Source: Candidatus Omnitrophota bacterium (GTDB lineage Bacteria > Omnitrophota > Gorgyraeia > Duberdicusellales > 4484-171). From it: 56,430 nt of DNA. Positions 1-56,430 of the stretch are shown in pieces. The notes below the pieces were generated by a model that saw nothing but the letters and a program-made list of their open reading frames with translations, searched no databases and was not told the DNA's origin. The stretch lies in the NCBI GenBank assembly GCA_023134705.1, contig JAGLUN010000011.1, positions 1 to 56,430 on the forward strand, given 5' to 3'. Both the position numbers and the translations under genes were made by a program. Positions within the stretch are counted from its first letter, which is position 1. Every line of letters starts with the position of its first letter.

Positions 1-3000
1 ATAAGCCTTTTTATTTGCTTTTTAGAAACTAACCCGAAATTTGTGGTTATAGCTACCTGCAATTGTTTTTTCCGGGCAAATTCTATAACCTCCATTAAAT
101 TTTTATGCATAAAGGGCTCTCCACCGCCGGTGAACCGGATTTTTTTTGTGCCTAATGAAGCTAAATTTTCTATTAATTCAAAAAGCGCATGTTTTGGCAA
201 TTCTTTTTTTAACCAATCAGAAGAAGGTTTATCTTTATCAAGCAATGGTGAATAAAGCCAGCATGAGATACATCTTAAATTGCACTTATTGGTAGGATCG
301 ATTACTACTTGTTCCGGGCCTGTAAATACTTTCCTGCCATGGATAATTCCCGCGATAACAGGATCTTTGTGGTATTTTGAATGACTCTTCTTTTTTTGAG
401 ACGTTATCTTACGTGCGATTTTTAACGTATAAGCTAAGCTTTTAAACATAACCTTTTCCGGAAAACTCAACATTTGCAGCCTGTTATGCATCCATGTATT
501 TCTACCTATATCATCGCAGCTTTTATAGCAGCCCGCTTCTTTTGTGCCGGAATCATTGCCTATAAGTTTAAAAAACGGATCATTTTTCTCATAAGTCAAT
601 GTTTTCTTCCGAAAATATTCTTGTTTCTTTGAATTCCATATTTCAAAAAATCTATTTGTATATAAAGACCCTGTAGGGATTCGATGCGCTTTAAGGCAAG
701 AATGAACTTCTCCACTAGGAACTATTCTTGCAAAAAGCCATCCGATATAACAAGGTATACTATCAATAATATTCCTGTCATACTTTGCCTCTTTAGCATC
801 TTCAAATACAGAAATTCTTCTTAAAAATTGCTCGAACCGGAAAATTAAAACATTTGTACCTCTTAGTTCACCTCGCTTATTCAATTTAGATTTGATCTCC
901 GCGCACGACCGCCCCAACTCAACAAGCTGCTGTTCATTTAGCGCCAAAACGTCTGTAACATTAGGAATAGTATCCACTAGAGTAAACTCTAAAGATTCTG
1001 ATCCAGTGCTCTTTGCGAAATCAACCATTTTCTCAACCTCAAAGTAATTCATATTAAAAATAACATTATAAAGTTTAATCTGAGGTTTATCTTTTTTATG
1101 CGTATTCACATAAATAAGATTTTCTTTTATCTTATAAAAATCATCTTTAACCCGATTCAGGTGAGTTTTGACATAAGTATCTGCCGTTGCCGCCCAAGTA
1201 CTTACGGTAAGGAAATCTACTCCTATGTTGATAAGCCGATCCAGCCTTTCTTTATTAAGTAAAGTGAAATTAGTATTGACATGACAAACCAGCTTTTTCT
1301 TTTTAGTGTATTCTAAGACTTCCATAATTTGAGGATGCATAAAAGGCTCACCTCCGCCCGAATAATATATTTCTGTCGCACCCATATGAGATATTTCATC
1401 AAGAAACTCTTTAACCATTGCTAATGGCAAATATTGTTTTTTTTCTTCTTTAGATAACCGCGGTGTTTTAAAAAGAGGGGAATTGCACCAGCAAGCGATA
1501 CAGGTATTATTACAATTATTAGTTAGGTCTATTTGAACATGGAATGGGCCTTTATACCCATGTTCTCCGTCATATATGCCTAAAATTTCTAAATATCTTT
1601 CTTTCAAATTTCTGGGAGTTACATTATATATAATTCGTTTGATTGTTCTTTTTACCCCCTCTCTTGAAACATGATCCATAATTGCCCTAAAATACGATTT
1701 TTTCTCTTTGCCCTGTATCATTTGCGCGCTCACTTGTCTTTCACTTTTACAAACATCTTTTTTCGTAAATTCTTTTATTCTCTTTTCAATCTCTAAATTC
1801 ATGCCCCAGTTGTCGCAACTTTTAACGCAATTTAACTTAGAAAAATAGCTATTGCTCTTAGGCAAATTTTTAGCTTTAAATCTAAACTCTTCATACAAAG
1901 AAGAATGCCATATCTTAGAAAAACCAGCTTTATAAAGGCTGCCTAAAGGAAACTTCGCTGCCTTACAGCAAGGGATAACTCTTCCATTTGTCAAAATACG
2001 AGCATAATACCATCCTATATAACACGGAATAGTATTGATTTGTTTTTCATATACGCCTTTTTCTAAATCAGAATAAAGCAGTCTTCTCAAGAAAGAGCCT
2101 ATTCCCAATATATTTAAGAGCTTTACGTCAATTGCCATCGTATCGTCTAAACAATTATCTTTCTCTTTACATCCTTTGCAAATTTTATTCTTAAACTTGT
2201 ACCAAAAAACAGCGGGATGAGTGTCTCTTACGGAAGTTGACTCTGAGACGATAATCCTCTTATCTGTTATATTATGCCCTTCTTTACAGATCAAATAATC
2301 ACTATATTGAGCAACGCGAAACCCATCTTTATAACTTTTCCAAATCTTTCCAAAATCAAGGAATTCTTCCTTTATAAAACTATCCAAAGGCGCTTCTTTA
2401 GGCGCATTAAAAAACACTAAATCTTTTCTATTTCTTACAATCTCTAATTGTCTTATTATTTCTTTCCTGTGCGTATCGATTATAGCTATTGCTTCTGTTT
2501 TACCAGGGATTAGGTCAACGGTTTGGAACTCTACAGAATCAGCATCCACATATTTCGCGAATTCAACCATTTCTTTAATATCATTATAATTTTTACTGCA
2601 AATTACATTGTATAACTTTAAATGTGGTTTTAAGTAATTATATTTATCCTTATAAGATTTTAGTATCTTCAAATTGGTTTTAATCTTCTTAAAATCTATC
2701 TCTGTCTTACCGGGGTGAGTCAAAATATAGCTTTCCACATTTCCCGCCCAGATACTAGCAGTAATTAAATCAACTTTGTCCTTCACGAGCAACGCTGCCA
2801 TTTCCTCATCAATAAGCGCAGCATTAGTAATTATGTTAAGACGTATATTTCTTGATTTTATAAATTTTATCACCTCTTTTATTTTTGGATATAAAAATGG
2901 CTCTCCTGAACCAGAAAGAATTATTTCCTGAGTACCTAATCTATATAACTCTTCTATTAATCTTTCAACCAAATTAAACGGGAGTTCTCTTTCACCCTCT

Positions 3001-3170
3001 GGAAAAACTTCTTTTTTATCGACTAAAGGAGAATGGACCCAACACCCTATGCAGGTGCTGTTGCATTTATCGGTTAAATCTATCTGGACAACATAAGGCC
3101 CACTAAAAGCTCTCCTGCTATTTTCTATTCCTTTAAAAATCTCCTGCCAAATGTCCAAATTCCTCCTCAT
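1..3170 (-). CDS. Radical SAM protein with three tandem radical-SAM modules (N-terminus at 3170; partial, runs off the window edge)
   Basis: Missing from the ORF track because it has no in-window stop. The ATG at 3168-3170 overlaps the upstream TGA (ATGA). My translation stays in the same frame at 1559 and 359, and no complete minus ORF is listed anywhere in 256-3166. There are three CxxxCxxC motifs: DLTDKCNSTCIGCW (~3039-3080), DLTNNCNNTCIACW (~1487-1530) and DPTNKCNLRCISCW (~258-299). Each is followed by a G(S/G)GEPF SAM-binding motif. Modules 1-2 end in Cys-rich PCYIGW...C / C..SCD tails. Confidence 0.8.
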   Translation of the reverse strand, partial: MRRNLDIWQEIFKGIENSRRAFSGPYVVQIDLTDKCNSTCIGCWVHSPLVDKKEVFPEGERELPFNLVERLIEELYRLGTQEIILSGSGEPFLYPKIKEVIKFIKSRNIRLNIITNAALIDEEMAALLVKDKVDLITASIWAGNVESYILTHPGKTEIDFKKIKTNLKILKSYKDKYNYLKPHLKLYNVICSKNYNDIKEMVEFAKYVDADSVEFQTVDLIPGKTEAIAIIDTHRKEIIRQLEIVRNRKDLVFFNAPKEAPLDSFIKEEFLDFGKIWKSYKDGFRVAQYSDYLICKEGHNITDKRIIVSESTSVRDTHPAVFWYKFKNKICKGCKEKDNCLDDTMAIDVKLLNILGIGSFLRRLLYSDLEKGVYEKQINTIPCYIGWYYARILTNGRVIPCCKAAKFPLGSLYKAGFSKIWHSSLYEEFRFKAKNLPKSNSYFSKLNCVKSCDNWGMNLEIEKRIKEFTKKDVCKSERQVSAQMIQGKEKKSYFRAIMDHVSREGVKRTIKRIIYNVTPRNLKERYLEILGIYDGEHGYKGPFHVQIDLTNNCNNTCIACWCNSPLFKTPRLSKEEKKQYLPLAMVKEFLDEISHMGATEIYYSGGGEPFMHPQIMEVLEYTKKKKLVCHVNTNFTLLNKERLDRLINIGVDFLTVSTWAATADTYVKTHLNRVKDDFYKIKENLIYVNTHKKDKPQIKLYNVIFNMNYFEVEKMVDFAKSTGSESLEFTLVDTIPNVTDVLALNEQQLVELGRSCAEIKSKLNKRGELRGTNVLIFRFEQFLRRISVFEDAKEAKYDRNIIDSIPCYIGWLFARIVPSGEVHSCLKAHRIPTGSLYTNRFFEIWNSKKQEYFRKKTLTYEKNDPFFKLIGNDSGTKEAGCYKSCDDIGRNTWMHNRLQMLSFPEKVMFKSLAYTLKIARKITSQKKKSHSKYHKDPVIAGIIHGRKVFTGPEQVVIDPTNKCNLRCISCWLYSPLLDKDKPSSDWLKKELPKHALFELIENLASLGTKKIRFTGGGEPFMHKNLMEVIEFARKKQLQVAITTNFGLVSKKQIKRL

Positions 3171-5539
3171 ATTCTTCTTATAAATTTTTTTCTATGCGAT
3201 AGAATATAGTTCAAATAACTATTTGTTTTCCTAACTGCTCCGCTCAAACCATATCTGTGGTAGTAATCAAAAAATCTCCTCACATTTCCCCAAAAACCTC
3301 TTTTCTTTCTTTGGAAATCTAACCATGCTCTATAAGCATACTGTTTTGCGTTCTCTAAATCTGATGGAGAAAGATCACCCGGCTTAAAAACACAACTATG
3401 ATGGCCATCATATAATGACCAATTTTTAGTAGTTATCCTTCCTTCTTTATCCAATTTTTCAAAAATTTCTGTTCCCGGGAAAGGAGTAAGAATTGAGTAT
3501 TGGACAGAATCGGGAGCTAATTTTAAACTGTAATCTATGGTTCTCCTAATTGTTTCTTTTGTTTCCCCTTCTAAACCAAAGAGAAAAGTTAAATGGACTT
3601 TTATCCCTAAAGATTTTGTGAATTTAATCATTCTCTCTGCCTTTGTTAAATTTAAATGCTTGCCGCATCTATCTAATAACTCTTGAGAGCTGCTCTCTAC
3701 TCCATACTTTACCGCCCAAAGGCCTGCTTTTTTTAAATTCTCCAAAATTTCCTCATCCATCAAATCTGCTTTTGCCATAATCGCCCAAGGGGTTTTATTT
3801 AAACCTCTTTTGATAATCATATCGCAAAGCTTCAATGTGTTCTCTTTGCGAATATTAAAAGTATCATCATCGAAATATAATGACTTAACCCTTTTTTTTC
3901 TTATCAAATATTCCATTTCATCTACCACATCAACAATATCTCTTGTTCTATAATTTCTACCTCCAAAAAGGACTTGCGGCCATAAACAAAAATTGCAACC
4001 AAATGGACACCCACGCGAAGCAAGCATCTGAGCTGAAGGATGAGGGATATTGCCGGGTAAATCCCAATATTTCTCCATCGGAAGAGTGTCTCTGCAGGGC
4101 CAGGGTAAAATATTTATATCAAAAGGTCTTCGAGGACGGTTTTTAACTACCTTATCCTTCCCATTTTTCCACATCAGACCTTCCACAAAAGAAAAATCCC
4201 TCCTTTTTTTAATAATAGTCTTTATCAACTCTAGAAGGGTAACTTCGTATTCTCCATACAAAACAAAATTAATAAAACTATATTTCTCCAAAAATTCCGG
4301 TTTATAAATCTCTGGATGGGGACCGCATAGAACTATAGAAATGCCTAAAGAGGAAATCTTTCTTAGCAGCTCTATATCATAATAAAAAGATGGCACCGAA
4401 GTTTCAGTGACTAAAACATCAAAATCCATCCCTGATAATTTCTCTATAAATTTATCCTCAGGAATCTCTTGGGCAATGGCATCTATTAAATCAGCCTCAA
4501 CACCATTCTTTCTTAGAAGAGAAGTGCTATAAGCGAGGAAAAAAGGAAAAGGCAAATAATTGACCTCACTCGCATCTTTTATATGCGGCCACCTTGAGCC
4601 TGCCCTTACGCCCCCCTTTTCCCCTTTCTGCCAAGGAAGGTTAACTAATAATACTTTTATTTTTTTATCTAATTTTTTGTTTTTTTCCTTTCCTTCTATT
4701 TCTGTTTTTAAATAATCTTGGCGTAAACTTTCTATCTTATTATCTAAAATGCTGCTTTCTTCAAATAACCTTATTTCTCCTGAAAAAAGATAATAAAACC
4801 CGGGAGGGTAACCCTTTTTTTCTTCCGTATCTATATACCTAAACCCGATGATATAAGCATTGATATCCAAGGAAGGGGTCTGAATGAGAGGTAAGAATTT
4901 TTTCTTGTCATCAAAAGATTCTAATGCAAAGGAAGGTAAAGGCTCATCTCCCGTAAAGAATCTCGCTCCCACCAAAGATGTAAAAGAATCATTAAAACAT
5001 GAATTATGCCAACGGTTTTCTAAACGAAAAAAATCTCCCTGTTGATAATTATTAACCCAACTCTTATATCGGGGATTAATAAGGCTTAACAAACGGAATT
5101 CATCAATATGCAGCCATTCCTCTACCTCCATATTTACTTGCCAGTGTATTTTGTGCTCACTCTTCATGCTTATATACCAAGTTTGACTCAAAGGCAAATC
5201 TCTAAAAACTATCTTGATCTTAAAACAATTTTTTCCTTCCTTTAAGATCCGCCAATCTGCCTTTGAAGAATCCGTCCATAGCCCCAGAGTATTAATGGCA
5301 ATATTTAAGCCTCCTTCCTGAGTAACTTTGCAGCCATTCCAAAGAATATTTATTCCACAATCAGAATAGACTATATCTAATTTTCCTTTGGTAATCGTAT
5401 TCTTTGGCGGGTATTTAAATCTATTCCCTTGTTTTCTTACCAAAAAAATAAAATATTTTATTCCTCTAACGATAGCGTAAGATAAACCGCCGCTTTTTAA
5501 ATGCCTTTGCAATTTTTGATAATTACTCTTTAGATTCAA
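3167..5539 (-). CDS. B12-binding (class B) radical SAM enzyme with a ~270-aa N-terminal domain of unknown function
   Basis: 790-aa ORF. KVLLVNLPW...FFLAYSTSLLRKNG looks like a B12-binding region and is followed by ASRGCPFGCNFCLWP (CxxxCxxC). N-terminal aa ~50-270 resembles the repeats of the adjacent ABC ATPase (LSQTWYI, WQV, RYKSW, GDFF landmarks). It overlaps both neighbouring genes. Confidence 0.85.
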   Translation of the reverse strand: MNLKSNYQKLQRHLKSGGLSYAIVRGIKYFIFLVRKQGNRFKYPPKNTITKGKLDIVYSDCGINILWNGCKVTQEGGLNIAINTLGLWTDSSKADWRILKEGKNCFKIKIVFRDLPLSQTWYISMKSEHKIHWQVNMEVEEWLHIDEFRLLSLINPRYKSWVNNYQQGDFFRLENRWHNSCFNDSFTSLVGARFFTGDEPLPSFALESFDDKKKFLPLIQTPSLDINAYIIGFRYIDTEEKKGYPPGFYYLFSGEIRLFEESSILDNKIESLRQDYLKTEIEGKEKNKKLDKKIKVLLVNLPWQKGEKGGVRAGSRWPHIKDASEVNYLPFPFFLAYSTSLLRKNGVEADLIDAIAQEIPEDKFIEKLSGMDFDVLVTETSVPSFYYDIELLRKISSLGISIVLCGPHPEIYKPEFLEKYSFINFVLYGEYEVTLLELIKTIIKKRRDFSFVEGLMWKNGKDKVVKNRPRRPFDINILPWPCRDTLPMEKYWDLPGNIPHPSAQMLASRGCPFGCNFCLWPQVLFGGRNYRTRDIVDVVDEMEYLIRKKRVKSLYFDDDTFNIRKENTLKLCDMIIKRGLNKTPWAIMAKADLMDEEILENLKKAGLWAVKYGVESSSQELLDRCGKHLNLTKAERMIKFTKSLGIKVHLTFLFGLEGETKETIRRTIDYSLKLAPDSVQYSILTPFPGTEIFEKLDKEGRITTKNWSLYDGHHSCVFKPGDLSPSDLENAKQYAYRAWLDFQRKKRGFWGNVRRFFDYYHRYGLSGAVRKTNSYLNYILSHRKKFIRRI

Positions 5540-8500
5540 TCTCTATTACCCCTTCAAAATACGGATACCTTCCTGGCAGCAGTTTGTAAATATTCGCCTT
5601 TTGATATTGAAGCAACCTTGCACTATAAAGGCTATCGGTATTTTCCACAATCGCCTTTAAATTGCTATTCTTTGTACAACTTTTAAAAACAATCCTTGGC
5701 AAAGTCTCTGCTTCTCCTGCGATTTCCTTTGCCTTGCCATACCAGAATCTAAATGGAAGGATATCGTAATCTTGAGTATATTCATCAAGAAACCGCCCTT
5801 GATTTACTTCAGGAATTACCCAAAATCTATATTCAGAGGAAAGCATAAGATTTGCCTGTTCTATTTCTAAAACAACCTCTTCGTAAATTTCCAAATCAGC
5901 CTTCCAAAAGATTAAATTTTTATCAACCACCTCTATTTGCCAAGTTTGCGAAATGGGGATATGCGGCCAGTATCCTGAGATTACCATTTTGCTGTCATCT
6001 TTCCGGCTTAACTGCCAACTTGCTTGATAAGAATCATACCAGATCCCTAGATGACGCACTGAAGTATACATACATAATCCTGTAGTTAATTCTTTTTCGC
6101 GCCAAAATATTTTCCCCCTGCCTTTATCAAAAATAAATTTTAGGCTCCCTCTACTTAATCCAACGATACCTTCTAAGGCAGGATCTTTCTCTAATTTAAT
6201 ATCTCCATCCAAAATAATTTCTCCTTCAAAATAAACGTGTTTACCGGGATTAACTAACATCTCCTTCTTAGGGATTATTAAGGAAGAAGCGAGGCAGAGA
6301 TATTCCTCACTCTTTTCTTTGCCTTTATAAATACTAAAAATCCTCTTCCCTAAATGGGAAAGGGCAGAAAAGAATAATTCGGGAATATCTCTTTTACCTT
6401 CCGGGACTAATACTATCTTAGAAATTTTGTTGTCTCTCAATCTTATTGGACATATATTGTTAATATACCGGCTAACAAGAAACTCCCCCTGCTCGGAGGT
6501 TGTTTTCCAACTTCTGTATTTGTCTTTGAGTTCTAAACGCACATCCTGGCTGGAGATAGACATGGGATTGTTAATTTCCATCTCGATTTTAACCATTAGA
6601 GTATTTTCTTCGTTGAAAATAAATTCCCAAATCTGCGAAAGTGGTGAGGATCCATAATGTGAAACCAAAACCAGTTTATCTTGAGAAATCTTCTTTACCT
6701 GCCAATGAGCATCGCGTAAATGAAACCAATTATCCGAAACGTAAAACAAACTATACAAACCATTCTTTTCAGTAATTTCTTTGTCTTTATAATAAAACCT
6801 TATAGTTTTATTCTCAATATCAGCAAAGAGAGAAAAATTATCCGAACTAATTGTACGCGAATCACGTAAATATTTAAGCCTATCCTGCTCTTTTAAAAAT
6901 CTTTTTTCTTTTTCCTTCTCAAGATAGGTAAAGACAAAATTTTCTTCTTCAAAAAGCCTAAGCTTAGTAAAGAAAGAAAATTCTTTTTGGATAACATTTT
7001 GTTTATGAAGACTTAGCTGTAAAGCATAACAGGAACTTTGGATATCACTATTCTGAACCATACAATAGTATCCCTGCTTATTCTCTAATGCAACGGCGGG
7101 TAAATTATTTTTCTTCCTTACACCAAAAAGTTCTGCCTTTGGATCGTCCAAAGGTATATCCTGCCAAAGACGGAATTCCTTAGGAAAATCTGATTCCTGA
7201 TGTCCGCAGAAAAAGCTTTTGTATTCGGGGACAAGGAAAAAACCAAATTTAAGAACACTATACTCAAAAGGTTGATGAGATTCCGCGTCAACCTGCCAAA
7301 TAAGACAATCTTCTTCAATAGAAAGGTTCCAAGTTTGGGTAAATTTTAGTTCTTCCCAATAGAGGTGTAAAGTAAGAGTTTGGCTTTCTTTTTTTATCCG
7401 CCAATCACAGAAAGAAAGATCATACCATATGTTGTTAAGCAAGAACGAACTATGCAAACCGCTTCCTTTTGTAATTTCTCTATCTTTATAATAAAGCCTT
7501 ATGGCTTTGTTTTCTACATCAGCAAAGAGACGAAAGGTATCTGAACTAACCGTACATGAATCACGTAAGCGCCTGAGTTCTTCTTGTTGCTTAAGGAAAA
7601 ACTGTTTTCTTGCGTGGTCAATATAGTTTCTAAACATAACTATATCAGAAAAAAAATCAATTTTTAAAGAAATAGTATTATTGATTAAGGGCAGCTGAAT
7701 AATCCGCGCTTCCTGCTCATACCCAGTATTAAATAGTCTAAATTGACTGTCCTTTTCTTCAATCTCTAAAATTAAAAAAGGTAAATTATCTTCTTCCGAT
7801 TTTTTGCCTATACCTATCATATTATCGCGGCGGTCTCCAAAACTCACCTCCTGCCAATTAGATTTGTAAACAAAAAATCCAAAATCTCCGTCTTTTTGCA
7901 GGCTTATCCACTTTTCATATTCAGGCACTAAAAACAAATCTATGTGCGGTTCTTTTATTAAGCCGCCTCTTGCTTTTATATTCCAATATAACCTATTTTC
8001 CTGAATCTGAATCCTCCAAATCAATGAAATAGTCCCATCTTCATTTACCCCCTCAGCAACGACTTCATTAGCAACCAGGGTTCTTATTCGCCAATCTAAA
8101 TTAAACGAAGAAGACCAAAGACTAAACGCAGAGAGTAAAAAGGCCAAATATCCGCTCATCCCTTTAGTTAAAGCAATATCTTCGTAACTAAGGATCATTA
8201 GACCATTGTTAAAAACTACTCTCAATTTAGCTTTTGTTAATATAGCGATTCCCTTCTTATTCCCTACCGTCTCTAAATATCGGGGGATTACTTTTTGAGG
8301 AAGACCTTCCTGAACAATTTTTCCTTTCTCCAAAAGAATTGCCCGATTGCACAACTTACTTATCATATTCATATCATGACTAACCAAAACGATTGTCTTG
8401 CCCGCTTTTTTTAATCCAAATATCTTTCTCGTACACTTTTGCTGCGCTTCTTCATCACCGACTGCCAAAATATCATCAATCAAAAGAATATCCGGTTCTA

Positions 8501-8954
8501 CGAATATAGCTAAAGCAAACGCTAGACGCATATACATCCCTTGCGAATAATACTTTATGGGAGCATAGATGAATTCACCCAAACCTGTAAACTCTATGAT
8601 TTCCCCTGTCCGCCGGTTTAATTCCTCTTCCCTAAAACCGTATGTCTGCGCATTAAAAATTATATTTTCTATACCTGTAAACTCAGGATTAAAACCAGCG
8701 CCTAATTCCATAAGCACAGATATTTTGCCGTTAGCAACAACTTTGCCCTTATCAGGAACAAGCATGCCGGCAATCAATTTAAGAAGTGTGGTTTTGCCTG
8801 CCCCATTTTGGCCAATTATTCCTAAAACTTCGCCTTTCTTGACTTCGAAGCTTGTATCTTCCAAAGCCCAAAATTCTTCCCAAGAAACCTCTCCTTCCTT
8901 GATATATTTTACTCTATATCTTTCCCAAACATTTTTAAACTCTATCGTATTCAT
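5523..8954 (-). CDS. Wzt/TagH-like polysaccharide-export ABC ATPase with a ~900-aa C-terminal extension of four ~220-aa repeats
   Basis: The N-terminal ~235 aa carry GIIGQNGAGKTTLLKLIAG (Walker A) and ILLIDDILAVGDE (Walker B). It overlaps the permease gene by 1 nt. Repeats lie at ~7569-8249, 6870-7568, 6180-6869 and 5526-6179. They share RLFAD.ENK.IR.YYKD.EIT, W..W.I/V, L.Q.W, EY..W and G.F landmarks. Confidence 0.85.
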   Translation of the reverse strand: MNTIEFKNVWERYRVKYIKEGEVSWEEFWALEDTSFEVKKGEVLGIIGQNGAGKTTLLKLIAGMLVPDKGKVVANGKISVLMELGAGFNPEFTGIENIIFNAQTYGFREEELNRRTGEIIEFTGLGEFIYAPIKYYSQGMYMRLAFALAIFVEPDILLIDDILAVGDEEAQQKCTRKIFGLKKAGKTIVLVSHDMNMISKLCNRAILLEKGKIVQEGLPQKVIPRYLETVGNKKGIAILTKAKLRVVFNNGLMILSYEDIALTKGMSGYLAFLLSAFSLWSSSFNLDWRIRTLVANEVVAEGVNEDGTISLIWRIQIQENRLYWNIKARGGLIKEPHIDLFLVPEYEKWISLQKDGDFGFFVYKSNWQEVSFGDRRDNMIGIGKKSEEDNLPFLILEIEEKDSQFRLFNTGYEQEARIIQLPLINNTISLKIDFFSDIVMFRNYIDHARKQFFLKQQEELRRLRDSCTVSSDTFRLFADVENKAIRLYYKDREITKGSGLHSSFLLNNIWYDLSFCDWRIKKESQTLTLHLYWEELKFTQTWNLSIEEDCLIWQVDAESHQPFEYSVLKFGFFLVPEYKSFFCGHQESDFPKEFRLWQDIPLDDPKAELFGVRKKNNLPAVALENKQGYYCMVQNSDIQSSCYALQLSLHKQNVIQKEFSFFTKLRLFEEENFVFTYLEKEKEKRFLKEQDRLKYLRDSRTISSDNFSLFADIENKTIRFYYKDKEITEKNGLYSLFYVSDNWFHLRDAHWQVKKISQDKLVLVSHYGSSPLSQIWEFIFNEENTLMVKIEMEINNPMSISSQDVRLELKDKYRSWKTTSEQGEFLVSRYINNICPIRLRDNKISKIVLVPEGKRDIPELFFSALSHLGKRIFSIYKGKEKSEEYLCLASSLIIPKKEMLVNPGKHVYFEGEIILDGDIKLEKDPALEGIVGLSRGSLKFIFDKGRGKIFWREKELTTGLCMYTSVRHLGIWYDSYQASWQLSRKDDSKMVISGYWPHIPISQTWQIEVVDKNLIFWKADLEIYEEVVLEIEQANLMLSSEYRFWVIPEVNQGRFLDEYTQDYDILPFRFWYGKAKEIAGEAETLPRIVFKSCTKNSNLKAIVENTDSLYSARLLQYQKANIYKLLPGRYPYFEGVIEIESKE

Positions 8955-9736
8955 TACAGCCTCTTTAACAATTTTTTTTCTTTACAAAGAAAAATATAAT
9001 ACCCTGCCGAAAAAGAAACAATAGAAATAATAATACTCGCTGAAAGGATAAGAAAATCAACTCTGCCATAATACAGCAGCTCTCTAAAATTTAACATAAA
9101 ATAAGTAAGGGGATTGATTAAACAAATAATGCTATAAGGATAAGGAACCATTTCTAAAGAGTAAAAGATCGGCGTAATCCAAAACCAAATCATCAAACCA
9201 AACGACAGAAAATAAGATATGTCTCTGTAGAAAACATTTATTGAAGAAAGAATAAGACTAAATCCGCATATAAAAAGGAAAAAGGATATTACCGATAAAA
9301 TTAATAAAGGAATAAAAAGTATTGCCCGGAAATTAAATAACAAAAATAATGGCAGGATTACCCCTAATCCAATAATAAAATTCAGGAAGTTCCCAAGGAC
9401 AGAAGATAAAGGGATAAATTCTCTCGGGAAAACGCCTTGTTTTAATATAGAAGTGTTGGCAAGAAAAGAATTGGTAGCTTCGGTTAATCCTTGCGAGAAA
9501 AAAAGCCAAGGCATAATAGCAGAAAGCACGAATAAAGTATAATTAGAAATGGCTATATTAAAAACTTTGGTAAATATCAAATTTATGCTTAACGCTAGAA
9601 GCAAAGGTAAAATTATTGCCCACCAAATACCTAATTTTGAGCCGGAATATTTCGCTTTTAGTTCTTTTTTAGATAAAGCCAAAAGGATATTCTTTTCCGA
9701 ATAAAATTTAAAAAATCTTTTTTTATAATCTACCAT
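8954..9736 (-). CDS. ABC-2 type (Wzm/TagG-like) polysaccharide exporter permease
   Basis: 260 aa, strongly hydrophobic with about six helices. The N-terminal LKAKYSGSKLGIWWAIILPLL is typical of ABC-2 permeases. It sits directly upstream of the Wzt-like ATPase. Confidence 0.8.
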   Translation of the reverse strand: MVDYKKRFFKFYSEKNILLALSKKELKAKYSGSKLGIWWAIILPLLLALSINLIFTKVFNIAISNYTLFVLSAIMPWLFFSQGLTEATNSFLANTSILKQGVFPREFIPLSSVLGNFLNFIIGLGVILPLFLLFNFRAILFIPLLILSVISFFLFICGFSLILSSINVFYRDISYFLSFGLMIWFWITPIFYSLEMVPYPYSIICLINPLTYFMLNFRELLYYGRVDFLILSASIIISIVSFSAGYYIFLCKEKKLLKRL

Positions 9737-9792
9737 ACAAGAAAATCATTTTCGACGATAACTTTTATGCGATCAGCCCTTTAGAAAAAATT

Positions 9793-11109
9793 TTATACTT
9801 TCCTAAAGGGTAAAAAACGCGGCAATTTCATACTTTCCAAAACTACATCCTCCATAGACATATACTGCCAGCCCCCAAAGCGGCCTAAAGGAAAAATATT
9901 ACAAGAATTCAAAAATTTTAAGATATTTGAGCGAGCCGTTTCCCAACTACAATCATACATAGGATAAGCATATTTTATATCATTAATAGTTTTTGCCTCG
10001 ATTACATCCTCTTTAGTAAGTATTCGCGCTTTTATTAAATCTTTTATTATTCTACCAGTGATATTTTTTCTATTTAACGGTTTTTCCTTAGAATAAGAAG
10101 TCTCTATATACAGGGAGCTTTTACCATAGGAACCCGCAGAAGAAGAGAAATTGTGATAAAAACCTACTCTAAAAAATTTAAATTCGTTCTCGGGGAAATA
10201 TATCCAGTGCCAGCCCGGCTTAATAGCTCTTCTTATCCCCAGGTTAAGATTAAATATGGAAACCCATTTTAGGTTTTTAAATTCTCTTAGAGTACATTTA
10301 GGTATTTTAGTTATAATTTTTGATAGTTCCGGCAGAGGTATGGTAGAAATCAAAATATCATACTTTTCTTTAGCACCGTTTTTAAACCTTATTTGTTTAG
10401 CAACAGGATCGATTTCTACGGCTTCATGCTCAGTCGAAATATCTTCTATGTAAGGCAGGAAGGACTTAATTAATTCTTCTATCCCTCCATTTTCGGGATA
10501 CCAAAAGAAAGAATGATATCCTAAATTCCGCTTACTTTCTTCGATTGTCCCTTCTATCACCTGCCGAAGAGTTGGAATGACTACAAATCCATCAACCCAT
10601 TTATAAGACAAATTATCTAAAGAAGTTGTCCAAAATTTATTGTTATAAGGAAGCATAAAGTATTTTGTTATGCCGTCGCCGAAATTTTTATAACACCACT
10701 GCAAAAAATTATTTGGCGAAGTGTTTTTTGCTCCGTCGGTGTGGACTTTTATAAAATCAACAAGACATTTCTTTACAATAGAATGAGGCAACCCATAAAG
10801 ATTCACTTGAAAGGGATAGCGAGTAAATTTCTTGAAAGAATATATCTTAGCATCTCTTTTATGCTCTGCTAAATTATCCTTTAGCAAACCTTTGATGAAA
10901 GAAAGAGTATGTTTGTGCCTAAAATGCAAAAGATGCCCGCAGTAGTCAAAAGTAAATCCATTTACCGCTGTTGATTTACACAAACCACCGGCTCTCGGCT
11001 CCTTTTCAAATATCCGGCATTTCATGCCCAATTTTCTTAAAGAATATGCCGCGGAAATGCCCGAAAGCCCTGCGCCTAAAATTATAATTTTTGAGCTGGA
11101 ATTTCTCAT
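9793..11109 (-). CDS. FAD/NAD(P)-binding oxidoreductase (amine-oxidase / UDP-galactopyranose-mutase-like fold)
   Basis: KIIILGAGLSGISAAYSLRKLGMKCRIFEKEPRAGG is a GxGxxG dinucleotide-binding fold, and GRFGGWQY lies near the C-terminus. The track ORF extends to 11358, but those 83 extra codons fall in the duplicated leader element, so I chose the ATG at 11107-11109 (MRNSSSKIIILGAG). Confidence 0.75.
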   Translation of the reverse strand: MRNSSSKIIILGAGLSGISAAYSLRKLGMKCRIFEKEPRAGGLCKSTAVNGFTFDYCGHLLHFRHKHTLSFIKGLLKDNLAEHKRDAKIYSFKKFTRYPFQVNLYGLPHSIVKKCLVDFIKVHTDGAKNTSPNNFLQWCYKNFGDGITKYFMLPYNNKFWTTSLDNLSYKWVDGFVVIPTLRQVIEGTIEESKRNLGYHSFFWYPENGGIEELIKSFLPYIEDISTEHEAVEIDPVAKQIRFKNGAKEKYDILISTIPLPELSKIITKIPKCTLREFKNLKWVSIFNLNLGIRRAIKPGWHWIYFPENEFKFFRVGFYHNFSSSAGSYGKSSLYIETSYSKEKPLNRKNITGRIIKDLIKARILTKEDVIEAKTINDIKYAYPMYDCSWETARSNILKFLNSCNIFPLGRFGGWQYMSMEDVVLESMKLPRFLPFRKV

Positions 11110-11132
11110 AAGAAATACCTTTAACCCAAATA

Positions 11133-11430
11133 ATGCAGTAAGCATTATTTGCCTAAATACCCTAACGGGTAGGTTTCGCACGGGCCGAACCCAAATTTCC
11201 CTGCCGAAGGCGTGAAAAATTTGGAAAGGCCGGGGTAACCGGGGGAAATGCCAGGTATTTTTTTGTACAACTACCTTTTGTCCTAATTCTTTATCTTGCC
11301 GAATGTTATAAGCTTTCCCACCGGGGGTGGATCCTTCGGAATGCCTCTGCAAAGGCATTTTCCCGATTAAGGTTCTTATATTATATCAAATTTTCTTATG
11401 TAGTGCGAATCTATTTTCAAATGGAAAATT
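11133..11430 (-). promoter_or_regulatory. Duplicated promoter + long 5' leader element, copy 1 (upstream of the oxidoreductase-Wzm-Wzt operon)
   Basis: About 300 nt are near-identical to 25620-25945. On the minus strand there is an extended -10 TGATATAAT (11380-11388), an ATTTTC-N5-GAAAAT palindrome (11413-11429), and hairpins AUGCCU/AGGCAU and CCAAAUUU/AAAUUUGG (11191-11224). Confidence 0.6.
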
Positions 11431-11675
11431 ACCTGCAGCGCGGGGATACATATAAGGATGGGATTATCGGCAATGATGAGGAAAATATAAGCAATAAGAG
11501 TTATTTTTCCAGAAAACAAAAGAAAGCTTTAAAACAGATTTCAACGAAAATTTGAAAATACCGATTTTTTCAGTAGACCCTAACCATGAGGAAAGACGGG
11601 GAATGCTATATTAAAATCAAAAGAGACAAATTGCTATTTGGAAGTTATTTTAACTTTCTTAAATTGTCACATTCT

Positions 11676-12986
11676 TTATATAGAATACGTATATAATTCC
11701 CACGCCTCCTTGGAAAATCTTTTTTTAGGGGCAATGCGTATATAATTAGCCCGTTTTTCTATTATCCCCTTCTTTTTCCACTCTTCCAATATTTTAATGT
11801 TTTGTTCCTCCGTTTCTTTCACCTGTTCCTTTTTTCGAATTCCCTCTAAATTTTTACAAAAATCAAGTGCTAGCCTTGGGGTTTTTAATAGTTTTTCTAT
11901 GTTACAGTTGTATCTTTTGTTAAAATAGGGTATACAAATTCCTTCCGGAAAAAGAATAAGCCTGCGAATTCCTATTAATGGGTTATCGAACGTATCTTTA
12001 TCAAATAACGTGTCCGAATAAGAATCGGCAATATAGGATTTAATATTTGAAGGATTTACGCCTACCCAACTTGCTGCTCCTGCGCCAACTCCGATATAAG
12101 GAATATTAAAAAAGTAGATTAATTCCGTCACGGATTCTTTGCCTTTTTTCGAAAAATATTTATGGAAATAATTATTATACCCATTCTCTTCTATAAACTT
12201 GTGTGAAAACCGAGCCCAACGAATGTTTCTCTCTATATTTTTCTCCATATTTTCCCGCTCGATACTAAATAAAAATCTTTTTGGCGGCAACAACGGAGAA
12301 GGAGATATATGTTCTGGATTAAGGCTAACCGCTGTTTCAAGGTCTTTTTTAAAATCGATGAAAGACTGAAAAGGGATTCCATATAATAAATCAATATTGA
12401 CATTTTTAAATCCCGCGGAGCGAATCCAATCATAAGAGGTATAAAATTGTTTTACTGAATGTCTACGATTTAATCTAGCCAAGATCTGTTGATTAAATGT
12501 CTGGGCGCCGATACTAATTCGATTAAATCCTATCGACATTAGCCCTTTTAGTTTCGCAGGAGATAGGGAATCAGGCGTTGCTTCTATACTTATATCTTTT
12601 ATCTTGCCAATCTTCTGATTAAAAAACTTAAGGATTAAAGAAAGAATTTCGTGTAATTCCTCAACCGTTAGCAGAGTGGGAGTGCCTCCTCCGAAATTGA
12701 TTGCTTTTAAAGCTACCGTATGTTTCGTTGTAAAGTAAAGACTTTTTATCGCAAGCTCCTTCTTGAGAGCCTTTATATATGAATTTTTAAGTTTTTTAAT
12801 CAATAACAAATCGGAACCAAAAGGCATAGAAAAACAGCAGAAATGACATTTGGATTTACAAAAAGGTATATTAACGTAAACTAGCGATATGTTCCTGAGG
12901 TATTTAACATGTTCTTTAAAAGATATGGCGGGGCTATGGATTCTTCTTTCCTTGCTAATTTCGAAATCTCTCAAATCTTCTACCAT
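11676..12986 (-). CDS. HemN/HemW-like (class C-type) radical SAM protein
   Basis: 436 aa with VNIPFCKSKCHFCCF (CxxxCxxC) and NFGGGTPTLL, both typical of the coproporphyrinogen-III-oxidase-like radical SAM family. Confidence 0.75.
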   Translation of the reverse strand: MVEDLRDFEISKERRIHSPAISFKEHVKYLRNISLVYVNIPFCKSKCHFCCFSMPFGSDLLLIKKLKNSYIKALKKELAIKSLYFTTKHTVALKAINFGGGTPTLLTVEELHEILSLILKFFNQKIGKIKDISIEATPDSLSPAKLKGLMSIGFNRISIGAQTFNQQILARLNRRHSVKQFYTSYDWIRSAGFKNVNIDLLYGIPFQSFIDFKKDLETAVSLNPEHISPSPLLPPKRFLFSIERENMEKNIERNIRWARFSHKFIEENGYNNYFHKYFSKKGKESVTELIYFFNIPYIGVGAGAASWVGVNPSNIKSYIADSYSDTLFDKDTFDNPLIGIRRLILFPEGICIPYFNKRYNCNIEKLLKTPRLALDFCKNLEGIRKKEQVKETEEQNIKILEEWKKKGIIEKRANYIRIAPKKRFSKEAWELYTYSI

Positions 12987-13423
12987 TTATCCGGGAAAGA
13001 CTTAAACTATTACAATAAACTCCTCAAAGAAAAATATGCTAAACTTAGTTGAAATCGAGTAAGTTCTCCCTGTAAAATGAAACTAATAAATTCCTTTTAC
13101 CAACATAAGAAGGAAACCTTGCGAAAAGTTTATCACGGAAGCGAAGAAAATAGAAGACAAAAGTTGCGGAAGTTTGTGCTAAGAATTTTGTAAGGCCCTT
13201 TCGTTATATTGATATTTCTACGGGGAAATTAAAGAATATCCTCGCGAGAATACTTTTTATATCTTGGGAAATAGAGGAAAGACAGTCAGTTTTATAAACA
13301 AAAGCAATGCATTCTGTATAAAGCCTGGAGGTAACCCGTGAGAAACCTAAAGAAGATACTATTATTGCTATAAAAAAGAAAATGTGGTAAATTATTTGAA
13401 ACTTTACAACAGATAATACGAAC

Positions 13424-14149
13424 ATGGCTCCTATAAAAAAACTGATTCAAAAGACTTCCTCAATATTTCTAAAAAACAAACTCTGGAATCTAACAACCAC
13501 TCCGGAATATAATTACGACAAAAGATTCCTATATAGGCTTCAAATAATTGATAATATTTTGCTCAATAAAGCTTATGGGGATGTGATAGAAATTGGCTGC
13601 GGAGATGGACGGTTTCTTAGTAAATTAGAATCCATTAAAGGAATAAACTCTGCATGGGGAATCAATATATCCATAAAGGGAATAAAAACGGCCCGAAAAA
13701 AAGGACTAAATGTAATAAGAGCTGATGGCGAACGGCTGCCTTTTAAGGATGAAACTTTCGATACAGTAATGAGCGCGAATGGCGCTCCCGTAGCAATGAA
13801 ATGGGAATTGTTATTACCAGAAGTTTACAGAATTCTCAAACCAGGCGGGTATTTCGCTTTTCATACTTACAACAAATTCCCTATAGAAAAAATAATTAAG
13901 AATAAAATAATGTGTTTCTTGAAAATTGCTAATGCCCCATTTTTGATTAACGGTGGAGTTAAAAACATAAAAAAATTTAAAGCTATCTGTTTAAAATTCG
14001 GCTTCGAAGTTATTTCACTGCATACTCTTCTCCCTCTCCCATTTTTCCCTTACGGGATATTATTGAAAGGAAGTTCCTTCAGCCAAATTCATGTGAATCT
14101 TATTGGAATCCTTAGAAAAAAACAGGCCAAAACTAAGTCACCGCAATAA
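13424..14149 (+). CDS. Class I SAM-dependent methyltransferase
   Basis: VIEIGCGDGRF (motif I), followed by FDTVMS and LKPGGYF motifs. Confidence 0.75.
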   Translation: MAPIKKLIQKTSSIFLKNKLWNLTTTPEYNYDKRFLYRLQIIDNILLNKAYGDVIEIGCGDGRFLSKLESIKGINSAWGINISIKGIKTARKKGLNVIRADGERLPFKDETFDTVMSANGAPVAMKWELLLPEVYRILKPGGYFAFHTYNKFPIEKIIKNKIMCFLKIANAPFLINGGVKNIKKFKAICLKFGFEVISLHTLLPLPFFPYGILLKGSSFSQIHVNLIGILRKKQAKTKSPQ

Positions 14150-14629
14150 AAATATCCAGAAGAACTTATCAAAAAGATTGGCCAACCTATCTATTTTTTC
14201 TCCCGGAAAGATACTTTTTCTTATTAAATATATAAACAAGTAGCTGTAATTTATAATTTTTATATTTCTACACTTTGGCTTCTGCCATTTCTCCTTATTT
14301 ACCTTTTGTCCCTTATTATCAGATACCGCTGTTACTTTACCGATCAAATCTTTGCCTTCAAACATTCCTCCTACCAAAGCATTGTCACCTTTATGCAAAA
14401 AATACGTTTTATTCAAAAATTTCATTCTTCCAACAATTCTATGGCAAGTAAGAATGTTTTGACCAAAGCCGACAATATCTCCGATTTCTACATCATTTTC
14501 AGTTACCGGCTGCATTTTCACCATCCATCCGTGTTTAAGCACTGGATACATACTTATCCCCGAAATAACTTCCCAGCCTCCTTTGGCCGTCAAATAAAAA
14601 TTATACATCTCATTCTTTTTGTCCATCAT
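14138..14629 (-). CDS. S24/S26-family serine peptidase-like protein (signal-peptidase I / SipW-like)
   Basis: GISMYPVL (Ser nucleophile motif), IGDIVGF, CHRIVG and KGDN boxes. It overlaps the upstream rSAM/SPASM gene by 20 nt. A paralog lies at 39666-40175. Confidence 0.6.
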   Translation of the reverse strand: MMDKKNEMYNFYLTAKGGWEVISGISMYPVLKHGWMVKMQPVTENDVEIGDIVGFGQNILTCHRIVGRMKFLNKTYFLHKGDNALVGGMFEGKDLIGKVTAVSDNKGQKVNKEKWQKPKCRNIKIINYSYLFIYLIRKSIFPGEKIDRLANLFDKFFWIFLLR

Positions 14630-15737
14630 TCACCTCAGAATAAATTTCTTTTCTAATCTTTGCCAAACGACAGGCCTCAGGCAATTTTGACAGAAATGAA
14701 CCTTGCTCTAAACGGGCAATTCCCGGACAATAAAAACAATAAGAAAGTAATTCACATTTTCTGCATTCAGATAAATCTTTTACCCGCAAAGATCTAATAT
14801 AATTAAGCTCTGGATGATATTGCCAGACATCCGATAAATTATGCCCATTTAAACAATTCTTTTTTAATCTAATTTGCGCGCAGGGATTTAATTCTCCAGA
14901 AGGAGTAATATTACAACCTGATCGCCCCGCTCCGCATAATATGTCGTTCTTCTTTACTTTTCCTGGTTTATATTCTTTTCCCACAGATCTAAACTCTTCC
15001 TTTTCTTCTTTAATATATTTCTTTAACTGTTCATCAGTCAATCTGTATTGTAAAGGTCTTTTGTTTCCGTCATCACAAGGAGAAACTAAAAAATTACCCC
15101 CGATCCCCCTCCATTTTACACCCAGTTCTTTCTTTACAAATCTCTTCAATTTCCAGACTTGGCTTACATTTTGTTTTGTTAATGTCATTTTAACTAAGAC
15201 TTCGACATTCCTTTCTCTTAATAACCTGATCGCCTTAACAGTTTTATCAAATGAATTTTTGACCCGAGTCATTTCCTCATGCATATCCTTAAATCCGCAT
15301 AAACTTATTTCGACAGAAATTGGCTTTAAATTTCCAAGTTTATCAGCAATGCTTTCATTTACAAGAGTCGCGTTTGTAAATATTCGCAAAGCAAATTTTA
15401 ATTTTCGCGCGTAATCAGCAATCTCAAAAAAATCTTTCCTTATCAAAGGTTCTCCTCCGGAAAATGTTAGATAAAAGCAGCCCGCTTCTTTTAATTGACG
15501 GAGGATACCAAAAACCTTCTCTTTCTCTAATTCTTTCTTTTTATTTTTAGTAATATAGCAGTATAAGCAATTCAAATTACATCTATAGGTAAGTTCAAAA
15601 AGACAATGCAGGGGGATCAATTTTTCAGCAGCGTTTTTAAGCAGATAAGTCTGGAGGTCAGCTTGCTTCATTTTTGCGGATTTTTTGGAGAATATAGATA
15701 TCTCAGAATTTAAGAAAAATGATGGAGGTGTAACCAC
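14610..15737 (-). CDS. Radical SAM/SPASM-domain peptide maturase (locus I)
   Basis: ELTYRCNLNCLYCY (CxxxCxxC), FSGGEPL, and a C-terminal SPASM pattern CGAGRSGCNITPSGELNPC...CRKCELLSYCFYCPG. The GTG at 15737 is probably too far upstream. ATG 15671 (MKQADL) would remove the overlap with the 46-aa ORF. Confidence 0.85.
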   Translation of the reverse strand: MVTPPSFFLNSEISIFSKKSAKMKQADLQTYLLKNAAEKLIPLHCLFELTYRCNLNCLYCYITKNKKKELEKEKVFGILRQLKEAGCFYLTFSGGEPLIRKDFFEIADYARKLKFALRIFTNATLVNESIADKLGNLKPISVEISLCGFKDMHEEMTRVKNSFDKTVKAIRLLRERNVEVLVKMTLTKQNVSQVWKLKRFVKKELGVKWRGIGGNFLVSPCDDGNKRPLQYRLTDEQLKKYIKEEKEEFRSVGKEYKPGKVKKNDILCGAGRSGCNITPSGELNPCAQIRLKKNCLNGHNLSDVWQYHPELNYIRSLRVKDLSECRKCELLSYCFYCPGIARLEQGSFLSKLPEACRLAKIRKEIYSEVNDGQKE

Positions 15738-15850
15738 CCACAGCCGCCACCTGTTTTATAACAAGCCACCATCCCTTTTCGTTCTTTTACTACTTCTTCT
15801 TTGAATTTTGGATCAATCCATTTCTTTCTCTTATTTCGCGCCTTTTTCAC
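15710..15850 (-). CDS. Candidate RiPP precursor peptide (46 aa, below the ORF-track cutoff)
   Basis: GTG start 8 nt after AAGGAG. Translation: MKKARNKRKKWIDPKFKEEVVKERKGMVACYKTGGGCGWLHLHHFS. It lies between the PqqD-like gene and the rSAM/SPASM gene. It has a basic N-terminus, a Cys/Gly-rich C-terminus and a C-terminal Ser like the other precursors here. Confidence 0.45.
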   Translation of the reverse strand: MKKARNKRKKWIDPKFKEEVVKERKGMVACYKTGGGCGWLHLHHFS

Positions 15851-15878
15851 CTTCCATTCTCCTTTAGTTTTAATATTA

Positions 15879-16175
15879 CTATGCAACCGTATATGTTATT
15901 AAACCCTTCTTTTCAAATTTATTCATCAACTTTGTGATTTTTTTACAAACATCCTCTTCTGAAACTTCATATTCACTTAAAAGCTTATCAATTACATCTT
16001 TTACCTTATTTTTTCCATCAATTAATTCCCAAATCATAGCTGCTGTTTCATTCAAAATCAATATTTTCTCTCTTTCGTCAGGAGCACCATCAAACTGTAA
16101 GATTACAACCTCCCTGTCTATCCGCCGCCAAGCAAGGTCTTCATTACTCTTAGGAATTTTGTTTAAATCTTTCAT
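15879..16175 (-). CDS. PqqD-family protein (RiPP recognition element)
   Basis: 98 aa. W.RIDREVVIL....ILILNETAAMIWELIDGKNKVKDVIDKLLSEYEV..EDV is the typical PqqD pattern. Confidence 0.8.
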   Translation of the reverse strand: MKDLNKIPKSNEDLAWRRIDREVVILQFDGAPDEREKILILNETAAMIWELIDGKNKVKDVIDKLLSEYEVSEEDVCKKITKLMNKFEKKGLITYTVA

Positions 16176-17067
16176 CTAAATACCCCCATATATCTAAATC
16201 CGGCCTAAATTCCAAAATATACGCATCTATATTATTTCCTGCGTCAAAAGCTATTTCAAACACTTTTTTAAAAGTCTTTTTATCTTCGTCTAAGTACATA
16301 CTATCTTCTAAAATTCGCAAAGCCATCTCTTTCTTATTCATTTTTCTGCCATAATTCCTATTAGCTTTCTTTAAGAAAAACACCTCCTTAACTTCTCCAA
16401 ATTCCGGAGAGGTCTGCGGCATTTTCCCATGCCAAGGATTACCAAAAACGATATATTTATCCTTAACTTTTCTTAAAATTATTCTTTCATCATTAAGAAC
16501 CGCGAAATTCTTTAAAAGCGCGAGTTTAGCCATCGTAGATTTACCTCCTCCCGATGGAGCGATACATACAAAAATCCTTTTATTTATCTTTATTGCCGAA
16601 GCGTGAAGAAAAATCCCTTTAAACTGCGGAAGGAGTAAAGTGTATAATAGGTCGGAGGACAAATGCGTAAAAACCTCTCGCCAATGCTCTTTACTCCAAA
16701 GCTTTATCTTTGAAAAATCGGAAGAGAATTCCATCAAAGAGTTTCTTGTGTGAAAAAAATGCAAATATCTCTTATTATTTCTTTCTCCATAATCCCATGC
16801 GTCTGTCTTTAAAAAAAAATTAACCTTAGAGGCTATCTGAGGATATTTTGATTTTACCTCTAGCAGAACTTCATAGTTATTATTTAACGGAATAATGAAA
16901 TCTTTATAATAATTTTGAAGGTTCTCTTTTATTCTTGAATCGTCTAAAACCCATTTTATTTTTAATTTCCCTAAATTTGTGATAAACGCGCTATTTTTTT
17001 TAAAACTACTCACTTTTTTTCCTGTCTGTCTTAAGACAAACTTCCGCCCTTTTGTTTTTTCTCCCAT
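16150..17067 (-). CDS. HPr-kinase-related P-loop kinase-like protein
   Basis: LHASAI...FVCIAPSGGGKSTMAKLAL P-loop, LNDERIILRK and GNPWHG. These match the 29097-30062 and 53949-54884 paralogs. Confidence 0.7.
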   Translation of the reverse strand: MGEKTKGRKFVLRQTGKKVSSFKKNSAFITNLGKLKIKWVLDDSRIKENLQNYYKDFIIPLNNNYEVLLEVKSKYPQIASKVNFFLKTDAWDYGERNNKRYLHFFHTRNSLMEFSSDFSKIKLWSKEHWREVFTHLSSDLLYTLLLPQFKGIFLHASAIKINKRIFVCIAPSGGGKSTMAKLALLKNFAVLNDERIILRKVKDKYIVFGNPWHGKMPQTSPEFGEVKEVFFLKKANRNYGRKMNKKEMALRILEDSMYLDEDKKTFKKVFEIAFDAGNNIDAYILEFRPDLDIWGYLDERFKQNS

Positions 17068-17156
17068 ATCGTTCTCTGTCTTATAGGCCTATAGAACAAT
17101 TGTTTTATAGTTTCTTATTTGCAATATATCACTTCCCAAAAAAATGTCAAAGGCAT

Positions 17157-18023
17157 TTAAATGGGGGGCTCGGGTTGATAAACTAATCGATCAATTCTCT
17201 TCTTAACTAATTCGCGCTTACCAGGAACTTTTCTATTTTCAAAAAACAACGTATTGCCCTTTTGGTATATTATGACTGGCATATTTTTGTTTCTCAATTC
17301 AAGGATATATTTTTTGCATTCTTTTTTACAAAAGGAAATGCCGCAAAAAAATCTTTTTTTCGCACGAAAAGGATTTGCTGAACAAAGACGAGTAGTAGTA
17401 ATATATCCATAAGGCACATATAAAGATACAGATAAGCTATGTTTGGGAATTCTAAGATTCATCCCTTGAAATAAATTATCTATTTCAACCCTCGAGATTC
17501 GATAACTTTTCAAAAAATTCCGGATAATAGGAACATTTATATTTGCCTCTTTGAAAAACGAAAGTAAGGTACCAGGACTTTTTTGTGGGAAAACAAAAAC
17601 ATATTCGTTACGCTTCTTGAAAAATGTGGTTCTTTGGGGCTTTGCCTGCATTAAATCCATTATCCGTGGATCCCTTTTTTGTTTAGTTAACAAGCGCCCT
17701 AAAACAGGTTGTAGCGTGTGATACTCCTCGTTTATTAAATCCAATATTCCATAGTCATTAATTATGATTTCACAATTTATCTTATTATTCCGCAACCACA
17801 AAAATAACTTCTCCAAATTCTCTATCCCCCTGCGTGTCACATAAGGCGTTACCAATGAAAAACTTAATTTATTTCTATCACAATAGCTCACAATTTTTCT
17901 TAATTCATTTAGTCGTGGGATTAATCTTTCGCAAAATTCACTCCCAAAATATAAACGCTTATATTTTGAAGTAACCAACTTTAAATTTGAGATATCAGCG
18001 ATAAATATAGCTTTTTCTATCAT
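17157..18023 (-). CDS. U32-family protein, UbiV-like
   Basis: YFGSEFCERLIP resembles the UbiV YLGE.VC.KR motif. A C-terminal Cys cluster, RLCSANPFRAKKRFFCGISFCKKEC, could bind 4Fe-4S. A 4-nt overlap with the upstream U32 gene suggests a pair. Confidence 0.6.
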   Translation of the reverse strand: MIEKAIFIADISNLKLVTSKYKRLYFGSEFCERLIPRLNELRKIVSYCDRNKLSFSLVTPYVTRRGIENLEKLFLWLRNNKINCEIIINDYGILDLINEEYHTLQPVLGRLLTKQKRDPRIMDLMQAKPQRTTFFKKRNEYVFVFPQKSPGTLLSFFKEANINVPIIRNFLKSYRISRVEIDNLFQGMNLRIPKHSLSVSLYVPYGYITTTRLCSANPFRAKKRFFCGISFCKKECKKYILELRNKNMPVIIYQKGNTLFFENRKVPGKRELVKKRIDRLVYQPEPPI

Positions 18024-19078
18024 TTATGTAATGTTTTATGGAAAACTGAGGGATAATAACAGGAAAAGCCAGAACATTTATCATATTTATAAGTGTCACA
18101 GTATAGCTTTTGAGTTTTTTTTATAAACTTTTCTTTTGTAGAATTATCTTCTTTCTTTAGAATATCTAAAACTGCTCGAATAAACTTTGTATCTCTGATT
18201 TTAGATTCTATTTTCGCGCCTCTCTCAACAATTTTAAGTCCTCTAATATTCATTTTATTGAAATCGAATATAGCGCAGGCGCCGCATTCTTTCCGATTTT
18301 CTCTATCATGTTTTATTTTTTTAGTGCCGGACGGGGTTTGTCTTGTTATTCTTTTGCCTCGATTATCGAATATCCTTTTTGAATACCTTAAGACACAAGC
18401 GCATCCTCCATGACTTCCAGCATAAAATTTGGTGAATTTTATCTTTTTATTTTTGAGATCGATTTCCGGAGCAATCGCCTTTTTGTCAAAAGACATTCCA
18501 TGGTAAAAGGTGCAAAACCCATCGACATTCGGACATAATGTATTAAGGATAAAAACCTCCAGATGTACCTTACCCGAAATTCTTCGTGAAATATCCTCAA
18601 TTTCGTTTATTGTTAAATGACGCGGCAAAATTATACGAGAAGCGCCAAATTTTTTGTAGAAAATAGCTGTTTTTGAATTAAAGGTTGTTCCTCCAGCCCC
18701 TATATGGATTTCTTTAAAAATTTTCATCCTTTGTAACATCAGCAATAAACCTATATCCGCTATAATGAGGCCATCCGCTTTTACGTCCTTCAGTTTCTTA
18801 ATTATCTTTCGAATTAAAGGGTATTGCTGCTGCACGTATAATCCATTCATTGTCACAAACACCCGTACATTTTCTCTATGCGCAAGTTGTATCGCATATT
18901 GCAAATCTGAAAATTTGGAAAAATTAGCGGCATAACCTTCCCTTCTGTTGAGCGTATCAAACGCACTATACCTATTCTCCCATTCTTCAGGTATAATCCC
19001 GCAATAAAGCTCATCTGCTCCTGCCTCTATGAGAGGCATCACTTCTTCCTTCTTTGAAAATGGGGATAGGATTTTCAT
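18020..19078 (-). CDS. U32-family protein, UbiU-like
   Basis: The MKILSPF...IEAGADELYCG N-terminus, VFVTMN, ADGLIIADIGLL, LKIVERGAK and Cys motifs CPNVDGFC / GGCAC / CGAC are typical of peptidase-U32 family members. Confidence 0.7.
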   Translation of the reverse strand: MKILSPFSKKEEVMPLIEAGADELYCGIIPEEWENRYSAFDTLNRREGYAANFSKFSDLQYAIQLAHRENVRVFVTMNGLYVQQQYPLIRKIIKKLKDVKADGLIIADIGLLLMLQRMKIFKEIHIGAGGTTFNSKTAIFYKKFGASRIILPRHLTINEIEDISRRISGKVHLEVFILNTLCPNVDGFCTFYHGMSFDKKAIAPEIDLKNKKIKFTKFYAGSHGGCACVLRYSKRIFDNRGKRITRQTPSGTKKIKHDRENRKECGACAIFDFNKMNIRGLKIVERGAKIESKIRDTKFIRAVLDILKKEDNSTKEKFIKKTQKLYCDTYKYDKCSGFSCYYPSVFHKTLHK

Positions 19079-19093
19079 AATTAAAAAATTCCG

Positions 19094-19738
19094 TTACCTT
19101 TTTGACATCAATACCAAAATACGATTTCCGAAATAAAATTTATTTTTTATTTTAAAGCCGCCGGAAAAAATGTTAATGATTTGACGAAAATTAAAACCCC
19201 ATACGGGGAATTGTTGACGCGAGGGATCTCTTTCCGCCGTTCTTCCGGTTAGATTTATATCTTCATAAAATAAAGGGCGCCGGGCGGGATAATCCCCCGG
19301 GCGGAAAAATTCCCGTATAATATAGAATCCCTTGGGTTTTAATACTCTTGATATTTCACTCTTGACATATTTGCGTTTTTTTATTGGTATGCAATGAAAC
19401 AAACCAAAATCTACTATAAAATCAAAATAGTTTTTCGCATATGGTAAATTTGCGGCATCTGCAACAACAAAAGAAACAGATGGGATTCTCTTTTTCGCGG
19501 CAGCAACCGCTTTTCTTGATATATCGAACCCATATACCTTAAATCCTTTTTCATTTAAAAAAATTGTATTTTTTCCAGTCCCGCATCCGGCATCTAACAC
19601 TTTGAGCTTAGGCTGAAGACACAACCGTTCAATAATGTAAATCAAATCTAGATCAATCTTCTTATATCCCCAAGGGGCTTTCTTAATACCTCTATTATAG
19701 ATTTTATTGAATAAATTATCGCTTTTATTCACAATCAA
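19094..19738 (-). CDS. Class I SAM-dependent methyltransferase
   Basis: VLDAGCGTGKNTIFL (motif I) and LKPKGFYII. TTG start preceded by AGAGGGA. Confidence 0.75.
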   Translation of the reverse strand: MIVNKSDNLFNKIYNRGIKKAPWGYKKIDLDLIYIIERLCLQPKLKVLDAGCGTGKNTIFLNEKGFKVYGFDISRKAVAAAKKRIPSVSFVVADAANLPYAKNYFDFIVDFGLFHCIPIKKRKYVKSEISRVLKPKGFYIIREFFRPGDYPARRPLFYEDINLTGRTAERDPSRQQFPVWGFNFRQIINIFSGGFKIKNKFYFGNRILVLMSKR

Positions 19739-20030
19739 TTATCCCTCTTCTTAGCAGCTATAGAACAACCCCAAGCCGCCGCAACCATTGCTCAACCAAA
19801 GCCTTTATCTATATCATCGTATCTTGCCCATTTCAAAATATAAAAGCGAATAAATTTCTCTCCTGCCAAATCTAAGAAAAACCTTGACCAGGTAAAATCC
19901 TTTCCCAATATCTCATCACAGATTATTTCTGAGGGTGCATGACAGAAATAATTTTAGGCAAATTCTTGTTTTTAAAATTAATCTTCCTAATTTCTTTTAA
20001 TTGTTTAATTCAGCCGTTAAACTTCTTAAT

Positions 20031-21275
20031 TCAAGAATAGGTTGTTTTCTTTTCTCTCTTGACCCCAGAAATCTTATCATCCCCCTCATAGCAACGGTAG
20101 CTTAGCTTTTCCTTTATATACTTTGCGGGAATATATATACACCGGAATCTATAAAATAAATATGTTTTTCTATCATAAGACTTAATCCCATAGAACTTGG
20201 CAAACTGTTCGATAGGAATATTTAAAATGTACTCTACGGGTTCTCGAAAATTATCATATAAAAGAAAATGGCTCTTTAGGTATAAATCGCGTATTTTCTC
20301 TTTTATATCCGGCAGAAACGTATTTTTCTCTATAAATTGACAGATTAGCTTTCTTTTGTAAAAAGGAATCGCCAAATTTTTTAGAATATCTTTGGATATA
20401 CTAAGACCGAAAAAAAAATTTGCCTGAGATAAAATAAAGAATACCGTTGTACGCATGTTCCCGCTTTTCGCCTCTTTTAAAACATAGTCCCAGTCAAAAT
20501 TGCTGTATTTCTTTAACAACAAAAATAAATCAAAAACACTTTTCATGCATAGAACTTTCCCTAACCTGCGGTTATGCAGTGCTAAACTAAAAAATGTATC
20601 TTCACAAGAAAGCGAATACATGCTCCGGTTATCTATATCAACTCTTCTCAATCGACTCCACAACAGGGGGAGAATATCTTTCTTCCTTTTATAATCCAAT
20701 CGCCAATGCAGCTCAACTATAGCAGAAAGTCTTGAATGATTTCTCTTTAAAAAAATTATATGATATTGTTTCTCTCTCCAATAATTTTCTTTTAACCCTG
20801 CTGATTCTCTTTCATAACCCAAATTGTATAAAATTTCTTCGGCTTTTAAAATATCCTTGTTCTTTACCAAGAGATCAATATCGCCTATGTTTCTCAACGA
20901 AGGATTAGAGTAAATATCTTTAAATAATGCCATTCCTTTTACAGGGATTAAAACAATATCTTTCTGTCCGAAAATTTCTATCAATCTTAAAAACTCTCCC
21001 CATAAACATTCGTTTCTTAAAGTACCGTAGTAATATTTGTTTTTTAAAAATCGCCTGAAATCCCGAGGCAATAGATCAAAGTATTCTTTCAATACTGAAT
21101 AGCCAAGGGAAACAATCTCATGATAAATCATACAATTTTTAACTTTTTCCCAATCAAGTCCCTTTAAATTAAGTAATTTTTCGATATTGTCCCTTTCTCC
21201 GCCGGAACATATCTCTCTTACTATTGACAAAATAAATTCTCTTTCAATATTCATATCTAAATATCCATACCCCAT
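20031..21275 (-). CDS. Uncharacterised nucleotidyltransferase-family protein (NTP_transf_5-like), paralog 1
   Basis: IPVKGMALFKDIYSNPSLRNIGDIDLLVKNKDILKAEEILYNLGY and ELHWRLD. Paralogs lie at 40713-42005 and 47144-48352. The real start is probably MNIERE (21254). Confidence 0.7.
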   Translation of the reverse strand: MGYGYLDMNIEREFILSIVREICSGGERDNIEKLLNLKGLDWEKVKNCMIYHEIVSLGYSVLKEYFDLLPRDFRRFLKNKYYYGTLRNECLWGEFLRLIEIFGQKDIVLIPVKGMALFKDIYSNPSLRNIGDIDLLVKNKDILKAEEILYNLGYERESAGLKENYWREKQYHIIFLKRNHSRLSAIVELHWRLDYKRKKDILPLLWSRLRRVDIDNRSMYSLSCEDTFFSLALHNRRLGKVLCMKSVFDLFLLLKKYSNFDWDYVLKEAKSGNMRTTVFFILSQANFFFGLSISKDILKNLAIPFYKRKLICQFIEKNTFLPDIKEKIRDLYLKSHFLLYDNFREPVEYILNIPIEQFAKFYGIKSYDRKTYLFYRFRCIYIPAKYIKEKLSYRCYEGDDKISGVKREKKTTYS

Positions 21276-22722
21276 CCATTTTTTGAGAATAGCTTAATTT
21301 GAAATTCTCATCTAACCAACCCTTGACTGCGGATGAATTCTCATCTAAATTCCCATCTCTTGCCCAATTAGAAGCTATAATCCATAACCTTTTAAAATTG
21401 AGGCTGTTTATTCTGTGAAAAGGAATGCGATATTTACTCGCTCTTACAGGCCTCCCCCAAGATGAATCAGAAATTTCTGGATCAAAAAAGTAGTAAAAAC
21501 CTCTTTTTTCTGAATAATACTTAAATGGTACTGCTACACAGGGATTTGTAAATGCCACTAAATCTTCTTTCTTGCGATTACGATTAATGAATTGAACTAT
21601 AGGCCTGACAGGTTTTTTTATATAAGTTCCCATGTGGTGATCAAGAACGGTTGGCATCCAGTCCTTAAAATAGGCGTAATCAGAGGTAAAAAGTAAAAAT
21701 AAGAAAAGAACGAACATTGGCAATTTTAAGTATTTCCCTAATGAGACTATTCCTAAAGACAGGATTAAATAAAAATAAGGGCTAAAAATTATAAAGGTAC
21801 GGTCAAGATAAACTGAAAATAATATTTTAGAAAAAATAAAAATTGAAACTATCGGTATTAAAAATAGGAATAAACAAAAAATTAGATTAAACCTCAATCC
21901 TCTATCGCGTAAATTAATCATTGCCCGGATAAAAAATATTGTTGCTAAAATACCGGCGGCAAGATATAGGAAAGAATTAACGTTATATCCTAGAATAAAA
22001 GTTTCTATAGTTATAATTATTGACTTAAAACTAGGGCAAGGAATCCAAAACCCTCCCCAGACATAAAAAAATTTACTTAAAAAACGCTCAAGATAAGGCA
22101 AGAAACATAATCCTATAATTAAAAAAGGAATCATATTTTTAAGATTTAATTTTAATTTTTTAAAAAATACAAAGATGTATAAAATTTGCGCAATAAAAAG
22201 AAAAATAAAAAAATAATTTGTATATATCCCTAAGACGGAGCTTAAAATAAAAACCAGCCAAAATTTAGCTTTTCCTCTTTTTATCGCCTTAAAAAGAAAA
22301 TAAGAAGAAAGTAACCCCAGAAATAGAATTAAGCTATAATCCCTTGCTTCTTGAGCATACCAGAGATGAAACGGACTAACCCCCATAATTAAAGCCGCAC
22401 ATATACCAACTCTTTTATTGAATAAATCTCTTCCCAAAAAGAAAATCAAAATTACGGATAGAAAGCTAAAAATTAGTGAAGGAAAGCGCAGGCTAAATTC
22501 TGAAATGCCGAACAGTTTTATCCAGGAATGAAGCAGTATCCAGTAAAACGGCGCGTTCCAATTAGACCAAGGATGTTTAGCATAACTAATCGTAAAAATT
22601 TCATCATACCAAAAGTCATGGTAACCTAATTTATACAATCTCAGAAGAAATAAAATGGTAAAGAAAAGAATAAATAAACCTCTTCTTATTGAACAAAAAT
22701 TCCTTATTTGAAATCTTTTCAT
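21244..22722 (-). CDS. GT-C fold glycosyltransferase (ArnT / PMT family-39-like), paralog 1
   Basis: 492 aa and polytopic. YDEIFT, FGISEFSLRFPSLIFS and SPFHLWYAQEARDYS are typical of the dolichyl/undecaprenyl-phosphate-sugar-dependent GT39/83 class. Confidence 0.75.
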   Translation of the reverse strand: MKRFQIRNFCSIRRGLFILFFTILFLLRLYKLGYHDFWYDEIFTISYAKHPWSNWNAPFYWILLHSWIKLFGISEFSLRFPSLIFSFLSVILIFFLGRDLFNKRVGICAALIMGVSPFHLWYAQEARDYSLILFLGLLSSYFLFKAIKRGKAKFWLVFILSSVLGIYTNYFFIFLFIAQILYIFVFFKKLKLNLKNMIPFLIIGLCFLPYLERFLSKFFYVWGGFWIPCPSFKSIIITIETFILGYNVNSFLYLAAGILATIFFIRAMINLRDRGLRFNLIFCLFLFLIPIVSIFIFSKILFSVYLDRTFIIFSPYFYLILSLGIVSLGKYLKLPMFVLFLFLLFTSDYAYFKDWMPTVLDHHMGTYIKKPVRPIVQFINRNRKKEDLVAFTNPCVAVPFKYYSEKRGFYYFFDPEISDSSWGRPVRASKYRIPFHRINSLNFKRLWIIASNWARDGNLDENSSAVKGWLDENFKLSYSQKMDGVWIFRYEY

Positions 22723-23405
22723 TGAATTATTGAAGTGGATATAAAGACTCTTAAGAATTTGAAACTATCTTTAAAAATTGAAAAGTGAGATCTACCAAAT
22801 CTTCTCTCTTCCCACACGGTAGGAATTTCTGCGATCTTATATCCATAAAAATACGCTTTCAAAACTACCTCCATAGAAATTTCAAAACCCTTGCTTTTTA
22901 TCTTTATATTTTCGAAAATAGTTTTTCTATAAGCTTTAAAAGGATTGGTTGAATCTAAAGTAGGTATTTTTGTTATTGCATGAATTAGGCAGTTAAAATA
23001 TCTCGAAAGGATAGTTTTTAAGAAAAAACTGTTCTTTCTTTTTCCCCTTCTCATATATCGTGAAGCGCAAATAATATCACACCCCATGGATATCCCTTTA
23101 CACATCCTGGGTATAATATCAATTTCATCAGATCCATCGCTCATCACAGGAACAATGATATCACCTTTTGCCATATTTATACCAATCTCCAAGGATTCAG
23201 CAAACCCCTTTCTGTATTTGTTGACGATGATTTTAAATTCAGGAAAAGGTAGCGATAGTTTCTCCATGATTTCAAAACTACCGTCAGAGGAGTTATCGTC
23301 AATTACGATTACTTCATAATCCTCCTTGAACTTCCCCTGCAAATTAAACAAGATTTGCTCTATACTTTCTTTCTCATTATGCACAGGGATTATAATGCTT
23401 ATCAT
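22719..23405 (-). CDS. GT2 glycosyltransferase (polyprenyl-phosphate sugar synthase-like; ArnC/GtrB/DPM1 type), paralog 1
   Basis: MISIIIPVHNE...VIVIDDNSSDGS...DGSDE (DxD region). 4-nt overlap with the downstream GT-C gene. Confidence 0.8.
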   Translation of the reverse strand: MISIIIPVHNEKESIEQILFNLQGKFKEDYEVIVIDDNSSDGSFEIMEKLSLPFPEFKIIVNKYRKGFAESLEIGINMAKGDIIVPVMSDGSDEIDIIPRMCKGISMGCDIICASRYMRRGKRKNSFFLKTILSRYFNCLIHAITKIPTLDSTNPFKAYRKTIFENIKIKSKGFEISMEVVLKAYFYGYKIAEIPTVWEERRFGRSHFSIFKDSFKFLRVFISTSIIQ

Positions 23406-23703
23406 TGGTTATATTTACTTTATGCTTTCTCTAAGAGACCTCTTCTTTTTCTTTAAGATTCCAACCATATTTTTCCAGTATACTGCTTGGCTTCTTCTAA
23501 ATCTGAAAAAAAAGGATTTTGTGAATTAACTACCTTGCGCCAAAAGCGCAGGACATGCAATATCTTTTCTACCAAACCCGCAATTGTACTTCTTGCAGTA
23601 ACCTTTGTGTAGGTTAACCATCAGCGCCTATGTTACTTTGAAAACCTTTCTCTCTCCATAAGGACACCCTCGGTAAGACCACAGCCACAGGGAATAATCA
23701 AGT

Positions 23704-25527
23704 TTAATAAAAAGAAAGAGTTCCTTCTTTTTTCGCCTTTATGAGCGCTCGTTTATAAAGATAGAGGCTCAAAGGAAATAAAATCAAAAAGAACAAAAGA
23801 AGGATTTTGATATAATAAAATATCTCCAAAAATCCGGGCGATGAAAACAAGCACAATCTTATTCCTTTAAGGGCATAAGTCAAAGGAATCAGATAAGAAA
23901 TTAATTTTAAAAGAAAAGGTAAAATTTTAACAGGATAATACACTCCTCCCAAAAGGCCCATTAGATTACCCATAAAGAAATCAATAGGGTCACCTCTCTT
24001 AAAAATCATTATAAAGGACGAAGAAATAATTCCTATAGAAGAAAAAACCCCGACAGTCAATAAAAATATAATCACTACCCAGAGCAAATTAAACAAATTG
24101 AAATAAAACTTTACCCCTAAAAATAAACCCACTGTTAGATACACAAAAAACCTGAAAGAAGAAAGGAGAAAAAAATAGCTGTTGGAAGAAAACAGATATT
24201 CAAGTATCGATATAGGAGAGATTAAGATTTGTTCGATTATACCCAAAACCTGGGCCTTGCGAAGGCTCAAAGAAAAACCCCCTAAAGAGGTATTAATGAA
24301 TCCCAAAAAAGCCAATCCAACTAATACAAAGGAAAAATAATTTTCTGAGGCAAAATCAAAACTTATATCATTTTTATAAAAAAGTTTTGAGATGAAATAA
24401 AAACTTAGAGAAGAAAATAATACCCCGAAAATATCTAAAGTAAAAGAAAGTTTGTAGTTTTTTTCTATTTTAAAATCCTTTTTGAAAAATAAAAGATATA
24501 AGGAAAAAAGGCGTTTCGTTTTTCGATATAAGAATGTGAAGCTCCACCGCCTCATAGCGGTGGCTTCTGTTTTTTCTTTCCCTTTAGCACTGTTAAATTC
24601 GTTCAAGAGAATATCCGATTTCTCTTCCCCCTGCTTATTCTTGAATTCTATATTATTCCAGACAAATTCTTTTTTCAAGTCTAAGCTTTCGATATTATCT
24701 TTTAAAATATCGCGGCTTCTGATTTCATCCAAATTATTAAATCTAACCTCCTGCCTTCCCTCGCGGGGATCTTTCAATGTAACAACATAGGAATAATTAA
24801 AGAATTTCTTTTTAAACTCTTTTGCGTTCCCTCTCCAAACAATCTTTCCTTCATCGAGGATTAGAATGCTTTCGCAAATACTTTCTATTTCCTCCAAGTG
24901 ATGGCTAACCCATAGAATTGTAAGATTGAACTTTTCTTTTATATCTTTGATATAATTCAAAAATTTTTGCTGGTTAACAATATCTAAATTTACCGTAGGC
25001 TCATCTAAAAACAAAATATCCGGTTTATGAAGTAAGGCCCTTGCTAAATTTAACTTTTGCTTCATTCCGCCGGATAATGAGTCAAATCTCTTAAAAAGCG
25101 TTTCTTTTAAATCCAAAACCGCGTCTATCTCGTCTATTCTTTGTTTTACCTCTTTAAAAGATAAATCATATAACCTTCCAAAAAATATCAAGTTATCGAA
25201 ACCGGTTAACCGCCAGTAAAAACTTCTCTTATTATTTAAAACTAAACCTGTCTTTTTAAGATTTAAAAAGTTGGATTTCTTATCAATTAGGACTATACCT
25301 TTATCCTGGATAATTATATTACAGATTATTTTTAAAAGAGTGGTTTTCCCTGCCCCATTTTTTCCAAAAATTCCTAAAATTTCTCCCTTTCTCACGGAAA
25401 TATTTATATCTTTTAAGACAGTTTGCTTAAATTCATCCTTTATTTTGCCGGGAAGGCAATAACTTAGCTTTTTATAAAAAGGAACGGGTTTTAAAAAATA
25501 TTTAGTGAGATTATTTATTACTAACAT
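23704..25527 (-). CDS. Fused ABC transporter: N-terminal ATPase + C-terminal ABC-2-like permease
   Basis: GIFGKNGAGKTTLLK (Walker A), LSGGMKQKLNLARAL (signature), LFLDEPTVNLD (Walker B). A hydrophobic multi-helix domain begins around aa 330. Confidence 0.85.
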   Translation of the reverse strand: MLVINNLTKYFLKPVPFYKKLSYCLPGKIKDEFKQTVLKDINISVRKGEILGIFGKNGAGKTTLLKIICNIIIQDKGIVLIDKKSNFLNLKKTGLVLNNKRSFYWRLTGFDNLIFFGRLYDLSFKEVKQRIDEIDAVLDLKETLFKRFDSLSGGMKQKLNLARALLHKPDILFLDEPTVNLDIVNQQKFLNYIKDIKEKFNLTILWVSHHLEEIESICESILILDEGKIVWRGNAKEFKKKFFNYSYVVTLKDPREGRQEVRFNNLDEIRSRDILKDNIESLDLKKEFVWNNIEFKNKQGEEKSDILLNEFNSAKGKEKTEATAMRRWSFTFLYRKTKRLFSLYLLFFKKDFKIEKNYKLSFTLDIFGVLFSSLSFYFISKLFYKNDISFDFASENYFSFVLVGLAFLGFINTSLGGFSLSLRKAQVLGIIEQILISPISILEYLFSSNSYFFLLSSFRFFVYLTVGLFLGVKFYFNLFNLLWVVIIFLLTVGVFSSIGIISSSFIMIFKRGDPIDFFMGNLMGLLGGVYYPVKILPFLLKLISYLIPLTYALKGIRLCLFSSPGFLEIFYYIKILLLFFLILFPLSLYLYKRALIKAKKEGTLSFY

Positions 25528-25619
25528 AGTTTACAAAATAAGGTTCGCATAGAATTAAACATAATTACCATCTCTTTCCCCTTCTTTTCTTTTAGGCCGC
25601 TAAGTTTAAGTTGCTAATA

Positions 25620-25945
25620 CAGTAGGCATTATTTGCCCGAATACTCTAACAGGCAGGCTTTGCACGGGCCGACCCCAAATTTTCCTTTTAAAATTTGGCT
25701 TGTACCCGTAAGGGTATTAGGGTAAAAGGTCGGGGTAACCGGGGAAAATGCCGCGTCTTTTTTGTACAACTACCTTTTGTTCTAATTCTTTATCTTCCCG
25801 AATGTTATAAGCTTTTCCACCTACGGTGGAACCGGAGGTGGATCCTTCGGAATGCCTCTGCAAAGGCATTTTCCCGGTTAAGGTTCTTACATTATATCAA
25901 ATTTTCTTATGTAGTACGAATCTATTTTCAAACGGAAAATTGATA
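25620..25945 (-). promoter_or_regulatory. Duplicated promoter + long 5' leader element, copy 2 (upstream of the fused ABC transporter)
   Basis: Near-identical to 11133-11430. It has TGATATAAT (25891-25899), the ATTTTC-N5-GAAAAT palindrome (25924-25940) and the same hairpins. The CCAAAUUUU/AAAAUUUGG stem is kept (25675-25698) but with a different loop, and there is an extra hairpin at ~25699-25729. Confidence 0.6.
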
Positions 25946-26398
25946 TTACTCTATTTATAAAAAATTTTCTCCGCCAGACAAGATAAAGCTTAGCTCAATT
26001 GAGCAAAAAGTTATTGTCGGCAGCCGGAAAGATGATACTATAAGAATAGTATTTGGACGGTTGACTATTTAATAAAAAATGTTTGTCGTGATTAAAACAT
26101 GCTGGGAAAAGAATATTTTCGAATTTTAGCCCCTTTTACAACCATAAGGAGCAATCTAAATATTCTAATTCCGACAGATAATGAAGCTACTTGGGCTTGT
26201 GTCCGCGGTTTCCTGAGTACCGCTCCTTAAGGAACGAAATCCCTACCCGCTTCCATCCCCGGTAAATCCGCAGTAAAGTGGCGCTGGTGCTATTATGCAA
26301 CAGTCTCAAAGTACATTCTATTGCATTTTGCACTGGATATTCAAAAGGATTTAGGCGGGATTCACTGAATATTTACTTTCCTCCTTCCTTCCTATAGT

Positions 26399-26417
26399 GG
26401 GGTTTGACCCCTTTTTT
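26399..26417 (+). terminator. Weak candidate intrinsic terminator (plus strand)
   Basis: GGGGT-TTG-ACCCC followed by TTTTTT. The stem is only 5 bp. It closes an ORF-free ~530-nt region. Confidence 0.3.
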
Positions 26418-26478
26418 CTTATCTCTTTAATCATTATAGTTTGACAATTTAACCGTTTACTGATTTGCCGCATCTCTT

Positions 26479-28236
26479 TTAACCTGCTTTTTGTTTCGCC
26501 TGCCCCGAGAACAAATGAAAAAATTCTTTATTATTATTGACTAAATTTAGCGCATTATCTATTATTATTTCACCTCTATTTGCGAAAAAATAGACCGATT
26601 CCGCGCACATAACCGTAGATAGGCGGTGAGATACGACAATCAAAGTCATTCTTTTATTATATAACTTCGTATTTACCAATATTTCTTCTTCGCTAGATGA
26701 ATCCATTGACGACATAGCCTCATCAAGAATAAGAATCTTTGGTTTTCTGAGCAATGCCCTGGCAATAGTAATTTTTTGTTTTTGGCCTTCGGAAATTTTA
26801 CAGGCATTCTCGCCGATTAAAGTATTATATCTATTTGGTAAATCGTTAACAAATTTATCTATGGTGCAAATCTTAGCAATTTCTGTTATCTCTTCTATGC
26901 CGGCATCGGCTTTGCCATACCTTATATTATTTTCTATAGTATCATTCCATAAAAACGGCTCTTGTAAAGCTATTCCAATTTGCCCCCTTAAGGAACTAAA
27001 CTTTATCTCTTTTATATTGCATCCATCGATTATAATATCTCCTGACCAGGGGTCATATAATCTCAAGAGCAGATTTAATATTGTTGTTTTGCCGCATCCT
27101 GAAGGCCCGGCCAGGGCAATATGAGAACCGCCGTCTATGTTAAAATCGATAGCGGATAATACAGGCTCTCCCTGTTTATATCCAAAACTAACATCTCTGA
27201 ATACTATCCCGCCTTTTTTGAATATTGCGCTCCTGGCATTTTTTTTCTCCACTATTTTGGGGCGTTGAGCCAGGATTTGTTCTACGCGCCGGCAAGACAC
27301 CAATCCCAAGGCTATATTTTGAAAGAATCCGGCAAAACTACTCTGCAAACCGATTAACTGGCCTATATAAAGCATTATTGCCGTTAAACTGCCCAAGGTC
27401 ATTTGCCCTTTTATCACCTGATAACCTCCATAAAAGGAAATTAACCCGATAACTACCTTGTTAACCGCACTCCCGGCAAAACCGCTTATAACCTCTAATC
27501 TTGTATTCTTGAGGCTCATTCTTATATTAGCTATTTTTCTCCTTAAATAATCCCTTGTCTCAGCCCCCTCCTTGGCAAATGCCTTAACCAATTGGATGTG
27601 GGAAAAAACCTCATTTAGCCGCTTAAAGATATCTTCGGAATTCCTGATTAAATCTTCCCAGACTCTTCTCATCCTTTTGGTAAAATAATAAGGCGGCAGA
27701 TATAGAAGCGGAGCAAGGCAAAGAGAAAAAACAGCCATTTGCCAGTTAAGGCGCAGGACAATAATCAGAATAAACAATAGCTTGGGAAAGGTAGCAATAA
27801 CCTGAGGCGGGGTTGTGGTTATAAAATCAGCAACTCTATCTATATCATAACTGCTCCTATAAAGATGCTCCCCCGTAGATTTATTCTGAAAGTAATTCAG
27901 GTCAAGTTTTTCTAAATGCTTGAAAACCCGCTTATTCAAATCAAAGTTCACCTTAATCTTTATCTGCCTATCCAGATAATTCTTCAGCCCGCTCACCAAC
28001 CCACTTAAGACAAAGATAACTCCTCCGATTAAAGCCAGAATGATAAAAACCCTTAAATTCTTATTGCCAAAGGCCCTGTCTATAACCAACTTGGTAAGAT
28101 AGGGATTCACCAGACCCAAAAGAACCCCTATCCCGCTTAAGCCGACTATTACCCCCTCCTTTTTCCAGTAAGACAGAAGATGCTTAGTAAATTTCAGGAA
28201 TAGCTTAAACTGAGTTTTGTCTAATATATTCTTCAT
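26479..28236 (-). CDS. ABC exporter, fused transmembrane + ATPase (MsbA/bacteriocin-exporter type, no peptidase domain)
   Basis: 585 aa. The N-terminal six-helix TMD is followed by GPSGCGKTT (Walker A), ISEGQKQKITIARAL (signature-like) and ILILDEAMSSMD (Walker B). Confidence 0.85.
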   Translation of the reverse strand: MKNILDKTQFKLFLKFTKHLLSYWKKEGVIVGLSGIGVLLGLVNPYLTKLVIDRAFGNKNLRVFIILALIGGVIFVLSGLVSGLKNYLDRQIKIKVNFDLNKRVFKHLEKLDLNYFQNKSTGEHLYRSSYDIDRVADFITTTPPQVIATFPKLLFILIIVLRLNWQMAVFSLCLAPLLYLPPYYFTKRMRRVWEDLIRNSEDIFKRLNEVFSHIQLVKAFAKEGAETRDYLRRKIANIRMSLKNTRLEVISGFAGSAVNKVVIGLISFYGGYQVIKGQMTLGSLTAIMLYIGQLIGLQSSFAGFFQNIALGLVSCRRVEQILAQRPKIVEKKNARSAIFKKGGIVFRDVSFGYKQGEPVLSAIDFNIDGGSHIALAGPSGCGKTTILNLLLRLYDPWSGDIIIDGCNIKEIKFSSLRGQIGIALQEPFLWNDTIENNIRYGKADAGIEEITEIAKICTIDKFVNDLPNRYNTLIGENACKISEGQKQKITIARALLRKPKILILDEAMSSMDSSSEEEILVNTKLYNKRMTLIVVSHRLSTVMCAESVYFFANRGEIIIDNALNLVNNNKEFFHLFSGQAKQKAG

Positions 28237-28314
28237 TGTTAAATTGTTTCAGCCAAAGGTTGATCCGCTTGGCGGGCCTCTGGCGGAAAATTGCTGAATG
28301 CCACATTGTTACAT

Positions 28315-28716
28315 TCAAACTGTTTCGCAATTAAGGCGAAACAGTTTGTGATTCTTTTTTTTAACAAGCCTATAAAAATAGAATGTTTTAAATCCTGCCA
28401 GATCCATTCCTTGATTTGTTCTTAAAAGTTTAGTTTTTTGAGGATGCAATTGGAGTTTAAGGCGTTCCAATAAGAAATCCTTTATTCTTTTATGAGAATT
28501 GGCTATTTTTTTATAAGATCTGTCCAAAACAACAAAATCGTCACAATACCTTAGATAAAATTTCTTCCTTAAGTTATGTTTTACAAAATAGTCCAGTTCA
28601 TTCAGATAAATATTGGCAAAGAGCTGTGAAACAGAACTACCCACGGCTATACCCTTACTTCCGGAACAAAAAGAAAGCATCTTTTCTATCAGCTTTATTA
28701 CCCTTCCATATTCCAA
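28315..28716 (-). pseudogene. N-terminally truncated reverse transcriptase, DGR-like (motifs 4-7 and thumb only)
   Basis: GIAVGSSVSQLFANIYLNELDYFVK has SQ where group II RTs have SP. RYCDDFVVL is the YxDD box, and LQLHPQKTKL follows. The frame is closed 4 codons upstream of the TTG start, and only ~37 nt separate it from the P1 stop, so motifs 1-3 are absent. Confidence 0.6.
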
Positions 28717-28753
28717 ATAACCAAATTATCAAATCTCCAAAAAACAAAAGGGC

Positions 28754-29017
28754 TTAGGAGGCTGTTAGGTTTGGTAGCGGGTTCCAAGAGGGAAGAATTT
28801 TGGCTGGGCCATACCCATTCAGCACCTTCGTCCCATGCTGATCATAACCACAAATACGTCCGAGCTCCGGGCTCGTACCCACCCAGTACCTCCATGCTAC
28901 GTGTGATTGGCTTTGGAACACCCTGCCCGTGCTCCAGCAGTTACACGATAACACCGCCTGCTCAGGGTTGAGTTTTACCCGCGTAATCTTGGGTCTGAAT
29001 TTTGGTTTTCTTCCCAT
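28754..29017 (-). CDS. Precursor peptide P1 (87 aa): conserved leader, hypervariable core
   Basis: SD GGGAGGT lies 8 nt before ATG 29017 (the track ORF starts 9 codons earlier). Translation: MGRKPKFRPKITRVKLNPEQAVLSCNCWSTGRVF...NLTAS. The leader is shared with P2 and P3. Confidence 0.7.
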   Translation of the reverse strand: MGRKPKFRPKITRVKLNPEQAVLSCNCWSTGRVFQSQSHVAWRYWVGTSPELGRICGYDQHGTKVLNGYGPAKILPSWNPLPNLTAS

Positions 29018-29037
29018 AATTTGATACCTCCCTTCTT

Positions 29038-29135
29038 GTATCACGTATCAAGTATCAAGTATCAAGTATCAAGTATCAGGTATCACGTTTTACCTGTTAC
29101 TTGTTACCTGCGGCGTGTTGCGCATTCGCGCTTAC
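29038..29135. repeat. Heptanucleotide tandem-repeat array (GTATCAN x7, then degenerate NTGTTAC-type heptamers)
   Basis: Read directly: gtatcac, gtatcaa x4, gtatcag, gtatcac, gttttac, ctgttac, ttgttac, ctgcggc, gtgttgc, gcattcg, cgcttac. The array spans the HprK-like stop and encodes its last ~11 codons. Confidence 0.9.
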
Positions 29136-30062
29136 TCTTCTCACAAAATCAATAACTTTTCTATCATTCACAAACCCCAGGCTATAACAGGGCACAGTTT
29201 TAACCAAATCCTGGCAAAAGGAAATTATATTTTCTAAACATCCTTTATCCCAGAAGGTAGGAAAGAGCGCCGGATAAAGTAGATTGAATGCCCTCTTTCG
29301 CGAAATCTGTCTTATTGTATTTTTAGGCGAATGATGGATAAAAAATAATTTTTCAAGCCGCGCCGATTCGATATGCGACTCTAAATAATCACTAAAATCT
29401 CCATGCCATGGCGCGCCGTAGATAAAGAATTTTTTTTTAAGTTTTCGCACAATAATGCGGTCATCATTCAAAACCATTGCTTTGCTGTGTTTATGCCAGA
29501 GCCTTGCCGTAGTGCTTTTACCTGCCCCGGATTTACCGGCAAAAAGTAATCCCTTGCCGTTTAAATCCTTCACTCCGATAGAATGAGTAAAAATACCTTG
29601 TTTATTCAAAGCAAAATAATTTATCAATAGAACCTGCAAAAAGTCATAGATGATATCCGAAGTATTCCATACCTTTCCTTTTTGTTTTTTTGGCAGAAGA
29701 TAAGCGGTTACCCGGTCAAAAGCCTTGTTTACCAGCATCGCTTGTTTTTTATCCTCAAGCGGGCTTTTGTAAACATAGCTCTTGCCTCTCTTAAGCAAGC
29801 GCCAGTTCTCACTTCCATCCTGAAAGTGATAGGTAATAAATACCGGCTTTGTTTTTTTGATTTCGGGTAATTTATCAACTATCTCTACATTAACTAAAAT
29901 ATGCGGAGTTTGCCTGCCTTTATAAAAAAAATTATCAAATCGTTCGCCCGCCTGCGCTCTTTCTTCTTCTTTAGTAAACTGCTCAAGAGGAAAGCGGCTT
30001 TTCATCTGAATAATTGTATCAGCAATCCTTAATTTAACTACCACATTATTACCTTGCTTCAT
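29097..30062 (-). CDS. HPr-kinase-related P-loop kinase-like protein (locus II)
   Basis: LLFAGKSGAGKSTTARL P-loop, LNDDRIIVRK and GAPWHGDF. ATG 30062 (MKQGNNVVVKL) is preceded by AAGGAG and matches the start of the pseudogene copy. The track start at 30167 is likely too long. Confidence 0.75.
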   Translation of the reverse strand: MKQGNNVVVKLRIADTIIQMKSRFPLEQFTKEEERAQAGERFDNFFYKGRQTPHILVNVEIVDKLPEIKKTKPVFITYHFQDGSENWRLLKRGKSYVYKSPLEDKKQAMLVNKAFDRVTAYLLPKKQKGKVWNTSDIIYDFLQVLLINYFALNKQGIFTHSIGVKDLNGKGLLFAGKSGAGKSTTARLWHKHSKAMVLNDDRIIVRKLKKKFFIYGAPWHGDFSDYLESHIESARLEKLFFIHHSPKNTIRQISRKRAFNLLYPALFPTFWDKGCLENIISFCQDLVKTVPCYSLGFVNDRKVIDFVRRVSANAQHAAGNK

Positions 30063-30196
30063 TGCTTCTCCTTTTAAATTAGTTGCCTTCGGCAATAATT
30101 TATCATATGAAAACCTGCGGTTTTCAAACTTTCCCCTAAAATCCTTAAGATTGAAATTCCTAAACATGAACTTAGTGCGCCTAACGGCGCGGGCTT

Positions 30197-30373
30197 TTAG
30201 TTAGGAGAACATTTCATTCGATCATTACATTCGGGGCAAGTGAACGTAGGACTTTCACCTTCTTTACACCCCTGAGAATGAAAATAGGCATCAAAGACGA
30301 TATCTTCGACTTCTGTTTCGTATTCACATGAAACACATTTGTACCTGTACCATTGACTCTTCCCGCCAAACAT
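30197..30373 (-). CDS. Small zinc-ribbon-like protein (58 aa, below the ORF-track cutoff)
   Basis: AAGAGGA lies 5 nt before the ATG. Translation: MFGGKSQWYRYKCVSCEYETEVEDIVFDAYFHSQGCKEGESPTFTCPECNDRMKCSPN, with two CxxC pairs. Confidence 0.5.
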   Translation of the reverse strand: MFGGKSQWYRYKCVSCEYETEVEDIVFDAYFHSQGCKEGESPTFTCPECNDRMKCSPN

Positions 30374-30597
30374 TTTCGTCCTCTTTTTTGCTCAAAGGAG
30401 GCGGTAGCCCTTTTTCTTTTTTGCCTGGGTCAGAAATCCGTAGATATCGAACATCGTAGGCGTTTTTCTCTCACTTTACGCCTTAGGTTTCAAGCCTCAC
30501 GCTTTTGGCGCGCAGCCTGAAGCGTACACGACGTATTCACGGGTATTCGCGTCTAACCCAATCAACAAATTCCCAAATCTCCAAAAAACAAAAGGGT

Positions 30598-30852
30598 TTA
30601 GGAGGATGACTGGCTACCACTGAGGTTATAACCGCGGTAATGCCTGTATGGTCCAATCCATTTTAGCTGTAGCTTACCCATGCACTGTGCCTGGGGTCCA
30701 GGCGTGGTTTGTCGTAGCCATCCAGTATCGCGACTGCTGCCTAGCCAGATTGGTTTCGTACCTCCTTGGTAACAGTCGCAGGTTAACACCGCCTGCTCAG
30801 GGTTGAGTTTTACCCGCGTAATCTTGGGCTTGAATTTTGGTTTTCTTCCCAT
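30598..30852 (-). CDS. Precursor peptide P2 (84 aa): same leader as P1, unrelated core
   Basis: SD GGGAGGT precedes ATG 30852. Translation: MGRKPKFKPKITRVKLNPEQAVLTCDCYQGGTKPIW...GSQSSS. Confidence 0.7.
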   Translation of the reverse strand: MGRKPKFKPKITRVKLNPEQAVLTCDCYQGGTKPIWLGSSRDTGWLRQTTPGPQAQCMGKLQLKWIGPYRHYRGYNLSGSQSSS

Positions 30853-30872
30853 AATTTGATACCTCCCTTCTT

Positions 30873-30956
30873 GTATCAAGTATCAAGTATCAGGTATCAG
30901 GTATCAGGTTTTACCTGTTACGTGTTACCTGCGACGTGTTGCTCATTCGCGCTTAC
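30873..30956. repeat. Heptanucleotide tandem-repeat array, second copy with different unit counts
   Basis: gtatcaa x2, gtatcag x3, gttttac, ctgttac, gtgttac, ctgcgac, gtgttgc, tcattcg, cgcttac. Confidence 0.9.
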
Positions 30957-31246
30957 TCTTCTCACAAAATCAATAACTTTTCTATCATTCACAAACCCCA
31001 AGCTATAACAGGGCACAGTTTTAACCAAATCCTGGCAAAAGGAAATTATATTTTCTAAACACCCCTTATCCCAGAAGGTAGGAAAAAGCGCCGGATAAAG
31101 TAGATTGAATGCCCTCTTTCGCAAAATCTTTCTTACTGTATTTTTTCTTCTTCTTTAGTAAACTGCTCAAGAGGAAAGCGGCTTTTCATCTGGATAATTA
31201 TGTCTGCAATCCTTAGTTTAATTGTTACATTGTTACATTGTTTCAT
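30918..31246 (-). pseudogene. HPr-kinase-related gene remnant with a large internal deletion
   Basis: 31140-31246 matches 29955-30062 (MKQCNNVTIKLRIADIIIQMKSRFPLEQFTKEEE). 30918-31140 matches 29097-29320 (RKRAFNLLYPALFPTFWDKGCLENIISF...). The junction is out of frame and the P-loop region is missing. Confidence 0.8.
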
Positions 31247-31313
31247 TGTTTCTTCTTTTTTAGCCATTTAACAATTTAACCATTTAGCAGTTTGCCAGTT
31301 TAACGGTTTTTTT
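31221..31313. repeat. Octanucleotide tandem-repeat arrays (CATTGTTA-type, then CCATTTAA/CAGTTTAA-type)
   Basis: cattgtta cattgtta cattgttt cattgttt ... ccatttaa caatttaa ccatttag cagtttgc cagtttaa. The second array encodes the VKLANC tail of rSAM A. Confidence 0.85.
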
Positions 31314-32363
31314 CGCCAACTCACAAAACCACTCAACAGGCTCTTCTAAGCTTCCCGTTTCCAACAATGCCTTGCCTGGACAATTATAGCATAAATCCCT
31401 TATTGAACAATTCTTACATTTAGAATCGGTAATAAATCTTCTGCTCCTTACCCAGTTTAAAATACTTTTTTGTGCTTCTTCGATACTTTTTTCAAATAAA
31501 TTTATTTTAGGCCCTCTGATACAATTACAAGGTATAACATTCCCATAAGGGTCAATATGAATCCCGTCTCCGCCGCCAATAGCACAAGGAAATAACCTGC
31601 TGTTCGGTGTTCGGTTTTCGGTTATCGGTTTTTGGGGTTCAGTATTCAGGGATAACTGACAATCGTTATCTAAGGGTTGTTTATTTCCATCTAGATTTAA
31701 AATCTCCTCGGGAGAGATTCTTAAACTACAGGGCCTTAAATCCCCATTAAGCCGGGCATGAAGGAACGCGCTTGGCCTAAAACTTAACCCTAAATTTTCC
31801 ACAAACTCCTTTATTTTCGGCAATTCCTCTAAATTATCCTTGATCACCTGTGTTTTTATCTTTAAAGGTAATTTATTCTGTGTTATCAGCTTTATGCCAT
31901 CCATTGCTTTTTCAAAAGAACCCTTTACCCGGGATATCTCTTCATAGGTTTCCTTCGTAACTGCATTAAGGGTAATCTCGATGACAAAAGGAGGTTGCTT
32001 TTTCAGATACCCGGCAATCTCTTCAGTCATTGAACAGCCGTTAGTAAATATTGTTATTATAAACCCTTTATCTTTAGCATAAGAGTAAAACTCCAAAAAA
32101 TCCGGCCGCGTTAAAGGGTCTCCTCCTGTCCAACAAAGCCAGATTACCCCTGCATTATATATCTTATCAAGTAGGAATTTCACCTGGCCGGTACTTAGCT
32201 CACCTTTTATGTATTCTTGTTTATTATAACAATCTGAATAGCAATGCCTGCAATGAAGGCCGCATTTAAAAGTTAACTCAAACTGGCATACATTCGGCTT
32301 TTTGATTCGCCAGTTCTTCTTGTGAGTTTTGAGGCTAAAAGTTCTGTATTGAAGTTCTTTCAT
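31284..32363 (-). CDS. Radical SAM/SPASM maturase A (locus II)
   Basis: ELTFKCGLHCRHCY, WTGGDPL, and SPASM CAIGGGDGIHIDPYGNVIPC...KCKNCSIRDLCYNCPG. The start is set at ATG 32363 (MKELQY); the track GTG at 32399 lies in a repeat array. Confidence 0.85.
   Translation of the reverse strand: MKELQYRTFSLKTHKKNWRIKKPNVCQFELTFKCGLHCRHCYSDCYNKQEYIKGELSTGQVKFLLDKIYNAGVIWLCWTGGDPLTRPDFLEFYSYAKDKGFIITIFTNGCSMTEEIAGYLKKQPPFVIEITLNAVTKETYEEISRVKGSFEKAMDGIKLITQNKLPLKIKTQVIKDNLEELPKIKEFVENLGLSFRPSAFLHARLNGDLRPCSLRISPEEILNLDGNKQPLDNDCQLSLNTEPQKPITENRTPNSRLFPCAIGGGDGIHIDPYGNVIPCNCIRGPKINLFEKSIEEAQKSILNWVRSRRFITDSKCKNCSIRDLCYNCPGKALLETGSLEEPVEWFCELAKKTVKLANC
31601..31636. repeat. Intragenic heptamer-repeat element inside rSAM A
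   Basis: tgttcgg tgttcgg ttttcgg ttatcgg tttttgg, translated in frame as ...PITENRTPNSR.... Confidence 0.75.
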
Positions 32364-32434
32364 GATAATACGTAGCACGTCACAGGCATCAGGTATCACG
32401 CTTCAAGCTTCGCGCTTTTGACGTGCAGCGTGCA

Positions 32435-32467
32435 GCCATTTAACAGTCTAACAGTTTAACAATTGCC
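32435..32467. repeat. Octamer repeat array at the rSAM B 3' end
   Basis: gccatttaacagtctaacagtttaacaattgcc encodes the ...QLLNC tail and stop. Confidence 0.75.
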
Positions 32468-33560
32468 TTCTCTCTTCCGCCCTCCCGCGGCTTTCAGGTA
32501 CACAGGAAGTAAAAGTCCTGCTATGAAGCCAAGCTTTTGCCGGACACCACTTACAATAGGGCTCAAACTCACACCTATCGCACTGGTAATTTTCATCCGG
32601 CTTAATATTCTTCACTAAGTCTTTTAACTTTTCCCACGCGCTTTTCAGGCTCGGTGTTCGGTGTTCGTTTTTTTCCGATAACCGATAACCGATAACCGAT
32701 AACCCGCTTTCAGCTTTGTCTTCTGTCAGTATTTTATACTTAGGATAATCAATCATAAGACACATCTTTAACTCTCCAAAGGGAGTGATTGCAGCTTGAG
32801 TTTTGCCTACTCCGCATTTGAATAGGTTTTCGGTTTTGGGTGTTCGGTTTTCGATTTCTTCCGATAACCGACAATCGATAACCGATAACCGACTCTGTCC
32901 TCTGTTATTTGCCATCCGGCCTCTGTATTTATACGGCTCTTTTGACCCATTTAACCGGGGCGAAAGCGTATCATCCAAACGGTGCAGGGCGCCTAAGGAA
33001 ACAGCAAAATCCTGTATCTCTTTTATTTCAGATTCATTTTCTTTTAAAACGCAGGTCTTGAATCCCAATTCAACTCTTCTTTTATACAATAAATCAATAG
33101 CTTTAAAGATCCTCTTGTGCGAATTAGGCGCCCGGGTAATTTTCTCAAGAGCCTTTTTGCTCATCGCCGGAATAGTAATATCTACCTTGTTTGGCCTCAA
33201 AGTAGCTAATTCATCAGCTATTTCTTCATTTATCAACGAACCGTTGGTATAAATAATAACCTCAAATCCCTTTTTCTTAGCATAGCGGAATATCTCCATT
33301 ATGTCTTTCCTTAGAAATGGCTCACCGCCGGTAAAGCCTAAATAAAAACAGCCAATATCAGCAAGCTGTCCTAAAATAGAAAAAACCTCTTTTGTCTTAA
33401 GCTCTCCTGCTTTTCTTCGGTAACTTAAGGGCACATAACAATGCTTACAATAAAAATTGCACTGGTAGGTTAATTCAAACATCACCCGCAAAGGAAAGCC
33501 TCTATTTTTAGCGGATTTGTGTATTCGCTGCCAAAAATTATGATAAGACTGAGTTTTCAT
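32448..33560 (-). CDS. Radical SAM/SPASM maturase B (locus II)
   Basis: ELTYQCNFYCKHCY, FTGGEPF, and SPASM CGVGKTQAAITPFGELKMC...QCDRCEFEPYCKWCPA. It contains two in-frame repeat-element insertions. Confidence 0.85.
   Translation of the reverse strand: MKTQSYHNFWQRIHKSAKNRGFPLRVMFELTYQCNFYCKHCYVPLSYRRKAGELKTKEVFSILGQLADIGCFYLGFTGGEPFLRKDIMEIFRYAKKKGFEVIIYTNGSLINEEIADELATLRPNKVDITIPAMSKKALEKITRAPNSHKRIFKAIDLLYKRRVELGFKTCVLKENESEIKEIQDFAVSLGALHRLDDTLSPRLNGSKEPYKYRGRMANNRGQSRLSVIDCRLSEEIENRTPKTENLFKCGVGKTQAAITPFGELKMCLMIDYPKYKILTEDKAESGLSVIGYRLSEKNEHRTPSLKSAWEKLKDLVKNIKPDENYQCDRCEFEPYCKWCPAKAWLHSRTFTSCVPESRGRAEERRQLLNC
32651..32705. repeat. Intragenic imperfect-hairpin heptamer element 1 in rSAM B
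   Basis: (tcggtgt)x2-tcg-ttttttt-(ccgataa)x4-cc. It is translated in frame as GLSVIGYRLSEKNEHRTPS. Confidence 0.85.
32826..32892. repeat. Intragenic imperfect-hairpin heptamer element 2 in rSAM B
   Basis: gttttcggttttgggtgttcggttttcg-atttctt-ccgataaccgacaatcgataaccgataaccg. It is translated in frame as SRLSVIDCRLSEEIENRTPKTEN. Confidence 0.85.
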
Positions 33561-33578
33561 TGCTAAATTGCTACGTTG

Positions 33579-33953
33579 CTATATTGATAATCTCTCATTA
33601 GTGAATTTAATAAGTGAATTAATTTCCTTGGGTAATTTCTTCAATTCTTCAGAGATATGTTGATATTCCTTTTCTTTTAATAAACCTCTTTTATTTGCTT
33701 TCTCAGTCCAATCAAAAGATTCCTTTATTGAACCATAACTATAACGATAGAAATTAACCTTATCTTTCTTAAAATATCTACCGAAACCCTCAGCAATATT
33801 AGCCGAAATAGAATCAACGGCTTTAACTAACTGTTTACCTACTGTATCTTTTACAAAATAATTCCACTTATTTACGATATTCCAAACATAGTTGGATAAA
33901 TCAAAGGCAATCCTATAAGCACTTATGTCTTCCAGTTCCAAATATTTCTTCAT
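33579..33953 (-). CDS. Four-helix-bundle protein (23S rRNA intervening-sequence protein family; the same family as DGR Avd)
   Basis: 124 aa. YRIAFDLSNYVWNIV, QLVKAVDSISANIAEGFGR, FYRYSYGSIKE and a closing helix. This is the pattern I recognise for the four-helix-bundle family. Confidence 0.65.
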   Translation of the reverse strand: MKKYLELEDISAYRIAFDLSNYVWNIVNKWNYFVKDTVGKQLVKAVDSISANIAEGFGRYFKKDKVNFYRYSYGSIKESFDWTEKANKRGLLKEKEYQHISEELKKLPKEINSLIKFTNERLSI

Positions 33954-33956
33954 CTC

Positions 33957-34001
33957 AACAGTTTAACAGTTTAGCGATTTAACAGTTTAACAATTTAACT
34001 C
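33957..34001. repeat. Octamer tandem-repeat array (AACAGTTT x5, degenerate)
   Basis: aacagttt aacagttt agcgattt aacagttt aacaattt aac. It covers the rSAM C stop and its ...VKLLNC tail. Confidence 0.9.
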
Positions 34002-35127
34002 CCATCTGTTCCGCTGTTGCTTTAGCCAACTCGCAAAAATAAGGAACCGGCGCTTCTTCATCACCAGTCTCCAAAAAGGCTCTTGCCGGGCAGTGATAGC
34101 AGATCGGCCTTAAAGAACAGTCTTTACATTTTGAGCCAGTCTTAAATTTCTCATTTAAAAGTTGAGGGAATACGTTGTAGAAACCTTCTCTGAAAGGCTG
34201 CTTTTTTAAATCCACGCTAAACTTCTCAGAAAATTGGCAAAATTTAAGCCTACCGTAGGGATTGATAAAAAACTGCGTAAACCAGGCATTACAACGATAA
34301 AGAAACTCTTTGTCCCTTCCTAAATCAGGAAACTTGCCGCAAAGACCTCTTTCATATTCCTGCCAAATCTCAGGGTCTGACTTCTTAGATTCTAATAATT
34401 CTCCTGGAGAAAGCCTGTAATCGCAGGGGGTTGTATCGCCATTAAGCCGTGCGTATATCATCGGGTCGTATTTGAATCTCCATGTTTTATTGCCCTTGCC
34501 CCGTGAGATAGGCGTAGCCTTCATCTCATGGGGCTTGCCTAAAAGCTTATCGGTAAAGGCTTTTATTCTGACAATTTCATCTTTGTTTTGCTTTAAGCAG
34601 TTTGATTTTAAAATTAAAGGGAGTTTTCTAACGGTGAGCTCCTTTATTACAGACATAACCCTTTTAAAAGAACCTTTTACCTGAGTTATTCTCTCATAAA
34701 CAGGCTCAGTTATGCCGTTGAGGGTAATTTCTATAGATTCCGGCGGAGATTTCTCAAGATAATCTACAATCTTTCCTGTAAGAAGTAAGCCATTGGTAAA
34801 TATGGTTATGACAAAACCTTTTTTTTTGGCATAAGAATAAATCTCTAAAAAATCATCTCTTAATAAAGGCTCTCCGCCGGTAAAACAAAGCCATAGGCAG
34901 CCCTGCTTATGAATTTCATCAAGAATTTCCTCCCACTCCCGGGTTGTCAATTCTTGATTCCCGGTATTCGGCGTGCAGCGTGAAGCGTATTCCTCAATTC
35001 CCTTACAATAACAATGAACGCAATTAAGATTACAGCGGTAGGTAAGCTCAACCTGTCCTTTCCAGGGATAATGTTCCTTTTTGCCATATAATTTGTTATA
35101 AAAACGCCCTGAACTAATGTTTTTCAT
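33979..35127 (-). CDS. Radical SAM/SPASM maturase C (locus II)
   Basis: ELTYRCNLNCVHCY, FTGGEPL, and SPASM CNAWFTQFFINPYGRLKFC...KCKDCSLRPICYHCPA. An in-frame repeat insertion lies at 34961-34993 (YASRCTPNTGNQ). Confidence 0.85.
   Translation of the reverse strand: MKNISSGRFYNKLYGKKEHYPWKGQVELTYRCNLNCVHCYCKGIEEYASRCTPNTGNQELTTREWEEILDEIHKQGCLWLCFTGGEPLLRDDFLEIYSYAKKKGFVITIFTNGLLLTGKIVDYLEKSPPESIEITLNGITEPVYERITQVKGSFKRVMSVIKELTVRKLPLILKSNCLKQNKDEIVRIKAFTDKLLGKPHEMKATPISRGKGNKTWRFKYDPMIYARLNGDTTPCDYRLSPGELLESKKSDPEIWQEYERGLCGKFPDLGRDKEFLYRCNAWFTQFFINPYGRLKFCQFSEKFSVDLKKQPFREGFYNVFPQLLNEKFKTGSKCKDCSLRPICYHCPARAFLETGDEEAPVPYFCELAKATAEQMGVKLLNC
34961..34993. repeat. Intragenic heptamer-type repeat inside rSAM C
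   Basis: ccggtattcggcgtgcagcgtgaagcgtattcc. Paralogs A and B lack the corresponding ~12 residues. Confidence 0.65.
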
Positions 35128-35176
35128 TGTTCGTTTTGCTCGTTATGCCCATTGTTAAATTGTTATATTGCTTCAT

Positions 35177-35205
35177 TGCTAAATTGCCACACAAACAATT
35201 TAGCA
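35177..35205 (-). promoter_or_regulatory. Intercistronic stem-loop between P3 and rSAM C
   Basis: tgctaaattg (35177-35186) pairs perfectly with caatttagca (35196-35205), with a 9-nt loop. No clear U-run follows on the minus strand. Confidence 0.45.
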
Positions 35206-35310
35206 GTTTAACAGTAGTTAAATCCAAAGGGGCTCAGGAGGAAACAGTTTCTTGTCTGAAAAAATCAGTAGTAATAATATTTTTATTCCTGCACACTGTC
35301 TCATCATAGC

Positions 35311-35427
35311 CTATATAAGCCTCCCCTGTACCCAGCCTGTGTCATAGCATGAACAGAACAACACCGCCTGCTTAGGGTTGAGTCGGATCCATGTTATCCT
35401 TGGTCTGAATTTTGGTTTTCTTCCCAT
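35311..35427 (-). CDS. Precursor paralog P3 (38 aa; probably decayed)
   Basis: SD GGAGGTG lies 7 nt before ATG 35427. Translation: MGRKPKFRPRITWIRLNPKQAVLFCSCYDTGWVQGRLI, then TAG. The frame stays open beyond the TAG. The conserved 3' block is mutated (cct cct gag instead of tcc tcc taa), so the terminal Ser and stop are lost. Confidence 0.45.
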   Translation of the reverse strand: MGRKPKFRPRITWIRLNPKQAVLFCSCYDTGWVQGRLI

Positions 35428-35546
35428 AATTTAGCACCTCCGCTCTTTTGCCTAGCGCGTATTACCTATTGCAACGTGTAGCATGCTGCGTGCAGCAGTT
35501 TATTTTACCCTTTTCCTTATTAAACTGCCTCATTGATAAATTGCCC

Positions 35547-35891
35547 TTAATGATTTCTTCGCGCAGCATAATTGAAATGATCAAAATATTTCCGCCACAA
35601 TACCTCTGTAGACGAAAACTCATTTTTACCATAGAAATAATCTACAATGGCTTCTCTTACCCGCGCAATTTCTTTGTAACGCGGAAAGGTTTTAACAGAA
35701 GCTAAGGTCATATCAATTAATTCTAATGCTCTACATACAGCTTTTTGGCTATATTCATTGTTCCCCTTTTTTAGCCAATTTAACGACCGGCTGATTTCAC
35801 TTCCAATATTTGCCATTTGCTCAAGAAAAGGCATTTGATTCCACCGCCCCAAAGCAAGGCCTTTATGTTGAAGTCTCATCTTTGCACCCAT
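35547..35891 (-). CDS. Hypothetical helical protein (paired with the DUF5674-like gene)
   Basis: 114-aa ORF with a 16-nt overlap with the upstream gene. I recognise no motif. Confidence 0.5.
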   Translation of the reverse strand: MGAKMRLQHKGLALGRWNQMPFLEQMANIGSEISRSLNWLKKGNNEYSQKAVCRALELIDMTLASVKTFPRYKEIARVREAIVDYFYGKNEFSSTEVLWRKYFDHFNYAARRNH

Positions 35892-36217
35892 TTGTTAACA
35901 ACCTTAATAATCTTTTTGCGTAATTCTTCATCATCAATGCCTCTGCTCATATTTCCTTGTGAAGGACGTATATTAATCATAGAATCAAACTCAAGAAAAT
36001 CTTCCCCCTTTAAATCAGGATAAAAATTAATTCCCCAAAGGCATTTTTGTTGGGAACCATCTTCAAAAAACAATGCCTCTAAGTCAGAATGTAATTCCGC
36101 ATCAAGAGCAACTAATTCTCGCTCTATATCCACTACAGCTTTCACTAAATCACCAAATGTATCTGCTGCCATCTTTTTCAATTCATCAATTGTAACAATT
36201 TTATCTAATATCTTCAT
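35876..36217 (-). CDS. DUF5674-like protein
   Basis: FGDLVKAVVDIERELVALDAELHSDLEALFFEDGSQQKCLWGINFYPD matches my recollection of DUF5674. This needs an HMM check. Confidence 0.5.
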   Translation of the reverse strand: MKILDKIVTIDELKKMAADTFGDLVKAVVDIERELVALDAELHSDLEALFFEDGSQQKCLWGINFYPDLKGEDFLEFDSMINIRPSQGNMSRGIDDEELRKKIIKVVNKWVQR

Positions 36218-36275
36218 AGTATCTGCGAACTTTAACTCCTCAAAAATATGCTGATATTCTTCTTACTTTACCCGC

Positions 36276-36542
36276 CTAACTTTTTGGATGTCCTTGAAAA
36301 TAATTCCTTAAGACTCTTTCAATATAATTTCTTCCCCAGCCAGTCTTTAAAAATTTTTCTCTTACCATGGCATCTTTTCTATCTCTATAAGCTTCATAAC
36401 AAATCAAGATAAATGGCCTACGCCCCTTAGTGGAAAAGGATAGTCCATCATTATGTTCTTTTAGCCTTTTTCGTAAATCAACAGTAAAACCTATATACAA
36501 TTTTTTGTCTTTAAGGCTTTGAAGTATATAGACATAATACAT
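36276..36542 (-). CDS. GIY-YIG nuclease-superfamily protein
   Basis: MYYVYILQSLKDKKLYIGFTVDLRKRLKEHN contains the GIY-YIG motifs. The track start at 36614 reads through a heptamer repeat array, so I chose ATG 36542. Confidence 0.75.
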   Translation of the reverse strand: MYYVYILQSLKDKKLYIGFTVDLRKRLKEHNDGLSFSTKGRRPFILICYEAYRDRKDAMVREKFLKTGWGRNYIERVLRNYFQGHPKS

Positions 36543-36626
36543 ATCCAAAAAGTTGAGCGGGTTGCCTGGGCCCGAAATCCGTACAGCGTATAGCGTGCTG
36601 CGTGCAGTGTGCAACGTGTTACCAAC

Positions 36627-36932
36627 CTAAACAACTGCCTTTATCTCCTTTAAATCCTTCAGGAAATCCTGCATCTCTTTATCTACCTCTCCGGAATTAG
36701 TATCAAACTCCTTTAAAACCTTGCTTTTAATCTCCCCAAGGCTTCTTTTACCATTAATCAATTCCCAGATCCTTGAGGCAACCTTGTTTAAGGTATAGAT
36801 ACAGTTTATCTCCTCGGAAGTTTTATAAATCGGCATAAGAATAGTCTCATTATCAATTGTTCGTGCCACCATATCCTTGTTTTTGCGTAAAACCATAGTT
36901 TCTCTCATGGGGTTATTCCTCCTTCTTACCAA
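36627..36932 (-). CDS. PqqD-family protein (locus II)
   Basis: IYTLNKVASRIWELINGKRSLGEIKSKVLKEFD...EVDKEMQDFLKDLKE. Confidence 0.75.
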   Translation of the reverse strand: MVRRRNNPMRETMVLRKNKDMVARTIDNETILMPIYKTSEEINCIYTLNKVASRIWELINGKRSLGEIKSKVLKEFDTNSGEVDKEMQDFLKDLKEIKAVV

Positions 36933-36979
36933 GCACTGTCAAAACTATTTACCCTTTATGTGCTTAAAAACTCTAAATC

Positions 36980-38515
36980 CTAAGTGTTTAGGATTTTTCC
37001 CCTGTGTGATATATTGTTATATTGCTGTATTGTTAAACAATTTAGCAATCTATCCAGGCCCGCCATCTTCTTCTCAATCTTCTGTAAACCTTTAAGCTTC
37101 CTGCCTTTTTTCAAACTTAATCTCTTGGCTCTTTCAAAATCCTTTTTAAACTCCTTGTATCTTATAGAAACGTATTTAGTTATATCATCTTTTGCCTTTA
37201 GATGGCAGCAAATTTTTAGAAGCCTTTTAATTACATCTATATTACTTAGCCCCAGTCTCATTGCATCCTGATAAAAAACTGCTGCCTTTTCAAAATCTTT
37301 CTCCCTCTCATAAATCTGCCCTAAAAGATAACGGTTCTTGGGCTGCATTGGCTCAAAGGGTTGATAACTAAGAAATAACTTCTTAGCTTTCTTAAACTTC
37401 TTCAATCCTAACTCTGCCTGTGCCAATCCCAATAAAGATTGTTTCAATTCTGTCTTTAGTTTTAAGGCATAGGAAAAATGCCTTTTTGCCTTATAAAAAT
37501 TCCTTTTTTCTAAAGCGATATTACCCAGACCAATAAAAGGATAAGGATTTTCAGGGTCAACCCGGGTAACCTTCAAGAATTCCCTTTTGGCTTTGGAAAA
37601 TCTGCGAATATTTAAATAAAGAGGCCCATAATTATTATCCGCTGCCCGATAGGAGGGATCAAGCCTTATTGCTTTTTGGTAATATTCCTTTTTGCCGGTT
37701 GATGCAAAGCGCTCAAAAAAGACAGAGGCAATAAACTTTTGCCCATAGCGTTCTTTAAAATGTTTTGGCGACAAGCGGTAAGCTAATTCATCCCCCAAGA
37801 TTTTATAGCGCATTGGCGTCCAGCCGCCATTTACAGAATAGGCAATGGTGGTCCAAACCGGCTTGAGCTCCTTCTTGCTAAGCAAATCCTTTACCAATCT
37901 ATCAGGCCTAATCCAACGTTTCCTTTTACCTATTTTAGCCGTATTACTTGCGTTTAAAAGGCTGTCCACAATTAGGAAGTCAGTATCAATATCTAACAAG
38001 ACCTTTTGTTTTAGAATCGGCAGTTTTTCTAATGTGCATATAACAAATTTTCTTCCCAAGAGTTTAGTTGAGACTATCCCATCTTGAAACGTATGACGTG
38101 TAACGTGTAACGTGTGACCTAATTGGCAAGGGTCATGTCTTGAGAAACTCTTGAGCATACCTTTTATAATTTTGAGCGACTTCTTAAATTCCTTTAATCT
38201 TCCTGGAATAACCCAGTAAAGATCCTTGACGATACCCTCGCGCATTGCCGGATAGATATAATTTCCGATATTAGTCTGCTTATCAAAATCTTTCTGATAT
38301 CTCTGATACAAAAGAGACTTTTCCAATTCCCGCTTCAGTTGATTTAACGTCCTTGCTTCATTCATTATCTGCTCTTTCGGCTTTGCCGGATGAAAGCCAA
38401 AATCAATATGAGCATCGATATGGACGAGATCCACGCCTTTAAAACCTTTCTCCCTCCAGATTTTTAGCGCCTCATGATGATCTTCAATAAGGGATATTTT
38501 GTTTGTCATCTTCAC
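36980..38515 (-). CDS. UPF0489-like N-terminal domain fused to TPR repeats
   Basis: IEDHHEALKIWREKG...LVHIDAHIDF at the N-terminus. The C-terminal half has several TPR-like units (YYQKAIRLDPSY..., GLGNIALEKRNFYKAKRHF...). It contains an in-frame heptamer repeat at 38089-38119. Confidence 0.6.
   Translation of the reverse strand: MKMTNKISLIEDHHEALKIWREKGFKGVDLVHIDAHIDFGFHPAKPKEQIMNEARTLNQLKRELEKSLLYQRYQKDFDKQTNIGNYIYPAMREGIVKDLYWVIPGRLKEFKKSLKIIKGMLKSFSRHDPCQLGHTLHVTRHTFQDGIVSTKLLGRKFVICTLEKLPILKQKVLLDIDTDFLIVDSLLNASNTAKIGKRKRWIRPDRLVKDLLSKKELKPVWTTIAYSVNGGWTPMRYKILGDELAYRLSPKHFKERYGQKFIASVFFERFASTGKKEYYQKAIRLDPSYRAADNNYGPLYLNIRRFSKAKREFLKVTRVDPENPYPFIGLGNIALEKRNFYKAKRHFSYALKLKTELKQSLLGLAQAELGLKKFKKAKKLFLSYQPFEPMQPKNRYLLGQIYEREKDFEKAAVFYQDAMRLGLSNIDVIKRLLKICCHLKAKDDITKYVSIRYKEFKKDFERAKRLSLKKGRKLKGLQKIEKKMAGLDRLLNCLTIQQYNNISHRGKILNT
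38089..38119. repeat. Intragenic heptamer repeat (ACGTGTA x3-4)
   Basis: acgtatg acgtgta acgtgta acgtgtg acc, translated in frame as GHTLHVTRHTF. Confidence 0.8.
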
Positions 38516-38660
38516 CTAATAACTCCGATAAGATGTGTGTTAATCTGACTAAAAAGAGAACCTTTCAGCAATATTCCATAAGGGGAAAATGGAAGAGGAA
38601 AAAGAGTATGTAATGAAATAATCTCAAACCCGGCTTTTAAACAGCTAATTTTGAATTCTT

Positions 38661-39098
38661 TTATTTTCCTTTATTTTCCAACTTATCTATAAACCCATCG
38701 GCTTGTTTTATATACCCGTTATAATCTTGAGCCGCCAAAAAAATGGCGTTGTAGACTTTTTCATCATCTATATCCATATATTCATGGACTAAGATATTTC
38801 TCATCCCTGCCGAACCTTTAAGTTTTTCCGCCAATTCCCTTGATATCAAACCTACATCCACGGCTCTTATAAATGAGACACTATAATCCTCTGGCGGCCT
38901 ATTTCCTGTCTCCATCACAACATGATTATTTATGTCTATAGCTCATTCTCCGATTAATTGAATAAGCCGCTCTGTAGCTGACTTTAAATAAAAGTCGGTT
39001 TTATATTCTTCCAGACTCTTTTGGGAAATAGGTTTTAACTTCTCTAAATACATATTCAAACGTGATAACTTTCTTCTAATCAATTCAATATCAATCAT
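38661..39098 (-). pseudogene. hepT: HepT-like (DUF86) toxin interrupted by an in-frame TGA
   Basis: ATG 39098 opens MIDIELIRRKLSRLNMYLEKLKPISQKSLEEYKTDFYLKSATERLIQLIGE. TGA follows at 38943-38945, then AIDINNHVVMETG...GMRNILVHEYMDID (the Rx4HxY motif) in the same frame. I checked this codon by codon. Confidence 0.7.
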
Positions 39099-39101
39099 AT
39101 T

Positions 39102-39539
39102 TCATCTCATCCTTTTTATTGCTGATTTAATATACTGTTTCTCCAATATCCTGAATTTTCCTGTATCTTGATATCTTGCCAATGCACCTAACCTAAAGGA
39201 ATTAAACAGGCCTCGGTTCTTTTCATACAAAGGTATACCATTTATGGCTACATGATAGGTAATCATTGCTTCAGCGCCATTTAAAAATACAGGGTCAAAT
39301 TTATCGCCAAAAATTGAAACAAAATCTCTCAATATGTCAAAATATTTTTCTTTAATTATATTAGAGTCCCCCAACAACCCTATATCTATATCACTTTTAG
39401 CTGTAGCGGCATTTTTAGCATACGAACCATGTAAAACTACTAGAAATAAATTATACTTCCGGCATATTCTATAAAGATCTTCTTTAACCCGCAGTAAAAT
39501 TTTGCTATTACAGGATTTATTGTAATCAAAAACATCCAT
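39102..39539 (-). CDS. mntA: MntA-type nucleotidyltransferase antitoxin
   Basis: VVLHGSYAKNAATAKSDIDIGLL is the GSx10DxD minimal nucleotidyltransferase motif. Its stop lies 3 nt before the HepT-like ATG. Confidence 0.75.
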   Translation of the reverse strand: MDVFDYNKSCNSKILLRVKEDLYRICRKYNLFLVVLHGSYAKNAATAKSDIDIGLLGDSNIIKEKYFDILRDFVSIFGDKFDPVFLNGAEAMITYHVAINGIPLYEKNRGLFNSFRLGALARYQDTGKFRILEKQYIKSAIKRMR

Positions 39540-39665
39540 ACGTTCCTCTCTTTCATACCCTTTATTAAACTGCTACATTGTTAAACTGCTTATATTTTGT
39601 AGCGGCGTATTTAATTATATCATCTTTTGTCGTAAGGTGCCAAAAGGTTTTTAGAAGCCTTCGTT

Positions 39666-40175
39666 TCATGTTTTATGTAACGCCCTCTTAATAATTCTAC
39701 TCCCTATCCCGAACAAAGGACCAACTACTACAATAAGCTGATTAACAAAATTGCTCCGTCTCCCTGCAAGGCTTATAATATGGCCGTTTCTCAAAACACC
39801 TGTAACTTTACCCACAAGCAATTCCTCTGCCACTGGCTCACCTGAACTCAAATTATTATCCCCGCGGGCATAAAGCAAACACCCTCCTTTATTCTTGATT
39901 ATCTTTACCAGTCGGTGACAGACTATCTGATTCTCTGCCCGGTAGAGAATAATATCGCCAACCCTTAAGCTTCCTGCGGCAACCTTTTTAACCACTACCC
40001 TCTCTCCTGTCTTGAGAAATGGCCACATACTAAAACCAACAGCTTTAATAAGGATTAAATCCCCATATTCCTGCTTTAAGTGAATATCGTTATCTCTCTG
40101 CATCGCCTTCAATTTTAAATATATGAATTGCCGCAAGGCCGTTGGGATAATAAATGGTTTTAATCGCTGTTGCAT
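39666..40175 (-). CDS. S24/S26-family serine peptidase-like protein, paralog 2
   Basis: VGFSMWPFL, VGDIILY, CHRLV and RGDNN boxes, as in 14138-14629. Confidence 0.6.
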   Translation of the reverse strand: MQQRLKPFIIPTALRQFIYLKLKAMQRDNDIHLKQEYGDLILIKAVGFSMWPFLKTGERVVVKKVAAGSLRVGDIILYRAENQIVCHRLVKIIKNKGGCLLYARGDNNLSSGEPVAEELLVGKVTGVLRNGHIISLAGRRSNFVNQLIVVVGPLFGIGSRIIKRALHKT

Positions 40176-40602
40176 CAGGGTATTTGGCTTTGAAATACTT
40201 CCATAGCCAACTAAATTCGCCTCCCCAATAATCTTCAGGCCATGATTCTGGCGCCCAGATTAGATAATAGGCTGGGTTTATTTTGCTCTTTGTTTGTGTT
40301 TTCCTATACATTCTATTATCCTGGCTTTGGGCAAAAAGATCTAGATAAACATTTACTGGCATCATTCTTGATTGAAGAACTATTTGACAATTTTTTATAT
40401 CGGGAATTTGTGATAAAGACTCTGCTGCTTCCTTACAGCCATAACTGTTTCTGCGCAATTCTTCTAAATGCGTAGGCGCAACATGGTAATAATGCGCCAC
40501 AATTGAAAAATCTCTGTAAAAACTAATCCTATACAAAGTAAAATTCCTGTGAAGAATAATAATCTTCGTTAAAGAGCTCCTAAACAGCCTAAGCCAAGCC
40601 AA
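40090..40602 (-). CDS. Hypothetical protein (possibly an orphan GT-C-type C-terminal domain)
   Basis: 170-aa ORF with a TTG start. YYLIWAPESWPED...AAIHIFKIE loosely recalls the RLW.I.S.WARDG...W.FRY tails of the GT-C paralogs. The similarity is weak. Confidence 0.35.
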   Translation of the reverse strand: MAWLRLFRSSLTKIIILHRNFTLYRISFYRDFSIVAHYYHVAPTHLEELRRNSYGCKEAAESLSQIPDIKNCQIVLQSRMMPVNVYLDLFAQSQDNRMYRKTQTKSKINPAYYLIWAPESWPEDYWGGEFSWLWKYFKAKYPDATAIKTIYYPNGLAAIHIFKIEGDAER

Positions 40603-40712
40603 ATCAAAAGAATCTTATCGGAAGTCTTTCTACGCAAAAAAGAGATAGATTATATGCCCTAACAAAGAATGCTAAACTAAAAATAAAAACCGGGAATAAA
40701 ATATTGAATAAT

Positions 40713-42005
40713 TTAATAACGGGCTTTTTTTGCATTGGTTACTCCGCAAGTTATTGCCTTATAGGGAATATAAAACAGGCGGTTCTTATATAAGAAATCG
40801 GTTTTTTTATCATAAGACGAAAGCCCGTAATACTTGGCAAACTGCTCTTTGGGTATATTGAAGATATATTCTGTCGGCTCCCAAAAGCTGTCATATAAAA
40901 GAAAATGGCTCTTTAGATATAATTCTTTCCCGTCCGCCTTTTTTGCCGGCAAAAAAGTATTCCTTTGTATAAACCGCCGAATTAATCTTTGTTTATAGCG
41001 CGGGATACCTAAGCCATGCCATACCTCTGTGGGCATTTTCTGTTCTAATAAAATTTCTGCCTGGGTTAAGATAAAAAATAATGCCGCGCGCATCTTGCCT
41101 TTTTTTGCTTGTTTCAAAACATAATCCCAGTCAAAACCAACAGTATATTTATTTAATAATACTACCGTATCGTAAGCATTTTTCAGGCAGAGTGTGCGGC
41201 CAAACCGGCGATTATGCAAGGCTAAACTAAAAAGAGTATCTTCCGGAGAAAGCAGATTTATTTTTCTTCCATCCGCATTAATTTCTCTTATTCTTTCCCA
41301 AAGCCCCGGCAGTATATTGCGGTTTTTCCTTTTAAAGTCAAGGTTCCAATGCAGTTCGATAAAAGGTGCTTTTTCATCTTTCTTTTTCTTATAGAAGGTA
41401 AAGTGAATTTGTTTTTCTCTCCAGTATTCTTGTTTTAAACCATAGAGTTCTTTTCTATATCCTAAATCGCCGAATATTGTTTCCGCTTTTTGAAGGTCTT
41501 CTTCCTTAACCAAAAGGTCGATGTCTGTCATTGGCCTGAGATAATTATTTGCGTATAAATCTTCAAGAAGAGCTACCCCCTTTATAGGTAAAAGGATAAC
41601 CCCCGCTTGCTCAAAAAGATCATATATTCGTAAGAATTCCTGCCAAAGTTTCTGGCAGCGGACTAAAGCGCAATAATAATTATTTTTTAAAAAAGTTTCT
41701 AAATCATGAGGCAAAAATGAATTGAAATCCTTCAAAGCAGAATAGCTAAAAGGGGTTAAATCATGATAAATAATAAAACTTTTAAACTTTCCCCAATCAA
41801 TAGAATAGGAAGTTAGTAAATCATTGATCTCCTGTTTTTTATTGCCAACTATATGACCAACAATAAATTTAATTAGATTTATTTCAGGAATTATCTCTGA
41901 CATATCGAAATATCCATAACCCGTCGAATTCTTTAATAAACTCCAGCCTGAAATTCGTATCCAGCCAAGTTTTAACGGACTGGGAATTATCATCCAATCT
42001 TCCAT
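40713..42005 (-). CDS. NTP_transf_5-like nucleotidyltransferase-family protein, paralog 2
   Basis: LPIKGVALLEDLYANNYLRPMTDIDLLVKEEDLQKAETIFGDLGY and ELHWNLD. The real start is probably MSEIIPE (41903). Confidence 0.7.
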   Translation of the reverse strand: MEDWMIIPSPLKLGWIRISGWSLLKNSTGYGYFDMSEIIPEINLIKFIVGHIVGNKKQEINDLLTSYSIDWGKFKSFIIYHDLTPFSYSALKDFNSFLPHDLETFLKNNYYCALVRCQKLWQEFLRIYDLFEQAGVILLPIKGVALLEDLYANNYLRPMTDIDLLVKEEDLQKAETIFGDLGYRKELYGLKQEYWREKQIHFTFYKKKKDEKAPFIELHWNLDFKRKNRNILPGLWERIREINADGRKINLLSPEDTLFSLALHNRRFGRTLCLKNAYDTVVLLNKYTVGFDWDYVLKQAKKGKMRAALFFILTQAEILLEQKMPTEVWHGLGIPRYKQRLIRRFIQRNTFLPAKKADGKELYLKSHFLLYDSFWEPTEYIFNIPKEQFAKYYGLSSYDKKTDFLYKNRLFYIPYKAITCGVTNAKKARY

Positions 42006-43377
42006 CCCTGGCCCAGTCCGAAGAAATAACCCATAATCTTTTGAATTTCAGATTATTTATCCTGTTAAAAGTCAGATAATTTCCGCTTTCCCGGATAGGC
42101 CTTTGCCAGCTCCCGTCCGGGAAACCGGGATCAAAAAAATAATAAAAAAACCGAAACTCTCCCTTAGTGTAAAATTGTAAAGAAGGTATAATAGACTCGT
42201 TAGTGAAAGCTAATATATCCTCCTGTCCAATATTATCTTTTAAAAATTCAGCGATTGGCCTAATTGGTTTCTTTATATAAGCGCCGCGATGATGTATTAA
42301 AGGCGGATATATCTTATTATTAAAATATCGATAATCGGAAATAAACAATAGCGGGATTAAAACGCATAAACCAAGATTTCTTACCGGCTTTTTACAAAAC
42401 CCTATCCCCAAAGATAAAATAAGATAAAAATAAGGGCTAAAAATAATAAGGCCCCGATCTAAATAAACAGAAAAAAATACTTTAGAAAAGACAAAAGCCG
42501 TCGATATAGGCACAAAAAACAAAAACAGGCAAAATGCGAAATTTTGCCTCAATTCCTTTTTTTTATACACCCCCGCCAAAACAGAAATAAAAAACAAACC
42601 CGTTAGCATATTTGATAGAAAATACAGTAAAGGGAAACCATTATAGCCTAAGATGAAATTTTCCAGCGTAATTGCCAAAGAGTTCCACTGAGGCTCAGAT
42701 ATCCAGAATCCTTCCCAGACATAATAAAATTTACTCAAAAACCGGGGTAAATAAAAACTGAAACTTAAAGCGATGATTAAAAAAACAATTACTTCTTTGA
42801 ATTTCAACCTCAGCTTTTTGAGAAAGACAAGATATAAAAATTGAGTAAAAAATAAAAAGATATAAAAATAATTGGTGTAAATACCCAAAAAAGAAACTAA
42901 GATAAAGAGTAACCATTGCCTGTTTTCGCCTTTTCTTAAAGCCTTGTAAAATAATAAACTCGAAAGCAAGCCAAAAAATAAAAGCATACTATAGTCCCGC
43001 GCTTCCTGGGCATACCAGAGATGAAACGGACTAACCCCCATAATTAAAGCCGCGCATATACCAACTCTTTTATTGAATAAATTTCTTCCCAAAAAGAAAA
43101 TCAAAATTACGGATAGAAAGCTAAAAATTAATGAAGGAAAGCGCAGGCTAAATTCTGAAATGCCGAACAGTTTTATCCAGAAATGAAGGAATATCCAGTA
43201 AAACGGCGCGTTCCAATTAGACCAAGGATATTTAGCATAACTAATCGTAAAAATTTCATCATACCAAAAGTCATGGGAACCTAATTTATACAATCTCAGA
43301 AGAAATAAAATGGTAAAGAAAAGAATAAATAAACCTCTTCTTATTGAACAAAAATTCCTTATTTGAAATCTTTTCAT
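41884..43377 (-). CDS. GT-C fold glycosyltransferase (ArnT/PMT-like), paralog 2
   Basis: The first ~130 aa are nearly identical to 21244-22722 and the rest is a diverged paralog. Confidence 0.75.
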   Translation of the reverse strand: MKRFQIRNFCSIRRGLFILFFTILFLLRLYKLGSHDFWYDEIFTISYAKYPWSNWNAPFYWIFLHFWIKLFGISEFSLRFPSLIFSFLSVILIFFLGRNLFNKRVGICAALIMGVSPFHLWYAQEARDYSMLLFFGLLSSLLFYKALRKGENRQWLLFILVSFLGIYTNYFYIFLFFTQFLYLVFLKKLRLKFKEVIVFLIIALSFSFYLPRFLSKFYYVWEGFWISEPQWNSLAITLENFILGYNGFPLLYFLSNMLTGLFFISVLAGVYKKKELRQNFAFCLFLFFVPISTAFVFSKVFFSVYLDRGLIIFSPYFYLILSLGIGFCKKPVRNLGLCVLIPLLFISDYRYFNNKIYPPLIHHRGAYIKKPIRPIAEFLKDNIGQEDILAFTNESIIPSLQFYTKGEFRFFYYFFDPGFPDGSWQRPIRESGNYLTFNRINNLKFKRLWVISSDWARDGRLDDNSQSVKTWLDTNFRLEFIKEFDGLWIFRYVRDNS

Positions 43378-44060
43378 TGAATTATTGAAGTGGATATAAA
43401 GACTCTTAAGAATTTGAAACTATCTTTAAAAATTGAAAAGTGAGATCTGCCAAATCTTCTCTCTTCCCACACGGTAGGAATTTCTGCGATCTTATATCCA
43501 TAAAAATACGCTTTCAAAACTACCTCCATAGAAATTTCAAAACCCTTGCTTTTTGTCTTTATATTTTCGAAAATAGTTTTTCTATAAGCTTTAAAAGGAT
43601 TGGTTGAATCTAAAGTAGGTATTTTTGTTATTGCATGAATTAAGTAGTTAAAATATCTCGAAAGGATAGCTTTTAAAAAAAAACTGTTCTTTCTTTTTCC
43701 CCTTCTCATATATCGTGAAGCGCAAATAATATCATAACCTTCGGATATCCCCTTACACATCCTGGGTATAATATCAATTTCATCAGATCCATCGCTCATC
43801 ACAGGAACGATAATATCACCTTTTGCCATATTTATACCGATCTCCAAGGATTCAGCAAACCCCTTTCTGTATTTGTTGACGATGATTTTAAATTCAGGGA
43901 AAGGTAGCGATAGTTTCTCCATGATTTCAAAACTACCGTCAGAGGAGTTATCGTCAATTACGATTACTTCATAATCCTCCTTGAACTTCCTCTGCAAATT
44001 AAACAAGATTTGCTCTATACTTTCTTTCTCATTATGCACAGGGATTATAATGCTTATCAT
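43374..44060 (-). CDS. GT2 polyprenyl-phosphate sugar synthase-like glycosyltransferase, paralog 2
   Basis: 228 aa, differing from 22719-23405 at only a handful of residues. Confidence 0.8.
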   Translation of the reverse strand: MISIIIPVHNEKESIEQILFNLQRKFKEDYEVIVIDDNSSDGSFEIMEKLSLPFPEFKIIVNKYRKGFAESLEIGINMAKGDIIVPVMSDGSDEIDIIPRMCKGISEGYDIICASRYMRRGKRKNSFFLKAILSRYFNYLIHAITKIPTLDSTNPFKAYRKTIFENIKTKSKGFEISMEVVLKAYFYGYKIAEIPTVWEERRFGRSHFSIFKDSFKFLRVFISTSIIQ

Positions 44061-44135
44061 TGGTTATATTTACTTTATGCTTTCTCTCCATAAGGACACC
44101 CTTGGTAAGACCACAGCCACAGGGAATAATCAAGT

Positions 44136-44427
44136 TTAAAACTAAACCTGTCTTTTTAAGATTTAAAAAGTTGGATTTCTTATCAATTAGGACTATACCT
44201 TTATCCTGGATAATTATATTACAGATTATTTTTAAAAGAGTGGTTTTCCCTGCCCCATTTTTTCCAAAAATTCCTAAAATTTCGCCCTTTCTCACGGAAA
44301 TATTTATATCTTTTAAGACAGTTTGCTTAAATTCATCCTTTATTTTGCCGGGAAGGCAATAACTTAGCTTTTTATAAAAAGGAATGGGTTTTAAAAAATA
44401 TTTAGTGAGATTATTTATTACTAACAT
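44136..44427 (-). pseudogene. Truncated ABC ATPase (N-terminal ~97 codons only)
   Basis: Near-identical to 25236-25527 (MLVINNLTKYF...GKNGAGKTTLLK...KKTGLVLN). The rest of the 607-aa gene is deleted. The track ORF 44032-44427 reads on through junk into the GT2 start. Confidence 0.8.
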
Positions 44428-44566
44428 AGTTTACAAAATAAGGTTCACATAGAATTTTGTTTAGCTTCTAAAAGAAGCGCTATGGTTGCCTACGGGAAAA
44501 ACACGCATTCAACAACTAGGCTTCCGTGAAAACTAAATATGCAATCAGCAGATGGGGATAATGCAT

Positions 44567-45268
44567 TCAATGATTCAATTGTTTTCTTAGGGCAAACATA
44601 GTCCACCTAAAATATCGTAATCCATGGTTAAAAATGTGAAACTTTGATTTCCCTGCCTTTCTGTCTCTCCAGACGGTCGGAATTTCGGCTATTTTATATC
44701 CAGCAAAATAAGCCTTTATTGTTATCTCTATGGACATTTCAAATCCCTTACTTTCTATATTGATATTCTTCAAGACTATCCTCCGATACATTTTAAATGA
44801 ATTCGTCAAATCAGTACAGGGAATTCCGCTAATTAAATGCATAATCCGGCTCAGGAGCATCGAAAATGACTTCTTTAAAAATCTCCCACCTACACGCCTT
44901 CCTCCCTTAATATTCCGTGAACCGCAAACGATATCATAACCTTCAAGAATCTTGGCATACATCTGATTAATCGATTCCGGTTGGTCGCAAAAGTCACCCA
45001 TAACCGGAACAACCACGCTATCGGCATCTACTTCTTCAAGCCCAGTCTTAAACGCACCAACTATCCCTGCTTCAAACATATTAGGAATTACCCGGATATT
45101 TTTATTGCAAATTGCCATTCGTTTAACTATCTCTCGAGTATTATCTATAGAAAAATCATCAATAACAATAATCTTATACTCTCCGGATAACTTACTTTCT
45201 ATCGCGGCTAAAGTCTTCTCAATAAGCTCTTCTTCATTATAAACAGGAATAATTATGTTTATCTTCAT
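44567..45268 (-). CDS. GT2 polyprenyl-phosphate sugar synthase-like glycosyltransferase, paralog 3 (diverged)
   Basis: MKINIIIPVYNEE...IIVIDDFSIDNT...MGDFCDQ. Confidence 0.8.
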   Translation of the reverse strand: MKINIIIPVYNEEELIEKTLAAIESKLSGEYKIIVIDDFSIDNTREIVKRMAICNKNIRVIPNMFEAGIVGAFKTGLEEVDADSVVVPVMGDFCDQPESINQMYAKILEGYDIVCGSRNIKGGRRVGGRFLKKSFSMLLSRIMHLISGIPCTDLTNSFKMYRRIVLKNINIESKGFEMSIEITIKAYFAGYKIAEIPTVWRDRKAGKSKFHIFNHGLRYFRWTMFALRKQLNH

Positions 45269-45531
45269 CTTTCTCTTCCTCTAAACATCCCGCATTCTGC
45301 TATCTTTATTTTTATAGCTGATTATATCATAATGTAAACCGTTCTTTTTCGCTATTTTTTAAAATATTGCTTGATTTAAACATCATAATTATATATATTT
45401 ACGTTAGGGGAATAGAAGAACATTGATAGAATAAAACCGATGCGCAAGACTTTAAATAAATTTAACCCAAAAATTGCATTACGGCAAAAGCCATAAATGT
45501 ACTGGAACCGTTTATTTTTCAGCTAAATCTA

Positions 45532-47178
45532 ATGTACCAAAAAAATGCAAGCAATTTTTGCCCTAAAGGGCGCCACAGGCGGGTTAAACCGAGATTCTGC
45601 AATAATATTTTAAGAATAATAGGTTTCTTAAAGAAACCTATTACAAAATCCCGGTTTAACAATCTATTAACTTCAATTCCTTATGAATTATGGCTTATCA
45701 TCGTAGTTGCCTTCTCTCTCAGAGTGTATCACTTAGGTTATCATGACCTTTGGTATGATGAAGTTATTACCCTTATCAAAATTTCTAAACCTGACATTCT
45801 CCAACTGTGGAATCCACCTCTCTACTATATTATTTTAGCTGGCTGGGTTAAAATATTTGGCTTCTCTGAAGTCAGCCTGCGGTTTCCTTCTTTATTATTC
45901 AGCTTAGCCTGCGTTCCGGCAATATATTTATTAGGTAAAGAATTATTTAACAAATCTGCGGGGATATTTGCCTCACTTATTACTGCTCTCTCACCATTTC
46001 AACTCTGGTATGCTCAAGAAGCTAGGAGCTATAGCCTTTTAGCATTTTTGGGGCTTCTTTCATCCTATTCTCAATTTCTTTTTATCAATCGAAAACAGAA
46101 TAAATTCTTATACTGGTGCATAGCCTTTGCTATATTAGGCGTTTATACCCATCCTTATTATATCTTTTTTGCAATTAGTCAATTAATATGCTGTGTTATT
46201 TGTATGAGAAAGAGATGGTCGGTTAAAATGCTAATTGCTTCCTTATTAGTTTCTCTTTCTTTTATTCCTATTATGCGAAAGTCTTGGATTAGATTATCCG
46301 CTGTAATGGAAAACTACTGGATTTCTACCCCGAGCTGGAAATCACTTTTAATAAGTATAGAAAATTTTAATTTGGGTTATAACAGTCATTTATTAACTTA
46401 TTTTATCTTTGATATATTAAGCCTGATTCTGGTTATTGCAGTTGTCTGGTCAGTGAAGAAGAAGGCGGTATCAAGAAAGGGGATTATATTCTGTTTTAGC
46501 CTATTTATCTTACCCCTGATATTTACATTTACATTTTCCAGGTTAATCGTCCCTATTTATTTTGATCGTGGTTTGATTATTTCTACTCCTTTTTACTACT
46601 TGATATTAGGACTGGGCATAAGCGCTTTTAGAAAAAAAATATTGAGGTTTTCTGTCATAATACTTATCCTCACATTCCTCACTGTGGGTATTTACGGTTT
46701 TCTCAAAGGATGGATGCCCACGAAACAGATTCATCACGTTGGGGTTCATCCTAAAAAGCCGATTGAACCGGTAGTAGAATTTATCAAAAAAAATTCGGCC
46801 CCTGAAGACATCATTGCTTTTACTAATGATTCCGTCAAACTCCCTTTTATCTGGTATAGTGAAGGAAGAAACTATGTCTTTTTCAGCGGACATAAAAAGG
46901 GCGTAAAGCCTTCTTTTGGAAAGTTTCGTTTTATCTTCGGGCCAAAGAGTGTAACTCCCAGCTACAGACAGCCCAGAAAAGAGGATGAGTTTAACATTCC
47001 CCTTGGTAAGGTCAACGAACTCGAGTTTAAGAAGCTTTTTGTTTTGGCCTGCGACTGGCCGAGAAGCGGAAATTTAGATAAGAATTCGTCAACTGTAAAA
47101 GAAAAATTGGACGAGATTTTTAATCTGGAAATGAAAAGAGAATTTGACGGCTTATGGGTATATAAGTATGGGAAATAG
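45532..47178 (+). CDS. GT-C fold glycosyltransferase (ArnT/PMT-like), paralog 3
   Basis: YDEVITL, FGFSEVSLRFPSLLFS and SPFQLWYAQEARSYSL. The N-terminus may start later than 45532. Confidence 0.75.
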   Translation: MYQKNASNFCPKGRHRRVKPRFCNNILRIIGFLKKPITKSRFNNLLTSIPYELWLIIVVAFSLRVYHLGYHDLWYDEVITLIKISKPDILQLWNPPLYYIILAGWVKIFGFSEVSLRFPSLLFSLACVPAIYLLGKELFNKSAGIFASLITALSPFQLWYAQEARSYSLLAFLGLLSSYSQFLFINRKQNKFLYWCIAFAILGVYTHPYYIFFAISQLICCVICMRKRWSVKMLIASLLVSLSFIPIMRKSWIRLSAVMENYWISTPSWKSLLISIENFNLGYNSHLLTYFIFDILSLILVIAVVWSVKKKAVSRKGIIFCFSLFILPLIFTFTFSRLIVPIYFDRGLIISTPFYYLILGLGISAFRKKILRFSVIILILTFLTVGIYGFLKGWMPTKQIHHVGVHPKKPIEPVVEFIKKNSAPEDIIAFTNDSVKLPFIWYSEGRNYVFFSGHKKGVKPSFGKFRFIFGPKSVTPSYRQPRKEDEFNIPLGKVNELEFKKLFVLACDWPRSGNLDKNSSTVKEKLDEIFNLEMKREFDGLWVYKYGK

Positions 47179-48352
47179 AAATTTAACAAAAGAGGCGCAA
47201 TTAGTTTTAGACATTCTCAGGGAAAGAAACGGAGATAAAAAACCTCCTTCTATAGATACCTTCCCTTTAGAAGACATAAACTGGCCTCTCCTGATAAAAA
47301 TGCTCAGATATCATAAACTAATTCCTTTTTCTTATCTTTTTTTCAAACATTCTTCGTTTACCTTAAGTAAAGAAACTAAGGATATTTTTGAGAAAAAGTA
47401 CAATTTTGTTCTATCTCGAAACATCCGGTTTCAGGAAGAATTTCTCAGGCTATACCGTATATTCACAAAAGAAGGTATAAGTATCGTGCCCATTAAAGGT
47501 TTGGCCCTCCTGGCAGACCTATACAACCAATATCCTGTCAGGCCAATGACAGATATGGACATCCTGGCCAAAGAAGAAGAATTAGAAAAAGCTGAGGGTA
47601 TTTTAGAAAATTCCGGATACAAGAAACACCTTGGGAAAGGGTCTTACTCATATTGGAGAGAGCAAAACTGTAATATTCCCTTTAAGAAGGAAAAAGAAGA
47701 TTGGCTGCTGGAATTACATTTTGCTCTTGATCTCAAAAGGCATTCTTGGTCTATCCTGCCGGATTTATGGAAAAGGATACGGCCATTTGATATCAATGGA
47801 ACAAAAATTAAACTATTATCTCCCGAAGATACCTTGTTTAGCCTGGCGCTTCATCAACGAAGATTCGGAGCACCTCTGTGTTTGAAAAATACACTGGATA
47901 TTGCTTTACTCCTGCACAAATACAAAGATAAGTTTGACTGGCGTTACGTTTTGGAAGAAGCAAAAAAGGGGGAAATGCGTTTAACTATCTTTTTCGTCCT
48001 GCTCCAGGCAGAATTTTTCCAAAAGACGCAAATATCTCCGCTTGTTTGGAAAGAATTGAGAGTTCCGGACTGGAAAAGGAAACTTATAAAAAGACTTATT
48101 GAAAAAGACACATTTTCATCAAAGCCTTTTTCTCGACTCAAACACATTTACCTGAAAACGCATTTTCTCCTCTACGATAGCCTCTGGGAACCAATTAACT
48201 ATATTCTTCATATCACCCGGGAAGAATTTGCAAAGTTTTATAATTTAACTCTATATGCACCTAAAACAGAAACCCTTTACAAAATGCGCTTCCTTTATCT
48301 ACCCTGGAGACTAATTCTGGATAATTTAAAGAAACTTCCTTTTAACGATTGA
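47144..48352 (+). CDS. NTP_transf_5-like nucleotidyltransferase-family protein, paralog 3
   Basis: VPIKGLALLADLYNQYPVRPMTDMDILAKEEELEKAEGILENSGY and ELHFALD. Confidence 0.7.
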   Translation: MTAYGYISMGNRNLTKEAQLVLDILRERNGDKKPPSIDTFPLEDINWPLLIKMLRYHKLIPFSYLFFKHSSFTLSKETKDIFEKKYNFVLSRNIRFQEEFLRLYRIFTKEGISIVPIKGLALLADLYNQYPVRPMTDMDILAKEEELEKAEGILENSGYKKHLGKGSYSYWREQNCNIPFKKEKEDWLLELHFALDLKRHSWSILPDLWKRIRPFDINGTKIKLLSPEDTLFSLALHQRRFGAPLCLKNTLDIALLLHKYKDKFDWRYVLEEAKKGEMRLTIFFVLLQAEFFQKTQISPLVWKELRVPDWKRKLIKRLIEKDTFSSKPFSRLKHIYLKTHFLLYDSLWEPINYILHITREEFAKFYNLTLYAPKTETLYKMRFLYLPWRLILDNLKKLPFND

Positions 48353-48361
48353 TTTTTATCA

Positions 48362-49897
48362 ATGGCAGAAACAGACAAATTTTTCTCATCCTCAAAGTTG
48401 CTTAAAGACGGGTTCCGAGGATCAATCTATCACTATTTCACAGCCGCGATTGCTGCTCTTCTTAATTTTCTTATTGTAATTTATATACTGCAAAGATTGA
48501 ATTTAGAAGAGTTTGGTATCTACAATTTCTTACTTGCTGCCGTGTTATTCATCCGCACAGTTACTTCTCTTGGAACGGACTCAGTGGTTCAAAGATATCT
48601 CCCTGAATATGAAGAAAAAGGAAACAATTATTTCAAAAAGCGCATCCTGAGCGGGAGTATGCTAATATGTTTCTTTGCTGCTGTCGTCCTCTTAGGTATC
48701 TTGTTTATTGCCAGAACCAGGATAATAGATTTTTTTCACCTTCCTGAATACTCAAAGAACCTTTTTTGTATATCGATGGCTATAGCCTTGCTTGCTCTGG
48801 AATCTCACCTTCTGGGGAATATAGCCCTGGTTGCTTTGTTAAAAAACCGATATTGGAGCTTTTGCAGAATTACTTATAGTCTTATAAAACTTATTTTGTT
48901 TTATTTTGCTTTTCGACTGAATTACGGGTTAACGGGAATCCTGTGGGGCTGGCTAATCTCCGAATTTTTACTTCTCATATTTTTTCTCATTAAGGGATAC
49001 CAGGATGTGTTTTCTCTGCCAGTAAGAAAAGAAAATATTCAAAAGCTGCCGGTAAGAAGGTTTATTAATTTCGCGAAATTCCTGTATTTCCACAAACTCA
49101 CTCAATTTTTTAAAAGGAAGGGATTTGACATATTTTTACTTTCTTACTTCTTGGACACTAAAGCAGTAGCTATCTATTCTTTCTGCTTTGGAATCCCTCT
49201 GCTGTTGATGCAATTATCGCCGGCTAATAAACTGCATCCTATATTAAAAACCCTCTCAGTGAGGAACTATACGAGGCAAAAGAATTACGAAAACTTTTCC
49301 TATTTATTTGCCTTTATTAACCGGCTAACCTTTTTTATTATGATACCCCTTTTCATTTTTGTAATGATTCTAGCAGACAAAATAACTTTGTTTTTACTGA
49401 ATCCGGACTACATCAAGACCGTATACCTATTTAGATTATCCCTGGCCTTTATAGCTATCCACCAGTTTGGATTTGTATATACACCGATTTTATTTACCCT
49501 GGAAAAGACAAAGATAATTTTCATTACCGGCTTAATCTCGTTTTACAATTTGGTCATGGATATCCTCTTGATACCCATTTATGGCGTCTTAGGTGCTATT
49601 CTTGCTACCGGCAGCACCGGAATTATAGTAATTCTCTACTATCGTTATGCTACGGGTAAAATTATTCGCCTCTCCTATCCCTGGAAGTCTTTTGCTGTCT
49701 TTACTCTCAACACTCTATTTGCAGCGGGTCTTCTGTTTATCCTGCGCCCGTTTATGGATGATGTCTTTTCACTAATTTTTGTTTTTGCTTTAACAGTAAC
49801 CGCTTATCTAATCTTTTCATTTCTTAACAAAGGGTTCGAACAAAAAGACCGGGATATTATTAACGCGGTGATAGGGAGAAAAATATGGGTGTTTTAA
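48362..49897 (+). CDS. MOP/Wzx-type oligosaccharide flippase-family membrane protein
   Basis: 511 aa with about 12 or more hydrophobic helices. The N-terminal region is typical of polysaccharide-biosynthesis (Wzx-like) proteins. Confidence 0.65.
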   Translation: MAETDKFFSSSKLLKDGFRGSIYHYFTAAIAALLNFLIVIYILQRLNLEEFGIYNFLLAAVLFIRTVTSLGTDSVVQRYLPEYEEKGNNYFKKRILSGSMLICFFAAVVLLGILFIARTRIIDFFHLPEYSKNLFCISMAIALLALESHLLGNIALVALLKNRYWSFCRITYSLIKLILFYFAFRLNYGLTGILWGWLISEFLLLIFFLIKGYQDVFSLPVRKENIQKLPVRRFINFAKFLYFHKLTQFFKRKGFDIFLLSYFLDTKAVAIYSFCFGIPLLLMQLSPANKLHPILKTLSVRNYTRQKNYENFSYLFAFINRLTFFIMIPLFIFVMILADKITLFLLNPDYIKTVYLFRLSLAFIAIHQFGFVYTPILFTLEKTKIIFITGLISFYNLVMDILLIPIYGVLGAILATGSTGIIVILYYRYATGKIIRLSYPWKSFAVFTLNTLFAAGLLFILRPFMDDVFSLIFVFALTVTAYLIFSFLNKGFEQKDRDIINAVIGRKIWVF

Positions 49898-49907
49898 TTC
49901 AAAGAAA

Positions 49908-50690
49908 TCACTCCATACGGAATAAAGATTCATCCGGCAGGCCAAGAGAAAAATGCGCAATGAGTAATCTGACCTTTAACTCACCGTTGACATACATTTC
50001 TTTGATAGAAGGGAAAAAAACATCGCCAAACTTACGGTAGCGCGTCGCATATTTTACCATGTGTCTATCTTTCCGAATAACTTCTACTTTCAGTAAATAA
50101 AAAGTCTCCTTATCAAAACTTATCCGGACTTCTTTTTCGGGTTGTTTCCAGGCTAACAAATAACACGGCCGGCCTAATACTTTTTCTTCTCCGAGCAACT
50201 CAGCTTTATCCGCTTTTTTGTCCAGATTCACAAAGGGTCCTGGTATTTCGTGTAGATAAGCCTGCAAGCGGCTGTTAATCAAAAAGTTGCGTTCTGTTTC
50301 ATCTTTAACCTCATTTACCATCTTGCCGTTTTCGTAAGTTATTGTTTTACCTGAATCAGCAATTAACAATAAATTTGTTACTTTTTCGGTTCCCCTATAT
50401 GTTTCAATTTCAATCCTGCATTTATTATACGAAACCACCCAGGCAGATACCCTTCTATGCACACCAGTTTCATGGTCACATTGATAATAGATAATGGTGT
50501 ATCCTGGTATGTTATTCCAATCCCATCGTTCTCTCCCCCCAACTGCTTCTACCGCTCTTGTAGTAATCTCCTTAGGAGTCATAGATGCTATATCATTATG
50601 AGAAACCACCTGCCTTAAGGGAAAGCCGCAACCAGTAAACCACAAACACAATATTCCGGTACATATCAATTTAAGAATTGCTTTTCTCAT
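49908..50690 (-). CDS. LolA-like (outer-membrane lipoprotein-sorting fold) lipoprotein, paralog 1
   Basis: The signal peptide has a lipobox-like FTGC. GGRERW, LLGEEKVLGRPCYLL and a C-terminal LPDESLF are shared with the two neighbours. Confidence 0.5.
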   Translation of the reverse strand: MRKAILKLICTGILCLWFTGCGFPLRQVVSHNDIASMTPKEITTRAVEAVGGRERWDWNNIPGYTIIYYQCDHETGVHRRVSAWVVSYNKCRIEIETYRGTEKVTNLLLIADSGKTITYENGKMVNEVKDETERNFLINSRLQAYLHEIPGPFVNLDKKADKAELLGEEKVLGRPCYLLAWKQPEKEVRISFDKETFYLLKVEVIRKDRHMVKYATRYRKFGDVFFPSIKEMYVNGELKVRLLIAHFSLGLPDESLFRME

Positions 50691-50713
50691 ATATTTCCAT
50701 CATCTTTTTTAAG

Positions 50714-51538
50714 TCAAAACTCAAATAGAGACTCATCAGGCAGAGCAAAACTGAGGGAACGAAACTCTAATTTACTTACCAATTCTCCATCGTAATATAA
50801 CAATTTTGAAACAGGTACTTCTATACCGTTAGCTTTGAGTGTTTTATCACCATGAAAAACTTCTATGAATTTATCGTTATATCCACGATCTACTTCTTTT
50901 TTAACACGACGGAAGGTTCCTGTATCAACAAATAATTTTGTTTTAGTTTTTTTAGACTTTCTATATTCCAGAACATAGCACTCTCTTCCTTTTACAGTTT
51001 GTTTTCCGATAAGATCCATCCAGTCTTTTATACTATTCCAATGCTTAATTTGGGTAGGTCCCCGAATCCTCTGAAACCTTCTAAGTGTTTCCTCCAAAAA
51101 GAGAAACATTTCTGAGGGTGTTCTCTCTACCTCTTTACCATCCTTCAGGTATTTGATGGTACCTGCATTATATATCAATTGGAAAACTTCTTCTTTCCCT
51201 CCTCTATTTACTTCTACATCAAATCGGAACTTGTCAGGCAATCTAATATAGTGCTTACACATCTGTGTTCCATCAAGAGAGTAATCTTCTATTAAAATGA
51301 TAGAACTCCATCCCCTGATGGCCTGCCATTTTTCCAGACCTCCATAGGAATCTATCATTTTAGAAATAATAACACTTGCATCTAAACCCTCTGTCCGTTT
51401 CCCAGTTTTTACTGCGACCTTTCCTCCAGTCTTCTTGCTTGAATTAAAAATAGTGGCATCTGCACACTCCAGAGATAAAATTACTATAAGAGCAAATACC
51501 ATAACCTCAATTAAAAAAATCGCCTTTCTCTTACACAT
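50714..51538 (-). CDS. LolA-like secreted protein, paralog 2
   Basis: The start is set at ATG 51538 (MCKRKAIFLIEVMVFALIV...). The track TTG start at 51559 reads through a G10 tract. It also has GGLEKWQAI, IGKQTVKGRECYVLEY and ...ALPDESLFEF. Confidence 0.5.
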   Translation of the reverse strand: MCKRKAIFLIEVMVFALIVILSLECADATIFNSSKKTGGKVAVKTGKRTEGLDASVIISKMIDSYGGLEKWQAIRGWSSIILIEDYSLDGTQMCKHYIRLPDKFRFDVEVNRGGKEEVFQLIYNAGTIKYLKDGKEVERTPSEMFLFLEETLRRFQRIRGPTQIKHWNSIKDWMDLIGKQTVKGRECYVLEYRKSKKTKTKLFVDTGTFRRVKKEVDRGYNDKFIEVFHGDKTLKANGIEVPVSKLLYYDGELVSKLEFRSLSFALPDESLFEF

Positions 51539-51547
51539 TCTTTCTCT

Positions 51548-51557
51548 CCCCCCCCCC
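51548..51557. repeat. Homopolymeric C10 (G10 on the coding strand) tract just upstream of the paralog 2 start
   Basis: Counted directly: three C at 51548-51550 plus seven C at 51551-51557. Confidence 0.9.
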
Positions 51558-51612
51558 AACTGCTTCTACCATTCTTGTAGTAATCTCCTTTATTTCTACC
51601 ATCTTTTTTAAA

Positions 51613-52530
51613 TCAAAACTCAAATAGAGACTCATCAGGCAGAGCAAAACTGAGGGAGCGAAACTCTAATTTAGCCACAAATTCTTTATCATTATAAACC
51701 CATCTTATAACAGGCACTTCCATACCATTCTCCTTAAGTGTCTGCGCACTAAGAAGAACCTCTATGAATTTACCGTTATATCCCTTATCCACTTCTAGTT
51801 TAACACCACGAAAGGTTTTTGTGTCAACAAATATTCTTTGTTTAGTATCTTCTGATTTTCCATATTCCAGAACATAACACTCACTTCCTTCTATAGTCTG
51901 TCTTCCGATAAGATTTATCTCGTTTTTTATACGATTAAAATATTTAAATTGCGCAGGTGCCTGAAGCCTCTGATATCTTTTAAGTGTTTTCTCCAGAAAG
52001 AAAAACATTTCTGAAGATGTTCGCTCTGCCTCTTTACCATCTTTCAGGTATTTGATGGTACCTGCATTATATATTAATTGAAAGACTTCTTTTTTCCCTC
52101 CTCTGTTTACCTCCGCATCAAACCGGAACTTGTCAGGCAATCTAATATAGTGCTTACACATCAATATTTCATCACGATAGTGCTTTTTTATTAAAATAAT
52201 AGAGCTCCATCCTTCTATAGCCTGCCATTTCTCCAAACCCCCACAGACATCTATCATTTTAGAAATAATAACACTTGGCTCTAAACCCTCTGACTCTTTT
52301 CCGGATAAAGAAGAAGATTCTTCTTCTATCCTTTTTATTTCATCAAAATAGTAAGTTAATAGGAGACCTTCAAAATCCACTTTTATATACTGATCTGTTT
52401 TTTCTACAATTTTTCCTTCGACCTTTCTGCCTGATTTTAAAATAATGGTTTCAGCATAAGCCGAAGATAAATTCATTATAAAAGCAAACAGTATAACTTG
52501 AGTTAAAAAAATAACTTTTCTTTTACGCAT
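51613..52530 (-). CDS. LolA-like secreted protein, paralog 3, with an extra small N-terminal domain
   Basis: Signal peptide ...LSSAYA-ET, then IILKSGRKVEGKIVEKTDQYIKVDF. The remainder is highly similar to paralog 2. Confidence 0.5.
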   Translation of the reverse strand: MRKRKVIFLTQVILFAFIMNLSSAYAETIILKSGRKVEGKIVEKTDQYIKVDFEGLLLTYYFDEIKRIEEESSSLSGKESEGLEPSVIISKMIDVCGGLEKWQAIEGWSSIILIKKHYRDEILMCKHYIRLPDKFRFDAEVNRGGKKEVFQLIYNAGTIKYLKDGKEAERTSSEMFFFLEKTLKRYQRLQAPAQFKYFNRIKNEINLIGRQTIEGSECYVLEYGKSEDTKQRIFVDTKTFRGVKLEVDKGYNGKFIEVLLSAQTLKENGMEVPVIRWVYNDKEFVAKLEFRSLSFALPDESLFEF

Positions 52531-52557
52531 CTTTCGTCTCCTCCTGAATAATAAAAT

Positions 52558-53670
52558 TTAACTACAAACCTTAAAAGCATCCGGGGGTAACTGTTCAAAC
52601 AATTTCCAACATTGCGGGTCAGGCGCGTCTAACTTTCCAAAATAACCATAACTTACACAGCGCGCACCTCCTCGGCACAATTCAAAATATTCACAGTTCC
52701 TGCAAACAGAAGATAAATTCTCGGGGTTTCTTATCCGGCTAAGGAGCTCTGAGGTAAACCATATTTCAAGCAGACTCTTTTTCAACACATTTCCCAGAAC
52801 AATAGGGAGTCGCCTGCAAGGCAATACGTCGCCGTTTGGCAATACGGTTAATATGCGGTTACTCAATACCCCGCATAAAGGGATTGTACGGTTATCGTAT
52901 TGTGATACTAATTCTTCTTCCTGAAAAAAGACGCCGTCTTCGCAACAAAGAGAATTAAAAGTGGGTTGTTTAGTATTAGAGCCGCAAGCGTAATTTTCCT
53001 TTGCCAAAGCATGGCGCAGCCTGTAAAAATCCCGCTGTTCCAAAGGGCTTATCATATCATCTATTAATCTTTTTTGGTTTTTGCCTATAGGAACCAGCCG
53101 CCGAATACCTATTCTCCTTACTTCTAACTTTATAAAAAAATCTATAAGTTGAGGAATTTCTTTGAGGTTATATTTTGCTAAAGTAACGGAAACCAATACT
53201 GGTATATCGTTTTTATTTAAAATTTCTATCGTATTCACTATCTGCTCAAAAGTGCCTTTGCCCCGAATCCTATCGTTTACGCTCTCCATTCCTTCTACGC
53301 TAAGCTGTACAGCATCTACTCCTAATGTTTTCAGCATTTCTACTTTTTCATCATTCAGCAGTGAACCGTTAGTTAAAATTTTAAGGCGGTACCGATCATT
53401 ATATTTATAAATTCTTTTCAGAAAAACTATAAAATCATCTCTTAAGAAAACCTCTCCCCCGGTAAGATTTAATCTTGCAATCTGAGGAGGAATTTTAAAG
53501 GTATCCAGAAATTGGATGAATTGGAGGAAAATCCGGTAAAGCTGGTCAATCGATAGTTCGTTGTAACCTCGGTCTCTATAACAATGTGAACAGTTCCAGT
53601 TACACCGTTCGGTAATATGCCACTGCAGGGAAAAACCGTTTTTTAAACTTAGTTCGCGTTTACTTTTCAT
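52558..53670 (-). CDS. Radical SAM/SPASM maturase (locus III, distal)
   Basis: HITERCNWNCSHCY, LTGGEVF, and SPASM CGVLSNRILTVLPNGDVLPC...CRNCEYFELCRGGARC. Confidence 0.85.
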   Translation of the reverse strand: MKSKRELSLKNGFSLQWHITERCNWNCSHCYRDRGYNELSIDQLYRIFLQFIQFLDTFKIPPQIARLNLTGGEVFLRDDFIVFLKRIYKYNDRYRLKILTNGSLLNDEKVEMLKTLGVDAVQLSVEGMESVNDRIRGKGTFEQIVNTIEILNKNDIPVLVSVTLAKYNLKEIPQLIDFFIKLEVRRIGIRRLVPIGKNQKRLIDDMISPLEQRDFYRLRHALAKENYACGSNTKQPTFNSLCCEDGVFFQEEELVSQYDNRTIPLCGVLSNRILTVLPNGDVLPCRRLPIVLGNVLKKSLLEIWFTSELLSRIRNPENLSSVCRNCEYFELCRGGARCVSYGYFGKLDAPDPQCWKLFEQLPPDAFKVCS

Positions 53671-53938
53671 GCAACTTAATGAATCCTTTCTGGGAAAATT
53701 CTTTCATAAGGCTAACCACATCTTCACGGATTATTTTATATTCAATGTCAAAATGTTTAACAAGGTATTTAACAATAGACTCAACCGTTTCCCCGTGCTG
53801 TATTAGGTGCCATATTTGGCTAGCCGTGGAGTTCAGGTTAAAAAACTCCGCTGTTTTTTTATCTAAAATTGTTACTTCGCCTTCAATCTTTCTCCAGGCA
53901 ACTTTTTCTTTATCGATTTCGTATACTAATTCCGCCAT
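53660..53938 (-). CDS. PqqD-family protein (locus III)
   Basis: VAWRKIEGEVTILDKKT..FFNLNSTASQIWHLIQHGETVESIVKYLVKHFD. Confidence 0.8.
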   Translation of the reverse strand: MAELVYEIDKEKVAWRKIEGEVTILDKKTAEFFNLNSTASQIWHLIQHGETVESIVKYLVKHFDIEYKIIREDVVSLMKEFSQKGFIKLHEK

Positions 53939-53948
53939 ATCCGCCTCC

Positions 53949-54884
53949 TTAAAATACTTCTGCGTTTTTCAATATTGCGTAGAGCCGTGCTGGATTATCT
54001 CGCACATCTCTTCCGCATTCCATTCTAAAAAATGAGCAGGTATCAATTAACAGATTGCTCCAGGTATTATAAAAATTTTTCATATAATCGAGAGCTGATT
54101 CTAAATAACTCGGATTTAAGAATTGCCTTGAGCGTTTTAAAACACTCTTTATTCCCTCTCTGGACAAAGGACAAATCAGGGTAGTATCAGAAGGAGCTAT
54201 GGAAATGAGAATTATTGACTTTAAGAGAGCTCCGGCATTCATACAATTATCAACCCCAAACATCTGAAAAAGATTCATATCGTTGTTTCGGCCCACCTGA
54301 TTAAAAATGGAAAAGGCCCAGATTCCGCTGTTTACCGATTTTAAAAATACCTGGTCATCAGCAATCCATTTAAAACCTTGCTGCAATAAATTTTTTAAAA
54401 CAGTGCTCTTGCCCTGGCTAGAAGGAGCAAGAAACATATAGGCTTCATTTTTGTCATTGGCTAAGCATGAACTGTGAAAAGAATAAATATCACTGTATAG
54501 CAAAAGTAAATAAATCGCTCCTTTTATAAATCTAATTGGGAGAAGAACCGGTCTCGCCCAATGATAAGGAGAAATAAAAAACTGTATTTGCTTTTTATCG
54601 ATATCAATTATCGCTTTTGAAGGATTATTAATGCCCCAACAGGCAATAATTCGATTCTTATCTGGATATTTATAATGCCATGGCCCCCAAATTGAGATAT
54701 TTCGGTCCATCTTCGGCAGAGAGAAAGAATGCTGTTCCAATTGGGAAATATCAAAAAAATAAAGAGCGATATCGGCTTTTTCCTTTTTAGGGGTTATTCG
54801 CCATTTAAAAAATCCTAAACCAGAGACGATTTTTTGCAAGAAGGAATTACTCTTTTCTATTTGAATATAGAAGGAAAAATTCAC
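53949..54884 (-). CDS. HPr-kinase-related P-loop kinase-like protein (locus III)
   Basis: FHSSCL...AYMFLAPSSQGKSTVLKNLL P-loop and IADDQVFLK. Confidence 0.65.
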   Translation of the reverse strand: MNFSFYIQIEKSNSFLQKIVSGLGFFKWRITPKKEKADIALYFFDISQLEQHSFSLPKMDRNISIWGPWHYKYPDKNRIIACWGINNPSKAIIDIDKKQIQFFISPYHWARPVLLPIRFIKGAIYLLLLYSDIYSFHSSCLANDKNEAYMFLAPSSQGKSTVLKNLLQQGFKWIADDQVFLKSVNSGIWAFSIFNQVGRNNDMNLFQMFGVDNCMNAGALLKSIILISIAPSDTTLICPLSREGIKSVLKRSRQFLNPSYLESALDYMKNFYNTWSNLLIDTCSFFRMECGRDVRDNPARLYAILKNAEVF

Positions 54885-54987
54885 TTTTTAGTACCCGGCT
54901 ATTTCGTATAGCAAGAATTTTTTTTGTTTAGTTTAATTAATAAAATTGATTGTCTGATAAAAATATGACTCGTCCTTATTTCTGCGA

Positions 54988-55158
54988 TTAACTACACCCA
55001 CAAGTGCAACATGTACACCCGGAATCAAATTCCTTTTTTTCCGGTTCAGGAATGATTATCTTTTCCATAGTTGGTTTCACATATTTTTTCTCCTGGTTAA
55101 CATGTTCCTCCTGAATACCAGCATCTCTTCTTTCTTTATCTCTCTTATGCATATGCAT
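54988..55158 (-). CDS. Cys-rich precursor peptide (56 aa from ATG 55158)
   Basis: SD AGGAGGGG lies 5 nt before the ATG. Translation: MHMHKRDKERRDAGIQEEHVNQEKKYVKPTMEKIIIPEPEKKEFDSGCTCCTCGCS. It lies between an rSAM/SPASM gene and the kinase-like gene. Confidence 0.75.
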   Translation of the reverse strand: MHMHKRDKERRDAGIQEEHVNQEKKYVKPTMEKIIIPEPEKKEFDSGCTCCTCGCS

Positions 55159-55183
55159 ATTTACCCCTCCTACCAAGCCTTTT

Positions 55184-56230
55184 TCAGTTTCTTACCGGGC
55201 AGCCTTCATCTACTCCGTTAAGGCTGCCAGTATCCATATAAGCCTTAGCCCGACACCCGCCACGACAAAGCTCAAAAAATCTGCATTCTCTGCACCCAGG
55301 GTTATCAACAGATATTTGGCTGAACATCTCGTTAATACGCTGACGCACCACTCCCACAGATTGCCTTTTAACGTTACCCACTGGAGGCAAAGGATGAGTT
55401 AAGTAAGGAAAGAACGGGCACGGGTAAACATCACCATTAGGAAATAGACAAAATTTCCCTTTTTCAACGCACTTTTTTAAACGCTGAAAGGCTTCATGGA
55501 ATATTTCATAATAATTTTCCCACAACCAGGAATTTTTGCAAGCATAAAGGTAGTTCACAACAAGAGGAGAAAATCCAATCTCAGGAAACCTTTTTTCCTT
55601 TTGATTTTTTAAAATATTCACGAGTTTCTCCATCCCTTCTTCGAATTGTTTAAAAGAAAGGCGTAAATCATGCCTTCCATTCACGGGAAGGGTAATTGAA
55701 AAAACAACTTTTCTTATGCCTAAATTTTGAGCCATAATATGCATATCCCCTATTTGAAAAATATTGGCTGGAGTTAGCGTAATAACCATGGTGCAGGGAA
55801 TAGCATATTCCCGGATAAGTTTAACTTTCCATAATAAATTTTCAAAGTATCCTTTGCCTCTCATGTTATCCTGTACTTCACCGATACCTTCACAGGAAAC
55901 TTGAATAGCACTAACCCCGGCCTTTTTCAATAAGCTCAATTTTTCTCTGTCTAAAAGCAGTGCGTTAGTTAAAACATTTACTTTCTTGTTTAAAGAAGCA
56001 GCGTGCCTGGTAATTTCTATAACCTTCTCCAGCTCCAGTAAAGGTTCTCCACCTAAAAGCCTGATGATATCAATGTCGGTTAATTCATCAATTACACGAC
56101 AGAACTCTTCTCCAGATAACTTTTCCTCCGAAGAATACCCTGCGTTAGTCCTGAAACAGTGTGTGCATGATAAATTGCACTCTTGAGTTATATAAAAACT
56201 AACTAATTTTGTGTTAATTAACCGCCTCAT
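55184..56230 (-). CDS. Radical SAM/SPASM maturase (locus III, proximal)
   Basis: YITQECNLSCTHCF, LLGGEPL, and SPASM ...LFPNGDVYPC...GCRECRFFELCRGGCRAKAY. Confidence 0.85.
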   Translation of the reverse strand: MRRLINTKLVSFYITQECNLSCTHCFRTNAGYSSEEKLSGEEFCRVIDELTDIDIIRLLGGEPLLELEKVIEITRHAASLNKKVNVLTNALLLDREKLSLLKKAGVSAIQVSCEGIGEVQDNMRGKGYFENLLWKVKLIREYAIPCTMVITLTPANIFQIGDMHIMAQNLGIRKVVFSITLPVNGRHDLRLSFKQFEEGMEKLVNILKNQKEKRFPEIGFSPLVVNYLYACKNSWLWENYYEIFHEAFQRLKKCVEKGKFCLFPNGDVYPCPFFPYLTHPLPPVGNVKRQSVGVVRQRINEMFSQISVDNPGCRECRFFELCRGGCRAKAYMDTGSLNGVDEGCPVRN

Positions 56231-56430
56231 GATTACAAAAGCCTTTGTTTAAATTATAACATACTGTGCTTTATTATAAAATGTTCAGGTTCAATGGTGG
56301 AATTAAGGAAGATACGTTTATAAAAAAGATACCACCGAATGTCGAATTTGGAAAGGATTTTCTTTAAGGCTGTGACTATTACATAAATTCTGCGGGGGTA
56401 TTTTTGTTAACCGGAAAAATGCATTTGAAA

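Follow-up and report, generated by a model that had tools for sequence, protein, structure and literature searches.

Locus layout and gene content

The question raised by this region is what might be made by three neighbouring loci, each of which combines an ScmC/HprK-related P-loop protein (K), a PqqD protein, one to three radical SAM (rSAM)/SPASM enzymes and a small open reading frame (ORF) ending in Ser. The loci lie between 14 and 56 kb of the window, a 56,430 nt stretch (contig JAGLUN010000011.1, GCA_023134705.1) from an uncultivated Candidatus Omnitrophota bacterium (Table 1). All members of the K/PqqD/rSAM trio noted in the initial annotation were located, with one, three and two rSAM genes accompanying K1, K2 and K3, respectively, and the trio genes of all three loci are on the minus strand. 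A triad of GT2, PMT_2 and NTP_transf_5 genes is likewise present in three paralogous copies, one per locus; neither this triad nor the MsbA-like exporter of locus 2 had been remarked on in the initial annotation. Profile scans of nearly all window ORFs of at least 100 aa matched no lasso cyclase family, in agreement with the first reading of the region, and support its proposal of a RiPP-like class separate from lasso peptides. We consider that the region comprises three paralogous biosynthetic gene clusters of common layout for ribosomally made peptides modified after translation (RiPPs). This reading, including the biosynthesis proposed below, is given a probability of about 0.6. The cluster type is widespread among environmental bacteria.

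Table 1. Features of the three loci (window coordinates; SD, Shine-Dalgarno sequence)
Locus	Feature	Position	Strand	Evidence or remark
1	Signal-peptidase-I-like (archaeal/ER type), candidate leader peptidase	14138-14629	-	TIGR02228 2.9e-10
1	rSAM/SPASM enzyme	14610-15737	-	Pfam Radical_SAM 3.3e-26
1	Precursor, 46 aa	15710-15850	-	GTG start 15850; MKKARNKRKKWIDPKFKEEVVKERKGMVACYKTGGGCGWLHLHHFS
1	PqqD-like RiPP recognition protein	15879-16175	-	Pfam PqqD 1.1e-15
1	K1, HprK-related/ScmC-type P-loop protein, putative peptide Ser kinase	16150-17067	-	
1	288-aa partner of U32 gene	17157-18023	-	
1	Peptidase U32 family protein (UbiU/TrhP-like)	18020-19078	-	Pfam Peptidase_U32 1.1e-30
1	NTP_transf_5 nucleotidyltransferase	20031-21275	-	Pfam PF14907 7.8e-45
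1	PMT_2 membrane (GT-C type) glycosyltransferase	21244-22722	-	Pfam PMT_2 3e-19
1	GT2 glycosyltransferase (ArnC/polyprenyl-phosphate hexose transferase-like)	22719-23405	-	Glycos_transf_2 4.7e-25
2	MsbA-like ABC exporter	26479-28236	-	ABC_membrane 7.2e-43, ABC_tran
2	Precursor a, 87 aa	28754-29017	-	Ends ...NLTAS; database protein P0147; GGAGG SD
2	K2, Pfam ScmC family P-loop protein, putative peptide Ser kinase	29097-30062	-	
2	Precursor b, 84 aa	30598-30852	-	Ends ...GSQSSS; database gene call P0121; GGAGG SD
2	Remnant of duplicated K gene, N- and C-terminal pieces	30918-31267	-	
2	rSAM/SPASM enzyme a	31284-32399	-	Radical_SAM 7.4e-19; C-terminal CKNCSIRDLCYNC motif
2	rSAM/SPASM enzyme b	32448-33560	-	Radical_SAM 3.2e-27; C-terminal CDRCEFEPYCKWC motif
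2	rSAM/SPASM enzyme c	33979-35127	-	Radical_SAM 3.8e-23
2	Truncated precursor copy, 38 aa	35311-35427	-	Intact leader MGRKPKFRPRITWIRLNPKQAVLFCSC; ends ...GRLI; GGAGG SD
2	PqqD-like RiPP recognition protein	36627-36932	-	Pfam PqqD 1e-11
2	UPF0489 (peptide-arginase-like, FlmR/OhkR family) N-terminal domain with TPR repeats	36980-38515	-	Pfam UPF0489 1.8e-08, TPR
2	Archaeal-type signal peptidase I, candidate leader peptidase	39666-40175	-	TIGR02228 1e-17
2	NTP_transf_5 nucleotidyltransferase	40713-42005	-	Pfam PF14907 4.4e-45
2	PMT_2 membrane glycosyltransferase	41884-43377	-	Pfam PMT_2 3.5e-20
2	GT2 glycosyltransferase	43374-44060	-	Pfam Glycos_transf_2 6.1e-28
3	GT2, companion	44567-45268	-	Pfam match
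3	PMT_2, companion	45532-47178	+	Pfam match
3	NTP_transf_5, companion	47144-48352	+	Pfam match
3	Polysacc_synt flippase-like, companion	48362-49897	+	Pfam match
3	Three paralogous LolA-like lipoprotein genes	49908-52530	-	LolA_like 3.9e-4, under cut-off
3	rSAM/SPASM enzyme a	52558-53670	-	Radical_SAM 2.6e-26, SPASM 6.6e-11
3	PqqD-like RiPP recognition protein	53660-53938	-	Pfam PqqD 1.5e-13
3	K3, divergent HprK-related/ScmC-type P-loop protein	53949-54884	-	
3	Precursor, 56 aa	54988-55158	-	ATG 55158; ends ...DSGCTCCTCGCS; AGGAGG SD
3	rSAM/SPASM enzyme b	55184-56230	-	Radical_SAM 8.2e-22, SPASM 4.9e-05

Precursor peptides and their C-terminal Ser

Sequence conservation supports the small ORFs as genuine genes. 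The four intact translations end as first read, in ...HLHHFS (locus 1), ...NLTAS and ...GSQSSS (locus 2) and ...CTCGCS (locus 3). The terminal Ser of the locus 1 precursor is its sole Ser, and a homologue in L010 (L numbers denote loci on other contigs) lies between PqqD and rSAM and terminates in ...CVSNHFS. In locus 2, precursors a and b have leader DNA of ~97% identity and unrelated cores; a 38-aa truncated precursor similar to the window's copy is also found in L012. A database search with precursor b returned 88 homologues, and the non-redundant family comprises 109 members (89 database proteins, including the window's two, and 20 from fetched loci), all within K2-type clusters, often at two to four copies per locus, with a conserved leader and a hypervariable, Cys-containing core of 32-76 aa. 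The locus 3 family is conserved across three independent syntenic contigs, its orthologues in L005/L006, L007 and L008 keeping KYVKPxMEKVxIPxPExKDF[DH][SA]GCTCCTCGCS; in the L008 peptide no Ser occurs apart from the terminal one. In other contigs, all three peptide families accompany orthologous clusters.

All five small ORFs have a GGAGG, AGGAGG or AAGGAG sequence 7-9 nt upstream of the likely start (AAGGAG, 8 nt upstream of the GTG, in locus 1). The contrast originally drawn with SD-less maturase genes stands for most of the latter as a tendency, not an absolute rule, given AAGGA-type exceptions at K2 (Met36) and PqqD3; weaker matches precede rSAM3a and the locus 1 peptidase.

Ser-ended small ORFs beside homologous trios elsewhere, as anticipated in the initial annotation, proved to be the norm. 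Locus 2 family members end in Ser in 103 of 109 cases and in Thr in four (a hydroxyl in 98%), and a set of 80 diverse metagenomic K loci contained 30 small ORFs with a leader, of which 28 terminate in Ser, compared with 9.9% of 3358 control small ORFs. The locus 2 family termini draw on the full set of six Ser codons and on each of the three stop codons, which argues for selection at the amino-acid level. A terminal Ser (rarely Thr) is near-invariant in precursors of K, PqqD and rSAM clusters from many lineages. Because the locus 2 family cores are themselves Ser-rich, other Ser residues within them could be targets; the core share of Ser is 12.5%, against the 103 of 109 at the terminus. Where the K gene is fragmented (L061/L063), the adjoining precursor ends in ...STCCF, a natural loss. 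Exceptions are L089, L099, L100 and L082 (rSAM and K), whose precursors lack the terminal Ser though K appears intact, and three K and PqqD loci without rSAM, whose candidate precursors end in Ala or Asn.

Kinase-like and radical SAM proteins

Profile searches recovered the families first assigned to the trio for PqqD and Radical_SAM, and weakly for K1 and K2. Single-sequence family assignment of the K proteins is weak: K1 matched HprK_rel_A/B and ScmC at E ~1e-3, K2 matched HprK_rel_B (5e-6), ScmC (9e-6) and Hpr_kinase_C (7e-4), K3 gave no family match, and the curated cut-offs of all named HprK-related models are far above these scores. The GeoRSP label suggested for the trio was rejected, as all GeoRSP and SynChlorMet NCBIfam scores fell far under their cut-offs; the nearest label is Pfam ScmC. 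At the profile level homology is solid, the K3 family aligning with the K1 family in hhalign at 98.9% probability (E 3e-17) at pairwise identities among K1-K3 of 18-31%. When K1 and 100 homologues were aligned (n=101), HprK_rel_B was matched by 79, ScmC by 67 and HprK_rel_A by 51. The AF2 model of K1 (pLDDT 91.4) found ATP-PEPCK (E 1e-7) and HPrK/P (E 4e-5 to 4e-4) as best PDB matches in Foldseek.

Candidate catalytic residues of the kinase-like proteins are kept on alignment, as the kinase proposal had presupposed. H155 and the P-loop Lys K176 of K1 are invariant and D193 occurs in at least 90% of homologues; in most of 150 K1 homologues among the matches listed the P-loop is followed by L[NS]D[DE], and in most of 79 metagenomic K proteins by N/S-D-D/E, and K3 keeps the His, P-loop and ADD motifs. 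The modelled fold and these alignments indicate that the K proteins are kinase-like, with a PEPCK/HPr-kinase fold and His, P-loop and Asp-Asp/Glu motifs. K2 (ORF 29097-30167; start at 30062 according to database gene call P0001, 321 aa) has at least 500 homologues, the best 120 of which share 66-80% identity, nearly all with PF27840 (named ScmC in Pfam), and come, where the organism is named, from Omnitrophota alone. Its duplicated remnant is related to K2 by direct repeats D2 (96%, 273 nt) and D3 (88%), and the remnant ORFs, of 44 and 68 aa, correspond to the ends of K2.

All six rSAM translations carry a C-terminal Cx2Cx5Cx2-5C cluster motif; only rSAM3a and rSAM3b pass the Pfam SPASM cut-off, so that the SPASM assignment was not recovered by Pfam in four of the six. 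The locus 1 enzyme matched SPASM peptide maturases over its full length, orthologues of locus 2 enzyme c (55-69% identity) occur in most K2-type loci, and the best match of rSAM3b is a PapB-type ranthipeptide maturase (rSAM_PapB 2.8e-29, under cut-off).

Accessory genes

Protease genes had been described as absent, a claim contradicted by the signal-peptidase-I-like genes of loci 1 and 2 (36% identity). The locus 2 protein exceeds the TIGR02228 cut-off of 51.85 bits (64.5 bits; SipW 2.5e-11; SMWP, CHRLV and GDN motifs) and the locus 1 protein scores below it (40.3 bits; SMYP, CHRIV and GDN motifs). Homologues of the locus 2 NTP_transf_5 protein lie beside, or are fused with, the peptidase in other K2-type clusters, and such fusions, with either protein first, are present in 7 distinct loci (8 contigs). 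The locus 1 NTP_transf_5 protein shares 50% and 41% identity with the other window copies, and the locus 1 PMT_2 protein, whose ORF overlaps both neighbours, shares 65% with locus 2 and 41% with locus 3. The GT2 proteins of loci 1 and 2 are 97% identical (locus 1: NCBIfam undecaprenyl-phosphate L-Ara4FN transferase 5e-22, under cut-off). In the other loci examined, no GT2/PMT_2 triad turned up near K, and the triads may have a role in envelope glycan synthesis unconnected with the peptides. NTP_transf_5 and Polysacc_synt genes are syntenic with the locus 3-type cluster in L005-L007, and the same three LolA-like genes follow it in L005, L006 and L007.

The U32 gene (NCBIfam UbiU 1.5e-23 and TrhP 1.5e-19, each under cut-off) recurs in K2-type clusters. 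Its 288-aa partner, which has no Pfam or NCBIfam match and does not resemble the U32 protein by BLASTP, adjoins it in L003, L012, L015, L022, L026 and L083. The UPF0489-TPR gene (NCBIfam peptide arginase 2.5e-10, under cut-off) lies beside PqqD in L003, L020, L023, L029, L030, L059, L066 and L073.

Relation to known pathways and proposed biosynthesis

HprK-like kinase logic outside lasso peptides is no longer undescribed, because linear polyphosphorylated peptides (LPP) of Bacillota, a lasso-independent RiPP class with an HprK-like kinase, were reported in 2026 (PMC13381572). The initial statement that no product or precursor was described is outdated as regards the kinase logic; for the rSAM-coupled version, we found no paper on the system, its precursors or its product. 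The LPP core domains, PqqD, NTP_transf_5, TIGR02228 and TIGR02203 besides the kinase (PMC13381572), are all present in the window loci (the locus 2 exporter matching TIGR02203 MsbA at 6.4e-90, under cut-off) and recur alongside K and rSAM in other loci. The LPP "HprK kinase" class comprises TIGR04249 (67), TIGR04352 (65) and TIGR04355 (11) (PMC13381572), so that proven Ser kinases bear the same family labels as the models matched by K1, K2 and the K1 family. The residue that LppK polyphosphorylates is a single conserved Ser, Ser3 of the core and not the C-terminus (PMC13381572), whereas the near-invariant Ser of the window precursors is C-terminal; HprK-like RiPP kinases are therefore not always terminal-Ser-directed. 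LppK also rejected Thr (PMC13381572), the terminal residue of four locus 2 family precursors. As a precedent, PadeK and PsmK phosphorylate a C-terminal Ser, PsmN then adding hexoses to the phosphate, and PsmK requires D158/D159 (PMC6993621), the equivalent of the Asp-Asp/Glu downstream of the P-loop in K proteins.

On balance we favour the view that the loci represent an rSAM-cross-linked variant of the LPP theme, and infer its chemical steps, their order and the modified residues as follows. A small precursor with a basic, Pro-containing leader, a following hydrophobic stretch and a Cys-containing core would be bound at its leader (KPKFKPxITRVKLNPEQAVL in locus 2) by the discrete PqqD-type protein, and one to three rSAM/SPASM enzymes would cross-link the core at conserved Cys, most likely as thioethers. 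The ScmC/HprK-related enzyme would then use ATP to place phosphate on the side chain of the C-terminal Ser, which is probably phosphorylated by K and perhaps also glycosylated: NTP_transf_5 would decorate the Ser phosphate, possibly with a sugar, like PsmN in pseudomycoidin, and in this genome the adjoining GT2/PMT_2 pair may join in. The candidate signal-peptidase-like enzyme would remove the leader, in locus 2 plausibly by cutting after AVL-[T/S/A], which agrees with the -3/-1 rule. Export would fall to the MsbA-like ABC transporter, a gene for which also lies at one cluster end in L001, L016, L020, L021, L023 and L026.

Three gene clusters with a common trio

Coding in the 14-56 kb part of the window lies almost wholly on the minus strand, and the nearest relatives of the window proteins come from Candidatus Omnitrophota metagenome-assembled genomes. 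As the initial annotation had proposed, a trio composed of an HprK-related (ScmC-type) P-loop protein, a PqqD-like RiPP recognition protein and 1-3 radical SAM (rSAM)/SPASM genes is present at each of three loci, and we found all three trios where they had been placed (see table; the P-loop proteins of loci 1, 2 and 3 are termed K1, K2 and K3). HMM searches made the PqqD assignments (Pfam PqqD, E 1e-11 to 1e-15) and the rSAM assignments (Pfam Radical_SAM, E 1e-19 to 1e-27) secure in all three loci. A Cx2Cx5Cx2-5C motif, read from the translations, terminates all six rSAM proteins, of which only rSAM3a and rSAM3b score above the Pfam SPASM cut-off.

Positions of the trios, candidate precursors, accessory genes and other features in the window and in related loci (L numbers)
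Feature	Location	Position	Strand	Remarks
K1	Locus 1	16150-17067	minus	
PqqD	Locus 1	15879-16175	minus	
rSAM	Locus 1	14610-15737	minus	
K2	Locus 2	29097-30167	minus	database protein P0001, 321 aa, equivalent to start at 30062
PqqD	Locus 2	36627-36932	minus	
rSAM (three)	Locus 2	31284-32399; 32448-33560; 33979-35127	minus	
K3	Locus 3	53949-54884	minus	
PqqD	Locus 3	53660-53938	minus	
rSAM	Locus 3	52558-53670	minus	
rSAM	Locus 3	55184-56230	minus	best match PapB
Family-2 precursors (intact)	Locus 2	28754-29017; 30598-30852		
Family-2 precursor (truncated)	Locus 2	35311-35427		
GT2/PMT_2/NTP_transf_5 triads	Window	22719-20031; 44060-40713; 44567-48352		
Signal-peptidase-I-like	Window	39666-40175		TIGR02228 64.5 bits, above cut-off of 51.85
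Signal-peptidase-I-like	Window	14138-14629		TIGR02228 40.3 bits, below cut-off of 51.85
MsbA-like exporter	Locus 2	26479-28236		
ABC-2 type transporter	Near locus 1	23704-25527		
NTP_transf_5/peptidase fusion	L001	3523-5421		
NTP_transf_5/peptidase fusion	L019	132-1202		
NTP_transf_5/peptidase fusion	L026	4937-6547		
NTP_transf_5/peptidase fusion	L024	3581-5182		
NTP_transf_5/peptidase fusion	L041	1886-3355		
NTP_transf_5/peptidase fusion	L043	5657-7894		
NTP_transf_5/peptidase fusion	L105	6592-8271		
Peptidase-U32 protein and partner	Window	17157-19078		
UPF0489/TPR protein	Window	36980-38515		
58-aa ORF	Locus 2	30197-30373		
Duplicated units compared	Locus 2	28700-29330; 30544-31151		
Decayed K copy	Locus 2	30918-31267		
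RT C-terminal fragment	Locus 2	28315-28716		RVT_1 4e-10
Avd-like 23S-IVP gene	Locus 2	33579-33953		
Other mobile/selfish-looking inserts	Locus 2	35876-36614; 38661-39539		
Tandem repeats (examples)	Locus 2	29038-29085; 30873-30909; 31216-31286; 31601-31640; 32651-32704; 32825-32892; 33559-33590; 33957-33999; 35151-35215; 38088-38115		
Candidate precursors of rSAM-less loci	L091; L095; L098	1662-1847; 3702-3884; 454-624		
B12-binding radical SAM protein	Window	3167-5539		
1143-aa ABC ATPase	Window	5523-8954		
ABC-2 permease	Window	8954-9736		
Flavin amine-oxidase-like protein	Window	9793-11358		
Radical SAM protein	Window	11676-12986		

The K proteins belong to the HPr kinase/phosphatase superfamily

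As single sequences, K1 matches HprK_rel_A/B and ScmC weakly (E ~1e-3), K2 matches HprK_rel_B (5e-6), ScmC (9e-6) and Hpr_kinase_C (7e-4), and K3 matches no family in profile scans. K2 is a member of Pfam ScmC: PF27840 is precomputed on it and on nearly all of the 120 homologues listed, the best of more than 500, which are 66-80% identical to it. A search with K1 matched 5231 representatives in the library at E up to 1e-3, and when it was aligned with 100 homologues HprK_rel_B was matched by 79 of the 101 sequences, ScmC by 67, HprK_rel_A by 51, the true HPr(Ser) kinase model TIGR00679 by 20 and PEP carboxykinase (PEPCK) by 13. The family profile of K3 matches that of K1 with an hhalign probability of 98.9% (E 3e-17).

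A sequence search of the PDB with the K1 profile was swamped by generic P-loop matches, with HPr kinase and PEPCK appearing only at E ~0.01, and a search by fold was therefore required. The AlphaFold model of K1 is confident (pLDDT 91.4, pTM 0.88); its best PDB matches by Foldseek are ATP-dependent PEPCKs (E 1e-7, TM 0.42-0.49 on the query), and the HPr kinase/phosphatases 1knx and 1ko7 are also matched (E 4e-5 to 4e-4). HPr kinase/phosphatase and PEPCK have a common P-loop fold. Within the K1 family H155 and the Walker-A K176 are invariant, and D193, 17 residues past the Walker-A Lys, occurs in at least 90% of members, mostly within L[NS]D[DE]. Fold, His, Walker A and Asp-Asp motif together place these proteins in the HPr kinase/phosphatase superfamily (PEPCK-like P-loop fold), and a lack of conserved catalytic residues, which the initial annotation held would speak against kinases, is not seen in the alignment, where the His, P-loop Lys and Asp are kept. 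In the pseudomycoidin kinase PsmK the D158/D159 pair, which corresponds to the Asp motif of the K family, is needed for phosphorylation (PMC6993621).

Candidate precursors end in serine

All five small ORFs of the three loci are preceded by a strong SD, as first noted from the sequence, and the leaders in the window are KPKFKPxITRVKLNPEQAVL, KKWIDPKFKEEVVKER and KYVKPxMEKVxIP. The locus-2 leader, MGRKPKF[KR]PxITRVKLNPEQAVL, is common to two intact peptides and a truncated copy and is carried by 89 database proteins, the window's own two counted; a further 20 peptides from scanned fetched loci, always inside K2-type (locus-2-like) clusters and often in 2-4 copies, bring this family (family 2) to 109 non-redundant members. 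Their cores are hypervariable, Gly/Ser/Thr-rich and 32-76 aa long, with Cys at core position 2 in 109/109 and at position 4 in 97/109, and 3-4 Cys in all. The last residue is Ser in 103 members, Thr in four, Ala in one and Leu in one, so that 98% keep a hydroxyl; the cores as a whole are 12.5% Ser. Each of the six Ser codons occurs at this end, as does each of the three stop codons, hence the constraint lies at the amino-acid and not the DNA level. None of the five small peptides matches an NCBIfam family at E up to 1, none of the 89 family-2 homologues has a precomputed Pfam domain, and promoter and terminator scans around the precursors gave no signal above shuffles.

The other two loci have relatives at the same positions. 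For locus 1, the relative L010 encodes a K 42% identical to K1, then PqqD, a 57-aa ORF whose product ends ...CVSNHFS and would be 54 aa long if begun at the second Met, and rSAM. For locus 3, orthologous clusters (K 61-73% identical to K3) keep the position of a 54-55 aa ORF whose tail, GCTCCTCGCS, does not vary. The window's locus-1 peptide and the locus-3 peptide of L008 have no Ser other than the last residue.

A core so invariant beside K proteins so diverged could mean that the product of locus 3, at least, is a fixed small cofactor or metal-binding molecule built from the GCTCCTCGCS tail, with K as an accessory. PQQ and mycofactocin, which are made from peptide scaffolds by systems that are also of PqqD plus rSAM/SPASM design, would be the models, and three LolA-like lipoprotein genes instead of an ABC exporter follow the locus-3 cluster. 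We consider this highly improbable, as locus 2 applies the same logic to cores that are hypervariable and present in several copies, and the genes seen beside locus 3 included none of the redox partners typical of cofactor systems.

The terminal-serine rule across K loci

The comparative search suggested by the initial annotation used a small K alignment against metagenome contigs and yielded 80 diverse loci, in which families were counted within ~5 kb of K. K itself was counted in 79 of the 80, rSAM in 51, PqqD in 41, signal-peptidase-like proteins in 25, MsbA-like ABC transporters in 21 and NTP_transf_5 in 20, all lower bounds because many of the contigs are short. Another small K alignment gave only L010, and K1 alone as query found no relatives among genome contigs. 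Of 66 same-strand small ORFs with an SD in the metagenomic clusters, 36 end in Ser, and those with a basic Pro-containing leader, (E/Q)xAVL-like residues and Cys do so in 28 of 30 (of the other two, one is a PqqD protein that happens to fit the pattern), versus 9.9% of control small ORFs (n=3358). The rule extends to unrelated leader families (...CALPSS, ...CASGSSSS, ...CKNTSCSTIGS, ...CPTGFPRGS, ...CVNRLQGS). The earlier remark that intact precursors end in Ser is confirmed and considerably strengthened.

Exceptions comprise 98-99 aa peptides ending ...GLGVI or ...GFGF (L089, L099, L100), a peptide ending ...HNA (L082), a second precursor copy ending in Thr (L031), and candidate precursors ending in Ala or Asn in three K plus PqqD loci that lack rSAM. 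In L061/L063 the precursors end ...STCCF and the K gene is broken into fragments.

Genes, linkage, precursors and terminal Ser are direct observations, and these loci are very probably genuine RiPP-type clusters with the precursors named here. The ORFs are short and few homologues are known for the families of loci 1 and 3, which might have spoken for chance ORFs with coincidental Ser endings; the comparative data refute that reading, given peptide sequences kept at syntenic positions across contigs, the SD before every ORF, and the frequency of Ser endings in family 2 and among leader-bearing ORFs relative to background.

The rSAM-less loci L091, L095 and L098 carry a different peptide family, with a leader (E/T)YSxP...(I/V)xLDNEIxLxL and a core ...PEY(F/N)..DP(F/Y); none of these peptides ends in Ser, and they may form a separate kinase-associated RiPP group.

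Accessory genes

One of three paralogous triads of GT2 (228-233 aa), PMT_2 (~495-550 aa) and NTP_transf_5 (~400-430 aa) genes, with 40-97% mutual identity, lies beside each locus. The initial annotation reported no protease genes, but the window encodes two archaeal-type signal-peptidase-I-like proteins, one above and one below the TIGR02228 cut-off and both with SMxP, HR and GDN motifs; none turned up for locus 3 in the window. An MsbA-like exporter gene ends locus 2, and locus 1 is without an MsbA-type exporter and has an ABC-2 type transporter nearby. The typical order of K2-type clusters in other Omnitrophota is, with variations, NTP_transf_5, peptidase, optional UPF0489/TPR, PqqD, precursor, three rSAM, K, precursor, optional U32 pair and ABC. 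Seven distinct loci (eight contigs) have one ORF that joins NTP_transf_5 to the signal-peptidase-like domain, either of the two coming first, and in L001 this fusion gene immediately precedes a precursor gene; the recurrence of the fusion suggests that maturation includes a step coupled to the membrane.

In L033 and L037 PqqD is fused to rSAM. A peptidase-U32 protein (UbiU/TrhP-like) with a Cys-rich 288-aa partner of no assigned family is encoded within K-type clusters in the window and in L003, L012, L015, L022, L026 and L083; UbiU and TrhP are O2-independent hydroxylases, and the pair may hydroxylate the peptide. We rejected the partner as a second U32 subunit because it has no BLASTP similarity to the U32 protein. 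An N-terminal UPF0489/peptide-arginase-like (FlmR/OhkR) domain is fused to TPR repeats in a protein whose gene adjoins PqqD in numerous K2-type clusters, also in L003, L020, L023, L029, L030, L059, L066 and L073, which hints at Arg-to-ornithine conversion in the peptides.

Relation to phosphorylated peptides and the probable target of the putative kinase

Linear polyphosphorylated peptides (LPP) are a lasso-independent family found in Bacillota, with clusters within polysaccharide loci, in which the kinase LppK polyphosphorylates core Ser3 and the peptidase LppS removes the leader (Popov et al., 2026; PMC13381572). The supplementary table of that study lists PqqD (151), NTP_transf_5 (140), TIGR02228 (126), TIGR02203 (99) and 'HprK kinase' (152; TIGR04249 67, TIGR04352 65, TIGR04355 11, TIGR00679 8) domains, the kinase models being those that the K proteins match here, and 'radical SAM' is absent from the text of the paper (PMC13381572). 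The likeness covers the discrete PqqD-type RRE, the HprK-like kinase (TIGR04249/04352/04355), NTP_transf_5, the TIGR02228 peptidase, the MsbA-like exporter, a conserved N-terminal leader before a variable C-terminal part, 1-3 precursor genes per cluster and a setting among glycosyltransferase and polysaccharide genes. Locus 2 holds the full set of PqqD, kinase, NTP_transf_5 and MsbA-like exporter, locus 1 holds all but the exporter, and the set recurs with K in other loci. Unlike LPP, which are linear products with no cross-linking enzyme, reported to be restricted to Bacillota, our clusters have 1-3 integral rSAM/SPASM enzymes and conserved Cys in the cores, lack the leader motif YxxPxVLxHQxIxFETxxS (including FETxxS), conserve a C-terminal Ser instead of core Ser3, and occur in Omnitrophota and other uncultivated lineages.

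In pseudomycoidin and paeninodin an HprK-like kinase phosphorylates the C-terminal Ser, and PsmN, an 'uncharacterised NTP transferase', adds hexoses to the phosphate (PMC6993621). Those lasso peptides share with our loci a PqqD-like recognition protein, ABC exporter, HprK-like kinase, Ser-ended precursor and NTP_transf_5-type enzyme, and differ in the presumed rSAM cross-linking and the signal-peptidase-like candidate leader protease found here. No lasso cyclase (asparagine-synthase-like) or B2 transglutaminase-like cysteine protease was present among the ~55 window proteins scanned. The proposal of a different RiPP class thus stands in being distinct from lasso peptides, and fails in its supposed lack of proteases and its GeoRSP label (see below). 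Given these common families, we therefore regard the window loci as the LPP/paeninodin secondary-modification toolkit combined with rSAM/SPASM maturases.

The chemistry, step order and modified site that we infer are as follows: the PqqD protein would bind the leader, rSAM enzymes would cross-link the conserved Cys, K would phosphorylate the terminal Ser, NTP_transf_5 would modify the phosphate, the signal-peptidase-like enzyme would remove the leader, and the ABC pump would export the product. We give this full reading, a RiPP pathway with rSAM cross-links and a K-phosphorylated terminal Ser, a probability of about 0.6. Phosphorylation of the terminal Ser is plausible by analogy, with LPP now a closer precedent, and is argued for by the lasso peptides, the near-universal hydroxyl in family 2, the sole-Ser peptides and the joint loss of K and terminal Ser in L061/L063; counting against it are Ser3 of LPP, the rSAM-less loci without a terminal Ser and the few intact-K loci without one.

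PMT_2 (protein O-mannosyltransferase-like) enzymes O-glycosylate Ser/Thr, and each window locus has its own triad with such a gene. The peptides might accordingly be rSAM-modified while the terminal hydroxyl serves something other than K-dependent phosphorylation (O-glycosylation by PMT_2 with a GT2-made polyprenyl-phosphate sugar, nucleotidylation by NTP_transf_5, rSAM chemistry or a role in export), K acting on a sugar, a lipid or another residue. The only recurrent replacement of Ser is Thr, yet LppK did not accept Thr, and the terminal Ser follows rSAM plus K clusters and not K alone. We nevertheless judge this unlikely: PMT_2 homologues were detected in 0/109 other loci, where K is always present, experiments on this kinase group in RiPPs have established no role but the phosphorylation of Ser, with NTP_transf_5 modifying the resulting phosphate, and in L061/L063 K and the terminal Ser are lost together.

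Alternatively, K could target another conserved hydroxyl residue near the leader-core junction, such as the residue after AVL in family 2 (Thr 82, Ser 17, Ala 6; n=109), leaving the C-terminal Ser as a recognition or stability element. LppK does act on core Ser3, and that phosphorylation comes before efficient leader cleavage, but the position is mostly Thr and is Ala, Leu, Gln or Phe in 10/109, other leader families have Gly, Asn, Val and similar there, and the locus-1 and L008 locus-3 peptides offer no Ser but the last, which makes such a target very unlikely.

A rather unlikely extension of the phospho-serine pathway is that the hypervariable cross-linked peptides, with their several copies, are not free antibiotics and would instead be tethered, through a C-terminal-Ser phosphodiester, to a sugar, glycan or polyprenyl carrier as a variable Omnitrophota coat. 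K, NTP_transf_5, the GT2/GT-C pair and the fused or adjacent membrane signal peptidase would make the link, a bacterial side-chain analogue of C-terminal glycolipid anchoring, and nano-sized Omnitrophota might use the coat in host or prey interaction.

Other systems resemble the loci in part. The SynChlorMet cassette (ScmC/D/E/F, TIGR04248-04251, PF27840), for which we know of no described precursor or product, has the same four-part logic of a ScmC-type P-loop protein, a PqqD relative and rSAM/SPASM proteins; equivalog membership was rejected, every NCBIfam score being far below its cut-off (ScmC 15.8-25.2 vs 125, ScmD 19.8-28.8 vs 100, ScmE 73-134 vs 400, ScmF 58-78 vs 400). GeoRSP (TIGR04302/04303), the label first suggested, likewise pairs a PqqD-family chaperone with a radical SAM/SPASM protein, but our proteins are not members (PqqD model 23-39 bits vs 100, rSAM model 56-126 bits vs 400). 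With sactipeptides and ranthipeptides (SCIFF, PapB) the loci share SPASM-type rSAM enzymes and Cys-rich short cores, although scores fall well below cut-offs and the known systems are without the kinase, NTP_transf_5, signal-peptidase set and terminal-Ser rule. The SPASM-type enzymes and conserved Cys would presumably yield Cys thioether links in the cores. Prochlorosin-type families also combine a conserved leader, hypervariable core and many copies, using LanM enzymes and other chemistry; the sharp leader/core boundary in paralogous copies and several precursor genes per cluster recur in family 2, and we know of no conserved C-terminal residue in prochlorosin-type families.

Our literature search found no description of an rSAM-coupled phospho-peptide toolkit, only general BGC surveys for Omnitrophota RiPPs with radical SAM, and nothing relevant on GeoRSP, SynChlorMet/ScmC or HprK with radical SAM/PqqD. 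The LPP/paeninodin phospho-peptide toolkit is known; its joining with presumed rSAM cross-linking in uncultivated phyla, and the precursor rule of a basic Pro-containing leader, Cys-bearing core and terminal Ser, are new. If the phospho-serine pathway is correct, the ScmC/HprK-related, PqqD and rSAM sets, long catalogued with no substrate to their name, gain precursor families and a tie to the phosphorylated lasso peptides and the LPP family of 2026, which alone among their relatives have been characterised. Phospho- or phosphoglyco-peptide products would then reach beyond Bacillota to Omnitrophota, Saganbacteria and further uncultivated lineages, and a combined radical-SAM and phosphorylation RiPP design would be defined; the peptides are short, some with a single Ser, and are directly testable.

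Duplication and inserts in locus 2

A 1.8-kb unit of K and precursor has been duplicated in locus 2, and the upstream K copy has decayed to fragments. Between the units the K end, intergenic region and leader are ~97% identical up to the AVL[ST]C codons (~90-97% with the 3' flank counted), the core is essentially unalignable, and identity returns at the last Ser codon and runs on for ~45 nt past the stop. A boundary this sharp and cassette-like suggests that the core was replaced by recombination or is under strong diversifying selection; the duplicates look like a case of cassette-style core exchange, and the hypervariable cores with such boundaries point to diversifying selection. An RT fragment and an Avd-like gene close by led us to consider a diversity-generating retroelement, which was rejected since no template/variable repeat matches either core; no RT was found in the 29 related loci examined.

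These two and further inserts in locus 2 look mobile or selfish, with DUF5674 and GIY-YIG genes and a nucleotidyltransferase/HepT toxin-antitoxin pair among them; L016 has a copy of the 23S-rRNA-IVP/Avd-like gene (89.5% protein identity) at another cluster position. Tandem repeats of 7-8 nt, in 3-7 copies each, are scattered through the locus (28700-38120): a GTATCAA/GTATCAG array immediately precedes the SD of each intact precursor (~7 vs ~5 copies in the duplicates), and others fall in frame within the TPR gene and two of the rSAM genes (a and b). The stretch is more GC-rich (0.38-0.40 vs ~0.33). Between the second intact precursor (...GSQSSS) and K2 lies an ORF of 58 aa that encodes two zinc-ribbon-like CxxC pairs and ends in Asn, with no leader motif and no homologue in the other loci. 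Upstream of the three loci, at 3167-12986, lie further candidate biosynthetic genes, among them a B12-binding radical SAM protein and a flavin amine-oxidase-like protein.

What the first reader, a model, noticed from the sequence alone, without database searches (positions are those of the whole stretch)
17157..19078. A UbiU/UbiV-like U32 pair embedded in a RiPP-type locus
Two translationally coupled U32-family genes, each with a Cys cluster, sit between a methyltransferase and the kinase-like gene. Characterised U32 members (UbiU-UbiV, TrhP, RlhA) are 4Fe-4S enzymes that carry out O2-independent hydroxylation of ubiquinone precursors, tRNA or rRNA, rather than acting as proteases. In this context they could hydroxylate a peptide anaerobically, and the neighbouring methyltransferases could then O-methylate the product. 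I am not aware of U32 enzymes being assigned to RiPP tailoring.
Basis: inference. Interest (0 to 1): 0.6.

Follow-up and report, generated by a model that had tools for sequence, protein, structure and literature searches.

The report
UbiU/UbiV-like iron-sulfur pair in peptide cluster
Two overlapping genes related to the oxygen-free ubiquinone hydroxylase UbiU/UbiV, together with a dedicated methyltransferase, sit as an optional add-on inside a radical-SAM peptide-modification cluster of an uncultured Omnitrophota bacterium, which suggests (untested) that this enzyme family can hydroxylate ribosomal peptides without oxygen.

Summary
The two genes exist as described: minus strand, ATGA overlap, between a methyltransferase and an HprK-like gene. 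The 352-aa protein is a clear U32/UbiU relative with 8 invariant Cys. The 288-aa protein matches no domain library. It models as a TIM barrel nearest the solved U32 protein and CutC, and its 4 invariant Cys follow the UbiV layout, so it is "UbiV-like" by fold, layout and partnership, not by sequence statistics.

The pair is not housekeeping. It was found in 27 of 400 Omnitrophota genomes, this genome has a separate canonical U32 gene, and no SCP2 (UbiT-type) domain was found.

In Omnitrophota the pair lies in radical-SAM-rich clusters, several times next to precursors of one conserved-leader family that this window also encodes. The same cassette occurs without the pair, so it is an optional tailoring module. 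In other phyla the family sits among flavoprotein/ETF genes instead.

New here: the partner subunit is fused elsewhere to class I methyltransferases closely related to the adjacent MT1, and to glycosyltransferases. This fits "install a hydroxyl, then cap it".

Substrate and chemistry remain inferred. I found no paper linking U32 to RiPPs. Earlier notes of this scan describe the same kind of pair on other DNA.

The parts
18020..19078 (-). U32A: UbiU-like U32 Fe-S subunit, 352 aa, 8 invariant Cys
   Evidence: PF01136 at 1.1e-30. hhalign of its family to E. coli UbiU gives probability 99.4, with C182, C189 and C228 aligned to UbiU C169, C176 and C232. Invariant Cys from alignment A2.
17157..18023 (-). 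U32B: UbiV-like partner subunit, 288 aa, TIM barrel, 4 invariant Cys (C31, C214, C232, C236); member of a family no domain library recognises
   Evidence: No Pfam or NCBIfam hit. 1468 representative clusters at E<=0.001. AF2 model pLDDT 92.9. Top Foldseek hit 5d88, a U32 peptidase. Cys register with UbiV. ATGA overlap with U32A.
19094..19738 (-). MT1: class I SAM methyltransferase, 15 nt upstream of U32A; probable capping enzyme of the module
   Evidence: Methyltransf_25/11 and TPMT hits. 32-42% identity and about 100 bits to the methyltransferase domains fused to U32B in P0197, P0210 and P0269. The best methyltransferase in 400 Omnitrophota genomes scores only 69 bits.
20031..23405 (-). NTP_transf_5, PMT_2 (GT-C) and GT2 genes upstream on the same strand; possibly the same transcription unit as MT1-U32A-U32B
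   Evidence: Pfam hits. NTP_transf_5 closes the conserved cassette in relatives.
17123..17150 (-). Best sigma-70-like site of the region (11 of 12 matches, with extended -10 TG), between the U32B stop and the HprK-like start
   Evidence: This is a consensus match only; the total number of sites in the region is not above the shuffled controls.
16150..17067 (-). HprK-like kinase-fold gene (locus I)
   Evidence: Weak HprK-related and ScmC hits.
15879..16175 (-). PqqD-family peptide chaperone (RRE)
   Evidence: PF05402 at 1.1e-15.
15713..15850 (-). Candidate 46-aa precursor: GTG start 8 nt after AAGGAG, basic leader, aromatic/His-rich C-terminus ending in Ser
   Evidence: Sequence read. No homologue found in the fetched loci. 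In the 5.8-billion protein set it retrieved only its own 46-aa record from this contig.
14610..15737 (-). Radical SAM/SPASM maturase; its true start is probably the internal ATG near 15671, because the listed ORF overlaps the 46-aa ORF
   Evidence: Pfam and NCBIfam hits. ORF overlap seen.
14138..14629 (-). Signal-peptidase-I-like gene, candidate leader peptidase
   Evidence: TIGR02228 at 2.9e-10.
28757..29044 (-). Precursor of the conserved-leader family (leader motif ...KLNPEQAVLxCxC, C-terminal Ser)
   Evidence: The same family lies next to U32 pairs in L041, L042, L044, L058 and L059.
30601..30879 (-). Second precursor of the same family
29097..30167 (-). HprK-like kinase of the conserved cassette (HprK356)
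   Evidence: Weak Hpr_kinase_C hit. Orthologues at 53-75% identity lie beside U32 pairs in L034, L037 and L044.

Best explanation
MT1, U32A and U32B form an accessory "hydroxylate-and-cap" tailoring module of a radical-SAM peptide (RiPP-type) cluster.

Proposed mechanism:
- U32A (UbiU-like) and U32B (UbiV-like) are made from overlapping genes and probably form a heterodimer. It would carry at least two Fe-S clusters: four Cys in U32B, and eight in U32A, enough for a second metal site.
- By analogy with UbiU-UbiV, TrhP and RlhA, the pair oxidises an aromatic or heteroaromatic ring without O2, taking the oxygen atom from prephenate. Here the ring would be a Tyr, Trp or His side chain of a precursor core. 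Candidates are the conserved-leader precursors at 28757-29044 and 30601-30879, and/or the 46-aa peptide at 15713-15850.
- MT1 then methylates the new hydroxyl. In other lineages a fused glycosyltransferase may glycosylate it instead.

Shown: gene anatomy, family relations, optional distribution, co-location with precursors, and fusions to methyltransferases.

Inferred: the heterodimer, the Fe-S content, prephenate use, the peptide substrate and the hydroxylation itself.
For: - U32A is a clear UbiU relative.
- U32B has a UbiV-type Cys layout and a U32/CutC-like TIM barrel.
- The two genes are tightly coupled. 71 of 108 U32B genes have U32A immediately upstream, and the median gap of 69 such pairs in non-redundant loci is -4 nt.
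- The pair is accessory: 27 of 400 genomes of the phylum.
- Omnitrophota neighbours: 49 of 127 radical SAM, 16 with a B12-binding domain, 3 PqqD. 14 of 20 and 10 of 16 loci hold two or more rSAM genes within about 10 kb. The own genome averages 34 rSAM domains per 1.41 Mb, and 12 of them are in this window.
- Precursors of one conserved-leader family lie beside U32 pairs in L041, L042, L044, L058 and L059 and occur in this window.
- In the phylum sample the leader and U32B share 8 genomes where 1.8 are expected, and 6 of the 8 are co-located within 12 kb.
- The same cassette (PqqD, precursor, 2-3 rSAM/SPASM, HprK-like, ABC, NTP_transf_5) occurs without U32 in at least 7 loci.
- U32B is fused to class I methyltransferases in both orders, and to GT2+GT1. 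MT1 is the specific relative of those fused methyltransferases.
- A chorismate mutase gene is present, so prephenate is available.
- HprK homologues and nucleotidyltransferases are known tailoring enzymes of the C-terminal Ser of lasso peptides (PMC8498205). All precursors here end in Ser.
Against: - No experiment exists. No U32 protein has been shown to act on a peptide, and even for UbiU-UbiV direct hydroxylase activity in vitro is still lacking (PMC10990095).
- U32B shows no significant sequence similarity to UbiV.
- UbiU ligand C193 has no counterpart in U32A.
- The best promoter-like site lies between the pair and the kinase/PqqD/rSAM genes.
- The nearest relatives of this particular pair (L054-L057) have mixed contexts, some sugar- or transport-related and without rSAM.
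- PqqD or an HprK-like gene together with rSAM was detected in only 7 of 20 and 7 of 16 Omnitrophota loci.
- The conserved-leader precursors lie 10-13 kb from the pair here.
- The 46-aa ORF has no homologue.
- The fusion proteins come from metagenome gene calls and could be mis-merged neighbouring genes.
Confidence: 0.48

Rival explanations
1. The pair (with MT1) modifies a non-peptide substrate made or handled by the upstream GT2 / GT-C (PMT_2) / NTP_transf_5 genes. This could be a polyprenyl-linked sugar, a surface glycan, a lipid or a small aromatic metabolite. On this reading its place next to RiPP genes reflects the mosaic build of this accessory island.
For: - The pair shares strand and close spacing with the GT2-PMT_2-NTP_transf_5-MT1 genes, and a strong promoter-like site follows U32B.
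- U32B is fused to GT2+GT1 glycosyltransferases in P0212 and P0268.
- The closest relatives L055, L057 and L064 have glycosyltransferase, amidotransferase or cytidylyltransferase neighbours.
- PMT_2 and GT2 recur near U32 pairs in L046, L050 and L051.
Against: - The window's GT2 shows no specific similarity to the fused glycosyltransferase domains.
- NTP_transf_5 is itself part of the peptide cassette in U32-less loci, and a nucleotidyltransferase is a known lasso-peptide tailoring enzyme.
- Precursor genes directly abut U32 pairs in L058 and L059.
- No quinone context: no SCP2 (UbiT-type) domain was found, and the only UbiA-family gene is on another contig.
Confidence: 0.2
2. The pair acts on the peptide pathway but not as a hydroxylase. 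It could be an Fe-S electron-transfer or redox partner, for example an electron sink or source for the radical SAM/SPASM enzymes. It could also catalyse another two-electron oxidation, such as a dehydrogenation or an oxidative cross-link.
For: - The pair has twelve invariant Cys in all, with up to three metal sites.
- The proposed U32 mechanism needs an unidentified electron acceptor (PMC10990095).
- In other phyla the family sits beside FAD_binding_4, ETF and CCG redox proteins.
- rSAM genes are the commonest neighbours in Omnitrophota.
Against: - The same rSAM cassettes work without the pair in many genomes.
- Fusions are to hydroxyl-capping enzyme types (methyltransferase, glycosyltransferase), not to rSAM or ferredoxin domains.
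- All characterised U32 members are linked to hydroxylation.
Confidence: 0.15
3. The pair is a peptidase, as the historical U32 "collagenase" annotation suggests, and removes the leader peptide.
For: - Source databases name the homologues "U32 family peptidase" or "collagenase-like PrtC".
- A RiPP cluster needs a leader peptidase.
Against: - The invariant Cys sets match the Fe-S ligands of UbiU and UbiV.
- A signal-peptidase-I-like gene is present in the cluster as a peptidase candidate.
- The U32-less cassettes also need leader removal.
Confidence: 0.04
4. The pair is the organism's housekeeping RNA or quinone hydroxylase (an orthologue of UbiUV, TrhP or RlhA) that merely happens to lie here.
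For: U32A's best NCBIfam hits are UbiU and TrhP.
Against: - The scores are far below the equivalog cut-offs: 83.5 against 440, and 70 against 534.
- Distribution is patchy: 27 of 400 genomes.
- A separate canonical 408-aa U32 gene scores 205 bits to TrhP and 263 bits to PF01136.
- No SCP2 (UbiT-type) domain was found in the 91%-complete genome.
Confidence: 0.03

Closest known systems
UbiU-UbiV (E. coli YhbU/YhbV), the O2-independent, prephenate-dependent ubiquinone hydroxylase (PMC6747719, PMC10990095)
   Same: - Two adjacent genes, with the long U32 subunit first and a shorter partner second.
- U32A's family aligns to UbiU over 286 columns (probability 99.4), with three of the four ligand Cys in register.
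- U32B has the UbiV-type layout: one N-terminal Cys plus C-Xn-C-X3-C.
- In ubiquinone synthesis the hydroxylations are followed by methylation. Here a dedicated methyltransferase is adjacent, and elsewhere one is fused to U32B.
   Different: - Not an equivalog: 83.5 bits against a cut-off of 440, and U32B has no hit to the UbiV model.
- UbiU C193 has no counterpart, and U32A has five extra invariant Cys.
- No SCP2 (UbiT-type) domain and no quinone genes nearby.
- The context is radical SAM/PqqD/precursor genes.
TrhP (YegQ) and RlhA (YdcP), single-subunit U32 proteins needed for tRNA ho5U34 and 23S rRNA ho5C2501 (PMC6599085, PMC5727448)
   Same: Same Pfam family, conserved Cys motif, and a link to O2-independent hydroxylation of an aromatic (pyrimidine) ring.
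   Different: - Those are single, longer proteins and housekeeping in distribution.
- This genome has its own such gene on contig C74.
- The pair studied here is two-subunit and accessory.
SynChlorMet (SCM) cassette ScmC/D/E/F and other PqqD + rSAM/SPASM RiPP systems
   Same: HprK-like (ScmC-like), PqqD-like and rSAM/SPASM genes with small precursors. The best NCBIfam hits include ScmC, ScmD, ScmE and ScmF.
   Different: All scores are far below the equivalog cut-offs. I know of no U32 gene in the described SCM cassette (my own knowledge).
Lasso-peptide tailoring by an HPr-kinase homologue and a nucleotidyltransferase (paeninodin, pseudomycoidin; PMC8498205)
   Same: HprK-like and NTP_transf_5 genes accompany precursors that end in Ser.
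   Different: No lasso cyclase or B2 protease is present, and no U32 enzymes are known in those clusters.

Membership tests
Pfam Peptidase_U32 (PF01136) | Match above the gathering score (22.4 bits) | tested here: met
   U32A scores 107.1 bits, E 1.1e-30.
Pfam Peptidase_U32 (PF01136) | The same criterion, applied to the second gene (U32B) | tested here: not met
   No hit for P0002. Only 1 of 46 family members reaches E 0.2. The fold is consistent with U32: top Foldseek hit 5d88, VIA Z 13.4.
UbiU (NCBIfam NF047963 equivalog) | Score at or above the curated cut-off of 440 bits | tested here: not met
   83.5 bits, covering residues 1-191 only.
UbiU | Four [4Fe-4S] ligand Cys: C169, C176, C193, C232 (PMC6747719) | tested here: inconclusive
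   C182, C189 and C228 align to C169, C176 and C232. No Cys aligns to C193. Other invariant Cys (C26, C265, C268) could supply the fourth ligand.
UbiV (NCBIfam NF047965 equivalog) | Significant sequence match to the UbiV model or to E. coli UbiV | tested here: not met
   No NCBIfam hit. BLASTP E 0.56. hhalign E 0.21 and 0.095. HMMER scores about 0-2 bits.
UbiV | Cys layout C-Xn-C-X12-C-X3-C, with the first Cys far upstream (PMC6747719) | tested here: met
   The invariant Cys are C31-Xn-C214-X17-C232-X3-C236. All four fall on UbiV C39, C180, C193 and C197 in the full-length local alignment. The middle spacing differs (17 against 12).
UbiU-UbiV system | Heterodimer with one [4Fe-4S] cluster per subunit | not testable with these tools
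   Support is indirect only: the ATGA overlap and conserved adjacency.
UbiU-UbiV system | Works with UbiT (SCP2 domain) and the quinone pathway | tested here: not met
   No SCP2 domain was found in the 91%-complete genome. The single UbiA-family gene is on another contig.
U32 hydroxylases in general | Prephenate-dependent O2-independent hydroxylation | not testable with these tools
   A chorismate mutase gene is present. The activity itself can only be shown at the bench.
TrhP (NF011996 equivalog) | Score at or above 534 bits | tested here: not met
   70.2 bits.
RiPP biosynthetic cluster (rSAM/SPASM + RRE type) | A precursor peptide gene, a PqqD-like RRE and an rSAM/SPASM maturase in one locus | tested here: met
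   PqqD at 15879-16175, rSAM/SPASM at 14610-15737, and a 46-aa ORF between them. Conserved-leader precursors at 28757-29044 and 30601-30879 are accompanied by three rSAM/SPASM genes. No product is known.
SynChlorMet cassette (TIGR04248-04251) | Equivalog-level matches to ScmC, ScmD, ScmE and ScmF | tested here: not met
   ScmC 15.8 bits against 125, ScmD 28.8 against 100, ScmE 117 against 400, ScmF 74 against 400.

The most novel reading that the evidence does not exclude
U32A/U32B is the first O2-independent, prephenate-dependent hydroxylase of ribosomal peptides. Together with a co-evolved methyltransferase (or, in other lineages, a fused glycosyltransferase) it forms a portable "install a hydroxyl, then cap it" module, which anaerobes plug into radical-SAM peptide cassettes. 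The unannotated U32B family (at least 1468 clusters at 50% identity) would then be the hidden second subunit of a large class of anaerobic hydroxylases with varied substrates.
Probability: 0.33. Interest if true: 0.8.

Novelty: new variant of a known kind. Interest (0 to 1): 0.62.

Why it matters
All known peptide hydroxylations in RiPP pathways that I am aware of use O2-dependent enzymes or radical SAM chemistry. U32 Fe-S proteins are so far tied only to quinone and RNA hydroxylation, and their in vitro activity has not yet been reconstituted.

A U32 pair that tailors a small soluble peptide would extend prephenate-dependent hydroxylation to proteins. It would also explain how strict anaerobes oxygenate natural products. 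A soluble, genetically encoded substrate would be a convenient assay system for a family whose biochemistry is stuck on lipid and RNA substrates.

The work also shows that the partner subunit belongs to a large family that no domain library annotates. Its fusions to methyltransferases and glycosyltransferases give a general clue to its function.

Tried and rejected
Contexts were obtained instead with the genome search, the fetch from genomes and the search for related loci.
- Sequence searches of the PDB with U32A and U32B found nothing relevant.
- Attempts to link U32B to E. coli UbiV by BLASTP, hhalign and HMMER gave no significant score. Only the register of the Cys is suggestive.
- The ESM Atlas gave only unnamed clusters for U32B. 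The first named one is PF01136 at a score of 0.79, which is a lead only.
- The 46-aa ORF has no homologue in 100 fetched loci. In the 5.8-billion protein set it retrieved only its own record. I therefore could not test whether its aromatic/His tail is conserved.
- MT1-like methyltransferases were sought in 400 Omnitrophota genomes. Only generic Rossmann-core matches of 69 bits or less appeared, so MT1 does not co-occur with U32 within the phylum sample.
- The window's GT2 is not specifically related to the glycosyltransferase domains fused to U32B.
- Core composition of precursors in U32-linked versus U32-less loci: only His differs (nominal p 0.025 among five tests, with related sequences). 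I treat this as a lead, not a result.
It was redone from the files.
- The housekeeping and protease readings were considered and rejected for the reasons given under the rival explanations.
Full report
**What is there.** The window is contig C3 of a 1.41-Mb, 91%-complete metagenome-assembled genome. Source names of the closest protein homologues place it in Candidatus Omnitrophota. On the minus strand, ORF 18020-19078 (352 aa, here U32A) ends in an ATGA that also starts ORF 17157-18023 (288 aa, U32B). A class I methyltransferase (MT1, 19094-19738) ends 15 nt before U32A. An HprK-like gene (16150-17067) starts 89 nt after U32B. After it come a PqqD-family gene, a 46-aa ORF, an rSAM/SPASM gene and a signal-peptidase-I-like gene. 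Upstream of MT1 on the same strand lie NTP_transf_5, PMT_2 (GT-C) and GT2 genes and two ABC exporters.

**U32A.** It matches Pfam Peptidase_U32 at 1.1e-30. It is 26% identical to E. coli UbiU over residues 1-190. An alignment of 30 family members aligns to UbiU over 286 columns with hhalign probability 99.4.
- C182, C189 and C228 fall on the UbiU ligands C169, C176 and C232.
- UbiU C193 has no Cys counterpart.
- Five further Cys are invariant: C26, C265, C268, C335 and C340. U32A may therefore bind a second metal centre.
- NCBIfam scores for UbiU (83.5 against 440) and TrhP (70 against 534) exclude orthology.

**U32B.** No Pfam or NCBIfam model sees it or 45 of its 46 sampled relatives. Yet the family is large: 1468 representative clusters at E<=0.001.
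- Sequence comparison with E. coli UbiV is not significant by BLASTP, HMMER or hhalign.
- An AlphaFold2 model (pLDDT 92.9) is a TIM barrel. Its best Foldseek match in the PDB is the U32 peptidase Mk0906 (E 1e-5). With VIA-align, CutC (Z 14.3) and Mk0906 (Z 13.4, 202 residues) stand 1-2 units above other barrels.
- The family has four invariant Cys: C31, C214, C232 and C236. In a permissive full-length hhalign alignment all four coincide with the experimentally defined UbiV ligands C39, C180, C193 and C197 (ligands from PMC6747719).
- I therefore call U32B "UbiV-like" by fold, ligand layout and partnership, not by sequence statistics.

**The pair is a unit.** In 100 fetched loci, 71 of 108 U32B genes have a U32A-family gene immediately upstream on the same strand. 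In 69 such pairs from non-redundant loci the median gap is -4 nt, and 45 overlap or abut.

**Not housekeeping.** U32B was found in 27 of 400 genomes sampled across the phylum. The own genome has a separate, canonical 408-aa U32 gene on contig C74. It scores 263 bits to PF01136, and 205 and 186 bits to the TrhP and UbiU models. No SCP2 (UbiT-type) domain was found. The only UbiA-family gene is on another contig. A chorismate mutase gene is present, so prephenate is available.

**Context in Omnitrophota.**
- Of 127 nearest neighbours of U32 pairs in 19 loci, 49 are radical SAM proteins, 16 carry a B12-binding domain, 3 are PqqD and 4 are methyltransferases.
- At locus level, 14 of 20 and 10 of 16 loci hold two or more rSAM genes within about 10 kb. 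PqqD was detected in 5 of 20 and 5 of 16.
- For scale, the own genome has 34 rSAM domain matches in 1.41 Mb, 12 of them in this 56-kb window.

**A shared precursor family.** Following a lead from earlier notes on this window, I found a precursor family with a nearly invariant leader (...KF.P.ITRIKLNPEQAVL.C.C), a hypervariable core and a C-terminal Ser. It lies directly beside U32 pairs in L041, L042, L044, L058 and L059. It occurs in this window at 28757-29044 and 30601-30879, with a truncated copy at 35344-35430.
- In the 400-genome sample the leader occurs in 27 genomes and U32B in 27. Eight genomes have both, where 1.8 would be expected by chance. In six of the eight the two lie within 12 kb. 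Related genomes are not independent, so this is descriptive only.
- The same cassette (PqqD, precursor, two or three rSAM/SPASM, HprK-like, ABC exporter, NTP_transf_5) is found without any U32 gene in at least seven loci.
- The pair is therefore an optional add-on to a conserved peptide-maturation cassette, which is the behaviour expected of a tailoring enzyme.
- HprK homologues and nucleotidyltransferases are established tailoring enzymes of the C-terminal Ser of lasso peptides (PMC8498205). This fits precursors that all end in Ser.

**Context elsewhere.** The U32B family also occurs in Bathyarchaeia, Chloroflexota, Thermodesulfobacteriota, Planctomycetota, Asgard and DPANN archaea and other groups: 304 stretches in one genome per species. 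There, only 17 of 150 nearest neighbours are rSAM. FAD_binding_4 (14), ETF (9), CCG (6) and MFS (7) are frequent instead. In a tree of 103 U32B sequences, a well-supported clade of 49 rows from those phyla has zero or one rSAM gene nearby. The Omnitrophota and DPANN rows are rSAM-rich. The window's U32B sits in a five-row Omnitrophota clade (L054-L057) with mixed contexts. L054 has rSAM plus PqqD. L056 and L057 have no rSAM gene among the nearest genes; an efflux transporter lies beside the pair in L056 and a sugar-amidotransferase-like gene in L057. The RiPP link is thus lineage-specific, and even here not uniform.

**New functional clue: fusions.** Among the 150 best U32B representatives, five are much longer than the rest.
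- Three carry a class I methyltransferase domain, on either side of U32B (P0197, P0210, P0269).
- Two carry GT2 plus GT1 glycosyltransferase domains (P0212, P0268).
- MT1 of this window is 32-42% identical, over nearly its full length and at about 100 bits, to those fused methyltransferase domains. The shared regions extend beyond the Rossmann core. The best methyltransferase match in 400 Omnitrophota genomes is only 69 bits.
- Methyltransferases and glycosyltransferases both decorate hydroxyl groups, so these fusions fit a U32 enzyme that installs a hydroxyl which is then capped. This mirrors hydroxylation followed by methylation in ubiquinone synthesis.
It says nothing about the substrate.
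- The window's GT2 is not specifically related to the fused glycosyltransferase domains.

**Which substrate?** There are two candidates.
- The 46-aa ORF (15713-15850) lies 1.3 kb downstream of the pair. It has a GTG start 8 nt after AAGGAG and a C-terminus rich in Tyr, Trp, His and Phe that ends in Ser. It has no homologue anywhere I could search.
- The conserved-leader precursors lie 10-13 kb upstream, but members of that family sit beside U32 pairs in other genomes.
- The best sigma-70-like site of the region (11 of 12 matches, with an extended -10) lies between U32B and the HprK-like gene. The pair may therefore end the GT2/GT-C/NTP_transf_5/MT1 unit, which follows the conserved-leader cassette, rather than start the locus with the 46-aa ORF.
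- Cores from U32-linked loci contain more His than cores from U32-less loci (median 0.021 against 0; nominal p 0.025; n 14 against 15; five tests; related sequences). This is a weak lead only.

**Literature and earlier notes.** Full-text searches found no paper that connects U32, UbiU or UbiV with RiPPs or biosynthetic gene clusters. The library is partial. The authors of the prephenate work state that direct hydroxylase activity of U32 proteins has not yet been shown in vitro. They predict further prephenate-dependent hydroxylations in anaerobes (PMC10990095). Earlier AI notes of this scan describe the same kind of U32 pair in peptide cassettes of other genomes. They agree with this reading but are not independent evidence.

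**Verdict.** The most likely reading is an accessory MT1-U32A-U32B module that oxidises, probably hydroxylates, and then methylates a ribosomal peptide without O2. I put this at about one half. Rival readings are a glycan, lipid or small-molecule substrate, and a non-hydroxylating redox role. It is a new variant of a known enzyme kind in a context not described in the literature I could search, and it can be tested directly by anaerobic co-expression and mass spectrometry.

Noticed in passing
window:35344-35430 (-): A third copy of the conserved precursor leader sits in an open frame of only 39 aa, just upstream of the three rSAM/SPASM genes. It looks like a truncated precursor.
   Followed up: no
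L065-L131 (non-Omnitrophota loci): In Chloroflexota, Bathyarchaeia, Thermodesulfobacteriota and others, the same U32A/U32B pair lies beside FAD_binding_4 oxidase, ETF, CCG-domain and MFS genes instead of rSAM genes. This forms a separate, well-supported clade of 49 rows. It may be an anaerobic hydroxylase of a small molecule with its own electron-transfer chain.
   Followed up: partly
P0197, P0210, P0269, P0212, P0268 (representative proteins): U32B is fused to class I methyltransferases in both domain orders, and to GT2+GT1 glycosyltransferases. I could not check on their contigs that these are single open frames.
   Followed up: partly
L057:446-10870 and L058:4161-8081, L059: Some Omnitrophota loci carry two or three U32A/U32B pairs in tandem. 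The paralogous pairs fall in different clades of the U32B tree, which suggests several different modifications on one product.
   Followed up: no
window:14610-15737 (-): The listed rSAM/SPASM ORF starts at a GTG that overlaps the 46-aa ORF by 28 nt. The internal ATG 22 codons downstream (near 15671) is the more plausible start.
   Followed up: no
window:1-56430: Twelve of the genome's 34 radical SAM domain matches lie in this one 56-kb contig, which is about 4% of the assembly.
   Followed up: no
precursor cores in window, L041, L042, L044, L058, L059, L133-L146, L150: The residue right after the leader's C-x-C is aromatic (Tyr, Phe, Trp or His) in 24 of 29 cores, whether or not a U32 pair is present. 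Cores end in Ser in 24 of 29: all 14 U32-linked cores, against 10 of 15 U32-less cores.
   Followed up: partly

Follow-up and report, generated by a model that had tools for sequence, protein, structure and literature searches.

Among the natural combinatorial RiPP libraries, the prochlorosins and the Nif11/NHLP-type systems pair a conserved leader with a hypervariable core (PMC2887384; PMC10783134). The locus described here lies in a 56,430-nucleotide stretch of an Omnitrophota contig (the window, by which we mean the whole of the DNA analysed; Table 1), and it resembles these libraries in that a genome has many paralogous precursors for one enzyme set, which change abruptly from a conserved leader to hypervariable cores. 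It differs from them in its leader, which is unrelated, in its predicted chemistry, which is of the radical SAM type instead of lanthionine or azole formation, and in having a fixed cysteine scaffold, a fixed C-terminal serine and a conserved non-coding motif 3' of the gene.

A comparator with a similar enzyme content is the SynChlorMet (SCM) cassette (TIGR04248-04251; PF27840 ScmC), which likewise brings together an HprK-like ScmC-type protein, a PqqD-type protein and paralogous radical SAM/SPASM enzymes. However, the NCBIfam equivalog cut-offs are missed here by ScmC (25.5 versus 125 bits), ScmD (22.8 versus 100), ScmE (73-79 versus 400) and ScmF (58-78 versus 400), and the present cluster has three radical SAM enzymes together with an arginase-like TPR protein, an NTP_transf_5 protein and a signal-peptidase-like gene, and has its own precursor family, which lacks a Pfam or NCBIfam model. 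This family is a candidate substrate for orphan "SynChlorMet-like" enzyme sets. In the case of the kinase, precomputed Pfam data place PF27840 "ScmC" on the window's protein and on nearly all of its listed homologues, whereas the local Pfam scan returned AAA_33 and Hpr_kinase_C only, the latter below cut-off (E 6e-4); the NCBIfam and Pfam matches to HprK and ScmC are weak, and none of the curated NCBIfam cut-offs for ScmC/D/E/F and HprK is reached. Fold comparison was more informative than the search of PDB sequences with the kinase family profile, which found nothing significant: with the AlphaFold2 model (pLDDT 84), Foldseek gave matches to the fold of PEP carboxykinase (PEPCK, E 2e-7) and to that of HPr kinase (HprK/P, E 1e-5), though at TM-scores of only 0.3-0.4.

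The C-terminal serine of lasso precursors is phosphorylated by HprK homologues, and the paeninodin and pseudomycoidin clusters are similar to the present one in combining an HprK-family kinase, here a putative one, and an "uncharacterised NTP transferase" with precursors that end in serine (PMC8498205; PMC6993621). Unlike them, the present cluster contains neither a lasso cyclase nor a B protein, and here modification of the serine is a prediction. The ScmC/HprK-like kinase, whose gene lies immediately upstream, would probably use the near-invariant C-terminal serine as its acceptor, and this step would parallel those of the paeninodin and pseudomycoidin kinases.

The three radical SAM enzymes all match PF04055 (E 1e-19 to 1e-27) and many rSAM/SPASM NCBIfam models, though the SPASM domain is weak in maturase 3, and the PqqD chaperone matches PF05402 above cut-off (E 1e-11). 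SPASM-type enzymes, PqqD and short open reading frames with a leader and a variable core are thus all present, as in the general rSAM/SPASM class of RiPPs with PqqD recognition. The sactipeptides and ranthipeptides (SkfB, AlbA, PapB) also combine rSAM/SPASM enzymes with cysteine-bearing precursors, and weak NCBIfam matches to StsB, AlbA and PapB were found, but the similarity is confined to the radical SAM core, and the window has three maturases for a 60-residue core with just three or four cysteines. The gene set recurs around homologous precursors at 76 related loci, the kinase at 37 of them, PqqD at 45, rSAM enzymes at 49 (usually three per locus) and the arginase-like protein at 24. As a conserved set, three rSAM/SPASM enzymes, an ScmC-type kinase, an NTP_transf_5 protein and an arginase-like enzyme are unusual. 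From this gene set we infer that the 23-residue N-terminal leader would be read by the PqqD-type chaperone and hence by the three maturases, which would most likely cross-link the fixed cysteines (CxC and the third Cys) of an otherwise free core, and that the NTP_transf_5 protein, the arginase-like enzyme, the signal-peptidase-like protease and the ABC exporters would finish the pathway.

Table 1 Features of the window discussed in the text, in order of position
Feature	Position	Strand	Remarks
ABC exporter (transmembrane domain + ATPase)	26479..28236	-	
DGR-type reverse transcriptase fragment	28315..28716	-	directly 3' of P1; motifs 4-7 only (VGSSVSQ...YCDD)
P1 stop codon, conserved non-coding 3' motif and octamer array	28705..28756	-	motif TAAGCCCTTTTGTTTTTTGG, then (ATTTGGNN)n
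P1 precursor gene	28754..29017	-	87 aa; leader 29017-28949 (MGRKPKFRPKITRVKLNPEQAVL); core 28948-28757 (SCNCWSTG...C...TAS)
Heptamer arrays upstream of P1	29038..29110	-	(TGATACY) x 6.9 and (GTAACAN) x 3
ScmC/HprK-like P-loop kinase gene, intact	29097..30062	-	Walker A motif GKSGAGKST
Small zinc-ribbon-like ORF	30197..30373	-	between P2 and kinase gene
Remnant of 5' non-coding region of DGR-type retroelement	30380..30565	-	homologous to L082 1090-1230
P2 stop codon, same 3' motif and octamer array	30549..30600	-	
P2 precursor gene	30598..30852	-	84 aa; leader 30852-30784; core 30783-30601
Heptamer arrays upstream of P2	30873..30931	-	two units fewer than the P1 arrays
Kinase gene copy 2, pseudogene	30918..31267	-	~635 nt internal deletion; P-loop lost
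Radical SAM/SPASM maturase 1	31284..32399	-	
Radical SAM/SPASM maturase 2	32448..33560	-	
Radical SAM/SPASM maturase 3	33979..35127	-	best solved relative SkfB
P3, decayed precursor	35224..35427	-	leader + CSCYDTG; stop after 38 codons; 3'-motif relic at 35244-35224
PqqD-family peptide chaperone (RRE)	36627..36932	-	
UPF0489/FlmR-OhkR-like (peptide-arginase-like) domain fused to TPR repeats	36980..38515	-	
Signal peptidase I-like (S24/S26) protein, candidate leader peptidase	39666..40175	-	in 31 of 76 related loci
NTP_transf_5 nucleotidyltransferase	40713..42005	-	paralogue 20031-21275; in 20 of 76 related loci

The first-pass annotation had read P1 and P2 as translated precursor genes with a leader, a variable core and a conserved 3' part. 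Its coordinates and sequences for the two genes were confirmed, and the reading itself is borne out by hundreds of leader homologues elsewhere that continue into open frames of 55-100 codons with a serine as the last residue. At least 229 homologues were found, and 861 representatives at 50% identity, nearly all of them from Omnitrophota. The leader of P1 and P2 has the motif RKPKF[RK]PxITRVKLNPEQAVL, and the cores keep CxC[YWF]xxG along with a third Cys and a Ser at the C terminus; the family alignment has an invariant or near-invariant leader, C25, C27, third Cys and terminal Ser, the last column being at least 90% conserved in 120 sequences. Beyond this scaffold the cores vary greatly, since among 224 distinct cores only 20 have a partner at 50% identity or more and 204 have no close partner. 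Several precursors per locus are common in independent assemblies, and the MAG JAQVMQ01 contains at least 24 dispersed precursors, most of them far from maturases. For the precursor peptide there is no Pfam or NCBIfam model and no literature record, and the literature search returned no paper with the leader motif and none tying Omnitrophota to this RiPP or DGRs to RiPPs. P1 and P2 are probably paralogous precursor genes of an uncharacterised RiPP cluster that belongs to a large Omnitrophota family, and this family, as part of the same explanation, is likely to be a large and so far undescribed RiPP family. It would add at least 861 distinct unannotated peptides from a poorly known phylum.

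The cores of P1 and P2 had been described as unrelated; they are better called divergent homologues, having in common with the whole family the CxC...C scaffold and the C-terminal serine (P1 ends in TAS and P2 in SSS). The earlier observation that C-x-C-[WY]-x-x-G is kept with different codons is correct. In P3, the sequence 'tcctcctgagcccctttgg' is still present downstream of the premature stop of its frame (35427-35314). The G+C content of 28761-28960, given before as 55%, was recomputed as 0.55, and that of the P2 core is 0.53, versus 0.354 for the whole window. GC1 and GC2 are high, and Ser, Gly, Thr, Cys and Ala abound in the cores of the family, so that the G+C richness is mainly an effect of amino-acid composition and does not support a foreign origin, but GC3 is raised as well in the window's cores and falls outside that account. 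A small zinc-ribbon-like ORF nearby has no relative among the 76 related loci.

The comparison of P1 with P2 reveals blocks of sharply different identity. The SD and spacer are identical at 20/20 positions and the 23 leader codons at 67/69 nt, both mismatches falling in codon 8 (AGA/AAG, R/K), so that the near-identity claimed for the SD and first ~26 codons stands at 87/89 nt. The stop codon and 3' flank, claimed as ~31 nt with one difference, match at 31/32 nt from 'cctcctaa' to 'gatttg', within a wider block of 43-52 nt at 87-91% past whose end identity falls to random level. Between these blocks the cores could not be aligned, as had been noted: their 54.8% identity in a gapped global alignment compares with ~51% for shuffled cores. 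The tandem duplication of kinase-like gene, array and precursor proposed earlier is real as a duplication, but the block extends further upstream, stops at the leader, and contains a second kinase copy that has lost ~635 nt and its P-loop. The duplicated block comprises the kinase-like gene, the arrays and the leader, with 376 nt at 92.8% identity (29324-28949 versus 31145-30784) and a second upstream stretch of 116 nt at 87.9% (30075-29960 versus 31259-31144).

The flanks in the window are 96-100% identical and the kinase pseudogene 88-96% identical. All 22 identical leader residues use the same codon in P1 and P2, compared with a same-codon fraction of 0.48 +/- 0.13 (maximum 0.89; 1618 pairs) between loci, whereas each of the four codons for conserved core residues has a different third base (tgt/tgc, tgc/tgt, ggc/ggt, tgt/tgc). 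With a synonymous difference in every one of these core codons and 96-100% identity in the flanks, the cores would be older than the flanks, which points to recombination or gene conversion that ended at the leader/core junction, and a recombination boundary at that junction is the best reading of the mosaic. Identity restricted to the leader is also found in L010 (68/69 nt, with unrelated upstream sequence) and in L049. The window would thus have undergone a recent segmental duplication or gene-conversion tract over two cores already old and different; this tract would extend from the kinase gene across the arrays and the SD into the leader and break off at the leader/core junction, beyond which there is no homology.

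The data on the selection acting on the cores come from three near-identical strain pairs at related loci and not from the window's own population; the exact leader 27-mer occurs on five metagenome contigs, all from other organisms, and so returned no population variants of the window's own strain. In the three pairs the leaders are identical (0/69, 0/93 and 0/183 nt) and the adjacent flanks differ by 0-1.3% (4/1337 nt in sum), whereas the cores carry 11/174, 7/213 and 8/213 substitutions (26/600 nt in sum). The changed core codons are nonsynonymous in 22 cases and synonymous in 1, and the substitution spectrum is ordinary, with 17 transitions to 9 transversions. The restriction of change to the core, its 22:1 nonsynonymous excess and the ordinary spectrum argue for diversifying selection and not hypermutation, and in these three pairs the core is under strong diversifying selection. 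Near-identical flanks probably surround different cores because selection drives the cores of the family apart while the flanks stay fixed. Strong diversifying selection would act on the core, and purifying selection on the protein, perhaps also at the nucleotide level, would keep the leader constant, with the 3' motif likewise unchanged; the codon choice at the end of the leader is biased (AAA CTC AAC CCT GAR CAG GCG GTG TTG). This is a natural example of selection on the core alone, with flanks near-invariant between near-identical strains, and it suggests an arms-race or signalling function and enzymes that accept highly varied substrates, which would suit peptide engineering.

The same strain pairs bear on the possibility that the kinase-precursor unit was simply duplicated in tandem and that its cores then diverged very fast in place, by substitutions, indels and frameshifts under positive selection and with no recombination. 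Since substitution density in the core is 10-40 times that in the flanks, and the flanks are 4-12% diverged, the core could have become saturated. L016 contains an intermediate paralogue pair (leader 97%, core 65%), residual core similarity (z > 3) is found in 14% of within-locus pairs versus 2% of between-locus pairs, and the P1 and P2 cores retain a weak 27-nt similarity in shifted reading frames (z = 3.65), which hints at some shared ancestry. However, the acceleration in the strain pairs is nonsynonymous only (1 synonymous change among 23 changed codons), whereas the conserved Cys/Gly codons of P1 and P2 are synonymously different in 4/4 cases beside a pseudogene that is just 4-12% diverged, and in L010 identity is limited to the leader, upstream of which the sequences are unrelated. 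Divergence in place we consider unlikely. An assembly chimera, with two strains or loci joined at the repeated leader block, has in its favour that this is a metagenome assembly in which only one contig carries the window's proteins, and that a scaffolding artefact was found in L058, elsewhere; it is exceedingly improbable, given that the two copies share an exact run of 60 nt at most, differ by 4-12% and by an internal deletion, each have unique flanks, and that multi-precursor loci are frequent in independent assemblies. The reading that we favour, and regard as having a good chance of being correct, is a RiPP precursor family with diversifying selection on the core combined, in the window, with a duplication or conversion tract ending at the leader/core junction.

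DGRs place a variable part at the 3' end of a gene, followed by conserved sequence, as the precursors do, and at three loci a DGR-clade RT and Avd adjoin precursors. DGR targets nearly always have C-type lectin folds (PMC8144416). In the window, the RT is a fragment of 133 aa with both ends missing, directly 3' of P1 and with VGSSVSQ, and is not an intact DGR-clade enzyme; its best solved relative is the 328-aa RT 8ub7, probably the RT of the Bordetella phage DGR. The 5' part of the same element sits after P2, in L058 a precursor is followed at a distance of 0.6-1 kb by an intact avd and RT pair, and a decayed bAvd and RT directly follow the precursor P0026 in L082. These neighbours would fit a retroelement that rewrites or mobilises the core, which lies at the gene's 3' end, as a DGR variable region would. 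However, blastn self-comparison of the 56-kb window found no template repeat of either core, nor did adenine-tolerant diagonal scans in which the three cores were compared with the window on both strands, and such scans found no TR/VR pair in L058 or L082; near the intact RT of L058 there is no canonical DGR target (Asn-rich tracts, GGSW-type motifs). Core lengths differ, adenine bias is absent and transitions exceed transversions in the alignable core pairs and strain pairs, among the 76 genome loci an RT occurs at 1, and of the four closest RT copies three have decayed to pseudogenes. Four other RTs of ~50% identity are in ordinary contexts with canonical Asn-rich templates, none near a precursor. 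A retroelement-driven diversification of the cores is accordingly very improbable. Of the earlier suggestion of cassette exchange or targeted diversification, what remains is that the core is the object of diversification (22:1, core-confined, three strain pairs), with a recombination boundary at the junction as the best reading; a dedicated mutagenic mechanism does not, there being no template repeat, an ordinary spectrum and only a fragment of an RT.

In Neisseria, the 5' coding part of the pilE/pilS gene-conversion cassettes is constant, another part is hypervariable, and a repeat immediately downstream of the gene is conserved. By analogy, the flanks of the precursors could act as recombination arms; unlike pilE/pilS there are no silent cassettes here, because every precursor copy comes with an SD and a start codon of its own. 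It is highly unlikely that a dedicated system renews the cores at the DNA level, with the avd-RT cassette that directly follows precursors in three genomes having rewritten or mobilised cores in the past, or still doing so where it is intact, and with two nucleotide-conserved flanks, the leader end and the non-coding TAAGCCCTTTTG... motif, as homing or recombination arms. If true, no earlier case of a RiPP diversified by a retroelement or by cassettes would be known. Three features offer leads: the conserved 3' motif, the tandem arrays of short units and the DGR-type relic nearby.

The 3' tail itself is a non-coding motif conserved in many genomes, which speaks against a mere relic of duplication. 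Read-through coding of the flank was rejected because in other genomes the distance from stop codon to motif is altered by indels of 1 nt and 5 nt, and an intrinsic terminator was rejected likewise, since no stable hairpin is predicted (z 0.75 and -0.73) and the terminator scan found no match there. Rfam returned no family at gathering score in the whole window, and at E < 1 only a chance-level match in 28200-31400. The heptamer array is not a general anti-SD element, since in other genomes the arrays and the SD regions lack complementarity. In the case of P1, the heptamer arrays and a GGTATCA beside the SD may form hairpins (window folding z about -4).

Between nearly identical leaders and 3' tails, the neighbouring RiPP precursor genes P1 and P2 carry different cores, and their sequences and layout, rechecked in the window, match the first-pass annotation. 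The SD and spacer agree at 20/20 positions, the 23-codon leaders at 67/69 nt, with both mismatches in codon 8, and the 3' block from 'cctcctaa' to 'gatttg' at 31/32, while the cores reach 54.8% identity in a gapped alignment compared with ~51% for shuffled cores. The cores are also GC-rich, as had been noted, with G+C of 0.55 and 0.53 compared with 0.354 for the whole window. The duplicated block reaches upstream for 376 nt at 92.8% and another 116 nt at 87.9%, so that the duplicated unit runs from the kinase-like gene through two short tandem arrays and the SD to the leader; a deletion of ~635 nt that takes in the P-loop makes the kinase-like copy in front of P2 a pseudogene. Misassembly of the tandem is unlikely, because the longest exact run common to both copies is only 60 nt. 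Every gene of the window cluster treated here lies on the minus strand.

Features of the precursor cluster and of retroelement cassettes at two related loci (L058, L082)
Feature	Coordinates	Strand	Remarks
P1 precursor	29017-28754	minus	87 aa
P2 precursor	30852-30598	minus	84 aa
P3, third copy	35427-35314	minus	decayed
3' motif and octamer array	28705-28756 (after P1), 30549-30600 (after P2)	minus	TAAGCCCTTTTGTTTTTGG then (ATTTGGNN)n
Example intergenic arrays	31216-31286, 32396-32461, 33559-33590, 33957-33999, 35151-35215
RT (reverse transcriptase) fragment ORF	28716-28315	minus	directly after P1; VGSSVSQ motif
Three radical SAM/SPASM enzymes (rSAM1-3)	31284-35127	minus
PqqD-family chaperone	36627-36932	minus
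UPF0489/FlmR-OhkR-like (arginase-like) domain joined to TPR repeats	36980-38515	minus
Signal-peptidase-I-like protein	39666-40175	minus
NTP_transf_5	40713-42005 and 20031-21275
ABC transporters, kinase-like protein			also among P1/P2 neighbours
L058 cassette	10724-12224		intact; avd-like ORF and RT; RT versus 8ub7, E 8e-47
L082 cassette	1282-2505		truncated bAvd (PF22296) and frameshifted RT

The two cores had been described as unrelated, but they are better described as hypervariable on a fixed scaffold (CxC, third Cys, C-terminal Ser) that is family-wide. A profile search with P1-P3 finds at least 229 proteins, and an exhaustive search with the precursor family finds 861 representatives at 50% identity. 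All members share one plan, RKPKF[RK]PxITRVKLNPEQAVL followed by xCxC[YWF]xxG, a variable stretch with the third Cys ~25-30 residues on, and a C-terminal Ser, yet only 20 of 224 distinct cores have a partner at least 50% identical, P1 and P2 not being among them; on these grounds the cores are hypervariable yet related. Nearly all named relatives are from Omnitrophota and are annotated 'hypothetical' throughout, and the peptide has no Pfam or NCBIfam model and no description that we found in the literature. The same enzyme set reappears across 76 loci of species-representative genomes, and a single MAG carries at least 24 precursors, mostly far from any maturase. The leader/variable-core layout is expected for RiPPs, and the family behaves like the prochlorosins and Nif11/NHLP peptides, as a natural combinatorial RiPP library (PMC2887384, PMC10783134); the novelty lies in the precursor family and how large it is, in selection that shows in the core alone, and in the presence of a conserved 3' motif and a DGR-type neighbour.

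A second subfamily is marked by AVLSCC and by cores of shorter length. It is found at related loci L049-L075 (MAG JAQVMQ01 and relatives) and L061, with massive expansion and dispersed copies, six or seven leader copies lying within the 2.6 kb of L061 (blastn), and it has a separate 3' element of 63 nt, conserved and containing a small hairpin. As for P3, it is separated from the PqqD gene by a GIY-YIG nuclease gene, a DUF5674 gene and one unknown ORF (35547-36614), and at the syntenic L082 an intact precursor directly follows PqqD. P3 resembles decayed precursors at L004 (2576-2800), L017 (~5500-5730) and L077, in which the ...SS stop codon and the 3' motif persist past a premature stop or frameshift.

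The P1 and P2 leaders use the same codon at 22/22 identical residues, compared with a between-locus fraction of 0.48 +/- 0.13 (maximum 0.89). In the case of the conserved core codons, the third position differs in 4/4 (C25 tgt/tgc, C27 tgc/tgt, G31 ggc/ggt, third Cys tgt/tgc). The flanks of the two units diverge by 4-12% in the pseudogene, and had one duplication of that age produced both genes, the synonymous sites of the cores should still match; they actually mismatch, so the cores are older than their flanks. Probably the whole stretch between kinase gene and leader was copied or converted onto another precursor, with the tract stopping where homology stops, and from this one assembly we infer that a recombination or gene conversion tract ends at the leader/core junction. 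The cassette exchange proposed by the first-pass annotation is retained in this form, as a window mosaic read from the sequence, with its boundary at that junction and the third-position codons as evidence. A pair at L010 has leaders identical at 68/69 with unrelated upstream sequence and cores at the random level, L049 has a similar leader-bounded identity, and L016 holds an intermediate pair (leader 97%, core 65%). Between the P1 and P2 cores there is a weak 27-nt similarity in different reading frames (z = 3.65).

Three near-identical strain pairs with the same locus, all from loci other than the window, allow the cores to be compared at the DNA level.

Differences between strain pairs at related loci
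Pair	Flanks	Leader	Core	Codons changed
L089/L091	genes 98.4-99.8%; three intergenic segments 306/306	69/69	163/174	9 nonsynonymous, 1 synonymous
L095/L096	1454/1457 upstream, 2041/2041 downstream	93/93	206/213	7 nonsynonymous, 0 synonymous
L093/L094	296/300 upstream, 94/94 downstream	183/183	205/213	6 nonsynonymous, 0 synonymous

When the pairs are pooled, the cores differ at 26/600 nt compared with 4/1337 nt for the adjacent flanks, with a nonsynonymous to synonymous ratio of 22:1 and with 17 transitions and 9 transversions. The cores of these three pairs are under strong diversifying selection, and a raised or adenine-directed mutation rate is ruled out by the quiet synonymous sites and the ordinary substitution spectrum. 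Of the targeted diversification suggested earlier, the core-limited nonsynonymous change is therefore upheld in relatives of the window locus, while a dedicated mutagenic mechanism is not.

A diversity-generating retroelement (DGR) could also drive core diversification, and avd-RT cassettes of DGR type do stand directly 3' of a precursor in three genomes, which is the position a DGR requires, though only that of L058 is intact. The RT fragment after P1, whose best solved relative is 8ub7, has VGSSVSQ, a motif typical of DGR reverse transcriptases. The window element itself is split, with its head after P2 and an RT relic after P1, since the 5' non-coding part of the L082 element has its homologue in the 190 nt that follow P2 (30565-30380). 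However, no template repeat was found in the window, L058 or L082, there is no adenine bias in alignable core pairs or strain pairs, core lengths are unequal, an RT is found in only 1/76 genome loci, and 3/4 of the closest RT copies are pseudogenes. Because DGRs are defined by template/variable repeat pairs with adenine-facing mismatches (PMC8144416), we do not class P1/P2 as a DGR target on this evidence and treat the cassette, suitably placed as it is, as an unexplained association.

The conserved 3' motif (TAAGCCCTTTTGTTTTTTGG) was counted as TAAGCCCTTTTG with at most one mismatch, and it occurs 12 times immediately 3' of a precursor stop; another 7 occurrences lie at other sites in 2 x 1.07 Mb, and two or three of the seven come after decayed precursors. 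The motif is also present in metagenome contigs of other organisms. The octamer array (ATTTGGNN)n is its usual follower, and TAAGCCCTTTTGTTTTTGG with this array directly follows the stop in many unrelated genomes (e.g. L017 9812+, L023, L029, L080, L081). The motif is non-coding, as is seen from small indels that lie between it and the stop codon in other genomes, and no hairpin is predicted for it in the window. Tandem arrays of 7-9 nt are ~5x enriched within 150 bp of precursors (17/65 arrays versus 5.4% of sequence), their unit types are common to different genomes, and nearly all intergenic spacers of 28700-38700 are 7-8 nt arrays (AAACTGTT, TTAGCAAT, AATGAAAC, TGGTTAAA and others). A heptamer array and an inverted GGTATCA beside the SD are able to fold in the window, though arrays in other genomes do not bear this out as a general feature. 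Heptamer arrays also occur in frame within rSAM1 (31601-31640), rSAM2 (32651-32704 and 32825-32892) and the arginase-like gene (38088-38115). In the two rSAM enzymes they code for ...ENRTP... or LSVIGYRLSE-type insertions within the C-terminal half, and a one-unit change would cause a frameshift.

Set against neighbouring genes, the final nine codons of the leader show a non-random choice (Leu16 is CTC in 49% versus 6% background), suggesting the possibility of a nucleotide-level constraint at the leader/core junction. Codons 14-23 of 82 low-GC loci (window 28949-28978, 30784-30813) are strongly biased to CTC, AAC, CAG, GCG and GTG, and the exact leader-end 27-mer is found in five metagenome contigs, all from other organisms.

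The nearest enzyme set to the window cluster is the SynChlorMet cassette, though the cluster misses every NCBIfam equivalog cut-off and carries extra components. The kinase-like protein has only weak matches to HprK-related kinase B, ScmC and HPr kinase, and a precomputed Pfam domain, PF27840 (named ScmC). Its AlphaFold2 model (pLDDT 84) matches the folds of PEP carboxykinase and HPr kinase/phosphatase with modest TM-scores, and these two belong to one structural superfamily. The gene set, the family and its fixed scaffold, the nonsynonymous divergence that relatives show in the core only, and the window mosaic are directly observed; beyond these, the chemistry of a pathway can be proposed from family knowledge. 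The PqqD protein would bind the leader, the rSAM/SPASM enzymes would cross-link Cys residues, and the ScmC/HprK-like kinase would phosphorylate the terminal Ser, as an HprK-type kinase does for paeninodin and pseudomycoidin (PMC8498205, PMC6993621), with NTP_transf_5 possibly acting next. The arginase-like domain may turn Arg into Orn, the signal-peptidase-like protein may remove the leader, and the ABC transporters would export the peptide.

Flanking the peptide cluster on both sides is a duplicated 3.3-kb block (20114-23432 and 40751-44087, 73% identity) with NTP_transf_5, a GT-C/PMT_2-like membrane glycosyltransferase and a GT2 polyprenyl-phosphate glycosyltransferase. For ABC transporter gene 23704-25527 there is a copy of its two ends (44083-44456 versus 23651-23707 and 25235-25556, 98-99% identity) with the middle deleted, as in the second kinase copy. 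A 23S-rRNA-IVS/four-helix-bundle (Avd-like) gene at 33579-33953 lies between AAACTGTT and TTAGCAAT arrays, which are neighbours of each other upstream of rSAM3, and it looks inserted into a standard spacer; near homologues lie at L014 1295-1675 and L020 12152-12532. Finally, what by eye are HEPN/MNT-type (nucleotidyltransferase and HepT-like) toxin-antitoxin genes (38661-39539) lie between the arginase-like and signal-peptidase-like genes.

Follow-up and report, generated by a model that had tools for sequence, protein, structure and literature searches.

A conserved Omnitrophota gene cluster with three radical SAM/SPASM enzymes, probably non-redundant maturases of one precursor peptide family

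Three radical SAM/SPASM enzymes, designated rsA, rsB and rsC, are likely to act as non-redundant peptide maturases of one conserved RiPP pathway, as judged from their sequences and genomic neighborhoods. Their genes lie in a roughly 16-kb cluster, conserved across Omnitrophota by comparison of related loci, which was identified in a 56,430-nt stretch of DNA from Candidatus Omnitrophota bacterium (JAGLUN010000011.1), hereafter called the window. The cluster covers at least 26.5–42 kb of the window, far more than the three enzyme genes singled out in the first-pass annotation, and is broken by small selfish insertions. Gene content, motif integrity, orthology, synteny and the features of the precursor family were established directly. 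Much new peptide chemistry comes from radical SAM/SPASM peptide pathways, which are a main source of it, and the multi-enzyme pathways most accessible to study are those whose substrate can be identified. With enzymes, chaperone, precursors and tailoring genes all identified, the cluster represents a defined system and a solid lead for genome mining.

Motifs, orthology and family placement of the three enzymes

The rsA, rsB and rsC ORFs are all intact and lie on the minus strand. The rsC gene (33979..35127), first of the three in order of transcription, encodes 382 aa, and rsB (32448..33560), the most divergent paralog, encodes 370 aa. The rsA gene (31284..32363) encodes 359 aa counted from the ATG. 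Its longest ORF spans 31284-32399 with a GTG at 32399, but comparison with the rsA orthologs, which begin with MKE(L/I)QY, points to the ATG at 32363 as the probable start. The three genes, described as consecutive in the first-pass annotation, are not strictly so, because a four-helix-bundle gene of the 23S rRNA IVS protein family (33579..33953, minus strand; TIGR02436, 85.5 bits against a cut-off of 24) separates rsB from rsC. This gene is flanked by inverted octamer arrays and was found elsewhere only in locus L010, at the same place and with 80% identity; in the remaining loci rsC and rsB lie directly next to each other. The four-helix-bundle gene is an insertion outside the pathway.

The CxxxCxxC core motif is present as CGLHCRHC at residue 46 of rsA, CNFYCKHC at residue 34 of rsB and CNLNCVHC at residue 32 of rsC. 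The second motif reported earlier, (F/W)TGG(E/D)P(L/F), is likewise found in all three proteins, as WTGGDPL, FTGGEPF and FTGGEPL across rsA, rsB and rsC. Pfam Radical_SAM (PF04055) scores are 68.9 bits for rsA, 96.2 bits for rsB and 82.9 bits for rsC, all above the gathering score of 29.5, placing the three proteins in the superfamily. SPASM domains are defined by a seven-Cys motif, CX9-15GX4C, CX2CX5CX3C and a further C, which holds two auxiliary clusters and has a canonical last spacing of X3. In agreement with the first-pass annotation, rsA, rsB and rsC each retain all seven SPASM cysteines, arranged as CX12-13GX4C, CX2CX5CX2C and one further Cys, together with a conserved upstream linker Cys; the last spacing is X2 in each. 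For rsC, the Pfam SPASM model narrowly missed its threshold (20.4 against 21.5 bits); it was unreported for rsA and rsB. Homologs of rsB and rsC are named SPASM proteins in their source annotations. Pairwise identity among the three is 33–43%, and they do indeed diverge most in the linker that joins the radical SAM core to the SPASM part.

With their orthologs, rsA, rsB and rsC form three separate clean clades. Identity to orthologs is 48–69% (48–65% for rsA), higher than that among the paralogs. By this measure the three are old, separately conserved groups, which contradicts a recent duplication. Database searches retrieved 2430 homologs of rsC, the best 120 of which share at least 59% identity and are mostly from Omnitrophota, and 681 homologs of rsB, the best 120 of which share at least 55%. 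Orthologs of rsC occur in loci L002–L013, L018, L020 and L040. All three enzymes are found together with PqqD, a ScmC-like protein and the same precursor family in L002, L006–L011, L013, L020 and L040, which represent at least 10 other species-level genomes, each with a single PqqD. The earlier proposal that the three enzymes serve one precursor family is supported by these separate conserved clades and by the single PqqD and common precursors of these genomes. PqqD and precursors of one family adjoin the enzymes both there and in the window, a neighborhood typical of RiPP maturases. Within the flanks of L005 only rsC and rsB are present, so rsA may be dispensable.

Family assignment was sought by NCBIfam scan, PDB profile search and Foldseek, and none was obtained for rsA, rsB or rsC. 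In the NCBIfam scan, no curated family model was matched at its cut-off by the enzymes, and the precursors were likewise matched by none. Among the sactipeptide and ranthipeptide models, AlbA (57–69 against 850 bits), StsB (61–86 against 625 bits), PapB (64 against 340 bits) and SkfB (54 against 300 bits) stayed below cut-off. The best NCBIfam scores of all three enzymes were to the heme enzymes NirJ2 and AhbD. It is nevertheless highly improbable that they are cofactor or heme-type SPASM enzymes of the NirJ/AhbD kind and no peptide maturases, even with anSME among the structural matches below. The NirJ2 and AhbD matches reach only 106–123 bits against a cut-off of 500 and cover mostly the generic radical SAM half, no heme d1 or siroheme genes lie nearby among the annotated ORFs, and the synteny with PqqD, precursors, peptidase and exporters is kept across phyla. 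In the PDB profile search, the peptide enzymes SkfB, PqqE and SuiB outscored the small-molecule enzymes BlsE, MoaA and DesII, with GDGT-MAS ranking third. Clustering with anSME or cofactor enzymes, named in the first-pass annotation as evidence against peptide maturation, was not found at these scores, and the result is not decisive.

The AF2 model of rsC (pTM 0.72) has its best Foldseek matches in SuiB, PqqE and anSME (TM 0.56–0.66). On profile and model comparison, the closest solved relatives of the three enzymes are the peptide maturases SkfB, PqqE and SuiB. The fold of radical SAM core and auxiliary-cluster domain is common to rsA, rsB and rsC and to SkfB and CteB, which form thioethers, and PqqE and SuiB, which form C-C links. 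The predicted dependence of the three enzymes on a PqqD partner also resembles that of PqqE. However, identity to these enzymes in structural alignments is only 15–19%, and the final spacing in rsA, rsB and rsC is CX2C. SuiB, CteB and SkfB carry N-terminal extensions, whereas rsA, rsB and rsC all lack a fused N-terminal recognition domain.

Precursor peptides and predicted cross-linking

Three precursor genes were identified on the minus strand. The precursor P1 (28754..29017; 87 aa) consists of MGRKPKFRPKITRVKLNPEQAVL followed by SCNCW...TAS. The precursor P2 (30598..30852; 84 aa) has the same leader as P1, a different core and an SSS end. The precursor P3 (35234..35427) is frameshifted, with 38 aa in frame and the +1 frame leading on to ...ETVSS*. 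Between P1 and P2, the leader and 5' flank are approximately 97% identical, the cores are unalignable, and conservation returns at the last codons and the 3' flank.

A total of 129 database homologs of P1 were retrieved, none of them named, and the leader consensus is MxRKPKFxPxITRVKLNPEQAVL. Among 120 precursor homologs, xCxC follows directly after the leader in every one (120/120), the last residue is Ser in 114, and 3–4 core Cys occur in 104; the core is hypervariable. Trp makes up 2.7% and Tyr 5.2% of the core residues. The cores, called W/Y/C-rich in the first-pass annotation, are Cys-rich with an invariant xCxC, but only moderately raised in the two aromatic residues. A precursor profile search retrieved 880 cluster representatives. 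Fifty small ORFs next to single-enzyme and SCM-type cassettes of many phyla also show this architecture of leader, cysteines and C-terminal Ser, and the wider family with this architecture comprises about 60 loci. In its uncultured phylum the system is abundant: enzyme homologs number in the thousands, and the distinct precursor clusters at least 670.

Diversification of the precursors by a DGR, which a reverse transcriptase (RT) fragment (28315-28716) and the Avd-like nature of the four-helix-bundle gene had suggested, was ruled out. Only 133 aa of the RT ORF remain, and these match a group II intron RT best; repeat analysis of the window revealed no template/variable repeat pair. RT is absent from all related loci, and the four-helix-bundle gene has its single counterpart in L010.

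The presence of three enzymes and three precursor genes in the window, with P3 directly upstream of rsC, might suggest that the enzymes are redundant paralogs or that each catalyzes the same kind of reaction on its own precursor. This is rather unlikely, since other three-enzyme genomes carry only one or two precursors, PqqD is single and P3 is frameshifted. Furthermore, old, conserved enzyme clades stand against hypervariable cores that, beside the leader, have in common only the xCxC motif, a third Cys and a Ser at the C-terminus. For non-redundant maturases of one pathway, several distinct cross-links on a single peptide are plausible. The sole hint of this is core length, which increases (27, 32.5 and 43 aa) as loci carry more radical SAM genes, with the number of Cys staying near 3, a trend obtained with a loose regular expression and including some truncated contigs. 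Thioethers are a reasonable guess as to the chemistry because the cores have conserved cysteines. A scheme of one enzyme per cysteine was ruled out, as single-enzyme cassettes also have three-Cys precursors.

Accessory genes, proposed pathway and related systems

A stand-alone PqqD-family peptide chaperone (RRE) is encoded at 36627..36908 (minus strand; Pfam PqqD, 45.4 bits). Its scores to the NCBIfam lasso PqqD, ScmD and GeoRSP PqqD models are each below cut-off. The PqqD gene adjoins rsC in most loci.

The gene at 29097..30062 (minus strand) encodes a ScmC-like, HPr-kinase-related P-loop protein, assigned to PF27840 (ScmC) in precomputed annotation and matching the NCBIfam models HprK_rel_B (E 5e-6) and ScmC (E 9e-6) below their cut-offs. 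In lasso kinases a His-Lys-Asp-Asp tetrad is catalytic, and the residue that they phosphorylate is the conserved Ser at the C-terminus of the precursor (PMC9266682). Among 54 homologs of the ScmC-like protein, H195 and K217 are conserved in 100%, D235 in 96% and D236 in 89%. By sequence, the ScmC-like protein has the attributes of the lasso kinases, a His-Lys-Asp-Asp set and precursors with a C-terminal Ser, with the equivalence of the tetrads judged by position from the HPr kinase P-loop context. By analogy to these kinases, the conserved C-terminal Ser of the precursors would pair with the HPr-kinase-like protein. Remnants of a second ScmC copy (30918..31246, minus strand) were recognized from repeats D2 (96%) and D3 (88%) and from ORF translations; their sequence indicates that the ScmC-precursor unit was duplicated in tandem, with part of its interior deleted. 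An Rfam scan of the window gave no match.

The gene at 36980..38515 (minus strand) encodes a 511-aa protein in which a peptide-arginase-like N-terminal domain (FlmR/OhkR family, UPF0489) is fused to TPRs. The peptide arginases OspR, FlmR and OhkR convert Arg to ornithine in RiPP cores (PMC12703449). The N-terminal domain matches the FlmR/OhkR family model NF052474 (40.3 bits) and PF12640 (35.4 bits). The NF052474 match falls well below the cut-off of 350 and ends at position 163 of the 287-position model, and the domain is part of a TPR fusion. A PDB search with this protein found TPR proteins only; its orthologs occur in L004, L008, L009, L013, L020 and others.

A signal peptidase I of the SipW/archaeal type (39666..40103, minus strand), which passes the curated TIGR02228 cut-off (64.5 against 51.85 bits), is a candidate leader peptidase, and tblastn places its gene beside the cassette in more than 50 loci. 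An NTP_transf_5 nucleotidyltransferase (40713..41903, minus strand; PF14907, 154.6 bits) is kept by the cassette in about 45 loci. An ABC exporter (26479..28236, minus strand) comprises membrane and ATPase domains without a peptidase domain, with orthologs 3' of the cassette in L002 (67%), L009 (72%), L005 and L013. A fused ABC-2 type transporter (23704..25527, minus strand; Pfam ABC_tran and ABC2_membrane) probably belongs with the cluster, and homologs sharing 37–45% identity occur by minimal cassettes in L014, L024, L025, L027 and L034.

In the proposed pathway, the stand-alone PqqD would bind the precursor leader and hand the peptide to rsC, rsB and rsA, each of which would put a different cross-link into the hypervariable core. 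These would most likely be thioethers from the invariant cysteines (xCxC and the third Cys), and the extra paralogs possibly make Cys-free links. The ScmC-like protein would act as a kinase on the conserved C-terminal Ser, like its HPr-kinase-like counterparts in lasso clusters, and NTP_transf_5 may extend the Ser phosphate. By analogy with peptide arginases, the arginase-like/TPR protein may turn Arg into ornithine. The SipW-type signal peptidase would cut off the leader, probably directly before the first Cys, and the ABC transporters would carry the product out.

On sequence comparison, the cluster is an expanded relative of the uncharacterized SynChlorMet-type cassette of PqqD, radical SAM/SPASM enzymes and ScmC. 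It shares with SynChlorMet (ScmC, ScmD, ScmE and ScmF; TIGR04248-TIGR04251) a PqqD-family chaperone, an HPr-kinase-like ScmC, PqqE-like radical SAM/SPASM enzymes, all co-located as in that cassette, and an ABC transporter. The classical SCM-type loci (L049–L087) are distant relatives of rsC and contain the same kind of small precursor ORF. The curated SynChlorMet cut-offs, however, are missed here by ScmC (25.2 against 125), ScmD (22.8 against 100) and the radical SAM models ScmE (73–79 against 400) and ScmF (58–78 against 400). The cluster further differs in having three enzyme clades instead of two, much longer cores and the arginase-like/TPR protein. To our knowledge, SynChlorMet has a bioinformatic definition only; its precursor is said to be unidentified, and we know of no candidate. 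The precursors described here offer a candidate family for that cassette. The present cassette is not described in the literature consulted on SynChlorMet, Omnitrophota RiPPs and radical SAM enzymes with HPr kinases.

The cluster also has parts in common with lasso clusters of the paeninodin/pseudomycoidin type (kinases PadeK, ThcoK and PsmK; the nucleotidyltransferase-like PsmN; PqqD-like B1). Both have a PqqD-type leader binder, a His-Lys-Asp-Asp HPr-kinase-like protein, a gene of the nucleotidyltransferase family, an ABC exporter and a precursor whose C-terminal Ser is conserved (PMC9266682). Unlike these, it contains radical SAM/SPASM enzymes in place of a lasso cyclase and B2 protease, and phosphorylation is here a predicted step. 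The cluster forms a testable bridge between SynChlorMet and the kinases that act on the C-terminal Ser of lasso peptides.

We tentatively suggest, with less than even confidence, that the cluster represents a new RiPP class near-universal in Omnitrophota. Its peptides would combine a hypervariable 35–75-residue core, cross-linked by three different radical SAM/SPASM enzymes, with ornithine and a phosphate-linked modification of the invariant C-terminal Ser made by a lasso-type kinase/nucleotidyltransferase pair, and would supply the missing SynChlorMet precursor. A scrambled core between invariant flanks would then suggest diversifying selection, perhaps in host or prey interactions. The Omnitrophota considered here are very small bacteria.

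Short tandem repeats within and at the ends of the enzyme genes

The three proteins end in KLANC, QLLNC and KLLNC, and these tails overlap octamer arrays identified by TRF, just as the first-pass annotation had described for the L(A/L)NC ends. The array (TTAAACTG)n at 33957..33999 (minus strand) ends rsC, and further arrays lie at the ends of rsB (32441-32461) and rsA (31259-31286). In an enrichment test the repeats gave 17 matches against 1.6 expected, well above chance. Frame analysis shows that (TTAAACTG)n has a stop in every frame, leading to ...(K)LLNC*. The LLNC tail is a mechanical artefact of the DNA repeats, without function, because the genes run into an octamer array that closes translation in all frames. 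LLNC as a functional C-terminal motif was ruled out by this analysis and by the C-terminal tails of the enzyme homologs, which are variable and not conserved.

Two in-frame heptamer-repeat elements, 79% identical to each other, were identified within rsB (32653-32728 and 32839-32914), both with pLDDT <50 in the AF2 model. The second, a 20-residue insert in the SPASM region, is missing from 8 aligned orthologs, and a perfect (CGGTTAT)x4 heptamer run lies at 32675-32704. These features could mean that at least one enzyme, most likely rsB, is inactive through the insert or switchable by slippage of the heptamer run. We consider this quite unlikely, because rsB has an intact ORF with the insert in frame, and none of its cluster cysteines is lost. 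The same site holds inserts of many lengths, from 36 to 83 residues, in 120 homologs, and it therefore tolerates them.

The arrays are unsupported as a cassette-specific feature, since in other genomes where 7/8-nt arrays are dense they occur locus-wide. In Geobacter metallireducens, multicopy tandem hepta-/octanucleotide elements with 7- or 8-nt units occur between and within genes, sometimes with two arrays per gene, and sets of octamers are paired on opposite strands (PMC2700814). These elements resemble the LLNC-encoding arrays and the in-frame inserts of rsB but have other unit sequences and belong to another phylum. In these genes, short tandem repeats write both protein ends and in-frame loops, and either may be misread as a conserved motif.

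Three radical SAM/SPASM paralogs and their orthologs

The window is scaffold_143 of a Candidatus Omnitrophota metagenome (ENA ERZ23498525). Three radical SAM/SPASM genes with intact ORFs were identified on the minus strand, with rsC first in transcription order: rsA (31284–32399; 371 aa), rsB (32448–33560; 370 aa), and rsC (33979–35127; 382 aa). The true start of rsA is probably the ATG at 32363, because its orthologs begin with MKE(L/I)QY. All three proteins score well over the threshold of the Pfam Radical_SAM model. The core and TGG(E/D)P motifs and the full set of SPASM Cys reported in the first-pass annotation were found in every one of them: each contains CxxxCxxC, (W/F)TGG(D/E)P(L/F), the CX12-13GX4C hairpin motif, a CX2CX5CX2C block, one final Cys, and one extra conserved linker Cys, with eight auxiliary-cluster Cys per enzyme for two clusters. 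The last Cys spacing is X2 in all three, compared to X3 in the published SPASM motif. Against Pfam SPASM, rsA and rsB give no match, and rsC is marginally below the threshold. The predicted fold of rsC is that of the SPASM group, since its AlphaFold2 model (pLDDT 66.7, pTM 0.72) superposes best on SuiB, PqqE, SkfB, and anSME. By profile, the best solved match is SkfB, a thioether synthase. The paralogs share 33–43% pairwise amino acid identity and are least conserved in the linker before the SPASM region, as had been noted. They had also been described as consecutive; three intact paralogs are indeed present, but a four-helix-bundle gene separates rsB from rsC.

A total of 86 related loci from species-representative genomes were used for comparison. 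In a neighbour-joining tree of 156 enzymes, rsA, rsB, and rsC fall into three separate clades, within which orthologs are 48–69% identical to the window protein. The three clades co-occur in loci L002, L006, L007, L008, L009, L010, L011, L013, L020, and L040, and the usual gene order is arginase-like/TPR gene, PqqD, precursor, rsC, rsB, rsA, ScmC-like gene, precursor, and ABC exporter. Database searches returned 2430 matches for the rsC family and 681 for the rsB family; the best 120 of each have at least 55–59% identity, and the named ones among them are from Omnitrophota. Judged from sequence comparison, rsA, rsB, and rsC are old paralogs that have been individually maintained, not products of a recent duplication, because they form separate clades and are less similar to one another than to their orthologs. 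This argues against simple redundancy. The proposal that three peptide maturases serve one precursor family is backed by comparative genomics, through orthology and synteny with the precursors.

Precursor peptides and the wider cassette family

The precursor genes P1 (28754–29017; 87 aa), P2 (30598–30852; 84 aa), and P3 (35311–35427), all on the minus strand, have a common leader, MGRKPKF(R/K)P(K/R)IT(R/W)(V/I)(K/R)LNP(E/K)QAVL. P3 is frameshifted near the G-run CAGGGGAGG, and its +1 frame, which runs on to ...ETVSS* at 35234, restores a regular family member that has a third Cys and ends in VSS. The frameshift could stem from a sequencing error or mark a slippage site, or P3 could be a pseudogene. 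P1 and P2 are ~97% identical over the 5' flank and leader, and their last codons and 3' flank are conserved too; no alignment of their cores was obtainable. Among 120 database homologs, none of them named, xCxC directly follows the leader in all 120, the core has a median length of 59 residues and contains 3 or 4 Cys in 104, and the sequence ends in Ser in 114 and in Thr in 3. The cores had been called W/Y/C-rich, which holds for Cys; Trp (2.7%) and Tyr (5.2%) are only moderately raised. The precursor-family profile matches 880 cluster representatives (E ≤ 0.001) among 1.84 billion proteins, and the peptides match no NCBIfam or Pfam model.

The ribosome-binding sites of P1 and P2 are directly preceded by heptamer arrays, (GATACTT/GATACCT)x5-7 (29038–29085 and 30873–30909). 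The HPr-kinase-like ScmC protein (29097–30062, minus strand) is assigned to PF27840 by precomputed annotation, with weak HprK_rel_B and ScmC matches, and its last residues are encoded by (CAGGTAA)-type heptamers. The ScmC-precursor unit is duplicated in tandem (30918–31246 vs 29097–30062); P2 is retained, and only N- and C-terminal fragments of the second ScmC copy are left, with 88–96% DNA identity. The two copies are separated by a 58-aa zinc-ribbon ORF (30197–30373) that has no homolog in the related loci. Directly after P1 is a reverse-transcriptase remnant (28315–28716; 133 aa, motifs 4–7 only) nearest to group II intron RTs, in which the duplicated precursor unit seems to have taken the place of the 5' half.

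The more distant loci show two layouts: a minimal triad of PqqD, radical SAM/SPASM, and ScmC genes (Aminicenantes, Syntrophaceae, Myxococcota, Nitrospirota, and others), and the classical SynChlorMet arrangement of ScmC, radical SAM, PqqD, radical SAM, and ABC. The sequences point to a single precursor architecture throughout the cassette family, because 50 small ORFs adjoining the enzyme in distant loci follow one common plan, with three Cys, a GS, AS, or SS C-terminus, and a basic leader containing (Y/W)-x-K-P-x-(I/L)-x-x-V...E-E-A-V-L. The SynChlorMet cassette is the closest known system to the window pathway. Judged by NCBIfam cut-offs, none of the window proteins belongs to the ScmC, ScmD, ScmE, or ScmF families, and the window system is on sequence grounds a distinct, expanded branch that appears to work like the SynChlorMet cassette. 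Neither its enzymes nor its precursors fall under a curated model, and a literature search found no description of this cassette. The pathway is an already known radical SAM/SPASM RiPP type in a new form, a clearly defined and abundant lead that is open to experiment, more than a surprise.

Accessory genes and a proposed maturation pathway

The cluster extends past the three enzyme genes, and the genes named in the steps below are likewise conserved next to them. The genes present, the integrity of their motifs, their orthology and synteny, and the features of the precursors are directly established; from these we infer the functional steps as follows. The stand-alone peptide chaperone PqqD (36627–36908, minus strand; Pfam PqqD, 45.4 bits) would bind the leader and serve rsA, rsB, and rsC alike. 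None of these enzymes can accommodate an N-terminal recognition domain, as CxxxCxxC starts at residue 32–46 across the three (34 in rsA, counting from the ATG). The three enzymes would then install differing cross-links, for which thioethers are a first guess, since the core Cys are invariant. The median core lengthens (27, 32.5, and 43 residues) as loci carry more radical SAM genes, while Cys stay at about 3; this rough statistic hints that added paralogs act on residues other than Cys.

The ScmC-like protein keeps His195, Lys217, Asp235, and Asp236 in 54 homologs. In lasso peptide clusters, HPr-kinase-like enzymes with a His-Lys-Asp-Asp set phosphorylate the conserved C-terminal Ser of the precursor, after which sugars are attached by a partner from the nucleotidyltransferase family (PMC9266682). 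By analogy, the ScmC-like protein and the NTP_transf_5 nucleotidyltransferase (40713–41903, minus strand; PF14907, 154.6 bits; ~45 loci) may act on the C-terminal Ser by the same logic, with which the conserved Ser and the conserved nucleotidyltransferase fit. In this reading, phosphorylated lasso peptides and the window pathway would have their tailoring logic in common. A peptide-arginase-like domain fused to TPR repeats (36980–38515, minus strand) has orthologs in at least 8 loci; its match is weak, and it may generate ornithine in the manner of FlmR and OhkR (PMC12703449). The sole protease candidate in the cluster is a SipW/archaeal-type signal peptidase I (39666–40103, minus strand; TIGR02228, 64.5 bits vs 51.85; >50 loci). 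The residues ahead of the first Cys (V/L at -3 and S/T/A/G at -1) are compatible with cleavage by a type I signal peptidase. This enzyme is a candidate leader peptidase, predicted to cut just ahead of the first Cys. The product would be exported by the ABC transporters conserved beside the enzymes, an ABC exporter without a peptidase domain (26479–28236) and an ABC-2 transporter (23704–25527), both on the minus strand.

A three-gene module encoding a GT2 glycosyltransferase, a PMT_2 membrane glycosyltransferase, and NTP_transf_5 flanks the cluster on both sides (40713–44060 and 20031–23405), with protein identities of 97%, 65%, and 50% between the copies. The duplicated module hints that glycosylation is tied to the pathway. 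Small genes break the conserved order at 35547–36614 and 38661–39539 (a GIY-YIG nuclease, DUF5674, an unnamed 114-aa ORF, and an MNT/HepT toxin-antitoxin pair), and 84 nt from the 3' end of the arginase/TPR gene (37143–37226) recur as a copy at 39578–39661, adjoining the toxin-antitoxin insertion. The G+C content is 0.36–0.40 across the cluster (26000–40000) compared to 0.32–0.36 elsewhere in the window, and nearly all clear high-scoring 7/8-nt arrays lie in the same region, which may for these reasons have a separate history.

Repeat arrays and inserts

Tandem Repeats Finder placed a concentration of 7- and 8-nt arrays, far beyond chance, at 28.7–38.1 kb. The three frames of (TTAAACTG)n give LNC*, an immediate stop, or KLLNC*, so that any gene entering the array ends in ...LNC; the L(A/L)NC tails of the three enzymes are encoded by octamer arrays, as first proposed. 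In rsC homologs, conservation extends to ...YYCELAKATAEQM, and the tails past that point differ. An L(L/A)NC end occurs in only 5 of 120 rsC homologs, and an NC end in 6 of 120 rsC and 12 of 120 rsB homologs. The frames and the differing homolog tails indicate that the tail is a by-product of the repeat, and the frame analysis together with this rarity rules out LLNC as a motif. Ahead of start codons, the array is present in its opposite-strand form, and the two forms together make inverted repeats.

The four-helix-bundle gene (33579–33953, minus strand), of the 23S rRNA IVS protein family, is flanked by inverted arrays of (TTAAACTG)n and its complement, both in the window (33555–34000) and in L010 (11060–11530), where the layout is the same and the protein 80% identical. 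The gene is missing from the remaining loci, in which rsC and rsB abut. It looks like an insertion. By analogy with an IVS ORF within a stem, it may be a small mobile unit.

In-frame heptamer elements, consisting of (CGGTTAT)n and then (CGAAAAC/CGAACAC)n and encoding ...LSVI(DC/GY)RLSE..E(N/H)RTP, are present in rsB (32640–32720 and 32822–32914) and rsA (31598–31680). The two rsB elements share 79% identity, fold into hairpins (z -2.6 and -3.1), and form low-confidence loops in the structure model. The second is absent from 8 orthologs, and other homologs carry inserts of many lengths at the rsB insert site. Because the heptamer run inside rsB at 32675–32704 (x4.3) is perfect, slippage there could act as an rsB off-switch.

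Dense intergenic 7/8-nt tandem arrays with many unit sequences also occur in L068 (Desulfosarcina variabilis; 24 arrays in 21 kb), L043, L044, L058, L040, and L075, from unrelated anaerobes carrying related cassettes. Such arrays look like a genome-wide phenomenon. Geobacter metallireducens likewise carries multicopy tandem elements of heptamers and octamers, inside genes and between them, which have been described with no known function (PMC2700814).
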